Under the pieces are notes generated by a model. That model searched no databases and had not been told where the DNA came from. It saw only the letters and a program-made list of their open reading frames with translations. Both the position numbers and the translations under genes were made by a program. From Paragordius varius (Eukaryota; Animalia; Nematomorpha), in contig OZ176050.1 in assembly GCA_964247055.1 (NCBI GenBank), forward strand, positions 4,526,001 through 4,590,000: a stretch of DNA of 64,000 bases. The letters are read 5' to 3'. Positions 1 to 64,000 of the stretch are shown in pieces (the first letter of the stretch is position 1; every line of letters starts with the position of its first letter).

Positions 1-539
1 GCTCTGAAAATCAAATGCGATACAGGCGGATGGCCGATAAGTTTTTGGTTTTAAACCCTTTATAAAATAATCGATCGGCGAATTAGGTTAATTATATAAT
101 ATTTTTAAAATTTAAAAAAACAAAACGTTTAAATTAAAATTCTGAGCTAATATAAATCAATCTCATGAAGTTTTCTAGATAATTATTATTATACCATTTG
201 CACCATGCTTTAATATACCATAATACACTAAATTTTGTTATAAATAAATTTTTTAAGCAAAATATGATATCCATTTTAAAACTAAATTTTGGTAGCGATT
301 CGCTTTTATTTTAAGAAAAACCATTTTGGTTAAAAAAATTGACTTCTGCCATTTAAAAATTAATATTAAAAAAAATTGTTTTTTATGTAATTTATGATAT
401 AAGTGATATTTTTGGAAGACATTTAGCTTGCAACAAAAAAATTTATTTAACCAAATGTGCACAAATTTCGCCCTTTTCTGCTCCGGCGGGGGCATTCAAA
501 AAATATATGGGCATATAAAATATTTTTTAGATTTTAAAG

Positions 540-1050
540 CTACATTACCTCTTCACTTTTTTGTTTTAAATACATTTTGGGGTAGTTTTATATCCCGCAG
601 TACAATTTTGTAAATGAACTACAGTTTTGATGGTTATTTTAGATAAATAATTATCAAACATATTTATCATGTATTAAAAACTATATTTTTACAGTTTTGT
701 GACTAAAAGTAAAATTGGCACAGCTTTTAAAGATAGAAATGAACAGCTGATATATAATAAATCAAATATTAGCCGATAAAAAGCAGCCCTAGATTTAAGT
801 TAATTATTTAAATTTTCTAACCATATACATCTATTTGCCTGTCGCATTAGCCATTAAAAAGTTATTGAAAAAATGGCAAAATAGTTTGAAATGATGATTT
901 TTTTACTATTTTACAATTAAAAAAATTTTTTGTATAATGCACCTAAAGGACGAAAGAAAGGATATATTTTAATTGGTCTTAATAATACCTTAAAGATTTA
1001 ATAGGATATTCAAATTATAAATGATTCCGATATAAAAAAATACCCCATAA
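540..1050 (+). mobile_element. Degenerate copy of piggyBac-like MITE family B
   Basis: Carries TTTTGGGGTAGTTTTATATCCC and shares internal text with the copies at 59540-60041 and 61425-61924; ends eroded, boundaries approximate. Confidence 0.45.
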
Positions 1051-1485
1051 GGTAATAAAGTTTTAACATAAGATTGTAAATCTACTATTTATTTAATTTT
1101 TGCTATAGTTCATTATGTTTCACAATATAATTTTACTTAAATTTCCTAACATTTGCATTTATGACATCTCGCGGGCTGGAAAAATAATTCAAAGGTCGGG
1201 GCGCTTTTTGAACACCCCTGTATTAGAACATAATATAATTTAAATGGTTGCAAATCAATAAATTGAGGTCTAACTTCCGTTTAATAAATCGGCATTTAGC
1301 AACACAAATTTATAATAGAATGTGAAAAATAAAAATCGATCTGATAATTTCCCTATAAATATATAGAAATCAATGTAAGTTGAAAAAAATTTTAACATTT
1401 TATTAAATTATTTTTTATTACAAATATTTTTTACTTGATGTGCATATAAATATAAGATATAAATATCATCTTTACACCTTTTAAC

Positions 1486-2021
1486 ATGAAGCTTTTCCTA
1501 CGCTCAGCATCTCAAAAATTAACAGTTCTTGATGTTTGCCCTGCTGATAAAATAGGAGGAGTGATAGTAAGATTTATTTTAATTTTAGGATATCACCTCC
1601 GATAGTTATGTTTCCTTGAATGGTCAACCACTAAATTCTGAACTTTCTTTTGAATCCTACGACATAAACGAGTATTCAACTGTGGATGTTTTACAACAAA
1701 TAAATGGAGGTTTGTATTTTATTATGTGATGATATTGTCTCGTTCGTATGAACTAATGATTGTTGATTAACCCTGATTTATTTCGTTTTTTATATATTTA
1801 TATGATGAAACTATTAATATTCATATTACTTTACAGGCAAAGTTCACGGATCTTTAGCTCGTGCTGGTAAAGTTAAAGGGCAAACACCAAAAGTTGAAAA
1901 ACAAGAAAAAAAGAAAGCCAAAACTGGCAGAGCTAAACGCAGAATTCAGTACAATAGGCGATTTGTTAACATTGTTGCTGACGGCCGTATGAAAAAGCGA
2001 GGCCCAAATTCTAATTCTTAA
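1486..2021 (+). CDS. FAU: Ubiquitin-like FUBI / 40S ribosomal protein eS30 fusion; exons 1486-1566, 1589-1709, 1837-2021
   Basis: Spliced product [128 protein letters not shown]. The S30 part is unmistakable. Introns are GT-AG, 22 nt (1567-1588) and 127 nt (1710-1836). Confidence 0.97.
1722..1780 (+). ncRNA. Intronic box C/D snoRNA, predicted 18S rRNA 2'-O-methylation guide
   Basis: Box C GTGATGA 1726-1732, D' ATGA 1748-1751, C'-like ATGATTG 1756-1762, box D CTGA 1773-1776. The guide GTCTCGTTCGT (1737-1747) is complementary to the conserved 18S motif ACGAACGAGAC. It sits in a ribosomal-protein intron 60 nt from the 3' splice site. Confidence 0.72.
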
Positions 2022-2364
2022 TGTTTCTTTAACTTAATAAATATTTAATTATTACGCTTTTGAAAATCAAATAGCGATTCTTAACTTGTTATCTACATGA
2101 TATTTATACTTTCAGAATAATTTTATGAGGCCTGCTAAAAATAAAAGAATCAAATTTGGCTTAATTTACTAAAATTATATATTATTTAAATATTTTATTT
2201 CTAATTTTTTAACTTTTAAATCGTTATTTTCTCTAGTGCAAAAATTCTAATTTTTCAAAATAGCTAAATTAAATTTTTTTATTTATTAATTGTTTAAAAT
2301 TTGTTTCATATGATTGTTTAAGCTAACTGCAATTTTACCTATGTTAAAATGTAATCTTTAAAAC

Positions 2365-2627
2365 CAGGCGTATCTAACATAAATGGCCTCGCGGGTCATC
2401 AAAAAATCCGACGGGCCGCATTCGCAAAATATATGAATAAGGATTTTATTAATTTTAAACATAAAACTGCAAAAACCACTGTTTAATTTAACAATATTTA
2501 TGAGTATTGCCAAAATTCGTAAAGACTTATTTAGAGTGGATCTTGTAAATTTTTTTCTTCAAAATTTCTCGCGGGCTGGATTAATAGTTTGGAGGGCTCC
2601 TCTCGAGCCACATGTTGGACACGCCTG
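2365..2627. mobile_element. hAT (Buster-type) MITE
   Basis: TIRs CAGGCGTATCTAACAT / ATGTTGGACACGCCTG; 8-bp flanks TTTAAAAC / TTTTAAAC (7/8, nnnTAnnn-like); subterminal CGCGGG / GGGCCGCA motifs. Confidence 0.8.
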
Positions 2628-4517
2628 TTTTAAACCATTTTTTTGGCAATCAATTCTTTAATTAGGCGGACGTTAGTCTAACTTATCGGTATTGTGGCCC
2701 TTGGGACAAATAAAATATTTTTTTCGATCTTTCAAAAAAAATTAAATGAGTACCACCCACAATTCAGGTTAAACTTTTTGGATTCGGACAACTCATCTCT
2801 AAAATTTATAATAATCAATGTAATTTTTATATCTTAACCCATAAACATATATAGTAAAAATATTAGTCTTCGAGGAGGTTATGACCTCAGAGCAATTTTT
2901 ATTCTTTAAAAATACCCATAGAGATACGGCCAAATAATTTTTTGGGACAAATTTTGATTAAAAACGAATTTTCCCAATTGAATTAGGGTAATTCCAAAAC
3001 AAATAGCCTTTAATATAATTTTTAGGCTCAGGAATAACCCAAAAAATATTTAACATTTAATAAGGTTAAAAATTTAAATTGTTAAAACAAAACTTAGTAA
3101 ACAAACACTTATTTCAATAAATCCAAGCCGTTTTTCGCAATTAAAAACACACAAAAACATCTAACATAAGTAAAAATGATGCGTAAGGGGTTTTTTGTTT
3201 GCTTCATTATTTTTATGGCAAAATTAAAAATCTGCTCTATGCTACACTTTAAAATTTGCCAAATTTTACATTCTTATATACTAACAGTAAAACCAATTTT
3301 TCCGCACCAGGGTAAGGCTTTTCAAATTTTATTGCTACAAATATCTAAAATTCAAATTAAATAAAGAAAGCTTAGTTAGCGGTAAGTGACTTTTGGTTTT
3401 TCTTCTAAATATAAAATACTGAAATTACATTTAATGTAAAATATTAATCATTTGTAACACAGTTTTGTGATAAAATTAGCTTTGTATTATTCATATAATG
3501 TGCGGTGGAATGTGTAAAATTGAACAATAAGAAAAAATCTTTAAACTATTTATGCCTCCAGTTTAAAATAAAATTTTATAAAAATCCATTATATTTGAAT
3601 TTGGCTTGGTTTGCTATGCATCTTGAATCAATAATAACTCTGATTATTTATAATATATAAAATGATTTTTGGCTCTAGATTTACAATCAATAAATTTTGA
3701 ATATACTGTATTGTTTTTAAATTGGTGGTTATAAAATAATTTTAATAAGATCAGCTAGCAAATTTCTTTTATTAAAAATTAGTTTTGTTAAAAAATAACC
3801 GTTAATATATTATTCTATATCCGTGCGGAATAAATGTTTATTTCGACTAATGTGATGGTTATTTTGTCATTTATATAAATCTTCGCCTAAAATACCAATT
3901 ATATTAAATTTTGCAGTTGTCTTAATGTTTTAATGTATTCTAATGAGCAGTGTTTAAGTAGCGACTTGTTAAAATAAATATTAGTTTAAGTTAATAAACT
4001 AAAACAGATAATTGCAGAAATGCATTTAAATATAGCTTAACAAAATTTAACTTTGTTTTTTTAAAAAAACAGGGGTATGTTGACCGAACCCATATTTTCT
4101 ACATCACAAAGTGGATGAAAAGGCATTAAACGATTCATCAATAAATAACGAATAAAAAACTTGTTGTAGTCTCAAATACTTGAGTAGTAATATTTTCCCG
4201 AGATCGTGTAGGAAATCTTTTTGAATATCTTATATATTTGAAGCATATACAAATTAAATAATTAGTGGTAAAAAATATTGGCATTATATAAGCAATCAAA
4301 AATCAACTTTTACAGTCGATTCATCTTAAAAATATGGATATACAGGCTCAATTTTCAAACAGGGTAATGAGCTGCATTTTCAATACAAAAAATCCGGCAC
4401 GAATCTTGAAAATATGTCGTACAACAAAATATATTAATTATAATTTTATACTTATTTATATAAAACAAATTTACCACAATTTTATTTTTTTATAACACTT
4501 ATTGTGTTTATATTATA

Positions 4518-5998
4518 CTAGCGTAAATCTCGGGCTTGGGGGGTGGGAGCGCTATTTGAAAAAAGGGATCAACAAAATTGTGATCCATATATGTGGATTA
4601 TTTCGAAACATTATTTAATAGTTATGATGTCATAAGATTTTCAAAACGGTGCTTCATAGAATTTTCAAAACTGTGCATTCATACCGATATATTTTTTACT
4701 GGTGTGAAGGCCCAAATTGACGGCTAACGGAAAAAACCGCTATACTATAATTTTTACCTTTTTATGGGTATTATTTAAAGCCTTTATTGAACTCGTATGG
4801 CTTCTTAAGTTTTTTGAAAATTACAAAACCACGCCATTTATGTATGGCGTCTCAGTTCTAAACCGGTAGACCCTTACCCAGAAAAAAGAATTAAATTCTT
4901 TGCCTTTATAGGGCAAATATTTGGAATCATCTTTGATACCATTATCTCATGGGTTATTCGAATAAAAAAACTGATCACTAAATAATCCTTATATGATGGC
5001 GTATTTTTAGGGCATAAAAACCCTAAATTAACGACTAATAAAAAACGCCTGACCTTAATTTTTACCTAATCACAAGTAATATTTCCAGCTTTTAATCATA
5101 TGGCTGCCTAAATTTTCTGTATATTAGCTCCAAAACAACGCAATTTCTATATAGTGGCGCAGTTTTTGGGGGGTAGCTCCGTACCAAGGGGCAGGTATAA
5201 AAAAGCGTAGGGTAAAATTTTTGCCTTACTTTGGGTAACACCTGGAATCATGATTGATTCCATATGCTCTCGTGGGATTTTCGAAAAATCGTCTCAAAAC
5301 TAAAAAATCATTCTATGATGGCGCATTTTTCAGGGAATGAAAGGATTGATTAACGGCTAATTTTAAGAAGCCGCTCGACCTAAACTTTTATCTTGTTACG
5401 GGTAATATTTTAAGGGGCTATTGAACTCATATGGCCTGATAGTTCAGAAATTTAGCCCCAGAGACACGCAATTTCGATATGACGGGGCAGTTTTTAGCGT
5501 TCTCCTTACCCAGCAAATATAAAAGAAACGCACGCCTAAAATTTTTAGTTTTTAACAGGGCATACCTGCAATCCTCATTGAATTTTTACGGTCTCATACC
5601 TTAAGCGAAAAATAGATTCAAAAAAATCTTTTTTGGAGACTTGGTTTATTCAAAGAAATGGCATTTTACGGGGGTAGCGGGTAAAATGAGGGCCTAAATT
5701 AAAAAGGAGAACAGTCTATGTTCGGCGCAATCGAAAATAAGTAATAAAAATCATATTTGAAATCGAATGGTCCAACACGTTTTCCGGAAAATTGTCTCAA
5801 AGACACGATTTTTGTGCACTTATGTTTTCAAAAAAAACCGTTTTTTACAGGGGTGGGCCCGAACTGGGGGCCTAATTTAAAAAAGGAAGCTATTGTCGGG
5901 GCTAATGATTATATTTTTTTGACATTTGGATTTGAATGGGCCGCTTTTCCGAAAACAGGTTACAAAGCCAGGATTTTCCATTTTCATAAATATATAGA
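4518..5998 (-). mobile_element. Non-autonomous Helitron with internal ~320-bp tandem units
   Basis: On the minus strand it starts A^TC at 5998 and ends CTAG^T at 4518. It is homologous along its length to 45342-47365. The 3' hairpin is degenerate in this copy. Confidence 0.65.
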
Positions 5999-6148
5999 TT
6001 AAATAATGCTTAAAAGAAAATTAGGCAATTTTCCTTCATCATTAACCTTTCCTGAAAACGATCTGGGTATGTAAGCTAAAAATCTATTTTGCTTCGTCAC
6101 AGATGCCATCAATTATAAGACTCAGAGGCACAAATTAAATTTATCTTA

Positions 6149-6544
6149 TACCATTTAACAACTCAAAATTATCATTTTATTTGTTGTCTTATTATTCTCG
6201 AATGGATGTACTAGCAATATTTCAGAGTTTAAAACCGGATACGTAATTTTGGTTTGAACAATTCAACATCCTTGAACAATACAATTTCACCCTAAAATAA
6301 ATTATGTGTTTTTGGATAAAAATTACCTATCTTTATATTTTTAAAAATCAAACTTCGTTACAAATTAACATTATACTGAAAAAATAATAGGATGGGATAA
6401 AGAAATAATTCCTATCAATGATGATTTATATTATCCTGAAAACACATAACTTATTTTCAGAGTTATTTTAAATTTCAGGGGTGAATTTTATTTTTCAAGA
6501 GTGATTTTTAATTGTTCAAGGGCTAATTTGATGTGTAAATGGTA
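6149..6544. mobile_element. TACCATT-terminated foldback MITE (family C)
   Basis: Termini TACCATTT / AAATGGTA; internal TTGAACAA-TTC-AA-TTCACCC units in inverted orientation at the two ends, shared with 28094-28483. Confidence 0.6.
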
Positions 6545-7057
6545 TTTTACAAAATGTCATCATTTTATAATTACAGGAGTAACACAAATGACTATGTGAG
6601 ATACATTTTCAGCTTAAAGACGGCGGGCCATATAAAAAATAAATATTAATAAATATTTTATATTTCAATCATGACTCTGTAAAAAAAACCAAACCACAAT
6701 ATATTTATTAATAATTTTTAGAAGGCTATTAAAATAAAGAAGTAAAGTTTATCTCTAATAATGTAACTAGTATTATTTACCGTTTTCTTCTATAAATATT
6801 TTATATAAATGATGATTTTAACCTAAATGATAACCAATTTAAGGGTAATATGGTGTATTTAAATATGTATCGACAACCTTCACCGAACACTTAGTGGAGT
6901 TAATAAACAAAATAGGTATAATTTTGTATGATTTTATTATTATAAAAATATTTTAATGTAAATGATATGAATATTATAATTTTACCAGGATATCTTGTTA
7001 AATTACATAATATTGTATTATTTTGTTTTTTATTTTATTGTTCGCATGTATATTTTT

Positions 7058-7206
7058 TGGAGGGCAGCGTGTTTGACACTCATGGCGAACTTTTACATTA
7101 TGTGTGTAGTTTGAACGCCGTAACAATGCAATTTTTACATCATCACCGTCAACTCTGGGCAGGCGAGTGTTAAAGCTTTCACAAGTCCCGGAAAAAAGAG
7201 ACTCTT
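7058..7206 (+). mobile_element. Degenerate copy of tRNA-like SINE
   Basis: ATTTTTACATCATCACCGTCAACTCTGGGCAGGCGAGTGTTAAAGCTTTCACAAGTCCCGG matches the body of the minus-strand copy at 18825-18973. Confidence 0.45.
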
Positions 7207-7381
7207 AAATATGCTTTATAAGGTTTTCCCTAAATATTTATGGCGCTCATGATCTATGAATAGAAATTGTTGTAAATTATTATCTATTCACATAAAATTT
7301 TATTTATAAACTGAATTACTAATAATTTCATCGATAATATATTATTATTAATAATTCATTTATAATTATTTTGGTCTAATG

Positions 7382-7605
7382 CTAATCAAGGATCCAACAC
7401 AAATGGCTTTATAGGATTTTTAACATAAGACTACAAAATGCCAACGTAATATTACTTTTTTAGTTTTTGCTAAATGGATAGACTTCTTTACAAATATGTA
7501 AAGATATCAATTATGTTAGGGTTTATCATATTTTTGCAAATTATGAATTTTTCAATTTTTTGCGGGCCGCACAAGTCTCGGAGTGCCGCGTGTTGAACAT
7601 ACCTG
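7382..7605. mobile_element. hAT (Buster-type) MITE, left end eroded
   Basis: Right end TGCGGGCCGC...TGTTGAACATACCTG; flanks GTCTAATG / GTCTAATT (7/8, TA at positions 4-5). Confidence 0.55.
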
Positions 7606-7792
7606 GTCTAATTCAATACGGGATAAAATTCAACTAAGAAATAAATATAATTTCTGATTTTGAGATGTCTATATATACGAAACCGATATTCTTTCTAGAT
7701 CCATTCAGATTTTTTGTGCAATCCACCGAAAATTTGGCAAATTAAGATAACACAATTACATATTTCGCAAAAATACTGGTATGTATTTATAA

Positions 7793-8008
7793 CAGTCATG
7801 TATCCTTTCTTTTATCCAAAATTTATTTTTTTTTCGTTTAATGGGTATAAATATTTGGTAAATGGTAAAAAAGAGCTCTATGGTATTAAAAATATTATAT
7901 TTATTAAAAAAGTTACCCTAGAGCTCTGGTTTTCTATTCTTTACCAAATATTTATACCCATTTAACGAAAAAAATATAAATTTTTGATAAAATAAAGGTA
8001 CATGACTG
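7793..8008. mobile_element. Hairpin MITE with CAGTC termini (Tc1/mariner-like)
   Basis: ~90-bp inverted arms CAGTCATGTATCC...GAGCTCTA / TAGAGCTC...CATGACTG around a ~40-bp spacer; TA on the right flank. Confidence 0.65.
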
Positions 8009-8443
8009 TATTTCCAATTATTTGACATCCAATAAAATCTTTATGGAAGCCAATTTCTTTTTCAAACATATCAAAGAGCAACATTTTATTTAGCTTTTTG
8101 ATTACAAGTTATATAACTAGTATTTAGCCGATCGAATGATTTAATGAGTTAACAGAGTCAAAACATTTATGAAAAGTAATAAAATCTTGAGAAATTTGGC
8201 CGCAATTAAAATCGAGTGGATAATTAAGAACTCCTAAAAATGACATATATATAATTAGTTAGATTTCAAATGTAGGATGGTAAAATGCAAAGACGATATA
8301 ACATTTTCTAGTTGTTGTTAATTTAAACAAATTCAGAAAAATTGAGAAATGTTGATTATACTAAAATTTAAGAGCATATTTTTACAAATTATGCATTTCA
8401 AAATTTTTGCGGCCCGCGTGCTGTCCACCCATGGGTTAATTAA

Positions 8444-8998
8444 CACTTCGATACAAATTCGGGTATCTATATACCCCAGACTAAATTTAAATTAACTGAA
8501 GAAAACGGTTCTATTTTTAATTTATGCTTCTATCCTAATAAAAAGTATATAAATATGCCAAAATATCTAAATAAAATTTTGTTTTGAAAAAAAAATTCCA
8601 TGTCAAACTACTTCGACGCCATTTTTTTACAAAATTTTTGCAAAACGTCTTCATTTAATTTTATGGGTAAAATTAGAGCTGATTTTCATTTAAATCCCAT
8701 CTTACGATAGAAACCGAAAAAGCGGTTTATATTGTATTATTTTTCAATTTTACCATTGTGCACACATGTCATGTTGACTAAATTTTTGCCTTTTGGTTTT
8801 AGCTTAAAATAATAAATATCAAGTTTTTGAATAAAATTTTTTGTATATATCAGTTTTTTAATGTTATATAAGTGCAAAATTTTACCATGGCTTTGATATC
8901 TTCCATATTTTTTAAAGAATTTAATTTAAAACAGGCTTGGGGTATCCAACTACCCTAATTCGAATCGAAGGACTAAAATGAATATGTTGATCCAAGTG
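8444..8998 (+). mobile_element. piggyBac-like MITE family A
   Basis: TTAA|CACTT...AAGTG|TTAA; asymmetric subterminal inverted repeat, contiguous with the left end and offset by ~25 bp at the right end. Confidence 0.8.
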
Positions 8999-9038
8999 TT
9001 AAATAAATATAATTGCACTGAATATTTTTAGCTATTAA

Positions 9039-9619
9039 CACTTCGATTCAAATTGGGGTATCTAAATACCCCAGACTAAATTAAAATAATTTTTTTTAAA
9101 AACTAATGAAGGAAACGGTCTCAATTTAAATTTATACTTCTATACTGATAAATATTATATATATATGCCAAAATATCTTGATAAAATTTTGTTTTGAAAA
9201 AAAAGTTCCATCTCAAACTACTTCGACGCCATTTTTATTTTACAAAAATTTTGCAAAATATCGTCTTCATTTAATTTTAAGGGTATAACTAAAGCTTTAT
9301 TTGTATATAAATTACATCTAACATTGATAGAAATAGAAAAAGCGGTTTATATTGTATTATTTTTTAATTTTATATTATGACACATGTCACGTTGACCAAA
9401 TTTTTACCTTTCAGTTTTAGCTCAAAATAAGTAATAGCAAGTATTTTTGAATAATATTTTTTATATATTTCGGTTTATTAATGTTATATAAGTGCAAAAT
9501 TTTGCCATGGCTTCGATTGCTTCCATACTTTTTAAATTATTTGATTTTAAACAGGCCTGGGGTATCCAACTACCCCAATTTGAATCGAAGGACTAAAATG
9601 AATGTAATGTATCCAAGTG
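9039..9619 (+). mobile_element. piggyBac-like MITE family A (tandem neighbour)
   Basis: TTAA at 9035-9038 and 9620-9623; full-length 581-bp copy. Confidence 0.85.
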
Positions 9620-9734
9620 TTAAATGCTCTTTGTTCGATTTTAGTCCGAAATAGCTTATTATAATTATTTTATAATTTATAAATGATAATTTCTTTGTAT
9701 ATTATATTTTAGAAAAAACGGTTTATATAATACT

Positions 9735-12700
9735 ATGTTGTATCGATATCCCAAAATACCTAACATCAGGCAGTTTGAAAATCTGTACAAATCGGTAAAA
9801 AGCATGACTTCTATCTTGCAACAATCTTTGAAGGATTTAAATACCTCTGATATATTATTTAAAAGTAATTTATAATTTAATGTAGAAAATATATTAAATA
9901 GCCTCGTTGACGAGATATCAAGCAAAGCCTTTGATATGAATACCGAAAATAGTCGAATGTTGGAAAATATTATATTATCTTTGGATATAAACTTTTTATC
10001 ACCTTTTTGGACATTTATTGAAGCCAAATTATACGATTTTTTTAAAGATCCACATTGGTCACATATATTACAAACCTTAATTAAAAAAATTGTTCCGTGT
10101 GAAAAGGTTAGTAAATTTTAATTTTACAGAATATCCCACTGTTAACTACTTTAGTAAATTCTATTCAACAAGAATTTTATACACATCCTAATGCCTCTCA
10201 TATTATAATAACATTGTTATCAAAGTTATCTGGCTTAGAAATGGATCATCGCAATATTGAGTACAGTAAATATTCTGCCATGTATAAAAAATCATTTGCG
10301 TTAAAAGAAGTTAATGTTCCTAATACCACTGAAAACATTGTATACAACCAATGCATAAAGCTTTGTTTCCAAATCATTACAGAATTCCTGCAATATGTAT
10401 CTATCAAAGGTGTGTTAGATTTATTTTGGCATAAAAAGTATAACCAATTTAAATTAAATGACATTTTTATTTTGAGGTTCTCCTAACTTTATGTCATTGG
10501 CGAAGTTCACCCGATATGACGTTATAATTAACGAAAGCTTATTACATTAATTTAATAAATTATGAAAATTGATAATTTATTTTTTAAAATTTTAGCAAAT
10601 TTTTGCTGAAGCATAAGAAATATAAGCATGCGGAAAATCACAAAACCACCCTTTTAATTAATACCACTAAAGACGGGTTTTGCATAAAAAAATTTCTTTT
10701 TCAAAATTATTCATGAAAACACAATATGTACATCTTGTTGGCAAATAATTTATTGACGAAATTCTGACGTTAAAGAAATCATCGCGACATTGAATTAGGG
10801 ATTCTTTAATGAAAGTATTAGTAGCATGGTTAAAAATTCATTTTACGCTTTTACAAAAAATTGCCTATATCTAGCATAGTAAAATTCCAAGCCCAATTTC
10901 GGCTTTTTTGGTTCATTTTATAAACAATAACCTATTTGATCGGGCCTCAAAAATATGTTACTAGCGCAGAAAAATCGACCTTATACAAACATTGTTGTTT
11001 CAAACTTAATATTTTATCACGTATATTTGCAAATTCCATTTGATTTCCTAAAACAAATTAATTTAACATTTGTTTGAAATTTGCGTTTGATCACTTCGCT
11101 TAGAAACCATAATCATAAAATCTGATAATTAATTTTTTATATTATAATTTTTTTAATCAAAGGATAATGAGATAGGATTCGACATTTTTTAATAAGACCA
11201 ATTTGGACTAGCAATTTTTATTCGTTTTTCGTTCTATTGAAGTATTTTTTATTCGCTAAAAAACTTTTATCGTAGATATTGAAATATATATATATATATA
11301 TATATTAATGTAACACTCTTGATTTTTCTAATATAGTATTAATCGTATATGTGGATTTATATTGCCAATTAAAACATTTCTTTCGCTATTTTATATGTAG
11401 AATATTACTCCAATCAACATTTGGGAACGATCGTTGAATCATGTATTCTTGTGTGCTATAAATCTTTGTCAAATCCTTTAATAAACGAATCCAATTTATC
11501 CAAATTGATTAAAATACTTAAGCGCATTTTGAAGGATTGGAAGATAAATTTTGTTGAAACCAAAAAAATCACCAAGTATGCGTATTTTCAATAATAATAA
11601 AACATAATAAATGTTCTGTTTATTTTTATTTTGCTCGCATTGCTAAATATAATTGGTTGATATATATATTATTTTAACTAACATCCCCATTATTATAGCC
11701 CCTACAAGTAAAAATTAGATGGAGCTTATTCAGGGCACCATAAGTTGATTTATAAAATAAAATTAAAATGAATGCATTTTTAACAGATTATTGAATTATG
11801 ACTCTATTTTCGGTCATACAAAAATTGAATGATTAAAAATCAATGAGCGTTTTTTAGTTTTTTTATTTTAAAATACCTCGAATTTGAGTCATTAAGCAAT
11901 TATATAATCTATTTTCCAAAATATTTAAACTAACTTTTGGTAGCTACCTACCCTAAAATCTATAAAGTTAATTAAAGACATGCCCAAATTTTTATAATTA
12001 CAATATTGCGCATTTTTATTTGTAGCAATTACTTTATTCAATCATACCTCACTTAATTAAAAAAATATGGTCATAGGAATGATGGGAAAACCATCATCAA
12101 ATATACTTGTAAAGATCCAGATACGGTGTATACAAATACGTATGGTTCACACATCACACAAATTTTGGTTGAAAATTGTGTCGTAAACTTTGATGCAACA
12201 ATGTTAAACAGGAAGAAAGCAAGCATCCGCATAATTGATAAAATGCTCAAAATAATTGCTAAAATGTTTATGGCGGAAAACATAACTGATTTTGTGATCA
12301 ATCCTACGGCTAACTATGTTTTTCAAACTTTTTTGATTAACGTAGCAGTTCAACCCAAACTTATATCCCCAAAGGTAGGTTTATAATTTAGTAATATATA
12401 TATATATAAACATATTATATACACCTCATATTCACATAAAAATTACGTATATTATCGTTTGTGCAAATTATTTCACTATATTACACGTAAATTCATACAT
12501 ATTAGCTCATTTATATTAAAGGCGATTGCTAAAATTTTGTTTTTTTTTTCAACATCTCAGAAATTTAATAATCTTTCACAACAATTGATGAGTGCCTTAA
12601 ACGCCATTTATGATAATGGTAATTTTGGAATTTTGGTTGCATACATACAATGTTGCATACGACGGTGTCATTCCCCACAAAATAAGGATAATAAATCTCT

Positions 12701-15700
12701 CCAACATTTAGAACAATTCTTAATAGTATTAATCTATTTTTTTTGTTAAAAATGAATATTTTGAAATCAAAACCTAATTAGTAAATATATGTTTTTTTGC
12801 GCATATTTTAATATAAATTTTAAACCTTAATTTTTAAAAGAACTAGTGAGTATTTGGTAGGTTACCTATAATTTTAACAATTTTAATCGTATAGGTTATG
12901 TACTAAATTTCTGGATCAAAAATATGGATTTTTTTTATAAAAACTAGTATTTTATAATTCTTTGATATTCTTTGTAAACATCAGCAAGTTAATAATAAAA
13001 TTTATAATGAATTTTTGTTAGATACAAAAATTAACTTTTTTAAATTAAATTAAAATGCTATAAAAATAAAATATTTGTAAAATAAATATATCAATCAATA
13101 TTTAGGCATTAGATGAATTAACAATGTCCAAATGGTGTTGTGATCGTTGCATGAATCCAACTTTTTTCCGCCGATTACTTTATATGAATAATGAGGGCTT
13201 TCGAAACAAACATTTTAAACGTGGATCCAAACTAATAAAAAATAAAAAGTTGAGGATGGAATTAGGACCTTTGAGCGATGATACTCAAGTATTAATTTAT
13301 TATTATATCCATGAATATATTTTTTTGAAAAAATTTTTTGAGATATTTTAGAATTGTTGTAGGCTTACTTTGCATTTTTTTATCAATCATGGTACTCAAC
13401 ATGAATTAAATGCCATTTTAATATTTACTTGGACTGTAATATTCAAAAAAATTCTGGATTATATTAATATACTATTTTTAAAAAATGTATATATATGGAA
13501 TCTTAATTAAAAATGTGATGAGTATTCCAAAGAATTAATGCAGTTTGTGTCGATATTTTTATATGTGTATTTGCCTACTTTTATTTTACGCGACTTTATT
13601 TCTTTAATAATTTCATTTTTTTATTTCATACATTAATACATTAGAATGAACATAAGCCTCATTCTATAACATACCATGGTTCACGTATATTGCAAACTGC
13701 TTTAGATATTGGAAACAACCAAAACGATTCTCTATCAGCTAAGTAAAATTATTATCATTTAAAATATTTAACAGTTGTTGATGGATTCAAAAAGGAATTA
13801 TTTTATAATTCTTAAAAATGGCCCCTAAGTTTATATATACCAATAATTTGTATATTATTTCCATTTAATATTTTTCGTATATAGCCTTTTGCTAAAATTA
13901 TATTCCGTTTTTTATAGCTTTTGACATATTTTTTTTTAAATACTATTTTATAATCATTGGTTATAATATTGATATTATTTTTAGAACTAAGCTTACAGCA
14001 GACAAAACCTCGTTTAATACAACAGTTCAGTTGCGTAGCCTTATCAAAAAACTTATCTGGGATCCGTTTTGTCAGGAATTAGCTTCCGACAAAAATATTG
14101 GTAAAAAACCTTACAATGAACAAATCATATACCAATTATGCACGAGTGACAAAGGAAGCCATATTATAGATATATTATTTAAAACTTTCAACGGTAATAT
14201 AATTTTTGCATTTTTTCGCACAAAATAGCCAAATTAATTGATTTGTTAATTTTAATTTAATTTAGATAATAGCCAATTGCTATCAATGGACGAACAAATA
14301 TCATTTATAGAAAATTATATACAGGTATTTTCCATATTTTATTATTTGGATCATCAATGCATTAAGGTTTGAAACGATGGCTAAATTGGAAATCTGTTTT
14401 TACTTGAAAAATTGGTTCTAGTTTCAATTTTTTTTAATTTTGTTTTCAACACTGTTATGAAATTCAATCATTTTACATTTTATAAAGCTTAAAGCTAGTA
14501 TTTAACCCATTTTTCATCTAATTAATCAAGTCATATATGAAATGACATAATATTGATTAGTTGTCATACTGTTATTCAACTTAAAATATATATTTGTTTA
14601 TTTTATATTTACTATATTTATATAATCAATAATTAGGTATTGAATTTGGTTTATAAAAATACCGTTGTTATTGTCACATAAATATTTTAAAATTATTTAT
14701 TTACTCTTTAGCCCATATTATTACATGTGGCAGTTGATAAATACGGGTCTCGGATATTTGATCACATTTGGGATTTGTATGGAAAAGTTAAACAATCAAA
14801 TCCTTCAACAAATTTGCGTTTACAGCTAATTAATCCTTTGTTACCTCATTTGAGTGCAATGAGAAGTATAAATTATTAAATTACTTTATTTGAAAAATTA
14901 ATGTTAGATATATTCATTCTAAGTACAGGCTTTTATTGCTTTTAATTACTGTGACATTGAAACTTTTTGACCTTGTTTGTATTGCGGGTTAAATACGGGA
15001 AGCACATATTAATTAATCACGAAAACTTATTCTTCTTAAAATTTTATCATATTTATATCGGATAGGACAGTAAATTTTTTAAATCGGTAAAGTTTCCCCA
15101 TCTATTTGCTAATAATTCAAAAACTTTTTTTTTCATTTTTCCAAAGTGTAGACCGGCGAAAGATTTATAACGATTAAACATTTTAGATAATGATATATTT
15201 CAAAAAATATTTTATATAATATGTCTCTAATTTTGTATATATTGTTAAAAATATGCTAAATTTTTTGGCAAAAAAGGTCTTTTAGTTTTACCGTAATCCA
15301 ATGATAATTCATTTTAAGAAATTCGAAAACCTTGTTTTTTTAATGTACTACAAAAAGCAGTTGTGATTACTGTATTAACATAGGTTTGAACACCGTTTAA
15401 ATTTATTACAACGAATTTACAATTTTAGGGTTTATAGTAGTTTTTACAAAAATATATATTATTGTAACCAATTATCAATATATTCTGTAGAGTTAACAAT
15501 AAAATCCTTTATATCAAAATAATTTTGTGTATTATCACGAGTTTATGTCATGAAATTGAATCAACATTGACCAAAGTTTTTAAACAATGAATGTTTTTAC
15601 TAAAATCAACTGTACTGCCATTTATACCATATTTATATTTTTATTTTTTATCAAATTTTATAAACGTAGTAATACAACACAAATTATTTTATCTCATAAC

Positions 15701-15951
15701 TTATTTTAAGCGTAACAGTTTCAGTTTAGCCTGTTTTAACTTTTTTTTAAATATTTTAAAATTACTTATGAAATACCCATAACTCTGATTTTAAGTTTTG
15801 CATAAAATATTTTATTTTTGCTGTGTGCCAAACATTTAATGTTATTTGTGCCTTTGTAGATTCATTTTTTGGGAATTTACTATGTCAAAAATATGAATTG
15901 ACCAAAGTCAAAAATAATCCACAAGATTGGATCAGACGAATGCAAACTTAA
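9735..15951 (+). CDS. NOP9: Nucleolar protein 9 (PUF/pumilio-repeat 18S maturation factor), ~13 exons; 5' start uncertain
   Basis: Exons approx. 9735-9864, 9886-10106, 10130-10409, 11401-11575, 12077-12374, 12561-12724, 13107-13288, 13352-13435, 13646-13741, 13984-14193, 14266-14324, 14711-14865, 15861-15951. PUF-like motifs in NOP9 order: DPHWSHILQTL, HPNASHIIITLL, NTYGSHITQIL, YHGSRILQTAL, DKGSHIIDILF, DKYGSRIFDHIW; C-terminal SFFGNLLCQKYEL...PQDWIRR*. An acceptor at 9712 suggests a possible upstream exon. Confidence 0.85.
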
Positions 15952-16373
15952 TTACGGATTCTATGTAAATTTAAATAAATATTCCTATTCATTTAATATT
16001 TACAGTAATTATTTATTAAATGCTAAAATTGTACAGAATACTACATTTGTAACTAACATACATAAACAATTTATGTAATATATTAACGTTTTTGTAATAC
16101 TGAAAGTAATTCCTCCATTTGCTTAAAACCGGGATGATCGGACTTTATGCCAGGAAAGTAATCATTCATTAATTTGTTAGATTTTTCGCGAATCTGCAAA
16201 AAATGTTTTTAAATTGATAGTAAATTATAATTTTTGAAAGTATGATATTTGTCTATTAATTAACGCTCATAATTAAATAAAAGTTTGTTTAAATGCCCTT
16301 ATTTTTTATAGTTAACAATATATGTCAATTTCAAATATAGAATTGGGAAAAGTATGAAATTGTTGAATGTTAA

Positions 16374-19300
16374 TCAATATATTACTTTATTGCTATTCCT
16401 TATGTTGGGGTTGGCTGATTTCGATCTACCATTAGCCACCACTGTATGATTTTCTTTATTGATACAATTGATGGAGTTGGATGTTTCGGCATTTAATTTG
16501 TATATATCGAAGGCGGCCTCCTTTATAGCCGTAAAAAATTGGTCCAAAGCTTCAAAAATGTGAGATAACTTTGAATAGCAAAGCGTTTGGTGTTGATCAC
16601 CAATAGGTTTAACATTGACTTGCATATTAAGTCCCAACAATTTACATAAATGGTTCAACTGCAAAAGAAAAGTATGCGAAAGTTTTAATAGTAGAGTAAA
16701 TCCAACTAAGTTTTCTTTTTAAGAAATGTACAAAATTTGATAAAATTTACACTTTTAGGCCATTGATTTATATCGGCTTGTGTCTAATTTTACAACCAAA
16801 AAATATTTTGTTATATTAAAGCGAAAATATCGTATTACCTTTTCGTTTAAAGTTTCATATTGACTCACTACCGAATTGAATTGAGGGTAGGCCTTAATTA
16901 GAAAATTTTTCATGTTTTGTATGAATTTATCTCTTCGGTCTTGAAGCACGGGTTTTAGTGCAAATTGTTTGGTGTGGTAGTCGATTTCCTAAAAAAATAA
17001 TTTTTTTATTTTTAAAAAAAAATGTTTACAATTTGGAATAACAATATAAATTTAAACCTTTTCGATCTCTTTCAAAGAGAGTTTGATTTGACAGATGTCG
17101 GAATTCAAATCGGCTAAACTATTATATAAGATAATTATATATATATTATTATCAAATAAAAAAAATTAATATGCTTTTCACTTTAGTTTTTATTTAAATA
17201 TATTATATGATCTACTTGTGTTTTGCGGCTTGGCGTAAGGATTGGAAATTTTCATCAAATAATTTAGCAACTTTCCTTGGATCATGCATTTCCAGAGGTT
17301 TTTCTTTATTGCCTTCTCCCTTCATTTCGCTTGTGGTCATCAATAGCCCAGGTAAAATTTTATTTAGAATACTGACCACATAATGTAACATGTTTAGCGA
17401 TGGGTTAAGATTGGATTTAACTTCCGTCAATCGGTTTAAGCTTTCCAATGTGAAGGCCCAAATATTTTTGCGATATCCTCGATTCATATAGTTTCCAAGA
17501 GCTAGTATTAATTCCAAAGTTATGCGTAAAAGTCCGTTTGATTTATTAATCATTCCAACACAATTTTTGCTAACACTGAGAGATTGATTTATGTCATGCA
17601 CGGCCTGATTATAATCTATATAATAAAATATAAAATCGATTTTTCACTGAGATGCTAACTGAAGTTAAAACTATCTCTTAATTTTGAGTCGCTTTTAAAC
17701 TATTTTTAATACATTTAATGGTTTACACATATCTGATAAACAAACCGTATATGGTAATTTTTGTTTATAAAATCATTAGATTTTAAATAGCTTATTGCTT
17801 TTAAAAATAATATTTTTTATTGTAACAACAATACCTTTTATGATGAGATCAATATCCTGTATTTTTTCGGCAAATTTTTTTTGAAATACAATATGTTTGA
17901 GTTTTTGTTCATAGCGATATATTTTGGAGGTATGAAGGAAAAATCTATCTGCTAGCCCAATAACGGAATCTTTGCCATGTTGGTTAAGCAGTTGCATTTC
18001 CTCCGTCGTTGGAACATATTTTAATAGCTATAGATAACATATATATAGTTATATATATATATTATTTGTATTATGTTAATTTTTAAACCCATGTTAACAG
18101 AATATTTATACTGATGCCAAGCTCTGTACAGCTACTATCATAAAGGAAAACATAATTTATTGTAGATTATAGTGACCAGATAGGCTGTTTTTCGCAGTAC
18201 AGTACTGGGTTTTCAGAAAAAAACTGCGCCTGTACTGCGCCCACTTTTGTACTGCATTTTGAAATAAAAAAATTAATCTTTAAATATACATTATTTACCT
18301 TTTATTTATTCAAAAAAAATATTTTAGAATTTAATATAATACCCTCTGTAAAAATAACCTCATAATTTGTAAAGAAATGCATTTTGAGGTACAAAACTAA
18401 TATTGGCCTATTTTTAGTTGGTTAATAAATAATTATCTGCTTGAATTATACATAAAACATATGATTACAGCCTTTTGCGCAGTAACTATAAATCTCGGAC
18501 TCTGCACCGTAAGATTCAGGCTAATGGCTCTTTCACTTAGGGCTTCGTTTAAAATTAACAAAATAATTTATGATATTTTTATATTTGTTTGATAGTTTAG
18601 AGAGTTTATCTTTTGTTATAATTATTAAACGGAAAATCATATAGAAAAAATTAAAATTTATTATATATGGCAGATGATTTCGAAATAATCTGTTTTCGTA
18701 AAAAATAAAGAGTACGATATCCATATTCATTAGGTGGGAGGTTTCTTAATTTTTTTCCTAAACATTAATTTTTATTTTTTTATACAGTTTTTAGAGTCTA
18801 TTTTTTCCTTTTTAAAAGGGGAAGGACTAAAATTGTATCCGGACTTGTGAAGGCTTTAACACTTGACAGCCCAGGGCTGACAGTGATGATGGAAAAATTT
18901 CGCAGTTTCGAGGTTCGAACTCTGTCATACAGTGTAAGAGTCCGGCGCCCTACCTACTATACCATCACGCCTCTAAACATTAATTTATATTAGTTATCTT
19001 ATTTTTAGCATAAATAAATTTAAGATATTTTGTTGAAGCGTACTTCAAACTGTTTTGAAGCATGATGGAAACTGTATAACGCTTTGAGATATAATAAAAT
19101 TCTTTTTCCAAATACGATGATGTTGTACATTCAGAGTTAAATGTTTGCTTGCAAATTTTGGTGCATTTTTGTGAAAAAACATTTCTATTTAACATAATTT
19201 TGAAAATGAACGATTATTTTAATCAAAATCCGAGTGAGAAATTAGCATCATCGAATTATATATATATATATAACATCTCGACCGTTTATATCGTTTCCAT

Positions 19301-22300
19301 CATGCTCAAAATAGTATGAAAGGGAATTTTACGTTTATTTTAAGAGAACGGTTCATTTTAAAAGAGCCAAAAAATTTGGGACTTTTAGAGCCACTTCTAA
19401 AAATTTAAAATTTTTAAAATATTGTTTTGCTTTTTATATGGAGTTTATGTTATATTTTAGTGATATTTTTTAAAATTAAACATTTAGCATTCACCAAAAC
19501 ATATATTTGAAAAAATGCGCCTTTATTGCAATATATACAGAGCACTTACTGTAAATAACTTTCTTTAATAACTCGTAAAGGTTTAAACCAAAAGCACCAT
19601 GATAATCCTGATAATATCCTATCAGAATATATATATTTCATCAGGATATTTTTTGTGGAATATTCCACGATGGTGTAAAAACAAGGCAAAGTATGTTTTA
19701 ATTTTGTACTGCGTTCAAGTTAAAAATATCTGGTCACATTATTGTAGATCAACTTTTAAATAAAAATATGTATTACTTGTTCACACATGTCTTTGTCAAG
19801 ATTATTTCCAGTATCCATATCTAAAACATCCAAAGCTATTTGCTCTGGACTTCTTTTAAATTTGGACAAAAGTATGGTGCAATTTTGGGCACGCCTTGCA
19901 TCAATAATTGATCCACAATTCCCACTTCCATGCAAATTTGCATTGTTATTATGACAAGAATGTGTTTGTGGAAACTTGCTATGATTTTGAGAGTCTTCTA
20001 TATCATTCTATCCATAAATATAATAATTGTAAATGGTAAAAATTTGGATTGGTAACTTATCGGTATTATGATACTTTTTGGCGAAAAACATTATAAGAAA
20101 TCTTTGGGCTAATAAATTCCCCGATTTCAGAATGGTTAAAAGGGAGGGGACACCAGATTTAATACTACAAACAGAAGAAATGTAAAAAATAGTTTTATTT
20201 TCATTAAAAATATAGTATGACAAGCGTTTATCTCGCACTAAAAAACTTCGCGCGGATAAATTGACTGTATGTGTGTGATATACCTGGTGAGTTGGTGATT
20301 TTTGGTATGCAGAGAAGAGGGTCTCGAATTCCTCCAAATCGATTAATTGATATATCTACCAATAATAGGTTATAATTATTATAGTATGTGATATATTAAA
20401 TTAAAATAATTGAAACTCCTTTATTATATAAATTATTTGATCGTTTTATAGATGCTTTCTCAGTGACTGTTACTTTAAAATAACCAGTTTAATTATATTG
20501 AACATATGGGTTATCTATGGCAGGTAGCTCTTTATGCTGTAAAAAGGTACCTCTTAAAAATTTATGCAAAAATATTATTTGTATTGCTGGCCATTAATTC
20601 CGCCATATTATGGAAAATCTTATAGTCATATAATTAAAATAATGTATTATTTGATCACCCAATTACTAAAATATTTTCAAAATCTTATAATTATTCAATT
20701 AGTTAAAATTTTTTTATTTAAGGGTTTGTTATTTTGCATCTATTGACTGGTTAGGATCTTAAATAATCTTTGCGCTTTCAAATTTCATTGATAATCACTG
20801 GCCTGAGACGCTCTAACATTTTTCATATTAAGGCATGTTTAAATTTCGTACACATATTAATAACCACTTTATATAAATATACATTGCTAATTTTTGACTT
20901 TAAAATATAATTTCTTACAGTCTTTGGTTATTGATATTGAAGGGAGAAAATATTTTATATTTTAAATTATACAGAACAAAATTATTATATAAAATCAGAT
21001 TAAATATTGTTAATTTATATTGTATCTTCTCACGTGGTAAAAATATGGTTTAATTTAAGGTTATTGTTATAATCAGGTACACAGTCATAAAAAATTCAAA
21101 ATGATTCAACTCTGTTTATAGCCATATCTCATCATTAGCTTTATTAGTAGAAATATTACTCGATTTTCATTAAAGCTCTTCCAAATCGATGTATCAAAAT
21201 TTTGGCTACGCTCCAAAATATCCCAATTAAAGGCTTTCAATGGTATAGAAGGGTTTATAATAGATTTCATAGTTTTGTTGAACATAGAGCCTGTATAATT
21301 CCATATAAATGAAACAAATATTTTTGCAGCATAAATTGATAAGGAAATAAGTGTATTGCAATCGATTAGGAAAAGCAACCGACTTATTAATAATTGTTGT
21401 TTAATCTATTGCAATTAAAGATTTATAGGGAATTATTTTTAATTAAATAAAATGTCTTTAATAGCAGCAAAAACTAAATTACATATGAAAAGGTAATTTT
21501 AAAAAAATAGAGTTATTAACTTTTTATCTAAACACCAGATTCTCAGTCTTAAAGATCTACATTATCTTTTTGCCCGGATACCAAAATATGGAAAAGGGGC
21601 TTTTTATTATCATATATTTAAGTTAAACTCAATGAAGCTCCCATATTTGTAAAAAATTTTGACTAAAAAGAGTTGCTCTATTTGACGATGGTTATAGCGA
21701 AAAAAATTGAGCGCAAACATCTAATTTATAATTATTTTACAATACTTATATAGTTACAATTACATTTCATTCAATGTACTTGGATAAATAGAATTTTTAT
21801 CAAATTTTGAAATTATGTATGCAGGGCTAAAATTGTCGAATCAAAAACTAAAAATCAATTGCGAAAAATTGTTATCATATTGACAAACATGATTAGCTTT
21901 CAATTTGCCAAACCCTAAAAACGTTTAGTATTTATTCGGTGTTAATTTTATTACAAATATCAATAAATATGCAACTCCACGCTTATTGATTTATATTTAT
22001 AAAATAATCAGCTGCTTAGCCTATTTTTGTTTGCATTATGGCCTTTATTATTTTTTCACATTTTTAAGAATCAGATAGACATGTCTCTCCAAAGCTACAA
22101 ACTGGACTTCAAAATTTTATACATTATGAATAATCTTACAATTTATTTACCTGGTAATGGTGGAGCATTGGGAGCTTGGGGTTTTGCTATTCCTTTTTTT
22201 GCCTGTATTTGTTCTCCAGACTCGGTTGGTTTAGTTGTTATTGTTGAGGTTATGTGATTGCCATTTAAGTGAGATCCAACTGTTGTTTTTTGTTGGCACA

Positions 22301-25300
22301 TAACTAGATTTCCTTCACTCGTTCCCGATAAAGGTTGTATGACTGCAGTAAGTACAGGTGGTTTTGGGGCTGCTGTTTTAGGGTTTTCTATTTTACGGTT
22401 CGCTTCAACCTCCATTCTTTTATCGTAGGATTTGTTAGCGAAATCACTTGCGAATTTTTTCAACTCATTCTGAGTATGGTAATATGAATAGATATAAAGT
22501 GTTTATATGATAATAATATTATAATATAATAAATATAAAATAATATACCAATTCATGAGACATATGACGGTGGCTATTCAGCAGTTTTTCTACTTCTTCG
22601 CGATAATTATTTATTTCTAGTTTTTGCGATTCAGCCAAACATTTCAACTTTTCATTTTGATTGGCTACTTCTCTAAAAAATAGTACCAGTCTATATACTT
22701 TATGTTTCGGAGTAAAGAATGGTTAATTTTCATTTTAGGCACTGGATATGGTGTTATAAAATTTTGTATTTGTCGATTTAACTAATAAATATATATAATT
22801 ATTATTTAAATGTTTATCGTTATCGAGGATTGATTTTGTGCATTACTACAATGTGGCTGTAAATAAAGTTAAACTAACTTTCAGTTTGTAAAACTAACTC
22901 TGGAATTAAGAACTTTTTTAAATATATTAAAAGTTTAATCTTTTTTCTCAATTGTTAAAATTGTGCTTACGGCAAGCATAGAAGACTATATTTATTTATA
23001 TATTTTTAAATTTAAAATTGCCGCCGTCAGAAATTTAAATTTTGTGATGATAAAACAAATATATATTTGAGTGGTTAAAAAGGTTAAGGAATCGAATTAT
23101 TGATTTTTTACAGAAAATGTTACATAAAAATTGGTGTTAATATTGTATAGTATGGTATAAAATTATCATTTCTTAATATATTTACTATTATTAAATAAAG
23201 CCAACTTACTTTATCATTTGGTTTAAATTAGGAATAGCATTTTTCCCCAAATCTTGGGCTAGGTTCCCGGCCGAAAATTGCTGACTTATGATATCCAAGT
23301 TTTTCCATGCCGTATGATTAATTTTGGCATCTGGTTGTTCTAATATCCAAAAAAAGTTTCATAACTAATTGATATACATATTGTCTCAGAGGGTAATTGA
23401 ATATAATTGAAACAGTGATAAATGTGAAACCCTAGATCGTCTGCTCAGGGCTGACAGTGATACAAATTACATAAAAAATATTTTTTTGCATAAAATGTAG
23501 GTTATTTCCAAGCTTAGGGTAAAATCAAGGGACATAAATCATTTACAAAATTTTTTGACGTTTGCTCAAACTAGATTATGATTACCAGGTATCATGGGCA
23601 TAAATCTAAAGTAAAGGAAGATTTAAAATATATAGCCTTTAATTTTTGGGTGATTTTTAACAATTTTAAAACTTGGAGTGAAAAGACACCAATTAAATAA
23701 TGTAAAGATGGATCATAGAATTTTATTTGCCACATTTATTGAATAAAATAATTAGCGGATTATTATGTGTATAGAAATAAAGTATACTTGTCAGCAGAAT
23801 GAGATGATATAACATAGATTTGAAATGTTTAGAGGTTTCTGACGAGCTCTGGACCATGAGTGATAAGGTGTTATACATTTCATCCATGTTGGAAATGGGA
23901 GGCTTCAGAGATAAAAAGAATTATTTTTTTTCATTCCTAAATTTAATCTATAAACAATGATGTTGTTGAAAATTTTTTTTATCATTATCTATAATAGCAT
24001 AATAATGAAAAAGATAAAATTATCAGAATTAGTTTTTGTAATCAGCGATAAAAAATGAAAATTAATAATATTTTTTTATCGAGACATATAAATAAGGAAA
24101 TGTAATAAATCCATCATATTTTGTGCTCATATTATTTTTATGTAATTATTTATATAAACATAATAATTGACAAAATAACTCTCTCAAAAGGTAAAAATGA
24201 AATCGAAATATTAAGAAGTAACAATAAAAACGAATTATTTTAAGGTCAAGTCGATTTTTATAATACTTTTTTATTTATCACTTTCACATTAAAATCTCAT
24301 ACAATATAATAATTGTAGTATAAAAAAATGGCACGCACGCTAAATACAAGATCTTAATTTTAAAAGTTTTATCCATACAATGAGTTTAAATCATTGAAAC
24401 ATTTTACTTAGTCGTCGCTCATTTCAAATTATTTTTTACTTGGGAAGGCAAATCCTGCATTACTAGATTTAGATCAAATTGATAAAGTTGGTTGAAAAAA
24501 TCCAAGTGTCTAAAACAATAGATATATATAAATTTTAAGTATACTTAAGAAAACATTTTTTGGTAAGCTGTATATAAAATAGTAAAACCTTGAAATGACA
24601 TCATCCTGTGGAAGATGAGAAATGAGATTAAAAACCTGATTTAAACCAGCATCCAACAAATCCTTCCTTACGTGCATGCGGTAAATCAGGGAAATCTTAA
24701 AATATGCATAAATTTAAAAATCAATATATTCAAACTAAACGTTGACCGTTTCAAAAAATATTTCAGCCATTCTTGAATTCATAGTTATATTGTCTACAAA
24801 AACAGGAGTAAAAAAATCTTATCTAAATGTGATCTCAGGATATATGTAAAAATTAAGGGGATATTGACAAGAAATGATTTAGTTTTATCCATGTTATAAA
24901 AAATGGGTTTTTTCCTATGATATAAAAAATGTCTTAACTTATAACTTTGTAAAAAAATTAGATATAAACAATGATATGCCAAATTTTTATTTTAAAATAT
25001 ATTAGAAGAATGGTCCCTTTAATTAAAATTTTTTTTTAAAACTAACATGTACATAATATTTAAATTATGAATATTAAGTTTTATATGAGAGTTGCTGATC
25101 GACATTTTTTATTCAGATTAAAAAAGAGAGGAGAAAATACTTAGGACTTCATGCCTTTTTGGGTAGTTTTATACCCCCTGCTCCATTAAAATTTAAATAG
25201 CTTAATAAATATTTTAAGCATTGGGCCAAATTTAAAAGTATGCTTACTTTAGCCTTTCAGGCACTAGAATTTTTTTAAAAATGAAAAATATTTTCCTCCG

Positions 25301-28300
25301 CTATTTTACAGGAAAATAAATCCATATCATGGAAAAAAAATAATTTTAAAAAGCTCTTAAAATATAATTCACCAGAAAATTTATGATAACTAATTAATTT
25401 AATATCAGCTGTTTGCTTCCATCATGTTTTAATGTATCCGAATTTGAAACTTTAGTAGTTAAAAAAATTGTGACAAATTTTTATTTAAGGCAGGGCAAGA
25501 GGATTTGATAAATTTAATTTTAACCTAAACAACTTTAAAACAGTGGTTTGTTTACCACTTTAAGCTCTGTGGTATAAAACTACCCCAAAATGTCATCGCG
25601 AACAAATGAGAAGTGAAAAAATAAAATCTACCTTCACAATATGATGTAAAAAATGTAGATTTGGATTTGGATGTGAATATTAATTATAATTAAAATTGCC
25701 CGTTTATATAAATTAAATAATATTTTGCGACACAATAAATTATCGAATTGTTTAAGTAGTATTTTTCGAAGTGAATATGCGAAAATATTTTTTTACAAAT
25801 TAGCGGCGTGGACCGAAATTCAACGCCAATGTGAGACAAAATATAAAAAATATGTAAAAAGGCAGATGGTTTATATATTCGATTCCCTTAATATTGCATT
25901 AATATCCTAAGATCATCCGCTTTCATATATTCATTTTTTTGACACCGTGATAATTTTATATTTTAGACATTTTGTTCAATTTGAAAAAAAAAGAATTTAA
26001 TTTTATAACATTTTTTTCCCGTTAATTGTTTTTTCACCTAAAGCTCATAAAAAATGTTAAACATTTTTATGTAAAGTTAAGCTTATAAATAAATAAAAAA
26101 ATATACTTCTTCAGCGGAATAATTTATCATGATGTTGACAAATGTTAAAAAGGATATGAGATATGACATAATGGCTATCGTGTCATTTTTGATTTCAATC
26201 AAGCCGTTGGAAGGAAATAATTGGTTACTATCTTCGCATGTTTGATGGCTTAATACAAAGTCATTTTTAAGTTTTATCGTTTTTCGTCGAAATACATTGA
26301 GGTTAAGGTAAGCTTTAAAAAAATTAAAATCGGGCAATCTTTTGTTAATCTCGACTATATTATTGTTACCAATCTTTGGTTGTATTATTTTTATGGAATC
26401 TGAATCGTGCATTTCGTTGCTAATAAGGTTAAAATTTTTAAATCCATTACCATTTTTATCATGATAGTAATATTGATGATGATATCTATTGATCTGTATT
26501 ATCAAGTCCTGAATAAGAGAGGAATATACATGAGTTAGGTGTAATTTTTGGGCAAAATGAGTAAATGCTCGTACAATTACATCCCTTAGTTTAGAATTCA
26601 AAGCAATGTATGCCAAAGTATCATACAGTAGTATTTTGGTTGACACATCAAGATTTTCAAATAAGGGTAAAATAAAGTGTTTAAAATTAATTTGTTCTTT
26701 CTCACTTGTCTCTGCTTTGTAATCGTAATAATTGTAAAAATATGCTTTATCCTCATGACATTCTGCTTGTGTATCACAAGCTTCATATATGCCAATAGTA
26801 TCATCGTTATCAGATACACTGATACATCGTTTATTTTTAGGCAATACATAAAAGTTTTCTAAATTATTTGCTGGTGTTGTAAAACCCATATCTGCACCCA
26901 ACAATGTTTTTAGACTTACATTCAGGGATGGTAATTGGGGATACTCTTCTGAAAAGCTTGTATTTTTAGAGTTACTGTTCCTCCTGCCTTTGTTAACAGA
27001 ATTGTTGTCAGATTTTACGAAAAACAGATTTTTACCATTCTTTTGGGAAAGGTAAGGGTGATTGATTAGGGATAGATGATAGTTATGAAGCAAAGCAATT
27101 AATGAATAAATATGGATAGGCTGAATTGATTTGTATAAAGAGTCCTAGACCCATATAATATAAAATTGTATAAAATTATCAATTTGAATAAATATAAACG
27201 GTCATGTCTTGGAACCAAATTAAATTTGGAACCTTTTTCAAATATTGTTGTAAAAAGTCCAAAAAGACAGTTATTTATAAATTTAATCCTTGTTTGTAGT
27301 ATCAGCTTCATCTAATTTATTTATAAAAGCGTAAATGTTTACCTAAAAAGATTAATTTTATTTATTATAAGGGATCTATGAATATAAATTTAAATAATTT
27401 AGTGAATTACTAAATTTTTTTTTTAATTTGTCCTCAATACCGAATTTTTAAATGCTGGATACTAAATAAATAAAAAATCTATCCCGCAAATGGTCTTCCA
27501 ACCATAAAAAATGACTAATAACTAATAGAATAAAACTAACGTTTGCATATGTTATGCGGTTTCAAATTTTTGGATCTCTTTTTACGTTAGGAGATATTAT
27601 TTTTAGGTGGAGTAAATAATAGGCTCTCAGAATCCTAAAAAACAAAGGGTCGAGCGCACTATAAGAGATGAATGCAAAAAGCTTAAATGCAGTTGATTCA
27701 GCATTTTGGCAATGACATTTTATTATATTGGAAACCCATTTATAAGCGGTCATGACCTGGTTTAAATTTGTTTATTTTATTAAAATGCAAGGGGTAGCAT
27801 AGTGAGGGAAGGAACGCCATCACGGATTCCTGCATCGGTCGGCAGAAATGCAAGTTACGCCTCTGATTTAACCTTTATTTAGAATTTTCACCAAACATAT
27901 TTTAACATAATATTTTAGCTCAACTCCCAAACGCCTTTGTTAAATTTTTATTTTCATAAATTTTTAATTTTACGTTTAGAATTGTGCTAATAAATTTTAG
28001 CGTTTTACAACATATAATAAAAAATGGTCAAATAATCTCTTTTTGGCGCAATTTAGTTATTATCCATTTTTGTCACGTGACGTTTGACCCCTATACCATT
28101 TACAGTTCAAATTCACCCTTGAACAATTTAAATTCACCCTCGAACAATTCAAATTCACCCTCGAACAATTCAAATTCACCCTTGAACAATTCAAATTCAC
28201 CCTAAAAATAAATTATGTGTTTTCGAACTAATATATTTCATTATTAATATAAAATATATTGGTATAGTTTATTATTTTTTCAGTATTATTTTAACTTAAA

Positions 28301-31300
28301 ATAGAATTTTTATTTTTTAAAAATACATAAAATATAGGTAATTTTTAATCTTAAAAAACATATATTTTATTTGAGGGTGAATTTGAATTGTTCGAAGGTG
28401 AATTTGAATTGTTCGAGGGTGAATTTGAATTGTTCAAGGGTGAATTTGAATTGTTTAAGGGTGAAATTGAATTGTAAATGGTATATTTTTATGATAGCCC
28501 ATTTACTCTATTAAAATACCCAAGCCTTACAAGTACAAGCGGATCTGAAAATATTGTCGCTTTATATATATCCAAAAAAGGTTAGTAGACACAAAATTTC
28601 AATTCAATTCACAACTTGTTTTCAGATTTAGTTTTGTAAAAGACTCAAAAGGTAAAAAAATAAATAGTCCAACAGTCCTTATTTTTTGGCAGTAAAGGCA
28701 GAAACATGCAGTTAGTTAATTTTTTTAATTTTAAGAGCTATTCATGAAATAAGCGATCATTAAAGAAGGGGACCCCTTTTTATTATAAGCCTCTTAAAAG
28801 TTGACGTAAATTTATTCCACTAAAATTTATAACGACTTTTTTTCATAAACATATATTTTAAAAACTCGACAAGAAATGGCTAATATATGGATAAGACGAG
28901 TGTTATAAAGAAATATTCGATGAAGCATTTAATTTATCTACCAATTCATTTAATTATTCAAAATTACCAATATAATTTTTTACATATAATTTATTTTTAA
29001 TTTATCGAGTTGATTTTGAAGTATAATAAATTACCGTGAGAGCACATACAATTGATTTTACGCTTGTTATAATATATTTTGTTATATCTAAAGATAGGTG
29101 ATTCCATTCCATCAAGTTTTTCGATTGATATGATGTTGGTGATTGATTGCACATTTTTATCATAAAATCCAAATTGTAAAACAGATAATCTATAAAGCCT
29201 CTCTTAGCAAGTTCGTTCGATAAATATAATGGGCGGCATTTTAAATCAATCGATAATGTTTTGAAAATATTCAATAATTTGGTAAGGAATTGTGGGGTTA
29301 GAGCTGTGGGTGGTTCATTTAATATTATCTGTCAAATATGCAAATGTATTATAAAATGAGATAGAGTATATAATTGTTTACTGAATTATTAACATTTATG
29401 TTTTAAAATATTCCGCATTTATTTAATATTTTTAACTCTCTAACTATCAAAGAAACTGTTGAACCCTTGATGATTGGCTACTATAAGAGTTAAATCATTC
29501 TCCTAAATCTTAAACTTTTTAACTTTATCTTAAAACACTTCTAACTTTCACTGAACACTTAAACATTTTAAATAACATATGATATAAATTATGTTTTTGT
29601 AAAATAATCGCGATTGCCATTTTAACTTTTTACTGTTTAACACTTCGATTCAAATTGGGTTATCTAAATCCCAGACTATTTTTAATTGATATTTTCAAAA
29701 AACTACTGAAAAAAACGGTCCCATTTTAAATTTCCATCCTATTAACTATCATATAAATAAGCCGAAACTAATAAAATTTAGTTTCAAAAAAATTCCATAT
29801 CAAACTATTTTGGCCCCATTTTTAAAACATTTTTGCGAAATATCCTGTTTATATTGTAAAGCTAAAAGTAAGTTACCTTTTTTAAATCACATTTTAATAT
29901 AAACAGATTGGTATATTTAGCAGAATTTTTATATTAATTATGCACACATGTCATGTTGGCTATTTTAACCTTTGGGTTTTACTACTAATAAGTGATATGG
30001 AGAATTTTCAATGTTTTTTATACTTTGGTTCATTAATGTTATATAAGTGCAAACTTTTGCCATGGTTTCAATTCCTTTCATATATTTTTAGTATTTAATT
30101 TTGAACAGGCCTGGGGTACCAATTACCCCAATTTCAATCGAAGGACAGAAATGAATGTGTTGTATCCTTATGTTTATTATCTGGTTATAACAAAATTTTC
30201 CATTAAAAAAATTTTTTTTGAGAATATTATTCTAATAACTTATCTATTCAAATTGAATATTGTTAGCATGTGACTTGAATTCAAAGATTCTAATTTTTTT
30301 ATTTGTTGATTGGATGAGGTACAGAGTGAAATACCGCGATATTAATTAATAAATTTTAGCTGGACATAAATTATTTTTCGATATTTTGCAATATTTCAGG
30401 TTAAAAATGAAATTAGAAGTGAATTATATGTACATGAGTAAATGTGAAATTTTAAAGTCATCTGTAATTATGCATTTAAAGGGGAATTCCAAAAATATAA
30501 TTATTTTCATTAATGCCATATACCGGTATTTCCTGAATCAAACCCATGTATGTTTGCACCAGCTCAGGCAATTCAAATGTTTCCTAATAAAATAATAAAT
30601 ATTTTAAAACATATAGTTTATATTAAATTAGGACAATTTAAAACTTTCTATATAAATTTTTTAAGAGTGGACACATTATTAACAATAAACGATACCTGTT
30701 TGTAATTGCAAAAAAGTTGCCATTGGACATGAGGTTGTGTTTTTGAAAAAGATTTACACTGTGATTCACTCAATTGAGTCGCATCCTAAAATATTAAAAA
30801 TTACCCTAAAGTTTAAAAAATTTATAGGATTATACAATGCTCTATGTTTTTATTTAGAGCAGACATGCTTCGGTCTTCAGTGACTTTAACTGAGGTTTGC
30901 TAAAATGTTATATATTTACATTTGAAATTTAAATATATTCGGGGATTCTTTATTTTAATACAATTTAACAAAAAATGCAAAAAAATTTTGTTTTATTTTG
31001 CAAAATGCTAAAAATGGAATAATATTTTGACGAAATTAATGGTTAGATAATAAGTTAAATATTTGCTGATATGTCCATTAAATGTTAACGTGACTAAGAC
31101 GGAGAAAAAAATTGGATCACTATGCGGCAGAGATCGTTTTAAAAAGGGTTATAAAGAAAAAAAATCTAGGAGCAAATTCATATATAGCATCAATGATATA
31201 CAAAGTAATGATTAATGGTTGATTTGTTTTAAACGAAAATCATGTAATTTAATAAATAATTTATATTTTGTTGTAAAAGAAAATTATTTTTAATGCGCCC

Positions 31301-32168
31301 TTTGCCGCATTTTTTGGTTGCAAAATGCAGCTCCTGAGGTCTTTTCATCTGGATAACCCCGTTTTAGAGTAAGGTTAAATTAACCACATTCGTAAGTGAC
31401 TCTATAACTTTCCATACATTATCACCGTGTAAGTTGTATTGCACAACATATTCTTAAAGTTTAATAAAGTAATTAATAAATTATAAAAATTAATATAATT
31501 ACTTATTTATTATTGCCGTGAATATAATTTAAAAAGTTTTATTTTTTTACAGTTTTGTCACTTTTATCAAAAATTTGTATTCACAAATCTGTTGAAAATA
31601 AACAACTATTTTATTAATTAAATTAAAGCATATGTGCTGTCAATGTTTAAAATTAATTAATCAATTTTTGCATAGTCTAAAATTAAAATTAAAATCCAAT
31701 GATTTTCAAAATTAATACTCAATAAAAATTTGGTATCAGTATAATATATATAGTTAATTAAAATTATTTTTTTATTAAAACATATAAATGTGTGTATTCC
31801 AGCTTTTTTATTTTTTAACTAAATATGGCAAAAAAATATTTGGCGGTTAAATATTTGATAATAAAATTCATTTTATAATAATATCATTCAAATCTTTTTT
31901 AATAATGCCCCTAAAAGGCCATTCATATTTTAAATCCAATATCATTGGTATTTTCCAAAAATATGCTCAAATAAATTAATAAACTGTTAAATATAAACAA
32001 TTTAAATTTACATACCATCACCTCTTTTACGTATTCATCAAGTATTTGGGGATTAGGGACGAAAATGCACTGGATATTTAATGATTCCCGATACTTGAAC
32101 CGCCGATATTTCAAGCGTTCAAGATTCTCATAAAGCCCATCCAATTTATTTGTGGTAGAATTTTGCAT
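16374..32168 (-). CDS. DAAM: DAAM-subfamily formin (GBD/FH3-DID, coiled coil, FH2), ~21 exons, roughly 1,400 aa
   Basis: Segments in DAAM order: VPNPQILDEYVKEVM, QWQLFCNYKQ, FKTLSIDLKCRP, TKILLYDTL, SFLTFVNIMIN, YRMHVRKDL...SRHLDFF, PLKAFNW, IDLEEFETLFSAYQK, IIDARRAQNCTILLSK, LLKYVPTTEE, ADRFFLHTSKIYRYEQKL, LILALGNYMNRG, LNMLHYVVSIL. Consistent GT-AG phases except the unresolved 27144-27760 region. Confidence 0.9.
18825..18973 (-). mobile_element. tRNA-like SINE
   Basis: Minus-strand GAGGCGTGATGGTATAGTAGGTAGGGCGCC...GAGTTCGAACCTCG has A-box-like (TGGTATAGTAGG) and B-box-like (GTTCGAACC) motifs. Its body recurs at 7058-7206, and CAGGGCTGACAGTGAT recurs near 23447-23461. Confidence 0.6.
18975..19680. 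mobile_element. Partial copy of long-palindrome foldback family E
   Basis: Inverted arms around ~19180 plus a right arm matching 37557-38850 (TTGTTGAAGCGTA, CATGATGGAAAC, AAAGCACCATGATAATCCTGAT). Confidence 0.5.
25140..25610. mobile_element. MITE with family-B-like subterminal inverted repeat
   Basis: GGGTAGTTTTATACC (~25161) is inverted to GGTATAAAACTACCCC (~25581); boundaries approximate. Confidence 0.4.
28094..28483. mobile_element. Foldback MITE family C with 21-bp tandem subterminal repeats
   Basis: TA|TACCATTTACA...TGTAAATGGTA|TA; about four copies of TTCAAATTCACCCTYGAACAA at the left end and their reverse complement at the right end; lies in a formin intron. Confidence 0.85.
29641..30172 (+). 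mobile_element. piggyBac-like MITE family A, right end degenerate
   Basis: TTAA|CACTTCGATTCAAATTGGG start and TACCCCAATTTCAATCGAAGG subterminal repeat; lies in a formin intron. Confidence 0.75.
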
Positions 32169-33945
32169 AATTTAAAAAATCTATCTATAAATTTATTATT
32201 TTTCCATGAACTTTGTTAAATGGAAATAAAGTTATAATAAATAGATTAGGAAATTATTGTTTGGAATGGTTATATGATTAGAGTTAGTTTGGTGTTTTCT
32301 TCTGATAAGAAAGAGATAATCGAATTATTACAATTTTCGCGCGTATATCATTATCGAGATCAATAACTTTTATTTGTGTTATTATTCCAATCATTTTTCA
32401 AATGAGCAAGCACAGTGGGTGTTTTAAAAATGAAATAAAAACTATTTTTTGAAGTATAATTATAATATATATATAATTAATAACAATTTATCTCAAAATT
32501 ATACTTTGTGTAAATTATATTATATTTTAACATATATATCTTTACCATACTCTAAAATCACTAATTGTGATTAATAATATTCATAATTTATTTGAAAAAA
32601 TAAAAGAAATAAATCAAAAAAATACTTTGTTTTATTGTTTGGAAAATAGCATTTTCTTATCATTTTTGTAACAATAAAACTATGAAAAAATGATTCAATG
32701 AAAGTTTTAATTGTTTCAAGAAAAAGCAACTTGTAAAAGTAAGGTATCATACTGACACAATTTTACTTTTCAAAATAATATCATATGATATCATTTATTA
32801 AATTAACGACTGATCAAAATTTTGATTTAGACAGATCTTCCTTTAAACTTATTTTTATCCTATTATTTTGGTAAAAAAATTTGAAAATATTTTCATAAGT
32901 AAAAGTTAATTATTTTTTTCGCAAATTTGAAAAATAGTTTTTAACACTTATATATGTTTTCACAATTTTTTTTGATAAGAGTAACATGTAAAAATTTAAA
33001 TGTCATTTTACCGGATTAAGTTTTAAAATGGATATAAGATTTATGGTATTGAAACGGTTAATTAAATTAGCAGTTTGATCTGTTTCTATCCATATCGCAC
33101 ATTCTTCCAGTACCACAATCGGTTATCCAACTATTTTGTCAATACATTTTCTTTTTAACGTTTGCCCAAGCAAATTTGATGTGTCTTTTATTAAACTCGG
33201 TCAACATAAGTATCTTTTTTTAAGCAGTAAAGAATATGTGAAATATTAACGCTAATTATAAAACTTATATGTTTCCATTGGTATGGATGTGTTGCTAGTT
33301 AAGATCGAATTTTTTGTAAAATGTATATTAAAATTCTCCATTAATTACGGTTTTTAGTAGTATTGGGTTCTACCCTGGTTAAATTCATTCTTTTAAAATA
33401 TTCGGTCTTTTTACGTAAACCTCTGATCCTTCAAATTAAAGACTTCTTTAATGAACTAGATAATAATAAATTTATGATCCATATTTTGTAATGCCTCCTT
33501 TTGTCTATTAATTAAAATCAATATGATATTTAAAAATGCCAAGACTCGTCCATAAATTTTTTATCATTTTATTAATATATGAATCTCAAATACTTTAACC
33601 TTATTAATGTAAGGATTAAAGTTATTTTTGCAAATATATCTGTCAATAATTTAAATATCAGTGAAGCTTTAAAAGTCGAAAATTTGGATAATAAAATCCA
33701 ATCAAACACTGTCTTACTGCTAATTTTATGACTTCTGGTTTTCACTGTGTATCCAGGTTTTTATTACATTTCACAGCACACAAAATAGGGGCGTTTTAAA
33801 AAAATAAGCCGTGAAATGATAGTTCTGAAAAAAATGTATCAGAATTATCATGAGGTTTTCGGTTTTAAGCCTTAGGAGTGATTCAAAATATTTCTTCTTT
33901 TGTGGTAATTGGTAGATAAGAAAAAGTCGAATTAGCGCGCATACA

Positions 33946-34323
33946 TACCATTTGCACTTCAAGAATGTCCTTGAACACTTCAAGTTGCTCCTTAAACATT
34001 TTAATTGGTCCTTATTTTTTTTAAGTTTGAGCATAACCATAATTTTTACATGTATTTGTATATTTTTTAATTTTTACCCTAAAGAACTTTTATTAGTACT
34101 TTATCATTTAAAATTTTTTCCAGTTAAAACTTTATGTTTCGCATAATAATTTAACAATATTTTGAACATATTAATGTTTAAACAAAAATTATATTTTCAA
34201 GTAAAACCTTATTTGTATATAAAAAAATTAATAATATTTATTAGAAATTAATAAGGATATACTGTTTATAAATTAAAATTAACATATAGATATGAATTGA
34301 GTTAAAATTACCGAAAGATGGTA
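33946..34323. mobile_element. Foldback MITE family C
   Basis: TACCATTTGCACTTCAAG left end as at 54840; 21-bp units; right end AGATGGTA; CA dinucleotide on both flanks. Confidence 0.6.
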
Positions 34324-34439
34324 CATTCCAAAATTATTATTGAATTATATCATAAAATGGTTTTATAAAGCGAAACCTATATATCAAATTTAATAATTTT
34401 ACACGCAAGCCGAAAGTAGTTTTTGGAACGCTATAAAAT

Positions 34440-34840
34440 GGGTAGTTTTTTACACTTTATTACACTTTGTTTTTTTGTGCACAGTGACATTTTGGGGTAG
34501 TTTTCTATCCCAGAGTCATAAATAGAATCAAACTACTATTTTAAAAGATTTTTTACAGTTTTAACTTTGATCCGAAATTCGAATAGCTCCATAGAAGCAA
34601 ACATCTATTTACTAAATTGTGGCGCTAATATAAAAAAAGTAGTCACTGTCGGCGCATTTCTAACATTATAAAAAGTACACTATTGAAAATAAATGAGTCC
34701 ATCCGTTTTCTGGAAATGTCTGTCAAACTTAAAATTATTGCATTTTTTCAAAAAACTTGATTTTAACACGGGTTGGGTCACAACTGGGGGTTTAATTTGA
34801 AGGGTACTGTCGGCGTATTTATAAATTATTAAACATTTTT
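34440..34840. repeat. Family B MITE left-end fragment followed by a Helitron fragment
   Basis: GACATTTTGGGGTAGTTTTCTATCCCAGAG, then CTGTCGGCGC / ACACGGGTTGGG text shared with 5730-5910 and 47070-47260. Confidence 0.45.
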
Positions 34841-34943
34841 ACTTTGGAATGGGAAAGGGCTAGTCAGGTTTTCCTAAGCGTTTTTAAAGCACACTTCCCT
34901 TATTTTTATTAATAAATAGATTTTTTGATATCATAATCTAACA

Positions 34944-37404
34944 CAGTGATACTCAAACCGCGGCCCGCGGGCCGCATGCGGCCCTAAGAGTGCTTTAAAA
35001 TTGCCCTATGACCATATTGATACTTATATTATTTTTTCAAGACATAAACGAATTTTCGATTATTTTAATATTAATTTATTTTCTTTAGATTTAATTTTGG
35101 TAGTTTTTATTTTTTACCCAATTCGAAATGTAAAAAATTTCCCTACATTAAAATAATTTCAAAATTTTGGCACGTGTTGTTTCTGTTTCTGTACACTATT
35201 TTTTTTCTATTTTGAAATTTTAATTGCATTCCTTTTTTGTATTTAAGCAAGCCTTTCACCCAAACTTGCATATACATATTCTTTTCATAGCTGTCCTGCC
35301 TTATTTTTATAACTCATTCCCATAGAATATTTTCAAATAAACATCATTAAAGTTCAACTTGTTTTTTATAGCGTAATTCAAATTACATTCATATTATTTG
35401 AAAAAATTTACATAATATTTAAACATAAATTTAAAGGATGACATCTAATGCTAAAAAACGTAAATTATCCGATGCATATCGCCCTTTAAAAAAGAAATGG
35501 AAAGAAAAATTCTTTGTGTTTAAAATAAAAATGTTGTTACCTACCTTATATGTAAGGACAACATAATTATAAAAAAATACAATATTGAAAGAATTTTACA
35601 ATCCATTTTTCTCATATATTACCAGAAAATCATGAGGTAAAACGAAAAATATAAAAAGATTAAGGAATTATACCAGAAATTATCCATAGCTTTCTCCCAG
35701 GAAAAGTTGTGTAATTAGCTTCGTATATTGTTATTTTTAGGAAAAAATATGAAATCGTTTACTGATTCCCAACTAAAAGAATGTTTAATAAATGGTTGCA
35801 CTTTTTTATTTGATAAATTCCATAATAAAGATCAAATCATGAGGCAAATTAAAAAACTTCACTTTCTGATACAACATGTGCTCGACGCATTGAAGATGTG
35901 TCTAAATATATTTTTAACAATACATTATTGGCTCTGAAAAATTGCAAATACTTCAGTATTGCAATCGATTCTAGCACTGATATTAGAAAACACCTCAATG
36001 TGCGCTCTTCGTAAGATTTTGCAACGACAACATAATCAACGATAAATATTTAAAATTTTTACCAATGAATAATACCACGAAAGGAAGTGATTTTCTCGAA
36101 ATAATTAACTTTTTTCGATAATAATGGTATATCTATGAAAAATTGGTTTCGATCTAGACAGATGGCTGTCCTTCTATGATTGGAATAACCAAAGGAATTA
36201 TTCCTCTTTAAAAAAACAAATAAAATTCACAAAATATTATATCTTTTCACTGCTTTATTCATCAAACTTGGTTTTGCGTGTAAAGGATGAATCATTCAAT
36301 TCAGTAATTAAAACGGTTGTGGATATAGTTAACCACATCCGTGGCAGAGAATTCAATCGCCGTAAATTTAAAAACCTTCTGAAAGATATCAACAGTGAGT
36401 TTGATTATATTCTTTTGTAGTGAGATGGCTAAATAGTAAAGTATTAATAGATTTTTTGTTTTAAGACATGAAATTCTATTATTTATAAAAGATAACAAAA
36501 AGTTTGACGAGGAAATTAATAGCTACATATGGTGGGTTTTATTAGCCTACCTTTGCGACATTATTATAAACTTTTTTAATACGTCGTCTAGGAAGCAAAA
36601 TAATAACCCAATTTGCTAATGAAATATCTTTTAAAAATTAATATATAAACTAGATTTTATAAATTAAACACTCTATTTTCCAACACTTAAAACTATTCAT
36701 GAAGAAAATATGGAATTTACCGCGTAACAGATCATCTAACATTTTTATCTAATGTGATATAATTCAGATTTTAAAAATTGAGATATATTAAAAATTGCTT
36801 AACTCGTTTAAAATCCATGGCACATGGATATATTTAATATTGAACAACTTGAGCATTTCGGTTTTGATCAGGCGCATATCATTGAAGACTTCGTAGGTTT
36901 TAAAAATTCCAATTTGGATATTCAAAGTGAATCGTAGAGAAGAAAGATATGTAGAGTTTTGGCAAGATGTGCCAAATAATATGAAAATATATAAAAATGT
37001 GCTCAAGTTATCCCAACTCTTTTTCCCTCAACTTATACGTGTGAGACGTCATATTCAAAAATAAAATATGTCAAGAAAGAATACATACAGAAACCGCTTA
37101 ACCGATGATCATATGGACGACAAGATTGGCCTGTCATGAGGTGAAACCAAATTTGTCAAAAAATATTGGTTAATATCGAAATAAAAATTGTTATCAAAAT
37201 ATTTTAATTTTTTAAACTAAATGGTAAACCAGTTTTTAGCTGGATTTATATGCGATCCGCAAAAAATTCATTGTGCTGATTTAGAGTATAAATATGTGCA
37301 TATGTGTTAAATAGCTATGGAATATTTGCCATTATAAGGTTCATGGCCCTCGAAAAAAAATATATTTTATTTGGCCCGTCAAATTTTTTTGGTGAGTACC
37401 ACTG
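34944..37404 (+). mobile_element. Decayed autonomous hAT transposon (GTF2IRD2/EPM2AIP1-like Buster transposase, frameshifted)
   Basis: TIRs CAGTGATACTCA / TGAGTACCACTG; perfect 8-bp TSD ATCTAACA; remnants KSFTDSQLKECLING, YFSIAIDSSTD and SVIKTVVDIVNHIR, interrupted by stops and frameshifts. Confidence 0.92.
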
Positions 37405-37556
37405 ATCTAACATCTGTTATAATTTCTCAAGCACTAAATTTTTTTAACAAGCCCATTATAGGGAGGTCAACTTTTGGAGCTACATCAAAAAATTGAAATA
37501 TAATTTTGCTTTTTGTATATTTGGAATAAAGCATCTATAAAAATTATATACTATAG

Positions 37557-38850
37557 CACTGCATCCATAATCGGGGAGTATAAAAAATAACTTGATGAAA
37601 TATAAATATTCTGAGGAAAATATATCAGGATTATCATAGTGCTTTTAAATTTGGGCCTTACGAGTAATATAAGAAATTATTTGCACTTTTGTGATAAGTG
37701 CTCCATGTCAGAAAATGGGAAAATTTGCGCACATTTTTTTAAATAATTTTTTTTTGGTGAAAGATAAAGGCTTAAATTCAAAAACATCACAAAATGTACC
37801 CTAACCTACCTATAGAAAAAAAATATTTTCAATTTACTTTTATATCAAAGTTTCAAAATTTTTCGCTCTTTTAAAATGGCTATTTCTCTTAAAAAACGCT
37901 GTATGCCGGGATTGCGCTATAAAACTTCAAATATATGCTAAATTTTGTTATCAACTAAAAATATTTCAAATAAAATGTATACTTTTTTAACAAAATATTG
38001 TTGAAGCGTATTGCATACTATTGTGAACCATGATAGAAACGGTATAAAAACTCCTTAAGATAGTAAAAATATTTTTCTATATAATTCGATGATACTAAAC
38101 ATTTCTATCACCACAAAATTTTGATTTAAAGTCGTTCATCTTTAAATATTGAGATTTTTGTAAAAATCCTCCAAAATGTTTCTGAACCTTTAAATTAAAA
38201 TCTGAAGCGATAAAACTGTTTAGCATCATTGAATATCGTAGAAAAAGTGTTTTTATTAATTCTTAGATATAATATAAAATGGTACAAACGCTTTAACAAA
38301 ATTTCTAAAAGGCAAAATTTTTATATGTCCATTTTTTGATGATATTTTTGGTTGATATCCAAATTTAGTATAAATTTAAAATATATTTTGCGCAATCCCG
38401 GCGCTTTTGCGTTTGTTTAAAAGATATAGCCTATTTTAGAAGGAGTAAAAATTGAGGCTTTCATAGGCCAAGTCTAAAATTTTTTTTGAAAATATTGTAT
38501 TGCTTTACTAGTTTATGATATATTTAGCTGTATTTGTTGAAATGAAGCGTCTATCTTTTCCCAAAAAAATTATTTCAAAAAATGTGCGCAAATTTCGCTA
38601 TTTTCTGATGTGGAGCACTTACCGCAAGAGTGCAAAGTTCCCTTAATCAATCGTAAGGGCCAAAAATAAAAGTTCCATGATATCATTCTAATATAATTTT
38701 ATATCTTAATGTATATATTTTATCAGGTGGAAATATTAAATATCTCATAAGGTTTAAAAACCAAAAGCACCATTAGAGTCTTGATACATTTATTCAAAAT
38801 TTCATGTATATTACCCAGATTTTGGGCGCATTCTCTATGTTGTTGAAGTC
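37557..38850. mobile_element. ~1.3-kb imperfect palindrome, foldback family E
   Basis: Arms mirror each other around ~38170 (GATAAGTGCTCCATGTCAGAAAA...TTGCGCACATTTTTT vs AAAAATGTGCGCAA...TTTCTGATGTGGAGCACTTA; GCCGGGATTGCGC vs GCGCAATCCCGGC); left end CACTG, right end eroded. Confidence 0.7.
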
Positions 38851-39214
38851 ATTTTACTTACTTATATAATTATCCAACCATTATATCTTTGATTCCTAAA
38901 CTGTATTTGAGGTATTTTCCTATGAGTTAAAATGTTTATGGTATTTAACCAAATTGATAATAATTGGCCTTTAGGCGCAAAAAACCCTCATATTTAACTG
39001 CAAAAAATGATATAATTATTCTGGGATTTTTTTGTCACGATTTAATTATTTTATTTTAAAACCAATTTATTTGACATTCGATCTAGAAAATATTTCCTAG
39101 ACTATAATAGTTAACAAACGGATGGTTTTAATCTAATTAGTATGATTCATAATAATATAGTGGAACAAATTCTTTCCAACTTTTAAGTTTCACCCGTTTT
39201 ACATCTCCCTTTAA

Positions 39215-39780
39215 CACTTCGATTCAAATTGGGGTATCTAAATACCCCAGACTAATTTTGAATTAATATTTTCATAAAACTACTGAAGGAAACGGTCCCA
39301 ATTTAAATTTATGCTTCTATCCTGATATATATTATATAAATATGCCAAAATATCTTGATAAAATTTTGTTGTGAAAAAAAGTTCCATCTCAAACTACTTC
39401 GACCCCATTTTTATTTTACAAACTTTTTGCAAAATATCGTCTTTATTTATTTTTAAGGGTAAAACTATATATATATTACATCTAACATTGATAGAAATAG
39501 AAAAAGCGGTTTAGTTTGCATAATTTTTCAATTTTACAATTTGACCCATGTCACGCTGACGAAATTTTTACCTTTCGGTTTTAGCTTAAAATAAGTAATA
39601 TCAAGTATTTTTGAATAAAATTCTTTATATATTTCAGTTTATTAATGTTATATAAGTGCAAATTTTTGCCATGGTTTCGATTCCTTCCATACTTTTTAAA
39701 GTATTTGATTAACACCCCTGGGGTATCGAATTACCCCAATTTGAATCGAAGGACTAAAATGAGTGTGTTTTATCCAAGTG
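39215..39780 (+). mobile_element. piggyBac-like MITE family A
   Basis: TTAA|CACTT...AAGTG|TTAA, full length, 268 bp upstream of the clarin ATG. Confidence 0.85.
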
Positions 39781-40047
39781 TTAATATATTTATACTAAAA
39801 CTCAGTTTAGGGAGGAAAACTGCCCTTTAAAATGTTTAAAATATTGCACCATCATACATAAAAAAGTAAAATCGATAAAACAATTTTTTTATATATTTCT
39901 TTAGTAAAAATGATAGTTGACATAATTGAGGTCATTTTATATCACTATTGCAATTATCGGATTATAAATATATAATGAGTGCAAAAATACATTTTCTGCC
40001 TAACAGGTATTTACAGGTGTGTCAAGAAGTAATCATCATATGTAAAA

Positions 40048-41484
40048 ATGGTTAAGCGTCGCAGTGTTTGCATTTTTTTAGCATTTATTCTGGGACTTGG
40101 ATCAATTTTTATTCTTTCTATCAGCTTTGCAACTAACTATTGGGTAGTATCACAACCGATCCGAATAGTTAATACAGAAAATGCCACATTTATATACAAA
40201 AATAGCCGGATTAATTTTGGATTATGGCGAGGCGAAAAGACATTGGATGCTGGTTTTAGCACAGAAGGGCGTACCACCGAAATCAAAGGTTATAATATTA
40301 ATTTAAAGTTTAGTCATACCCAGATACATAGATACCAGGATATTTACATATGAACTATGGTTATCATCCATAGTTTTGTTAATAATTGCTATTATATGGG
40401 CTATAATAGCAGTCTTTTTTTCTCTGGTCAATATTATAACTTATCCGCTGGACAAAATGGCTGGTTCTACTGGATTGTATTTATGGAATGCCTTGGCATG
40501 TAAAATTTTTTATATACATACGTTTTTAATTTTAATTTAAGTAATATCGTTCGTTCATATTCTGTTAATTTTTAAAGTATTATTTTTTTATTATAAGTAT
40601 GCAATGTGCAAAGTTTATACAAAGGAACGAACTAATTTATAATTATATTTTTTAGCGGATTCGAACAGAATATTTGTTTGAAAAAACTAACGTTTGATTA
40701 TGTCCAAGAAATAAATTTAATTAAGCAACAATAAGATGAAAATGAATCTAAATTTTAATGGCCCTATCAAATGTTCTCTCAGCACTAATTTATATTTATT
40801 TAATGTAAAAATCAAAACCAGTCTATATTTTGCACATAATGTAATTTGTCGCAAAAGTATTATAAAAATAATTATATTAAACAGTGCCAAACGTTTAGGT
40901 TGCGTTGTTATTATAGTAAAATTTACATGATATATTATTTTTACATCTTTAACATAAGAATTGATCAACATTTTTTCCAACTACATTTAATTAAATAGCT
41001 ATTTATACATCATTTGCTAGTATCATGTACATTTCTATCAACACTCCTATACACCATCCTCTATTTCGGAGACATTCGTTCCAACATTCTTGTGGTCGAA
41101 GAAAAACGTTCGGGGTTTGAAATTGATGGGAGTCGCACTGGTTTCGGTTGGTCTTATTGGCTAACCTTCATAGCTATGTTGAGTTTCATGATGAGTTTAA
41201 CGTTTGTTTTCTTAGCCGAACTCAAATGTTTTTGCTGTTGTAAATCAGGTCGGAGTGGGGGTAGTCATTCCAGTAGTTTGACTGAAGATTATTACCTGAA
41301 TAAATATGCTTTTGCCACTTCGGGCTTGGGAAGCGATGCAAAAAATCACCATCACCATATTGCTTCAATCCATTCACCATACACTGTTTCCGCCAATGGT
41401 ATAATGAATGCACATCACAACAATACGACCAATGCAGCCCATATCAATGGTAGAAAACCGGAACAAACTGTTATTCTCTATTAA
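40048..41484 (+). CDS. CLRN: Clarin-family four-pass membrane protein (296 aa); exons 40048-40288, 40314-40499, 41021-41484
   Basis: Four hydrophobic segments; SFATNYWV, NFGLWRG, GSTGLYLWN and FGWSYWL motifs typical of clarins; introns of 25 and 521 nt restore one frame. The paralog cannot be assigned. Confidence 0.82.
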
Positions 41485-42355
41485 TTGAATTGAATTCCCT
41501 TTACAAAATTTTTTTTGCCAAATCCTACACTGCACAAGCTGGAAAATATATTTTTTTTAAAACATGGCAACTAAATCAATCAATGCAACTTTTTGAATAA
41601 ATATTAAAGTTTAATATATTCATTAATTTATAAAAAATAGCATAATATAATATATTTTAATTGCTACAAAATTCTTACAAATCAAAATGTCAAATTTTGT
41701 GGTTATATTGTGTGCTCATGTGTTCATACTTAATAATATAATAATACCTGTATCATATTTTCTCTTTTTTATAACATATTTTTCTATTTTATTTTTTGAC
41801 ATAACTATGTTACTATTGTTTCTTTATACAATCTTATTTTTAAATATTGTCAGTTTAAGTTTTCCTTTAATATGTAATATTTTATTTTAAATACGATTTA
41901 ATTTATTATGCCTTATTTATTATTTCAAAATTTTATTTTCAACTAAATTTAAAACTGAACAATTTTTTTAAAAAAATAGAGTTTTTTTTTAAAAATAATA
42001 TTTGCTAGAAACTTGTAGATAATGCCATTATGAATTTAGAATATGCCAAAACACGCACCCAACCACATTTCATAATGTAATAATTGCATTTCGATCAAAT
42101 TTTTAATATTTATTCAAACGTTTTGCAAATTAGTCCATTATATATACATATTTTTGGATATCTATTATACTTTAGCCTTTTTGCTACAACACATCCATCC
42201 TCACTTGCATTTAAATTTAGATAATTAAAAATAAATTTATTCACAAATTTTTTTGATTACAGGCGGTGTAAATGGAAAATTACGTTTGTTCTAAACTGAT
42301 TGAATAATACATCGGCATACACAATGCCAAAATTTAAAAGGTAATTAACCTAAAC

Positions 42356-44675
42356 CATGGCTTCTTAAACTATAAGTCGCGACCCCGTTTGGGTCGCCTA
42401 GCAAAATTTTGGGGTCGCGAGTGATAAAAATACAATTTAACAAGAAATGTTTTTTAACTTGTAAAATTATTGTCGTAAAGAAAAATATCAATCATCGTTG
42501 ATAAATATATCACAAAATCTTCGGTTCGGAAAGACTGTTTATACCAGCACTTCTATTCCGAACATAGCTATGTTATTCGGTTGTTTTAATTAAGGTTGAC
42601 GAAAAGATTGTCTCTGGGAACGTCTTTTGTAAAATAATAATTATATTAGTGGTGTGCTGATGCATCTAGTGTTGTAATTTGTCAGTGGCCCTGTAATAAG
42701 ATTTTAGTTTTCTTTTATTTATTCGGTAATTAATACAAATATAATCTGCAATATCTTATTTTTATATATTCATCGTATTTTAGGATAAAAATAATTTTTG
42801 CCCATAGATAAATGGCTGAACTTAAATATGAATGGTAATGACGCAAATGATAATCCAACAAACTCTTCTCAGACAGGACAAAGTATTGGGAAAGAGACAT
42901 CTAATGTGCGAAAAGAAAATATGATAAGTCTTTTCTGTTTCGTATGTCAATAAACCTAAAGAATATTTTGAAAGACTGTTTATATCTTTGAATAAAGAAA
43001 AGACAAACATCGAAAAATTTATAACCGTTAACGAAAATTATTTACTAGCATCATATGAAGTTTCATACTATATTGCTAAAAATAAAAGGCCATTCACCAT
43101 TGGCGAAGATCTTGTGTTACCTGCTGATATTAAAATGGTAGAAATACTTTATGGAAGAAAATATGGCGATGATATTCGAAAATTTCCTTTTTCGAACGAC
43201 ACCGACTCGACTAGAATTTCTGATATTAACAAGGATATTAATACAACTTATGACAAAAATTAAAGCCCAAAATTTTCGCTTCAGTTGGACGAAACAACTG
43301 ATTAACAAATTGGCTTGGTGTGGAATAAGCACAGATTGTGCAAGAGCGATGACGGGCAAAAATGTTATTTTTAAATCATTTTTTCAACCTGCTCATTATG
43401 ATCATATAACTTTTACGCATTACCTTATTCAAGAGAGTCTTGCAGCTAAAAAATTAGCGCCAGAATTGAACGTGCTTTAAGAGCCATCCCCTTACCAGTC
43501 GCTTATTTTCAAATCTCTGTAAGGATACGGATTCCAACTACACAACTTTGTTATTACATGCAGAAGTAAGATGGTTGTCAAGAGATCAAAGTTTAAAAAA
43601 ATTATTGTTATTAAAAAACGAGATTGAAATATTTTTTACTAAACGAAAATGTGAATTTGCTGCTTTTTTTTCAAAATGACTTGTGGCTATTCAAGCTGTG
43701 TTATTTGTCAGATATTTTTGCGAAGTTAAACGATCTTAACTTGTCTCTTCAAGGAAAACATTGCGATATATTTACTTCAAACAATAAAATTAAATTTATT
43801 CAAAAGATCAGCATTTGGAAAAGTAGCGTGGAAAAAATTCGTTCGAAATTTTTTCCAGTGTCAACAATTTTGTAATTGAGAAAATTCATTGTAAAAAATT
43901 TTATTGCTAAGACTATTGTAGATCACTTAAAAGCGCTAGAAATACAGTTCCGGACATAATTGATTTAAAAAAATAGTTTGGACCGTTTTGAATTGGCTTA
44001 AGTGAGATTGATTATCTGCCACTTAAAGCTCAAGAGGAATTTGCTGATATTTTGTGTGACTCAAACTTAAAACTATAATTCCAACAAAAGCCCTTGACTG
44101 AATTCTTGATCGGAAATAGAACTGAATTTTCCACAATCGCCGGTATGGCGTTAAATGTACTTCTGCCATTCAACACCACATATATATGTGAAGTTACTTT
44201 CTCAGCTTTAACACACATTAAATCCCAATATCGTTCAGCGAGAAAAAATGTTGAAGGGGTCTTACGTCCAGCAGTTTCAAACATTACACCCAGATTTGAT
44301 TTGTTATGCATTAAAAAACATGCACCTCCATCTCATTAAATTTTTAACGTAATCTTTTATTTGATATTTACCACCCAACTACTTGGATATATTCGAGAGA
44401 AGTGAAACGGTGAGAATCTACTTTTATTTTTGAAACCATAATAAAAACATTTCTATAACATTTTGTAAATTTCAAATTAAATTTTTATATATTTCAAAAC
44501 GAAATTTAAAATTTATATATTTTTATATGCATAAGTATATTGTTACATAATAAATATATCATTAAAAAATATTAATTTAAATATTAATTTATTTTTCTTT
44601 TATATTTGTTGGGGTAGTTAAAGAAACTCGCAATTATAAATGGGGTCGGGAATTACAAAAGTTTAAGAAGCCCTG
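42356..44675 (+). mobile_element. Decayed autonomous hAT transposon (ZBED5/ZBED8/SCAND3-like Buster/Charlie transposase)
   Basis: TIRs CATGGCTTCTTAAACT / AGTTTAAGAAGCCCTG; remnants ASYEVSYYIAKNKRPFTIGEDLVLPA, LCYLSDIFAKLNDLNLSLQG and LLPFNTTYICEVTFSAL; multiple frameshifts. Confidence 0.92.
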
Positions 44676-44781
44676 TAAACCTCACAATATGGGCGAGAGG
44701 AATAATACGTATTTATCAAGTTTTTATTTCCATGTAAAACGGCTATTAAATAAAAACAGAAAAGTTTCCATAAACGAACCA

Positions 44782-44997
44782 TACCAAAGCAGAAATTTAC
44801 AGTATGCATTTTAATGGCTGATTATTTCACAATATAGGAGGGCAATTTGCAGTAGTGTATGGATAAAAACAACAAAATATTGAATAAACAATTATTTCCT
44901 TTCTTTTTTTCTATACACTCCTGTGTTGCAAATAATTGCTTTACTATGGTGTGAAATGAGGAACCATTAAAATGCATATAAAGACGATTGGTTGGTA
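44782..44997. mobile_element. Imperfect hairpin MITE with TACCA termini
   Basis: ATGCATTTTAATGG...TTTCAC mirrored by GTGAAA...CCATTAAAATGCAT; AGTGTATGGA mirrored by TCTATACACT. Confidence 0.55.
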
Positions 44998-45341
44998 TAG
45001 CATAATATGGAGATGGGTAAACTATATGCTAGCTAATGACTGCTCAAAATCAAATGTATATGGAAAATTTAACCGATGATCATAAGATAACCCATATAAT
45101 TAAATAATTTATAGAATAAATCTGTGGAATTAACATTATTTTTTAACGGTCGCCTTTTTCATTAAAAATACGGGAGTTAAGATTGTTTCTTTGAATCAAT
45201 TTTCCGAACAAACACGTGGACCATCATAAAAGAATATTATTTTAATAATTTACAGCCTACAAATCTTTATTTTTACACTAAATGAGAATACTAAATTGAT
45301 ATTAATTAAGGCTCAGTTAGGCTAGCTCTTATATAATATAA

Positions 45342-47365
45342 CTAGCTGGCCCTGTCACCCTTCGCTGTGACGCAGTTTCACCGATAATTATTCTTAATAA
45401 TAGAGGTAATGGGAAAATAATAAAAAACATATTTATTAAAAGAATGTCTATAATTATTCTTTTACGGGTTATTGCATAGGAAATATTGTTTACGGGAAAT
45501 TGACCATATATAAACTGTCCCTTATTAAAGATTCAACTATCATTGGATTTAATTTAAGATTTTCGTTTAACGAATAAAAGTTTTATTATAAAATAGTGTT
45601 CACACAGCTGGGATCAAGGGATATAAAAAGTAAATTATTTGTGGTCCTTTTTTAAAAGAAAGAATGATATTATACAATTCCCCAAAAATGTGTTTAACTG
45701 ACCTCGTATGGTTTCCTAAGTTTTCTGAAAATAGCTCCAAAACCACGCCATTTTTATATGGCGTCTCAGTTTTAACCGGTAGACCCCTACCCATAGACCT
45801 ATATGGAAAAAGCGCTGAGTTAAATTCTTTCCCTTTATAGGGCAAATATTTTGAATAATTTTTGATCTCATCGTCGCATGGGTTATTCGAAAAAATACAT
45901 CAACACTTAATAATCGTTATGATGGCGCATTTTAAGGGTATAAAGGCCCCAGATAAACGGCTAATAAAAAAACTTCTGACCTTTTTTACCTAGTTACCGG
46001 TAATATTTCAAGCTTTTAATGTAATATGGCTTCATAGATTTTCTGTAAATTAGCTTCAAAACAACGCAATTTCTATATAGTGGCGCAGTTTTTGGCGGGT
46101 AGCTCCTAAAGGGGCTACTATAAAAAAAGCGTTGGGCAAAATTTTTGTCTTTATATGGGGAATATCTGGAATTATCCTGAATTCCATATGATCCTATTAG
46201 ACTCATAGTTGTTCTGAAATTCGGCTCCAAAGGCCTGCTGTATCGATGTGTTGACACCAGGGGTAAAACAAAAAAACTCTCGATTAAAATTTTTGGCTTA
46301 ATTCGGGTAATACATGGAATCATGATTGATTCTATATGCTCTCTTTTTTCGAAAAATTGCCTCAAAAAGTCATTCTATGGTGGCGCATTTTTCAGGGAAG
46401 GGCCTAATTAAGGAATAATTTAAAAAACCGCTCGACTTAAAATTTTTTGCCTTTGGTAATATTTCAGGCCTTTATTAAACTTATATGGCCTGATAAGTTT
46501 TCTGAAAATTAACTCCTAAACAACGCAATTTCGATATGGTGACGCAGTTTTAGGCGGATAGCTCCCTACCCAGAGATTGATACAAAAAAGCGCTTGATTA
46601 AAATTTTTTCCTTTTATGGAGAATACCTGGAATCATGATTGATTCCATATGCTCTCATTAGCTTTTGAAATTGCCTCAAAATAAAAAATCATTCTATAAT
46701 GGCGCATTTCTCAGGGTGTGAAGGGCGTAATAACGCCTAATTTTAAAAAACCGCACGATCTAAATTTTTGTTTTGTTACGCGTAATATTTTAAGCACTTA
46801 ATGAACTCATATGGCATGATAGGTTTTCTAAATCCCAAAGGCACGCTATTTCGATATAATGGGGCAGTTTTTAGCTGGTATCTAGCAGCCAATATAAAAA
46901 AACGCAGGGCTAAAATTCTTGCCTTATACCAAGGGAATATGTGTAATCCTGATTTAATTTTTACGGTCTCATACCCTGAGTGAAAAATAGATTCAAAATA
47001 TTTTTGTGGACTTATTTTTTTTAAAAAAATGGCTTACAGGGGTAGCGGGTAAAAAACGGGCTAAATTAAAAAAGCGAGCCGACTATGTTCGGCGCAATTG
47101 AAAAAAAAGTAAAAAAATCATTGAAATCGAATGGTCCACACGTTTTAGGAAAAATTGTCTCAAAGACACGATTTTTAGGGACTTGTGATTTTAAAAAAAC
47201 CCGTTTATTACACGGGGTGGCCCGAACTGGAGCTTTAATTCAAAAAAAGGCGAAGCTATTGTCGGGGAATTTAATAATGATTATATTTTTTCTTTGGATT
47301 TAAATGGGTCTACCGATTTTCCGGAAACAGATCACAAAGCCAGCACATATTAATAAATATATAGA
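45342..47365 (-). mobile_element. Non-autonomous Helitron with tandem internal units
   Basis: Minus strand: A^TC 5' end at 47365 and CTAG^T 3' end at 45342, preceded by a GC hairpin (CTGTCAC...GTGACGCAG on +). Repeated units begin TGGCGCATTT at ~45922, ~46381 and ~46700. Confidence 0.78.
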
Positions 47366-47646
47366 TGAATAAAGAATATTCATTATTAAAACTAAACAAA
47401 ATTCTATAAGAAAAATTAAAGCCGAATCACATTTATTTAGTGAAATTAAATATGTCAATATTTAAATCGATTGTAAATAAGTTATTATAAAAACTATATT
47501 TCGTGGATCACAAAATTTAACATAATTATTGCAAAAATATCGCAGTTCAAGTTCGAATGGGAATTTCGTTGTGCGCGGAGTTGAATCGGTTTAAATTTGA
47601 GCGGGAAATGCAATTTTTAATAAATATTTTTATATTTCTCCTTTTT

Positions 47647-50420
47647 TCATTCATCGACACCTTCCTCAATTAAGCCTTCTTTAATTGGCTTATCCATTAT
47701 CTTAAATAATTTTCTCCAGGCTATTTCAGTGTCATTCGTAAACAAATCACCGCATGCTTGCTTCAAAGACTTTATGATAACATCCCATAATTCCTATATA
47801 TATATATATATATCACTGTGTGCAAAAAAGAGGATCATTTTGATTTAACATAAATTTTTTTCATGAGATAGCTTATGACCAGCGTATTCATTTGCCGCGA
47901 AAATTTTAGTTTGTGACAACCTAGTTATTGAAATATTTGGAGAAAATCGAAATCGGACAAAAAGTGAAAATTAAGATAATTATTGATTCAAATAATGATA
48001 AAAGTTGAGATATTATGTTTGATTATCATTTTAGACGATATTTTTAATATATAGATAGCCTAAAATCATAAAGTTAGAGTTTCTATAATATCTCAGCTCA
48101 AAAGATGGCGTTTCTTTTTTAAGACACAGTCAAATTTTTAGTTACTAGCTAAACTCACTATTAAATTTTAACATTAATATTTTATTTAGAAAAAAATTTT
48201 ATATATCAAAATAAAACTAAAAAATATTGTTTTTTATTTTTTCATTTTTTTTGTCATCTGGTTTATGAGTGTATTAGAACTTTATACTGTTTTATTTTGG
48301 AATCTTACATGAGTGGGAGTTATAGTATATCATTTATGTAAAATAGGATTTAAAAGTAGGGGAATATTAACCAACAATCCGTACAAATCCCAACAGGTTT
48401 GTTTTAACACAAATTAATATTTTTACTGGGATATGTACGGATTGGTTGATATTCCACTACTTTTAAATCCCATTTTGCATAAATTATATACTTTATTAAT
48501 CCCACTCATGTGAGATTCCAAAATAAAACAGTATAAATTTTTAATACATTCATAAACCAAATGACAAAAAAATGAAAAAAATAAAAAAAATATTTTTTAG
48601 TTTTATTTTGATATAGAAATTTTGTTTTCTAAATAAAATATTAATGTTAAAATTTAATAGTGAGTTTAGCTAGTAAATAATTAAAAAAATTATTTTAAAA
48701 TAGTTTCATAAAAATAAATTTGACTTTTGTGTGTCTTAAAAAAGAAAGGCCATCTTTTGAGCTGAGATATTATAGAAACTCTAACTATATGATTTTAGGC
48801 TATCTATAAATTAAAAATATCGTCTAAAATGATAATCAAACATAATATCTCATCTTTTATCATTATTTCTTGAATCATCCATAATTATCTTAATTTTCAC
48901 TTTTTGTCCGATTTCGATTTTATCTCAATATTTCAAAAACTAGGTCGTAAACAAATAAAAAATTTTACAGCAAATGAATTTACTGGTCATACGCTTTCTT
49001 TGCACACAGTGTATATTAAACAAATAATTTCTATCACCTTGAATTATAAAAAATGGAAAAATAAGAAATATACTGTATATTGATGAAATGAGACACCAAA
49101 ATGTGCATGCTGACGGCCATTTTGTAATAACAATTCTTCAAGGCATTCGGGATCCTCAAAATTTTGGATAAAAGAATTGATGGCATTAATAACCTATTGA
49201 ATGGCTTTTATAAATACTTTGTCAAATTATATTTGATTGGTTCTATAATCATAAAAAACCGATTTATAAATATTGATTGCATTCAAAGAACGGATATTTG
49301 AAATTTTTTTAGTAATTTCAAAACAATATAAAATTAATACATGTTGATTGCGATACTCAAAATATATAATTTTATCCTAAAATTTCAAATTTAATGTTCC
49401 AACTTATTAAGTTCTGGTTTGATTAAAAACTTGTCCGAATAAATAGTCATGTTAAAAATTAAATGGTTTAATTTAACCTAAGGAACAGCCATTTTAAAAA
49501 TTGACCCGAATTATAACATAACACTTAGTAAATAAGATCCAAACTAGAAAAACAGCGTGAACTAAATATTTAAACATGATGTGTACCACTGTCAAATAAA
49601 ATATATATCTTTTTTAATCCGTTAGCCAGGATATATATTTATTAGCAAATGTTGAAAAAAATCTTCCTGATTTTACAAAAAAATTCTTCTAATTTAAATT
49701 ATGAGCTTAACTACTATTGTTTTATAGATTTTTTAACTAAAAGAAAAGTTAAAATTATAGTTAGCGGGAAAAAGTTTTAGATGATGATTTTTATATTTCT
49801 ATTTTTAAAAATATTAATTATAGAATGTAGAAACAAACATTTTTGATAGTTTATTGTGTTTTAAGTAATAAACTTCATTTCTCAAAAATAAAGGGTTGGA
49901 ATTTAAACAAAATAAAGAAAGGTTGTATTAGAATAGACAATCAGTAAATGAGCCGAAATTCAATAAATAAAAAAAATAAATCTTTAAAAAAAATCTGATT
50001 TTTTTTATCAATATTGAAATGTTAATAATTATATACAGCAGTGGCATGAGCTTTGTATTGTCGTGAATTTGGTAAATCTTCTAAGGATATCCGTTCAAAT
50101 TTTTTGAATAAGTTTTTGTATTCTGGGTGTGCCGCAAAATAACTAAATTATGAAATGAAAAGTGGATATTAGTTCTTTAAGATACATTTCATAAATTTAT
50201 TATGCTTAGAGGTTCGCTCTAAATTTCATAATTTAGCTCTATGGCTACTTTGAAACAAATTTTTTTAATTTTAAAAACCACCTTAATTGATTATATGATA
50301 TTAAATATATTATTACTTGTTAAACACGAGAATTCCAGCACTCTTAGGGTCTTTCATAACTGGCGCCCAAGTTTTATTAATTTCTTCTATATCTTTTGGA
50401 GTTAAGGCTTCATTTGCCAT
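47647..50420 (-). CDS. Single-domain globin, 158 aa, neuroglobin-type intron pattern; exons 50420-50317, 50142-50037, 49193-49074, 47793-47647
   Basis: MANEALTPKDIEEINKTWAPVMKDPKSAGILVFNNYFAAHPEYKNLFKKF...QYKAHATAVINAINSFIQNFEDPECLEELLLQNGRQHAHFGVSFHQYTELWDVIIKSLKQACGDLFTNDTEIAWRKLF...VDE*. Trp A12, Pro C2, Phe CD1, His E7 and His F8 are present; introns fall at B12.2, E11.0 and G7.0. Confidence 0.95.
47814..49011. mobile_element. 1.2-kb foldback element with CACTG...CAGTG termini and 3-bp TAT TSD (CMC/CACTA-Chapaev-like)
   Basis: Two ~575-bp arms are near-perfect reverse complements around a ~40-bp loop (~48390-48430); TAT on both flanks; fills globin intron 3. Confidence 0.85.
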
Positions 50421-51854
50421 ATTTCACAAAAAATCAATTAATAATTTTAATAAAAAAATTTTGTTAAAAATAAATTAAAATAAACGAACGGAAAAAAATT
50501 GTGATGTCCTGCTTTTATCTTTATTATAGAAAGAAATGATATCGATAACAAATATTTGCGTTATGTATTAAGGTAGGCATACAATATCTATATCACTGTT
50601 TAAATATTACATAATTTAATGTATTAATATTTATATACGTAAAAGTATGTATAATTATAAATACATAAAGTAATATCCTAAGGATATTTCTATCACGTTA
50701 TTATGATGTAAGCATATTGAAAAATATGAATTTATTATAATAAATTTTTTGATGTTGACTCCACGCCCTTTACGTAAATGAAAAAGTTACTATTATTTAT
50801 ATTGACCCATCTTGCATTTACCCAAATATTTATAACTATTAAAATAAAATAAATTTTTAAAGAGTCGAAAAATAACAGGTCTCATAATAATTTTTCAGTT
50901 TAAAGATTTTTGAATACAAACTTATATTATTGTAAATATCTTGTGAACCATTTTTTAATTATTTTAATTATGATTAATTATGTTAAATTCAACAGTTGTT
51001 TTTAAAACGGGCTCAAAAATTAGATGGACAAAATGTTTTTGATTATAAGCCACAAATGTAATTAAAATTTAATTTACATCAAAAAAGCATTTTCAGATGC
51101 ATATTTTTAAATAATTCGTTAACTATATCGGCTTAGTTTTTGATCAAAGATATTCAAAAATCGGGAGCAAAAACTCCCGTTCTAAATTATGGGTAAAATT
51201 TTTAAACCAATATAATTTAATTCGTATTGTGTTGAATTCTTTTGTTACACTTAATTAGTTTATGAAGACCGCTGTGTAATAATATCATGTAACAAAATTT
51301 AGAATGTGTTTAATAATAACATTTGAAAGATTCAATTAGATAGAGTAAATTTGAAGCCGAATAATTAGATTATGTTAAGGTCAATGTGGTTCGTCCCGAC
51401 AAAACGGTTCGGCCAAATAATTTTTTACTTAAAATCATAGTTCCATATCAGTAAAATTGAAAATTTCATTGTTTTTTGGTCAAATAGATTTTGATTTCGT
51501 CATTTTTTTTGTTTTTGATTGAATGATAAATAGCAGCAAAATCATATAAGCCAATAAAACCTTATTGTAATTTTCTGAATTAAAAAAATACTTTTATGAT
51601 TAAAATAATTACATAAATATTATTAAATAAATTTTGTGTGTTTTTGTTGTCACAGAAAAAAAATTTGTGGTTCCGGTTATCATCCTTAAAAAATATCATA
51701 AAAACATCAGTTAAATTTAAATATTAATCATGTTATCTACCATAGCGCTCGAATGCTTTCCTTATCTTCGAAAATATGTCATGTAAATTTTGGTGATTAA
51801 ACGTTTCGTAACATTTCAGTACACCGTATATTAAAAAAAGCAGAAGCTAAACAG

Positions 51855-52099
51855 TTGAATATAAGTATCTTTAAAACATAAACCATGTAAAACGATACAT
51901 CCTATAAAAATCATATCATAAAATTTTCGAAACTGGCTACGTAAAAATGTCGCCTACAACGAAGATCGTAGTAAGGAATTGAAACCTTATTAGCCTGTTT
52001 GTTTTCTAGCCATTTATTCTTTTCCATTTTTGAAGAAAATCTAAAAAACAATCGGAACCATTTCGCTCGCCCTGTTTAAAGTGGTACCAAATAGGACAT
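51855..52099 (-). pseudogene. Decayed THAP zinc-finger domain, probably a DNA-transposon remnant
   Basis: Minus-strand frame MSYLVPL*TGRAKWFRLFFRFSSKMEKNKWLENKQANKVSIPYYDLRCRRHFYVASF resembles THAP (FFRFP..KW..CxRHF), with a degenerate AVPTxF-like block downstream; N-terminal cysteines lost and stops present. Confidence 0.45.
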
Positions 52100-52511
52100 A
52101 AAGGACTTAAAATTGTTTCGGTTCCAATTTTCGAAAATTCCACTGTTTAGAAATGTTTTAGGATTATTAACCCATACGATACAAACTCCATATATAAATA
52201 GGTTTTATCAAGATATGATATCTATATAAGTTAACACACAATTTATTTTATGTATTGGCATTGAAATAGGAAGTTTGACACCAGCCACATCATTACGAGA
52301 TATTATGCAAAATTAATTTATAGAGTATATCACAATCAATAGATTTGACTAGCATATATATATATATATATATATATATAAGATTATCACACACATGACT
52401 AGATTAGATTGTATTGTTTTTAAGATAAAATAATAATTTAGAGAGGCAGTTTTAGTGGAAAAAACATAAAATGGAAAAACTTAAAAATTTTTTGCAAAGG
52501 AAAATAATCGT

Positions 52512-55500
52512 TTAAAGCAAAGTGTGTCCTGTCATATCAGCGGGTTTTTCAATTCCCATCAAATCTAAAACAGTGGGTGCAACATCACACAAAGCCGGGA
52601 GCTTTTTAACATCACTATCATGACTGAAATCTTGGCGTTCATGAGTCAAATTTTTGGCATCAAATTTTCGCGGACCAGTCATATAAAATGGAACTATTAC
52701 AAAGTAATATAATATTTACAAATAATTAACCATATCCATCCTTTCAATATTTGTTTTATAGTTTGAAAAAACCAATTTTTGATAAGAAAATTTTTAAATA
52801 ATAATATTTCAAATATAATTAACTGCTTATAGTATTGTCATATGAATTTAAAAAATAGACAAACATAATATGATAATCTGAAAAATGTGTTGCTTGTTGT
52901 TGACATTTTAATCATTAAATATTAATTAGTGTCATTATTTTTTTCATTTCATCTTATTTATATTTAGACATTTAGTTATAATACTCCACCTATATATTCG
53001 AATTAAGTTATATACCTGGATTACAGGTGTGTTGGGTAAAAGGACCACCCGATTTACTTAACATTTCTTCCGCATTCCCGTGATCGGCTGTCACCAATAA
53101 GGTGTAACCATTTTCATCACAAGCCTTTTCTACCATACCAATGGCTTTATCTACACAAATATTTTACATTTTATGAGAAAAGCATTCGTAATATTTTTTT
53201 CCTTAAACAAAAAAATTGTTTTAAAGTTTATTATATTTTTTAAATTATGATCTATATAGGGCCATACTTTGCAATAAGTTAAAAAATGCTTTGAGAAAAC
53301 TGTAATTTTTATTAGCCCCAAGCAATAAGTTTAATAATGTATTGATTATTTTCTATTTAAAGTAACGCGGATATTAATAATATAATAGCGTGTGAAACAA
53401 ATATAATTTACCTGAACACCAAAATTAACAAATAACAATGATTTCTATAGCCCAATTAATAAATAAGGCGTTAAACAAAAATATGAAATCAAAGATATTT
53501 AAAAAAACACGTGAAATTATATGAATTAATACCTGTGGCTTCACACGCAATAACGGCAGCATCATAGACCCCAGTGTGGCCAACCATATCTGGTGGGGCA
53601 AAATTGCACATAACAAAAGGGTACTTTTTGCTTTTGATCGCTTCACACATCTTATAAGAAATTTTTTTAAAAAATAATAAAAATATATAATTCTATTGTT
53701 TTGGAAAATCCAAACAATGATCATACAAAAAGCATCGATAGCATATATACCCACGTTATATGAACAAAGTGAAAATCACTTTTTTATTTAAATATAATGG
53801 TGTGATATATCGTTATATAGATTGGGTTTGATAAGGATGAAAATATCAGTCTATTTTTTGAATATATTTCATGTGGCATAGAATAAAATAGCATTAAACT
53901 TTATCTTAATGTAAAAAAGTTGGTTAATTAATAAATAACTTTAATATTTTTAATCCTTAATAATGTTATTAACATTATAGAAAGCAAATTTTATGAGTCA
54001 ATTGCGTTTTATTTAGGTGCAATAAATATTGGTAAAACGCTTAACTCAGTTATGCCTAAAATGATAACTCTGTATTTATAAGCCGTCACACCAGTTATTA
54101 TACTTATTGACGGATGAAAAATCTAACCTTACTATTCAAGTTTTATATCACAATATCAGATTATCAATAAATTCCCTTTATTCCTTACTATTGTAATGTA
54201 ATTAACAAATTATATGAGTATAGAATAAAATAAGTAAATTTTTTGTTTCAAAATTATTACAGCTTCGGCAACACCCATACAACTCATTTCGGGCTGTTTG
54301 TCATACGTGGGCACTTTGGGTGAAGGGATCATTTTACGATCCTCGTGAGGGAATTGATCCTCCCTTCCGCCATTAAAGAAAAACGTGACATGTGCATATT
54401 TTTCAGTTTCTATCACAAAAATCATAAAAGTAATGTTGTCATTTTAATTTCAAGTGCAAAATTAGCTTAAAATATTTAATATATCGAACTATAAATTAAA
54501 TAATAGATTCTAAAGCTAACGTAAAATATTTAAAATATATAAATAAATTTATTAAAATTAATAATGTACCAGCGCAATGAAATTGATTCTTGTTTTTAAC
54601 GCTTAACCATTCTGCCAACACATTTTTATTAAAGACGGGGGGAAACAGTACAGGTAACTTAAATTCCTTCTTGTATTCAGTCATACAATAAACTCCCTAT
54701 GATTTAATTTGTAGTGGTATTAAGCACAAAATTTGACAATATTTAGTAAAAAAAAAGAATAATCGATTAAAATAAAGATTTTGTCAAAAATAATCTATGG
54801 GTAAAGAAAAAAGATGGGGTATCAAACAAAATTAAACTCTACCATTTGCACTTCAAGAGTACCCTTGAACACTTCAAGTTGGTCCTTAAACATTTCAAGT
54901 TGGTCCTTAAACACTTCAAATTGGTCCTTGAACATTTCAATTGGTTCTTAAAATTTTTCGTTTTAAACAAAATTTTTGGATTTATTTTTTTATTTTATTA
55001 TTTTTTAACCTAATTTTCTATATTTATTAACTAGTTTTTTGTTTCAAACTATTTTTTTCCAATTTAACAAAATTATTAACTTTTAAATGTTTCCAATGAA
55101 AAATTGTGTATACAAGAAAAATTATATATTTTTATTATGTGTTATAATTTTATAAATATCCAAAATAATTTTAAGAAAGTAATAAAGATATTCGGTTTCT
55201 AAATGATTAAAAGTTGATATTAATTTATGTTAAATAATAGAAAATAGGTTAAAAACGATAAAATATATGAATGATATATGATTGATTGATAAAAGTTAAA
55301 AATAAATTAAAAAAGTCAAAGGACCAATTTAAAATGTTCAAGGTCACTCTTGAAGTGCAAATGGTATATATAAATTTTTAAATGTTTAAATACCTCCTTA
55401 AAGTCATTTTCATTAAAAAACAATGCGATAAAAATTAAAAACTAACCAATTTTTGCGGGATAACTTCAGTTGAAAATTGAGGTTTAAGTCCCAAACATTC

Positions 55501-57542
55501 CACAATTTCTCGCATACGATCGGCTCGGTAGTTGAAAAACATAACGGTATCATTATCTATAATTATATCACATAAACATAAATTTCAGGTAAAAAATAAC
55601 GGTTAATTAAAATATACCGGTAATTCGATTATTTCCAGATTTATCTTCAATAATTAGCGGCTGCAAAAACTCGTCCGTTTGTTTCTTATCACCCTCTTGA
55701 TTGTACAGAGATTCCATTTTCTAGGTTTAAAAAACCATATAATTTAAAAGCCAAATTAAAACATTTTTTAACGCTAAATGCTATTTTATAAAAAAAAGCA
55801 ATATATTACGCATTTTTAATAATTAGTCTAATTTATACGTTTTTAAGATTTTTACATATATATATATATATATATAAACCAGGCATATTTTTTCAGGTAT
55901 GTTTCATATATGATTGTCAGAGTTCAATTAAAACATTATCCTTATATTTACTAAAAAATTATATAAATTGTCCATATTTTGTTCAAAAAAATAAAAAAAA
56001 TTAAAAGAAACGCTATAAACAAATAAATATTTTTACCGAAAGAACATCCTTGAATTCAATTTTTGTCCCCTTGCCTTGTGTAAAAGCTTCATAAGCTATC
56101 TTAACACGTTCCCAACGCTTATCACGATCCATTGCAAAATAACGACCAACGATAGTTGCTAAATGACCATATTTTAGCTTTTGGCTCATGTAATCATCCA
56201 ATTGTCCAATATATTTCACTAAAATAGGTATATAGTTAAAAGATAATTAATTTATATGAATAAGAAAAGCGCTTAATTTTTCATATAAAATATAGAGTTT
56301 TTTGTCAAATTTGATAACAATTAAGCTATTATTATTAATCGTCACTATTCTATCGACTTTAATAACCAGATCCTTATTTAACTTTATACAAACGAGTAAA
56401 TCAACGATTAGTATCCATAATAACTTTACATCAAAATAATTGGACCTAATATATAAAAAGGACAAATAAATTAATATTTTTAAATATTATATGATAATGA
56501 AAGATTTTGTCAATATTTAACAGTTTTATGAAATGGATAATTAAAATGCCACCACATGAGTTGGTTTAATAAAATATAATATGCATATCATAGAAAACTT
56601 TATTCTATATAAAACAATAGTGGGATCATAAAATTACCAATTTATTATCAGTATTATTATGTTGACATATTTGTTATTTATTAATTATAACTATAAAGAA
56701 TTTAACCGTCGGTCCGGTTATTATATTTTAAAGTTCAAAAACTCAACTCTAATCTTTCTAAATATAATTTCTTGTTTAATTTCCAGGAATTCTTAGGTTA
56801 TGCAGCAGCTTTTCAATAAGATGACTAGAGAAAAATAACGGAAAAAAGTAATTTACCAGCACTTGTGGGGAGTGTATCTCGACCATCTGTTATAGCATGA
56901 ACATAGGTGTGGGGCACTCCATGCTTTTTGGCCCCTTCCAAAAGGGCATACAAGTGATCTATGTGAGAATGGACTCCACCATCACTAACCTAGATATTTA
57001 ATATATTTTAAATTTAAATATAAAATGTAAAGCTGTAAACAAAGTAAAATTTACACTTGGCTAATAATTGAAATATTAGAATAGTTTACAAGGGTATGCA
57101 ATGATGTTAAGTCTTAAATAAAATATAATATATAAAATCTCAATACATACCAATCCAATAAAATGTAGTTTTCCAGTACCATTTTTGGCACGGTCACAAA
57201 GTTCCACAAATTTTTCAATGTTAAACAAACTTTTATCTTCAATAGACATATTGATACGGACAATGTCCTGTAAAATATATAAAAAATTTACTTGATAAAT
57301 GACTCTACCAGCACCAATATTTAGATGTCCAACTTCACTATTACCCATTAAGCCTTTCGGTAGACCAACAGCTAAACCATGAGCGCAAAGTTTGAGAGCT
57401 TGTCCTTCTCTCTGACTTAATTTATCCATTACTGGTGTATTTGCATTTGCAATTGCATTACCTACTAATTAATATAAAGCAAACCTTCTTTTTTATCCAA
57501 CAAACCCCATCCATCGATAACTATCAAGCAAACGTTGGCCAT
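52512..57542 (-). CDS. gpmI: 2,3-bisphosphoglycerate-independent phosphoglycerate mutase (iPGM), 527 aa, 12 exons
   Basis: Exons 57542-57485, 57461-57292, 57267-57151, 56989-56857, 56218-56037, 55720-55618, 55556-55447, 54696-54570, 54409-54261, 53650-53533, 53150-53016, 52693-52512 total 1584 nt in one frame. Motifs [70 protein letters not shown] and [11 protein letters not shown] are present. Confidence 0.98.
54840..55366. mobile_element. Foldback MITE family C in iPGM intron 7
   Basis: TACCATTTGCACTTCAAGAGT / ACTCTTGAAGTGCAAATGGTA; 21-bp TTGAACACTTCAAGTTGGTCC-type units. Confidence 0.8.
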
Positions 57543-57611
57543 GTGACAAACGAATCAAGGATTTATGAATAACAAACAACTCACAGTTATTAGCATATGT
57601 TAAAAAAATTC

Positions 57612-60600
57612 ATAACACTTCATTACATTTTTTTTCTGTCTTAGTTTACATTTTCGGATAACTTTATATCCCAGAGTTTATTTTATAAATAAACTACAGT
57701 TATAAAAGTTAATTTAGTTAAAGATTAATCATCAAAACATTGTCAAATAGCAGATAAAGCTTTTATAAAGTTTTGTCAGTTCTGGTCTAAAATTAGGTCC
57801 AAAACACGGTTAAATCAAATAATTGATGATGATAAAATCATCACGTTTATGCGGGTAAATTTTCCTTAAAGCATTATAAAATTAATTATTTCCATTTTCA
57901 TAATAATATACGTTTATTTAACTGGATTTAAACAACTTCATTTCAGTCTTCGATTCAAAATGGGGTAGTTGGATACCCCAGGCCTGTTTAAGATTAAATA
58001 ATTCAAAAAAGGAATGAATTGAAGCCTTAGCAAAAATCTACACATTTATATTAATGAACCGGTATATATAAAAGATTTCATTCATAAATACTTGATATTA
58101 CTTATTTTTAGGTAAAACCTCAAGGTCAAAATTTAGTCAACATGACATGTGTGCATTAACTAAATTAAAAAATAACATAAAATAAACCACTTTTCTGTTT
58201 GTATCAATGTTACTAATCTAAATTATATGAAGACGAAATATCTAAATAAAATTTGGTTTTGAAAGAAAAGTTCCATATCAAACTACTTCGACGCCATTTT
58301 TATTTTTTTTTATTTAAATCACATCGGGACCGTTTCTTTCAGTTTTTTTTAAAAAATTAATTTAAATATACTCTGGGGTACTTGGAAACCCCAAGTTGAA
58401 TCGAAGTGTTAAAAAAACTTAAAGTAAGCCGCGAAAAAATTTATGATATTTTTTTTTCATATTTGTTTCATATTCCTAAAAAACTAAAGAAACAATATTT
58501 TTAAATTCAGTTTATTAATTCTATTTAAGATATTTAAATTTCTGACCCTGGGATTTAAAAATATCCCCTAAATGAATGAATTGCCACAGTATTGGATAAA
58601 GATATATAAATATTATAACATTTGGGTAGAATCAGGGTTTTAAGTTGGCGCATCGCTCATTAAAAAATGTTGTTTTAACTTGTTTAAATTGTTATCACTC
58701 TCGATTTGAATGAACAATTAACATACTTTTTATATGGACCAACATTTAACACTTGGATACAACAGATTCATTTTAGTCCTTCGGTTCAAATTGGGGTAGT
58801 TAAATACCCCAGGCCTGGTTAAAATAAAATTCTTTAAAAAATATGGAAGGAATCGAAACCATGGCGAAATTGTGCACTTATATAACATTATATATAAAAA
58901 AATTTATTTAAAAACACTTGATATAACTTATTTTTAGCTAAAACCGAGAGGTAGAAATTTCGTCAACGTGACATGTGTGGAATGGTAAAATTAAAAATAC
59001 TACGGAATAAACCGCTTTTTCTATTTCTATCAATGTTAGATGTAATTTAAATAAAAAAATAGCTTTAATTTCACCCTTAAAATTAAATGAAGACAATATT
59101 TTGCAAAAATTTCGTAAAATAAAAATGGCGTCGAAGTAGTTTGACATGGAACTTTTTTTTCAACACAAAATTTTATTTAGATATTTTGGCATATTTATAT
59201 AATTTTTATTAGGAGAGAAGCATAAATTTAAATTGGGACCGTTTCCTTCAGTAGTTTTATAAAAATCCTAACTCAAATTTAGTCTGGGGTATTTAGATAC
59301 CCAATCGAATCGAAGTGTTACATAAAAAACCAGAATGATAGAAATTTAAGCATCATCCGTTATGATGGAATTATAAAATCTTAAACGTTTCCCTCATTCT
59401 TCTAAATAATATGAACGATTTAACACAATTTTCCCATTAATTAAGATGCATAGCATTTCCATTTTTTGGGAAAACTTTTTTTTGATGACAATACATTAAG
59501 ATTTATCGCGCAATCTAGGAATTTTCGCGTTTATTTTAACACTTCTGATTTTTTCACTTTTATATGCTAGAGTAGATAAAAAATTAATTTTATATCCTAG
59601 AGCTTATTTTTGCAAACAAATTACTGTTTAAAAGGTATTTTAGTTTAAATTTAATTATCAAACATTATTCTCATGTATTAAAAAAACATATATTTTCTAA
59701 AGTTTTGTTTTTAAAATAGTACAGCTCCAAAACACAAAATTAAAATGCTGATATTTATCAAAATATATCAAATTTTTGCTCGTAAATTATCCTAAAAGCC
59801 TTTTAAAATTAATTATTTATATATTTAATCATTACATTTATTTACTTGCTGCATTTTTTGAAAAAATTTAGAAAATAAAATGGCCGCAAAGATGTTTGAG
59901 ATGAGGATTTTTTTTACAACATAATTCGCCTAAAAGGCTAAAGAAAGCATATTTCAAAATTCGGCTTAACATCTAAAATACTTTTTAAGATATTCAAACA
60001 AATCGCTCTGGGATATAGAAACCCTTAAACGCCATGGAGTGTTAACACTTTGATTCAAATTGGGGTACCTAGATTATATTTAAGTAGATTTTAAAAAACT
60101 ACAAAACTAAACGGTCCCAATTTAAATTTATGCTTCTATCTTAACACTTCGATTCAAATTGGGGTATTCAAATACCCCAGACTAAATTTAAATTAATTTT
60201 TTATATAGTGAAAGAAACGGTCCCAATTAAAATTTATGTTTCAATACTGATAAAAATTATATAAATAAACCAAAATATCTAAATAAAATTTAATTTTGAA
60301 AAAGTTCCATATCACACTACTTCGACGCCATTGTTATTTTATAAAATTTTTGCATATTTAATTTTAACACTTCGATTTAAATTAGGGTATCTAAATACCC
60401 CAGACTAAATTTAAATGAATATTTAAAAAAAATAGTGAAGGAAACGGTCCCAATTTAAATTTATGCTTCTATCCTGATAAAAATTATATAAATATGCCAA
60501 AATATCTTGATAAAAATTTGTTTTGGAAATTTTTTTTTATCTCAAACTACTTCGACGCCATTTTTATTTTACAAAATTTTTGCAAAATATCGTCTTCATT

Positions 60601-63168
60601 TGATTTTAAGGGTAAAACTAAGACTAATTTATTATATAAATTACATCTAACATTGATAGAAATAGAAAAAGCGGTTTATATTGTATTATTTTTTAATTTT
60701 ACAATTTGACACATGTCACGTTGACGAAAATTTTACCTTTGGGTTTTAGATTAAAATAAGTAATATCAAGTATATTTGAATAAAATTTTTTATATACTTC
60801 GGTTTATTAATGTTATATAAGTGTAAAATTTTGCCATGGTTTCGATTCCTTCCATACTTTTTAAAGTATTTGATTTTAAACAGGCCTGGGGTATCCACCT
60901 ACCCCAATTTGAATCGAAGGACTAAAATGAGTGTGTACAAGTGTTAAAGGTAAATTAAAGCTAATTTTTTTTAATAACATCTAACATTGATAGAAATAGA
61001 AAAGGTGGTTTATTTTGTTTCAATTTAGCCAATGCACACATGTTACGTTGACTAAATTTTTACCTTTGAGTTATCAAATAGGTAATATCAAGTATTTTGA
61101 ATAAATTTTTTATATATTTCGGTTTATTAATGTTATATAAGAGCACGATTTTGCCATGGTTCCGATTCCTTCATTTTTTAAAGTGTTTAATTTTAAACAG
61201 GCCTGAGGTATCGAACTACCCGAATTTTAATTGAGGGACTGAAATGAATATTTTGTCTCCAAGTGTTTATAAAAATCGTATAAAAAGCCAAAATATTTAA
61301 ATAAAATTTAGTTTTGAAAAAAAATTCCATATCAAACTACTTATACTCCATTTTATACAACATTTTTGCAAATCCTGTTTTTTTAATTTAAAAGTTAAAA
61401 TTAAAGCTAATTTTTTATAATCACATCAATTTCGGTGCAGTTTTATATCTCAGAGCTCTAATTTCTAAATAAATTGCAGTTGTGAAAGTCATTTTAATTA
61501 AAATTTGATCATCAAATATGATTCTCATGTATTGGATAAAAAAAGCTATGTTTTTTTATAATTTTGAGTTTGAAGTAGGAGAGCTCCAAAACACGAGGGA
61601 AAGCAGATAACATTAAAATCAAAATATAGCAAGTTTTAACTCGTAAAATGAGCCTGAAAACTTGTTAAAGTTAATTTATAACATTTTCTAACCATAATAC
61701 ACATTTATTTGCCTGTTGCATTAGCGATTTAAGTACAGATATAAAGACGGCAAATAAGTTTGAGATAAGAATTTTTTACAGTTGTACATATGATTCTTTA
61801 ATATAATGCAAAAGAGTAAAGACAGCATATTTTAAAATTCAGCATAATAGCTCGAATATTATTTAAAATATTCAAATTTCGAATTGCTCTGGGATATAGA
61901 ACTATCTCAAATACTAATAGAGTGATAAGATTTAGGTGTACTATGTTTGCTATTTAAAATCCTTTTTTCAGAATTTTAGTCGCATGATACAAAAATTTTT
62001 AAATGTAAAAAATCAACTCTAACTTTTTGGTCGCCAATTAACATTTTGAGTCAAATCGGGGTTTCCATATACCCCAGACAATATTTTAGTTGATATTTTT
62101 ATAAAACTACTGAAAGAAACGGTCCCAATTTAAATTTAAGCCTCTTATATAAACCAAAATATCTAAATTAAATTTAGTTTTAGAAAATCTGTATCACACT
62201 ACTTGAGGGCCATTTTTATTTTACAAATATTATGCAAAATATCGTGTTTATTTGGTTTTAAGCCTAAAATATAGTTTACTTTATTATTAAAATCACATTT
62301 AACACTTGGATACAACACATTCATTTTTGTCCTTCGATCCAAATTGAAGTAGTTAAATACCCCAGGCCCGTTAAAAATTAAATTCTTTATATATATGATG
62401 GGAATTGAAACCATGGCAAAATTTTGCACTTATACAACATTAATAAACCGAAATACATAAAATAGTTTTATTCAAAAATGCTTGATATTACATATTTTAA
62501 GCTAAAACCGAAAGGTAAAAATTTAGTCAACGTGACCTGTTTGCAAAAATAAAATCAAAAAATAATACATAAATCGCTTTTTCTACTTCTATCAATGTTA
62601 GATGTAATTTAAATAAAAAATCAGCTTTAATTTTAGGATTAAATATAGACTAAGATTTGCAAAAATTTTGTAAAATAAAAATGGCGTCGAAGTAGCTTGA
62701 CATGGAACTTTTTTTTCAAAACAAAAATATATTTAGATATTTTGACATATTTATATAATTTTTATTAGGATAGAAGCATAAATTTAAATTGAAACCGTTT
62801 CCTTCAGTAGTTTTTTTAAAAATCCCAACTCAAATTTAGTCTGGGGTATTAAGATACCCATTTGAATCGAAGTGTTAACATTGATATAAAAAGAAAAAGT
62901 GCATTTAATATTAATTTTAAATTTAGCTTATGCACGCATGTGATGTTGGCTAAATTTTTACCTTTGGGTTTTACCTCTGAATAAATAATATCAATTATTT
63001 TTGTAGGAATTTTTTTATATTTCGGTTTATTAACGTTATATAAGTGCAAACCTTTGCTGTTCTAATTTATCCCATATTTTTTGAAATATTTAATTTTTAT
63101 TAAACCCGGGGTCTCTAACTACCCAAATTTGAATCGAAGAGCTTAAATTAATGTGTTGTATCCAAGTG
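57612..63168. mobile_element. Dense nested cluster of piggyBac-like MITEs (families A and B)
   Basis: Family A: 57922-58408(-), 58750-59317(-), 60046-60140 and 60145-60363 (fragments), 60368-60943(+), 60950-61265 (right half), 62042-63168(+) interrupted by 62303-62874(-). Family B: ~57612-57800, 59540-60041, ~61425-61924. TTAA at intact junctions. Confidence 0.85.
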
Positions 63169-63241
63169 TTATTATAATATAATACCTAATAGAATGGTAA
63201 ATGTTTTTTTGGTTATATAAATAACCTTGGCAGGCATTCAA

Positions 63242-63768
63242 ATGACAATACCACCAAATATTGATATTTGGATTTGTCTGCTTTATCTTGTGGAGCTAAT
63301 TCCAAATTCGGGCAAAAGAAGTTAAGAAATTTTTTTTATTTTATTTATCTCATACAATAGAAGAGGGTTTGATAAATAATCAATACAAAACTTTTAAAAC
63401 AGTAGTTTCATCTTTGAGTAATACTACCCAAAATATCATCGCGCACATAAAAATAGTAAGGTTTAAAGTAAGACTAATAAAATTATTATTTTTAAATAAA
63501 TTTATAATAATATTTCCCCAAAAAAATTTTTAATACAGGTATTAATAAATAAAACATTTGTTTTACATTTTTACTTATCTGAGTTGTGTGCTCATATGAG
63601 TTGTGTAATAATTGCGGTATTTTTGATGTTATTAATCAACACGATGGATTATTCATATTAGACGTGGGTCTGCTACACCGTTTTCTTGATACACCTTACA
63701 TCTCGATTTTATTAAAAAGGTAAGTTTTTAATACTATAAATTTGGTACTTTATAGGTCTATTATTTCT
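63242..63768 (+). CDS. 5' exons of an unknown, possibly secreted Cys-containing protein; continues beyond the window
   Basis: Phase-consistent exons ~63242-63320, 63584-63719 and 63756-63768 give MTIPPNIDIWICLLYLVELIPNSGKRIVCSYELCNNCGIFDVINQHDGLFILDVGLLHRFLDTPYISILLKRSIIS; GTAAGT donors at 63720 and 63769. No family recognised. Confidence 0.45.
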
Positions 63769-64000
63769 GTAAGTTGAAAAATATTTTTTACCAATAGTAT
63801 AATCTAATTAACATTTTTAACAATTAATATTATTTAATCCTATTACTCTTGATTTGCTTGTATGATAAAGAACAATCTTTGAATATTATCCTTTTCACTA
63901 TATTAAAATTTATATATTGAAAATATTTTATTCAATCACTTTTACTGGTAAAACGAATTTAATGTCTCGTAATTGGTTTGCTAGTGAAAGTATAGACCTA

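Follow-up and report, generated by a model that had tools for sequence, protein, structure and literature searches.

Can segments of little more than twenty nucleotides be genuine spliceosomal introns in an animal genome where other introns reach more than a kilobase? The question is raised by a 64,000-nt stretch of DNA (hereafter the window; GC 26.6%, close to the 26.93% of Gordionus montsenyensis) from Paragordius varius (Nematomorpha), a bilaterian with an AT-rich and repeat-rich genome. A sequence-only reading had placed six GT-AG introns of this kind in four genes, namely FAU, a NOP9-like PUF gene, clarin and iPGM, and all six segments were found at the claimed coordinates, bounded by GT and AG and measuring 22, 21, 23, 25, 23 and 24 nt (Table 1). 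We consider it likely, with a probability of about 0.8, that the six are U2-type GT-AG spliceosomal introns that have shrunk to 21-25 nt. For five of them this status is well supported: the frames close, homologues align without gaps, and intron positions are common to other species, while the first intron of the NOP9-like gene (micro-intron a) is less secure, as a later ATG may serve as its start codon.

Table 1. Coordinates of the exons and introns of the four genes (positions in the window)
Feature	Positions	Strand	Properties
FAU exon 1	1486-1566	+	Start codon, N-terminal strands of ubiquitin-like domain; MKLFLRS... aligns with homologues' MQLFVR...; A+T 62%
FAU micro-intron	1567-1588	+	22 nt, phase 0; GT...AG; A+T 86%; TTAAT present
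FAU exon 2	1589-1709	+	Remainder of ubiquitin-like domain, ending GG; aligns to C-terminal half of FAU ubiquitin-like domains
FAU intron 2	1710-1836	+	Ordinary, 127 nt; GT...AG; splits Gly codon ahead of KVHGSL
FAU exon 3	1837-2021	+	Ribosomal protein eS30 part and stop codon
NOP9-like putative exon 1	9735-9864	+	ATG and 43 codons within 61-codon open stretch; weak coding signal
NOP9-like micro-intron a	9865-9885	+	21 nt, phase 1; GT...AG; A+T 86%; TTAAT; in-frame TAA
NOP9-like exon 2	9886-10106	+	First PUF-type repeat; PF22493 PUF_NOP9 profile positions 9-60, weak
NOP9-like micro-intron b	10107-10129	+	23 nt, phase 0; GTTAGT...TTTTACAG; A+T 83%
NOP9-like exon 3	10130-10483	+	Open frame, donor site not fixed; PF22493 profile positions 91-151
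Clarin exon 1	40048-40288	+	ATG-initiated open frame; first membrane helix, loop with N-x-T site; A+T 63%
Clarin micro-intron	40289-40313	+	25 nt, phase 1; GT...AG; A+T 88%; TTAAT
Clarin exon 2	40314-40499	+	PF25807 Clarin-2, 29.2 bits (cut-off 27), profile positions 92-140
Clarin intron 2	40500-41020	+	521 nt; GT...AG; removal closes protein frame
Clarin exon 3	41021-41484	+	Includes stop codon; from gene model
iPGM exon 1	57485-57542	-	Aligns with N-termini of iPGM homologues
iPGM micro-intron 1	57462-57484	-	23 nt, phase 1 in Gly20 codon; GT...AG; TTAAT
iPGM exon 2	57292-57461	-	Contains catalytic GNSEVGH motif
iPGM micro-intron 2	57268-57291	-	24 nt, phase 0; GT...AG; without in-frame stop
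iPGM remainder, exons 3-12	52512-57267	-	Stop codon 52512-52514

The predicted consequences of retention, a stop or a frameshift in every case but the second iPGM intron, were borne out segment by segment. Open reading frames alone are nevertheless not evidence for splicing in this sequence, because a strict scan of the window showed no enrichment: GT..AG stretches 18-32 nt long, rich in A+T and linking a pair of frames with 30 or more codons each, numbered 20, against 12-28 for control dinucleotide pairs. Support comes from homology. No spliced protein of the same species was found in the two protein libraries compared.

Both iPGM micro-introns are firmly predicted on this basis. The full gene model has 12 exons and 1,581 nt, with GT-AG at all introns, and encodes 527 aa with no internal stop; the frame closes to this length only with both segments removed. 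Nine introns of ordinary size (161, 638, 316, 61, 750, 160, 610, 382 and 322 nt; intron 8 at 54410-54569) make up the remainder. Over 326 aa the model shares 53% identity with P0288, its identity to nematode iPGM is about 67-75%, and its spliced exons 1-3 give a 110-aa alignment to homologues without a gap. Retention of micro-intron 1 causes a frameshift and stops, its removal yields ...KKEGNAIAN, which aligns gap-free with homologues, and a 20-nt alternative at this junction would introduce an extra residue not seen in homologues. Introns of 517 nt (L003) and 981 nt (L001) occupy the same codon in the same phase in two other animals. Micro-intron 2, if retained, would insert eight amino acids in frame within the conserved GRVIYQ/DIVRIN motif, which its removal leaves intact; this insertion occurs in none of 120 homologues, nor in structure 5kgn of the C. 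elegans iPGM. In the nematode-like P0077, the genomic ORF departs from homology exactly past ...IYQ and continues V-N-F... as micro-intron 2 does; a longer intron is present there at the same site.

In FAU, both flanks of the micro-intron match FAU homologues in different frames. Exon 2 shares 50% identity with P0177 over 32 aa, and the 60-aa translation of exon 3 matches eS30/FAU proteins with identity up to about 90%. Retention shifts the frame and then meets a stop, and the sole other short GT-AG option lies at 1561-1588 (28 nt). In L007, a metagenome eukaryote, an intron of 72 nt, also in phase 0, lies no more than about three residues from this site. Counting against the call, 6-9 residues are missing from the ubiquitin-like domain at precisely this putative junction. 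The spliced clarin model, for its part, comprises 296 aa with four membrane helices, and retention of its micro-intron shifts the frame towards a stop at 40351-40353. Other GT-AG pairs of 16, 19, 31 and 43 nt would also restore the clarin frame, with A+T of only 56-77%, but they cut exon-like sequence. Since the homology-supported exons on either side are in different frames, the micro-introns of FAU and clarin, together with micro-intron b of the NOP9-like gene, are each needed.

Insertions made during sequencing or assembly, or small insertions in decaying pseudogenes, would stay in the RNA and could mimic such segments, which consist of AT-rich low-complexity sequence prone to long-read assembly indel errors. 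We regard this as very improbable. Errors of that type are 1-2 nt long, whereas the segments here measure 21-25 nt and are bounded by GT and AG, and the 24-nt iPGM segment is in frame and hence not a frameshift artefact. Moreover, all four genes acquire full-length frames upon removal of the segments (the donor site of NOP9-like exon 3 not being fixed), two of the sites match intron sites in other species, and the stretch as a whole is present in several DNA runs from different samples and studies. Still less credible is excision from DNA rather than RNA, as in ciliate internal eliminated sequences or nematode germline-limited DNA. The shortest eliminated sequences of Paramecium do overlap the micro-introns in size, but the boundaries here are GT...AG and not TA...TA, the positions and phases coincide with spliceosomal introns of other animals, and the motifs at both ends are the same as those of the long introns.

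The NOP9-like gene is where a mis-call among the six would chiefly be expected. Its exon 2 has weak matches to solved PUF domains, and the PF22493 match in exon 3 is colinear with exon 2 and with the later exons at 12057-12383 and 14712-14876. A join is required at micro-intron b because the frame of exon 2 stops at 10119 and that of exon 3 opens at 10115; retention produces a frameshift and a stop at 10119, and other GT-AG choices would delete exon sequence. Micro-intron a, by comparison, has the lowest support of the six, since a start at ATG 9936, just ahead of the Pfam match, would make it unnecessary. Translation may thus begin at ATG 9936, with the upstream 43-codon frame being a chance or upstream ORF. 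This finds some backing in the PUF_NOP9 match, which starts one residue past that ATG at profile position 9, in the composition of exon 1 (A+T 70%, against 75% upstream), in a codon-position bias that does not favour the claimed frame, and in the frequency of chance ORF-joining GT..AG pairs in this sequence. Against it, retention of micro-intron a brings in an in-frame TAA, the 61-codon open stretch of exon 1 terminates 8 nt into the segment, the segment resembles the others in length, composition and TTAAT, and no other GT-AG pair would join the two frames. NOP9 proteins also normally carry an N-terminal extension ahead of the PUF domain. We hold a mis-call of one or more of the six to be somewhat unlikely, yet the most plausible of the alternatives considered here.

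The six segments share several properties. Their A+T content is 78-88%, with 52-73% in the flanking exons, and the claimed boundaries are the shortest and most AT-rich GT-AG option at each of the six junctions among the alternative pairs compared. The motif TTAAT occurs in five of them, about 15 nt from the 5' end; it is expected in roughly 15% of windows of that size, so that five or more out of six has P of about 4e-4 in what is a post hoc test (n = 6, motif seen first). Of 10 long introns, 6 also contain TTAAT, at a distance of 19-35 nt from the 3' end. Three of the six micro-introns end in TTTTAG or TTTTACAG. The 5' and 3' signals are loose and common to the micro-introns and the long introns of the same genes. 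Every micro-intron is the first or second of its gene (iPGM two of 11, NOP9-like two of at least eight, FAU and clarin one of two each), for which we calculate a chance of about 2e-4 (n = 6). Neither this placement nor the later start codon for micro-intron a figured in the sequence-only reading.

We suggest that some of the micro-introns at least are ancient introns reduced to tiny size, other introns in the same genes having kept 61-1,700 nt. They would be removed by the ordinary spliceosome, with the whole intron recognised as a single unit through a loosely defined 5' site (GT followed largely by A or T), a UUAAU-like branch site and a short, T-rich 3' end (...TAG or ...ACAG). Nearness to the cap may permit recognition of such minimal introns, which would explain their clustering at gene 5' ends. 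The same clustering hints at a special requirement, and no space remains for a pyrimidine tract: from the putative branch A it is about 13-16 nt back to the 5' end and no more than 5-12 nt on to the 3' AG. A dedicated or modified route, which the sequence-only reading inferred from lengths too small for the usual simultaneous U1/U2 footprint, might be envisaged, for example U2AF-free recognition of the SPF45/RBM17 type, or stepwise rather than simultaneous binding of U1 and U2; SPF45 replaces U2AF at human short introns with truncated tracts (10.1101/784868). However, such a route seems unlikely, as myxozoans with 22-27-nt introns retain the canonical U2 branch-pairing region and U2AF1/2 (PMC13644364), and tiny and long introns share their signals here. 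No spliceosome components were found in the window, and an Rfam search of positions 1-54520 gave no matches.

Some 6 of the window's 31 introns are tiny, and the other 25 or so range from 61 to 1,731 nt. Two size classes, one of 21-25 nt and one of ordinary or repeat-bearing long introns, thus appear with good support to coexist in one animal genome. Their coexistence with kilobase introns inflated by transposable elements, as proposed earlier, seems real, but such introns are few in the window: a single formin intron, about 1.7 kb long, contains 616 nt of dispersed repeat, and the remaining long introns measure 61-889 nt.

Nematodes, the likely sister phylum of Nematomorpha, offer the first comparison. 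Introns of C. elegans have a mode near 47 nt and a 3' site UUUUCAG, with no strong branch consensus, and we know of no report of nematode introns below about 40 nt. The ends TTTTAG or TTTTACAG and the iPGM intron 2 site common to a nematode-like sequence recall this system, from which the P. varius window differs in having a separate 21-25-nt class. Human ultra-short introns (43-65 nt; PMC4463651) likewise combine truncated pyrimidine tracts with very long neighbours in a large genome (PMC4463651; 10.1101/784868), but they are twice as long, rare and without a 5'-end pattern. In Paramecium, Stentor (15-16 nt) and chlorarachniophyte nucleomorphs, as summarised in PMC13644364, a U2-type spliceosome removes introns of 15-25 nt with the branch A at a fixed short distance. 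Unlike the window, these are unicellular systems in which essentially all introns are tiny, with neither coexisting kilobase introns nor a reported restriction to 5' ends.

The list of short-intron lineages given with the initial claim is out of date, as it omits the myxobolid myxozoans, which hold the animal record with a median of 22 nt (PMC13644364). In the searchable literature, animal introns below 30 nt are reported only for these and for Dicyema. Dicyema japonicum, a parasitic bilaterian, resembles P. varius in its GT-AG introns well below 40 nt (PMC6736024; PMC13644364). Its genome spans 67.5 Mb with GC 36.7% and a mean intron of 38 bp over all genes (PMC6736024), and the P. varius window departs from it in GC content and in its two size classes. 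The myxobolids (Henneguya salminicola, Thelohanellus kitauei and Myxobolus rasmusseni) share with the window GT-AG introns of about 20-27 nt in an animal, at conserved positions with conserved exons on both sides, and weak splice-site motifs. Weakly conserved A residues, at a distance from AG that rises with intron length, are a further common feature and suggest that the branch site is placed relative to the 5' end. The tiny introns of the myxobolids have RNA support from Iso-Seq (PMC13644364). In these myxozoans, tiny introns are the norm (medians 22-27 nt), with short neighbours in genomes that are compact (about 20-200 Mb) and evolve fast (PMC13644364), whereas in P. varius the predicted tiny introns form a minority beside repeat-carrying introns of 61-1,700 nt and all lie at gene 5' ends.

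All six segments were found at the positions, and with the GT and AG ends, that the sequence-only reading had given them (see table), and their A+T content is 78-88%, compared with 52-73% in the adjoining exons, in a window with 26.6% G+C. The effects claimed for their retention were also reproduced: the frame shifts if the segment of FAU or clarin, the second of the NOP9-like gene (NOP9b) or iPGM intron 1 is kept, and the first segment of the NOP9-like gene (NOP9a) brings in an in-frame TAA. iPGM intron 2, if kept, remains in frame without a stop and adds eight residues. The reconstructed frames show that these segments would have to be removed from the mRNA for the four genes to encode their proteins. 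On homology and reading frame, the micro-introns of FAU, clarin and iPGM together with NOP9b are most probably real GT-AG introns (probability about 0.85-0.95), and NOP9a is probably one as well, with distinctly less confidence. To read them as spliceosomal introns is well supported for these five and plausible for NOP9a.

Positions of the micro-introns and of other features discussed in the text (window coordinates)
Feature	Position	Strand	Remarks
FAU micro-intron	1567-1588	+	22 nt, GT...AG
NOP9-like micro-intron a	9865-9885	+	21 nt, GT...AG
NOP9-like micro-intron b	10107-10129	+	23 nt, GT...AG
Clarin micro-intron	40289-40313	+	25 nt, GT...AG
iPGM intron 1	57462-57484	-	23 nt, GT...AG
iPGM intron 2	57268-57291	-	24 nt, GT...AG
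Clarin model	40048-40288 / 40314-40499 / 41021-41481	+	296 aa, four membrane helices
Formin gene, 3' half	16377-23358	-
Formin FH2 exons	21109-21405, 19759-20007, 17779-18027, 17215-17643, 16758-16988	-	FH2 domain
Globin gene	47650-50423	-	four exons
Open frame near formin	26086-27144	-	353 codons
Stretch antisense to NOP9-like gene	9680-10117	-	146 codons, stop-free
iPGM intron 6	55557-55617	-	61 nt
Inverted repeat pair in iPGM intron 7	54840-54909 / 55305-55371
Relatives of the intron 7 repeat	28091-28194, 33941-34014		at about 28.1 and 34.0 kb
hAT-type transposase remnants	42928-44336, 35719-37061	+	frameshifted
Dispersed repeat copies	9451-9651, 30037-30270, 39615-39827, 58733-58903, 60780-60944, 61082-61231, 62202-62429	both

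Chance occurrence was assessed by an ORF-joining scan of the window, which looked for AT-rich GT..AG segments (18-32 nt) without which two frames of at least 30 codons each could not be linked. The scan returned 20 such segments, as against 12-28 for composition-matched control dinucleotide pairs, and some of the 20 are plainly non-coding, for instance one antisense to the clarin gene. Since the GT..AG count lies within the control range, reading frames alone are no proof and each case was judged on homology; discovery of further micro-introns from ORFs only was rejected as unreliable for the same reason.

The strongest case is that of iPGM, which was rebuilt on the minus strand as 12 exons separated by 11 GT-AG introns (23, 24, 161, 638, 316, 61, 750, 160, 610, 382 and 322 nt in order), giving a stop-free frame of 1,581 nt that encodes 527 aa and ends in TAA. 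Removal of the segments had been proposed to restore the frame or a conserved motif, and the spliced N-terminus indeed aligns without gaps to homologues across 110 residues. If the 24-nt segment is kept, an 8-residue gap opens in all of the homologue matches (120/120), and likewise against the C. elegans iPGM structure (5kgn), 13 residues past the catalytic GNSEVGH motif. Intron 1 is in phase 1 within the Gly20 codon, and a 20-nt alternative for it would add one residue that is absent from every homologue. The window iPGM is nearest to nematode-like sequences. The ORF query against the protein collection did not find a spliced protein of the same species (best match 62% identity). On this evidence, iPGM introns 1 and 2 are firm as predicted introns.

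Both iPGM sites have counterparts outside the window. An intron at the same codon and phase as intron 1 measures 517 nt in one animal genome from the ENA assemblies (L003) and 981 nt in another (L001), both with about 35% GC and an iPGM protein about 65% identical; these two loci have most other exon boundaries in common with the window and do not possess intron 2. A genomic ORF fragment (P0077; 75% identical, and very near the C. elegans sequence) is unbroken at the intron 1 site, and its homology ends exactly after ...IYQ, continuing with V-N-F... much as the translated intron 2 segment does. The DNA of one relative (P0129) is intronless. The matches in L001, L003 and P0077 imply that both iPGM micro-introns occupy sites of ordinary introns in other animals.

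Splicing out its micro-intron and a 127-nt intron 2, FAU encodes a ubiquitin-like domain and eS30 fusion of 128 aa, in which exon 1 resembles the N-terminal strands and exon 2 the C-terminal half of FAU homologues, in different frames. At the junction the helix-loop falls 6-9 residues short of its length in most homologues, and the join there does not allow a residue-by-residue check. The nearest match to the ubiquitin-like domain comes from an AT-rich metagenome eukaryote with 27% GC, whose FAU gene (L007:2680-2960) has a phase-0 intron of 72 nt about three residues or less from the micro-intron site; this intron lies within the ubiquitin-like domain, and there is none at the eS30 junction. 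When the eS30 exon was searched against 1.84 billion cluster representatives, none of the proteins found carried the window's ubiquitin-like domain. Judged on its frames and homologues, the FAU micro-intron is well supported. So is that of clarin, where exon 2 scores above the Pfam Clarin-2 threshold; its exact boundaries are probable. Several other frame-restoring GT-AG pairs exist at the clarin site, and these are 56-77% A+T and would remove exon-like sequence. Clarin exon 1 found no relatives in the protein collection.

In the NOP9-like gene, the PUF_NOP9 profile (PF22493) has weak, colinear matches on four separate exons, and exon 2 weakly resembles solved PUF domains; exon 3 has no match in the protein collection or in PDB. 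NOP9b lies between two of the profile-matching exons, whose frames have no more than 4 nt in common, and this makes a join necessary there. For NOP9a, frame closure is the sole support from the homology tests, and the putative exon 1 has no clear coding signal. Moreover, an ATG at 9936 stands one residue ahead of the Pfam match, and a start there would make NOP9a unnecessary; this segment is the weakest of the six. The strand opposite exon 1, NOP9a and exon 2 carries a 146-codon stop-free stretch, which covers the disputed exon and is probably a codon-usage by-product of AT-rich coding sequence.

Codon and phase are matched for iPGM intron 1, the site for iPGM intron 2 and, within about three residues, the phase for FAU; no relatives of the NOP9-like and clarin genes were found in the protein collection. 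The positions of two tiny introns are homologous to those of long introns in other genomes, and at least two represent old introns, of 0.5-1 kb in other animals, that have shrunk. Ribosomal frameshifting or bypassing was rejected, as it leaves unexplained both the GT-AG ends and the intron positions common to other species. Elimination at the DNA level, as for the internal eliminated sequences of ciliates, was discarded because the boundaries are GT/AG and not TA/TA. The segments also differ from the U12 type (conserved RTATCCTT at the 5' site, branch site of the TCCTTAAC type), their 5' ends being GTAAGA, GTAATT, GTTAGT, GTTATA, GTTTGC and GTAAAT instead. An Rfam search of positions 1-54520 gave no match.

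Tiny introns make up about 6 of the 31 introns in the window (2/11 in iPGM, 0/3 in globin and none in the FH2 part of formin). A length of at least 61 nt is seen in the remaining iPGM introns, in the second introns of FAU and clarin, in the later introns of the NOP9-like gene, in the three of globin and in those of the formin FH2 part. The coexistence with kilobase introns that had been noticed earlier holds: the longest intron, in formin, measures about 1.7 kb, 616 nt of which is dispersed repeat. The formin gene is represented by its 3' half, whose introns span about 120 nt to 1.7 kb and include no tiny one. A 353-codon open frame without Pfam match may be a formin N-terminal exon or a separate gene. 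Globin (Pfam Globin on exons 2 and 3) has introns of about 170, 830 and 1,250 nt, and its lack of a tiny intron indicates that a micro-intron at the start is not universal among the window's genes. A single intron of the window, iPGM intron 6, lies between the 21-25-nt class and that of at least 120 nt. Intron 7 of iPGM contains an inverted repeat pair with short tandem units inside, and relatives of this repeat occur about 27 and 21 kb away; the pair resembles a foldback or MITE-type element, whose insertion would have lengthened the intron.

The long intergenic stretches are rich in dispersed repeats and hAT remnants. Two remnants of a hAT-type transposase weakly resemble the hAT dimerisation domain, and several of their frame changes could reflect decay or further tiny introns. 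The dispersed repeat copies, on both strands, have the common translation ...PGVSNYPNLNRRTKMNVLYPSVKC... and probably represent a non-autonomous transposon, whole or in part; one copy lies just 5' of the NOP9-like start.

All six tiny introns rank first or second in their genes, for which we calculate a chance of about 2e-4 given the intron counts per gene, with the caveat that tiny introns are easiest to notice near start codons. iPGM and the NOP9-like gene were checked over their full length. Tiny and long introns alike begin with a loose 5' site, in which GT precedes mostly A/T, and have short ...TAG or ...ACAG 3' ends. The motif TTAAT (yUnAy-type) is present in five of the six, and its second A lies at 13-16 nt from the 5' and 5-12 nt from the 3' end. 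It is found in 14-17% of same-size windows of long introns, so that the probability of at least five in six is about 4e-4, a post hoc value with n=6 that is generous because the motif was noticed before the test. In 6/10 long introns the distance of TTAAT from the 3' end is 19-35 nt, a usual one for a branch site.

The ordinary U2-type spliceosome would remove the tiny introns by recognising each whole intron as one unit, with the spacing to the 5' site determining the branch site. The cap-binding complex helps U1 to bind the first 5' splice site, and closeness to the cap may therefore aid recognition. The modified spliceosome suggested by the sequence-only reading is a possible alternative. 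SPF45 can replace U2AF at human short introns; myxozoans retain canonical U2 and U2AF with introns of the same size. Long and tiny introns within one transcript offer a natural comparison for the minimal requirements of spliceosome assembly.

Default minimum intron lengths are about 40 nt in AUGUSTUS-type gene predictors and 20-70 nt in many RNA-seq aligners. Programs with such a minimum would frameshift or truncate genes with micro-introns. Low BUSCO completeness is reported for horsehair-worm genomes (71.6% in Gordionus montsenyensis), as is a large-scale loss of universal genes (cited to Cunha et al. 2023); part of this could stem from faulty annotation. The word 'intron' is absent from the Gordionus genome paper, and a literature search for horsehair worms and introns, which did not extend to Cunha et al. 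2023, returned nothing relevant. The Gordionus genome resembles the window in composition (26.93% GC compared with 26.6%) and is repeat-rich as well (64% repeats). None of the protein searches brought up a named nematomorph protein.

Animals were long thought to be devoid of introns below 30 nt, and these are now published in two parasitic lineages with compact genomes: a 2026 survey of 51 animal genomes reports them only in myxobolids and Dicyema, and names neither nematodes nor Nematomorpha in its main text (PMC13644364). The window contributes a closed 12-exon iPGM model mixing tiny and long introns, exact position-phase matches to long introns in other animals, a clean pattern of placement towards the 5' end, and a negative control by which reading frames alone are no evidence. 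A broader reading, which we regard as tentative and rather unlikely, is that introns below 30 nt arose in animals a third time independently, and here for the first time without a link to genome compaction. The 21-25-nt introns would then be a discrete class restricted to a gene's first or second intron in a large, transposon-rich ecdysozoan genome, with the branch about 15 nt from the 5' site and recognition through cap closeness or a dedicated factor. If this were true, many horsehair-worm genes would be disrupted at their 5' ends by gene finders that enforce a lower limit on intron length.

Genome-wide miniaturisation of the Myxobolidae or Dicyema type was rejected, since most introns are not tiny and the non-coding regions are long. 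The assembly (1,679 windows in 29 pieces) exceeds those of Dicyema and Henneguya in size. Dicyema japonicum (67.5 Mb, 36.7% GC) has a mean intron length of 38 bp and Henneguya salminicola (74.9 Mb in 93 contigs) a median of 27 bp, whereas most introns in the window are long; on GC content, genome size and intron lengths, neither species suits as the source of the window. The tiny introns are of the same size class as those of myxobolids and Dicyema, but they occur as a separate class near gene starts in a repeat-rich genome with mostly ordinary introns, and their presence there suggests that intron shrinkage can be separated from genome compaction.

Follow-up and report, generated by a model that had tools for sequence, protein, structure and literature searches.

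The window analysed here, 64,000 nt of the genome of the hairworm Paragordius varius, was rebuilt as six stop-free gene models with GT-AG introns: FAU, a NOP9-like gene, a formin, a clarin-like gene, a globin, and iPGM (Table 1). [quoted passage not shown] The iPGM coding sequence is 1584 nt long and stop-free, with every intron GT-AG and with Pfam matches to Metalloenzyme and iPGM_N. The NOP9 coding sequence (2160 or 2121 nt) is also stop-free and carries PUF_NOP9 matches that are weak but ordered in four exons, while the formin model (3780 nt, stop-free, introns all GT-AG) contains FH2 matches. Homology support is slight for NOP9 and for the formin N-terminus.

Pfam searches returned no matches in the intervals 2-8, 15-16, 30-39, 42-47, and 58-63 kb, which therefore added no further genes to the sample. 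By eye and by self-BLAST, the same intervals hold repeats and, alongside a degraded hAT-like transposase, other copies of transposable elements. Repeats are abundant in this genome and also occur inside long introns, including a SINE-like copy in a formin intron (29627-30167) and an inverted repeat in globin intron 3.

The databases searched contained no protein of the same species, and a search of sequencing runs returned no RNA run containing this stretch. A protein search for hairworm orthologues with the 353-aa formin exon as query gave no match, nor did exact look-ups of one reading frame from the window and of P0002. The search of representative proteins returned solely distant formins, with 29-56% identity in FH2, and in the iPGM word search the best matches were from other taxa at 56-73% identity, with none above 73%.

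Table 1. Gene models, tiny introns, and other short introns in the window
Feature	Positions	Strand	Description
FAU gene	1486-2021	+	3 exons; introns 22, 127 nt
FAU intron 1	1567-1588	+	22 nt, phase 0, 81 coding nt from ATG
NOP9-like gene	9735-14879	+	12 coding exons; introns 21, 23, 991, 501, 147 (or 186), 380, 63, 158, 242, 72, 387 nt
NOP9 intron 1	9865-9885	+	21 nt, phase 1, 130 coding nt from ATG
NOP9 intron 2	10107-10129	+	23 nt, phase 0, 351 coding nt from ATG
NOP9 intron 7	13289-13351	+	63 nt
NOP9, further short internal intron	14194-14265		72 nt
Formin gene	16374-30583	-	at least 17 exons, provisional 5′ end; introns 1195, 1890, 1411, 79, 537, 448, 537, 79, 860, 804, 276, 1749, 219, 97, 69, 180 nt
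Formin intron	16989-17057	-	69 nt
Formin, further short internal intron	24510-24588		79 nt
Clarin-like gene	40048-41484	+	3 exons; introns 25, 521 nt
Clarin-like intron 1	40289-40313	+	25 nt, phase 1, 241 coding nt from ATG
Globin gene	47647-50420	-	4 exons; introns 174, 843, 1280 nt
iPGM gene	52512-57542	-	12 coding exons; introns 23, 24, 161, 638, 316, 61, 750, 160, 610, 382, 322 nt
iPGM intron 6	55557-55617	-	61 nt; the window's shortest internal intron
iPGM intron 2	57268-57291	-	24 nt, phase 0, in frame, stop-free, 228 coding nt from ATG
iPGM intron 1	57462-57484	-	23 nt, phase 1, 58 coding nt from ATG
Candidate first intron, 63-kb gene	63321-63360	+	40 nt, GT-AG; gene runs off window
Second candidate intron, 63-kb gene	63721-63756	+	36 nt

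Each of the six introns of 21-25 nt is either required for a stop-free coding sequence or matched by an exact gap in homologues. In iPGM, removal of intron 1 restores the conserved N-terminus common to all homologues (...CLIVIDGWG...E joined to GNAI), and intron 2 corresponds to an exact 8-residue gap relative to C. elegans iPGM (5kgn) and most of the 17 aligned homologues. Two homologues, P0157 and P0183, are genomic reading frames in which an intron of their own is read through at this same site. Removal of FAU intron 1 leaves a stop-free coding sequence of 129 aa, in which exon 2 matches the C-terminal half of the ubiquitin fold and exon 3 gives a full-length match to Ribosomal_S30 (E=2e-29). 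NOP9 intron 1 contains an in-frame stop, carries TTAAT 5 nt before its AG, and links a 58-codon to a 77-codon open frame; NOP9 exon 1 gave no homology match in profile searches and rests on the 58-codon frame. NOP9 intron 2 links 77 and 118 open codons, and its flanking exons match positions 9-60 and 91-150 of the PUF_NOP9 profile, in order. The clarin-like intron 1 links 85 and 74 open codons to give a stop-free coding sequence of 297 aa. Residue 13 of its exon 2 aligns with position 92 of the Clarin-2 profile, so that exon 2 begins at about profile position 80, and exon 1 encodes 80 residues. From these reading frames and alignments we infer that the 21-25-nt stretches are spliced out of RNA.

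A gene-finder script with no length prior recovered all six tiny introns and set none in real internal exons, and a scan for any GT-AG segment of 18-45 nt between open frames found the same six and no credible internal one. Several other candidates were rejected. The segments at 21291-21315, 22673-22698, and 52694-52719, considered as internal tiny introns, each represent the 3′ end of a long intron that follows a chance open frame, and the segment at 13487-13522 is read in the same way, on parsimony only. A 19-nt "intron" called by the script at 18844-18862 falls within a tRNA-like repeat that the script took for an exon; the FH2 homology passes straight from 19765 to 18021. The script also called an extra iPGM exon (54843-54926), across which homologues align without added residues. 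The preliminary description gave introns of 36-37 nt for the gene at 63 kb; the two candidates located there, of 40 and 36 nt, were left out of all counts because this gene, for which no homologue was found, runs off the window; if real, these introns of 36-40 nt would blur the size gap described below.

The tiny introns (21, 22, 23, 23, 24, and 25 nt) are in all six cases either coding intron 1 or coding intron 2 and lie 58-351 coding nt downstream of the ATG, as had been claimed in the preliminary description, which placed six such introns within about 400 nt of the start codon. Five are located in the part of the window that it covered (two in NOP9, two in iPGM, and one in the clarin-like gene); the sixth, in FAU, lies outside that part. 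The remaining 39 introns of the six models range from 61 to 1890 nt. The five shortest internal introns listed earlier were reproduced exactly, and the statement that no internal intron is shorter than 60 nt also stands, with none of the 39 non-tiny introns below 61 nt. At ordinal positions 1-2, 6 of 12 introns are tiny, compared with 0 of 33 at later positions (p=1.1e-4 in the Fisher test that the preliminary description had proposed, run here on the 45 introns of the window). Without formin the Fisher test gives p=4.4e-4, and permutation within genes gives p=8.3e-5. No verified intron measures 26-60 nt (0/45), and in this small sample there are two separate short-length modes, one at 21-25 nt (n=6) and one at 61-79 nt (n=6; 61, 63, 69, 72, 79, and 79 nt). 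The earlier suggestion of two minimal-intron regimes fits these data, in which the two size groups are split by position. First introns are the longest in most animals; here the reverse is found.

Seven introns lie within 351 coding nt of the ATG yet are not tiny: globin 174, 843, and 1280 nt, FAU 127 nt, iPGM 161 nt, and, given the provisional start, formin 1195 and 1890 nt. Nearness to the start is thus not sufficient for tininess, since intron 1 of globin, a gene with no tiny intron, is found 104 coding nt from the ATG and the 127-nt FAU intron at +202. Nor is a strict first-intron cap effect enough, because the tiny introns include two second introns along with four first introns, as counted on coding introns (5′ UTR introns are invisible in these models).

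The tiny introns have a compressed architecture of their own, in which GT is followed by A or T and a putative branch A lies about 15 nt from the 5′ end. A branch-point-like yTnAy motif is present upstream of the AG as TTAAT in five of the six tiny introns, where 0.8 would be expected from random intron segments (P=3e-4). The putative branch A of this motif lies 13-16 nt in from the 5′ end and precedes the AG by 5-12 nt; motifs of this kind in longer introns mostly lie 16-35 nt upstream of the AG. The 5′ splice site is GTT in 3/6 tiny introns versus 2/23 of the other introns outside formin.

Both iPGM tiny introns have counterparts in other eukaryotes. An intron of the same place and phase as intron 1 measures about 176 nt in one locus (L001) and about 510 nt in another (L004), and the intron at the site of intron 2 in L001 measures 69 nt. 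Given introns of 69-510 nt at the same sites, the iPGM tiny introns are old introns that have shrunk. On this comparison of two iPGM introns, the tiny introns are shrunken ancestral introns rather than new ones.

The restriction of tiny introns to gene starts has been published in a milder form for a parasitic flatworm and is unreported for hairworms in the literature searched. In Gyrodactylus salaris, short introns have modes of about 32 and 58 bp, the shorter mode dominating intron positions 1-2 and the longer mode prevailing from position 3 (Hahn et al. 2014, PMC4040987). The window resembles G. salaris in having two short modes with the shorter enriched at positions 1-2. It differs in that the flatworm bias is a shift in proportions, whereas in the window the short class is below 30 nt and the distribution is all-or-none, and in that the host is an ecdysozoan rather than a flatworm. 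A survey of 51 animal genomes found introns below 30 bp only in myxobolid Myxozoa and Dicyema japonicum, where almost every intron is tiny and the median length is 22-27 bp (Hadjez et al. 2026, PMC13644364). These two animal groups are the only ones for which introns of less than 30 nt have been published. The shared features are GT-AG introns of about 20-27 nt, reduced splice-site motifs, a few As just upstream of the AG that are interpreted as the branch site, and a parasitic animal lineage. In contrast to the myxobolids and Dicyema, short introns are not the bulk of all introns in the window; the 6 tiny introns of 45 are confined to gene starts and are found beside repeat-filled kilobase introns.

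Tapeworm peak-1 and peak-2 short introns were reportedly described by Tsai et al. in 2013. In the analysis of Wang et al. (2016, PMC5036155), the tapeworm short classes measure about 36 and 73 bp and differ in their preferred positions along genes. The polarity in Taenia is opposite to that in the window, the shortest class preferring the 3′ end and the second class the middle of the gene (PMC5036155). The cap need therefore not be the source of patterns of size by position. For tapeworms, jumps from one intron length class to another have been interpreted as a sign of different splicing modes (PMC6157073).

From the anatomy of the sequence, the positions, the size groups, and the ancestral intron positions, we infer a cap-proximal mechanism. 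The explanation that we tentatively prefer, with slightly less than even confidence, is that there are two intron classes and that the splicing machinery tolerates introns of less than 30 nt only near the 5′ end of the transcript, with help from the cap-binding complex. Under this explanation, the ultra-short GT-AG class of 21-25 nt would be limited to the first one or two intron positions, no more than about 350 coding nt from the start codon, and later introns would be subject to an ordinary floor of about 60 nt. [quoted passage not shown] With such aid, 5′ introns could therefore drift to a second, lower size minimum, which downstream introns could not reach. A more specific version, which we regard as unlikely, holds that a distinct cap- or promoter-proximal mode of the spliceosome accepts about 15 nt from 5′ splice site to branch point within the first few hundred nt only, so that position would set intron size. 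We know of no indication that the cap-binding complex lowers minimum intron length. Its involvement would be compatible with published work. The complex is described as enhancing the splicing of cap-proximal introns (Izaurralde 1994 and Lewis 1996, as cited in PMC4889658) and helps U1 at the 5′ splice site nearest the cap; in Drosophila this effect seems to extend over about 250 nt, and first introns have weaker 5′ splice sites (PMC4889658). The frequent GTT sites of the tiny introns recall this different treatment of first introns. Only four genes carry tiny introns, a small sample that counts against the preferred explanation.

A somewhat unlikely alternative is that introns of about 22 nt could be spliced anywhere and that the polarity is historical, only the 5′-proximal introns having shrunk so far. 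Stronger pressure toward deletion, or selection for compact sequence close to promoters, could be responsible, or a start-proximal intron could have been kept for expression but trimmed, and abundant transposable elements would have kept downstream introns long or re-expanded them. The repeat copies in long introns of this repeat-rich genome are in agreement with such a history, as are the ancestry of the tiny introns and the globin intron and FAU intron 2, which show that an intron close to the ATG need not be small. However, internal introns shrink as well but stop at 61-79 nt (six cases), never entering the range of 26-60 nt, which looks like a position-dependent hard floor. The first intron of formin, if the provisional start holds, has taken up a repeat, so closeness to a gene start gives an intron no protection from insertion, and the fixed geometry of the tiny class, whose putative branch A lies near position 15, suggests an optimum under constraint and not decay without limit.

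Quality control offers another account, in our view decidedly unlikely: tiny introns may be spliced unreliably and tolerated only where their retention creates a premature stop upstream of later junctions, leading to nonsense-mediated decay. For Paramecium, an argument along these lines has been put forward. Retention would shift the frame or add a stop in five of the six tiny introns, and at least one further intron lies downstream of each of the six. The former count is nevertheless at chance level, since length alone breaks the frame in two thirds of cases and stops are common in AT-rich sequence, and iPGM intron 2 is both in frame and stop-free. Quality control would also allow any position but the last, yet of about 28 non-last introns at position 3 or later none is tiny. 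That the pattern reflects chance or reader bias is very unlikely. Tiny introns are easier to notice near conserved N-termini, and the sample is small, with four genes affected, models built by hand, and little homology at NOP9 and the formin N-terminus; against this, the scan and the script arrived at the same six introns, and the permutation result is difficult to reconcile with chance. It is hardly credible that the stretches are not spliceosomal but are assembly errors, somatically removed DNA segments, or translational bypass sites. All six have GT-AG ends, five have a branch-like motif at a fixed distance, and two coincide exactly with intron positions and phases of other eukaryotes.

In this window the place in the gene predicts intron size almost perfectly, with tiny introns beside kilobase introns, and the genome thus offers a natural setting in which to test what determines minimum intron length and whether splicing follows other rules at the 5′ end of a transcript. 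Standard gene finders and read aligners are expected to reject introns this short. If they do, many hairworm genes would have wrongly annotated first exons, and this could contribute to low BUSCO completeness, reported as 71.6% for a hairworm genome.

Six genes in the window could be modelled, and a seventh begins near 63.2 kb and continues beyond the window edge (Table). Exon boundaries were set by sequence motif, joined frames were verified by script, and databases were searched exon by exon; the six models are without stops and have GT-AG at every intron. Sorted by length, their 45 introns begin with two short groups, the first of 21-25 nt and the second running from 61, 63, 69, 72, 79, 79 and 97 nt upward, and the range of 26-60 nt is empty in the six gene models. 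The preliminary description had stated that tiny introns (21-25 nt) occur only as first or second coding introns, and this observation holds for the window: all six do so, at coding positions 58, 81, 130, 228, 241 and 351. The five introns it had listed as the shortest internal ones were likewise reproduced to the base.

Coordinates of gene models, repeats and compared introns (window positions, except for L001, a eukaryotic metagenome scaffold)
Feature	Position	Strand	Introns or character	Basis
FAU	1486-2021	+	22, 127 nt	
NOP9-like	9735-14879	+	21, 23, 991, 501, 147 (or 186), 380, 63, 158, 242, 72, 387 nt	
Clarin-like	40048-41484	+	25, 521 nt	
Globin	50420-47647	-	174, 843, 1280 nt	
iPGM (cofactor-independent phosphoglycerate mutase)	57542-52512	-	23, 24, 161, 638, 316, 61, 750, 160, 610, 382, 322 nt	
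Formin	~30583-16374	-	1195, 1890, 1411, 79, 537, 448, 537, 79, 860, 804, 276, 1749, 219, 97, 69, 180 nt	
SINE-like repeat	8.4-9.6, 29.6-30.2, 39.2-39.8, 57.9-63.2 kb		~590 bp, at least 11 copies	self-comparison
SINE-like copies	8440-9005, 9035-9625, 29627-30167, 39210-39788, 57931-58412, 58742-59323, 60141-60958, 60944-61270, 62037-62312, 62295-62881, 62876-63176			
Second repeat element	4788-6006 and 45699-47372		two copies, ~79-80% identical, ~32% GC (GC-richer)	self-comparison
hAT-like transposase	42800-44340	+	degraded, several frame shifts	sequence reading only
L001 introns	579-754, 919-987, 1107-1335		~176, 69, ~229 nt	

Tiny introns account for 6 of the 12 introns at positions 1-2 and for none of the 33 later ones (Fisher p=1.1e-4; p=4.4e-4 with formin excluded, whose introns of 1195 and 1890 nt are only provisionally assigned to positions 1-2 because a homologue search with its N-terminal half gave nothing alignable). 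With the number of tiny introns per gene held fixed, they would occupy precisely the leading slots by chance with a probability of 8.3e-5. A place near the start permits a tiny intron but does not ensure one. Ordinary introns also lie there, namely the first globin intron (174 nt, at +104), the second FAU intron (127 nt, at +202) and the third iPGM intron (161 nt, at +345).

The best case among the predicted tiny introns is iPGM intron 2, which is 24 nt long, in frame and stop-free. It corresponds to an exact 8-residue gap in a conserved motif in C. elegans iPGM (5kgn) and most of 17 aligned homologues; instead of the gap, two genomic reading frames among the homologues (P0157 and P0183) contain their own intron, read through at this site. 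With iPGM intron 1 (23 nt) taken out, the N-terminus regains its universal form, ...CLIVIDGWG...E|GNAI. The FAU intron (22 nt) links two halves of the ubiquitin-like domain, with a full-length S30 exon downstream. The clarin-like intron (25 nt) links open frames of 85 and 74 codons; exon 1 comprises 80 residues, and exon 2 begins near position 80 of the Clarin-2 profile. NOP9 intron 2 (23 nt) is flanked by PUF_NOP9 matches on both sides, in order, while the sole support for NOP9 intron 1 (21 nt) is an ATG-containing open frame of 58 codons, the estimated chance of which is ~0.5% in the base composition of the window. A scan of all 18-45-nt GT-AG segments joining open frames recovered all six, as did a gene-finder script using codon log-odds and splice-site matrices with no intron length prior, a consistency check rather than independent proof since the script was trained on the same models. 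Neither method placed credible tiny introns deeper in genes within the window.

The joined iPGM model was compared with two further loci. Three introns of L001 match the codon and phase of iPGM introns 1, 2 and 3, and a eukaryotic contig (L004) has a ~510-nt intron at position 1; the nematode-like frame P0183 runs into an intron at position 2. Both tiny iPGM introns thus occupy old intron positions. Since the sites are common to other eukaryotes, the tiny introns are shrunken ancestral introns, not insertions.

The tiny class also has a characteristic anatomy. TTAAT occurs in five of the six, whereas segments drawn at random from long introns would give 0.8 (P=3e-4). Counted from the 5′ end, the putative branch A is at position 13-16, which leaves 5-12 nt to the AG; in longer introns the distance from a similar motif to the AG is mostly 16-35 nt. 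A GTT rather than GTA start is found in 3 of 6 tiny introns versus 2 of 23 others (formin excluded), which is a trend only.

The proposal of two minimal-intron regimes is supported by these data. The strongest case for a minimum intron length that is itself position-dependent comes from the two size floors, which lie at different positions in the gene models of the window. A purely historical origin, in which deletion near promoters was combined with repeat-driven growth downstream, is possible, but it does not account for the halt in the shrinkage of internal introns at ~60 nt. Under a decay-based explanation, the lack of tiny introns at the many middle positions would not be expected. As to how two regimes could arise, the cap-binding complex aids U1 binding at the cap-proximal 5′ site, and in Drosophila first introns have weaker 5′ sites and the cap effect apparently fades past ~250 nt (PMC4889658). 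Help from this complex for the predicted tiny introns, as suggested in the preliminary description, would be compatible with that work. Because two of the six are second introns, a wider “early transcript” effect, which would enable tiny-intron removal, fits better than a strict first-intron effect.

The 5′ pattern does not form a new category; a layout published for a flatworm is seen here in sharper form, with introns below 30 nt. The Schistosoma mansoni genome paper reportedly describes small 5′ introns. Introns of Gyrodactylus salaris show two length modes, ~32 and ~58 bp, the shorter dominating positions 1-2 and the longer position 3 onward (PMC4040987). Taenia has length classes of ~36 and 73 bp that, like those of the window, differ in position, but there the shortest class favours the 3′ end (PMC5036155). 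In a thousand-genome survey, discrete intron length classes were proposed to be the outcome of different modes of splicing (PMC6157073). The only published cases of introns below 30 bp are those of Dicyema and the myxobolid myxozoans, in which such introns form the bulk (PMC13644364). Our literature search found no paper on hairworm introns and no report of the 5′ layout for this phylum.

On the minus strand at 30786-30804, a 19-nt GT-AG candidate (GTAATTTTTAATATTTTAG) immediately precedes an open frame of 30 codons, which joins the first accepted formin exon in frame. This candidate may represent a tiny intron at the 5′ end of formin; a start codon was looked for upstream and not found.

The window is AT-rich animal DNA (GC ~25%), rich in repeats, which fits the published values for Gordionus montsenyensis (26.9% GC, 64% repeats). 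Self-comparison revealed three repeat kinds. The SINE-like copies, 74-90% identical to one another, occupy most of 57.9-63.2 kb and lie directly upstream of NOP9, the clarin-like gene and iPGM; no SINEs were reported in the Gordionus genome paper. Pfam searches gave no match for the hAT-like transposase frames or for open frames outside the modelled genes. A tRNA-like sequence (…GGTAGGGCGCCGGACTCTTACAC…GTTCGAACCTCG) at ~18860-18990, minus strand, within the 1749-nt formin intron, may be the head of a tRNA-derived repeat; ARAGORN called no tRNA there, and gene-finder exons at this site were rejected as false. A short tandem unit, reading GEFELFK in one frame, forms an inverted pair (28092-28223 and 28355-28485) inside a formin intron, with a related copy at 6256-6529. 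Globin intron 3 contains an inverted repeat (47866-48128 versus 48730-48999, 90% identity). In iPGM intron 7 (54843-54950, minus strand), a tandem ~21-nt unit (…TTCAAGGACCAA(T/C)TTGAAGTG…) keeps its frame open, and the exon placed there by the gene-finder was a mistaken call.
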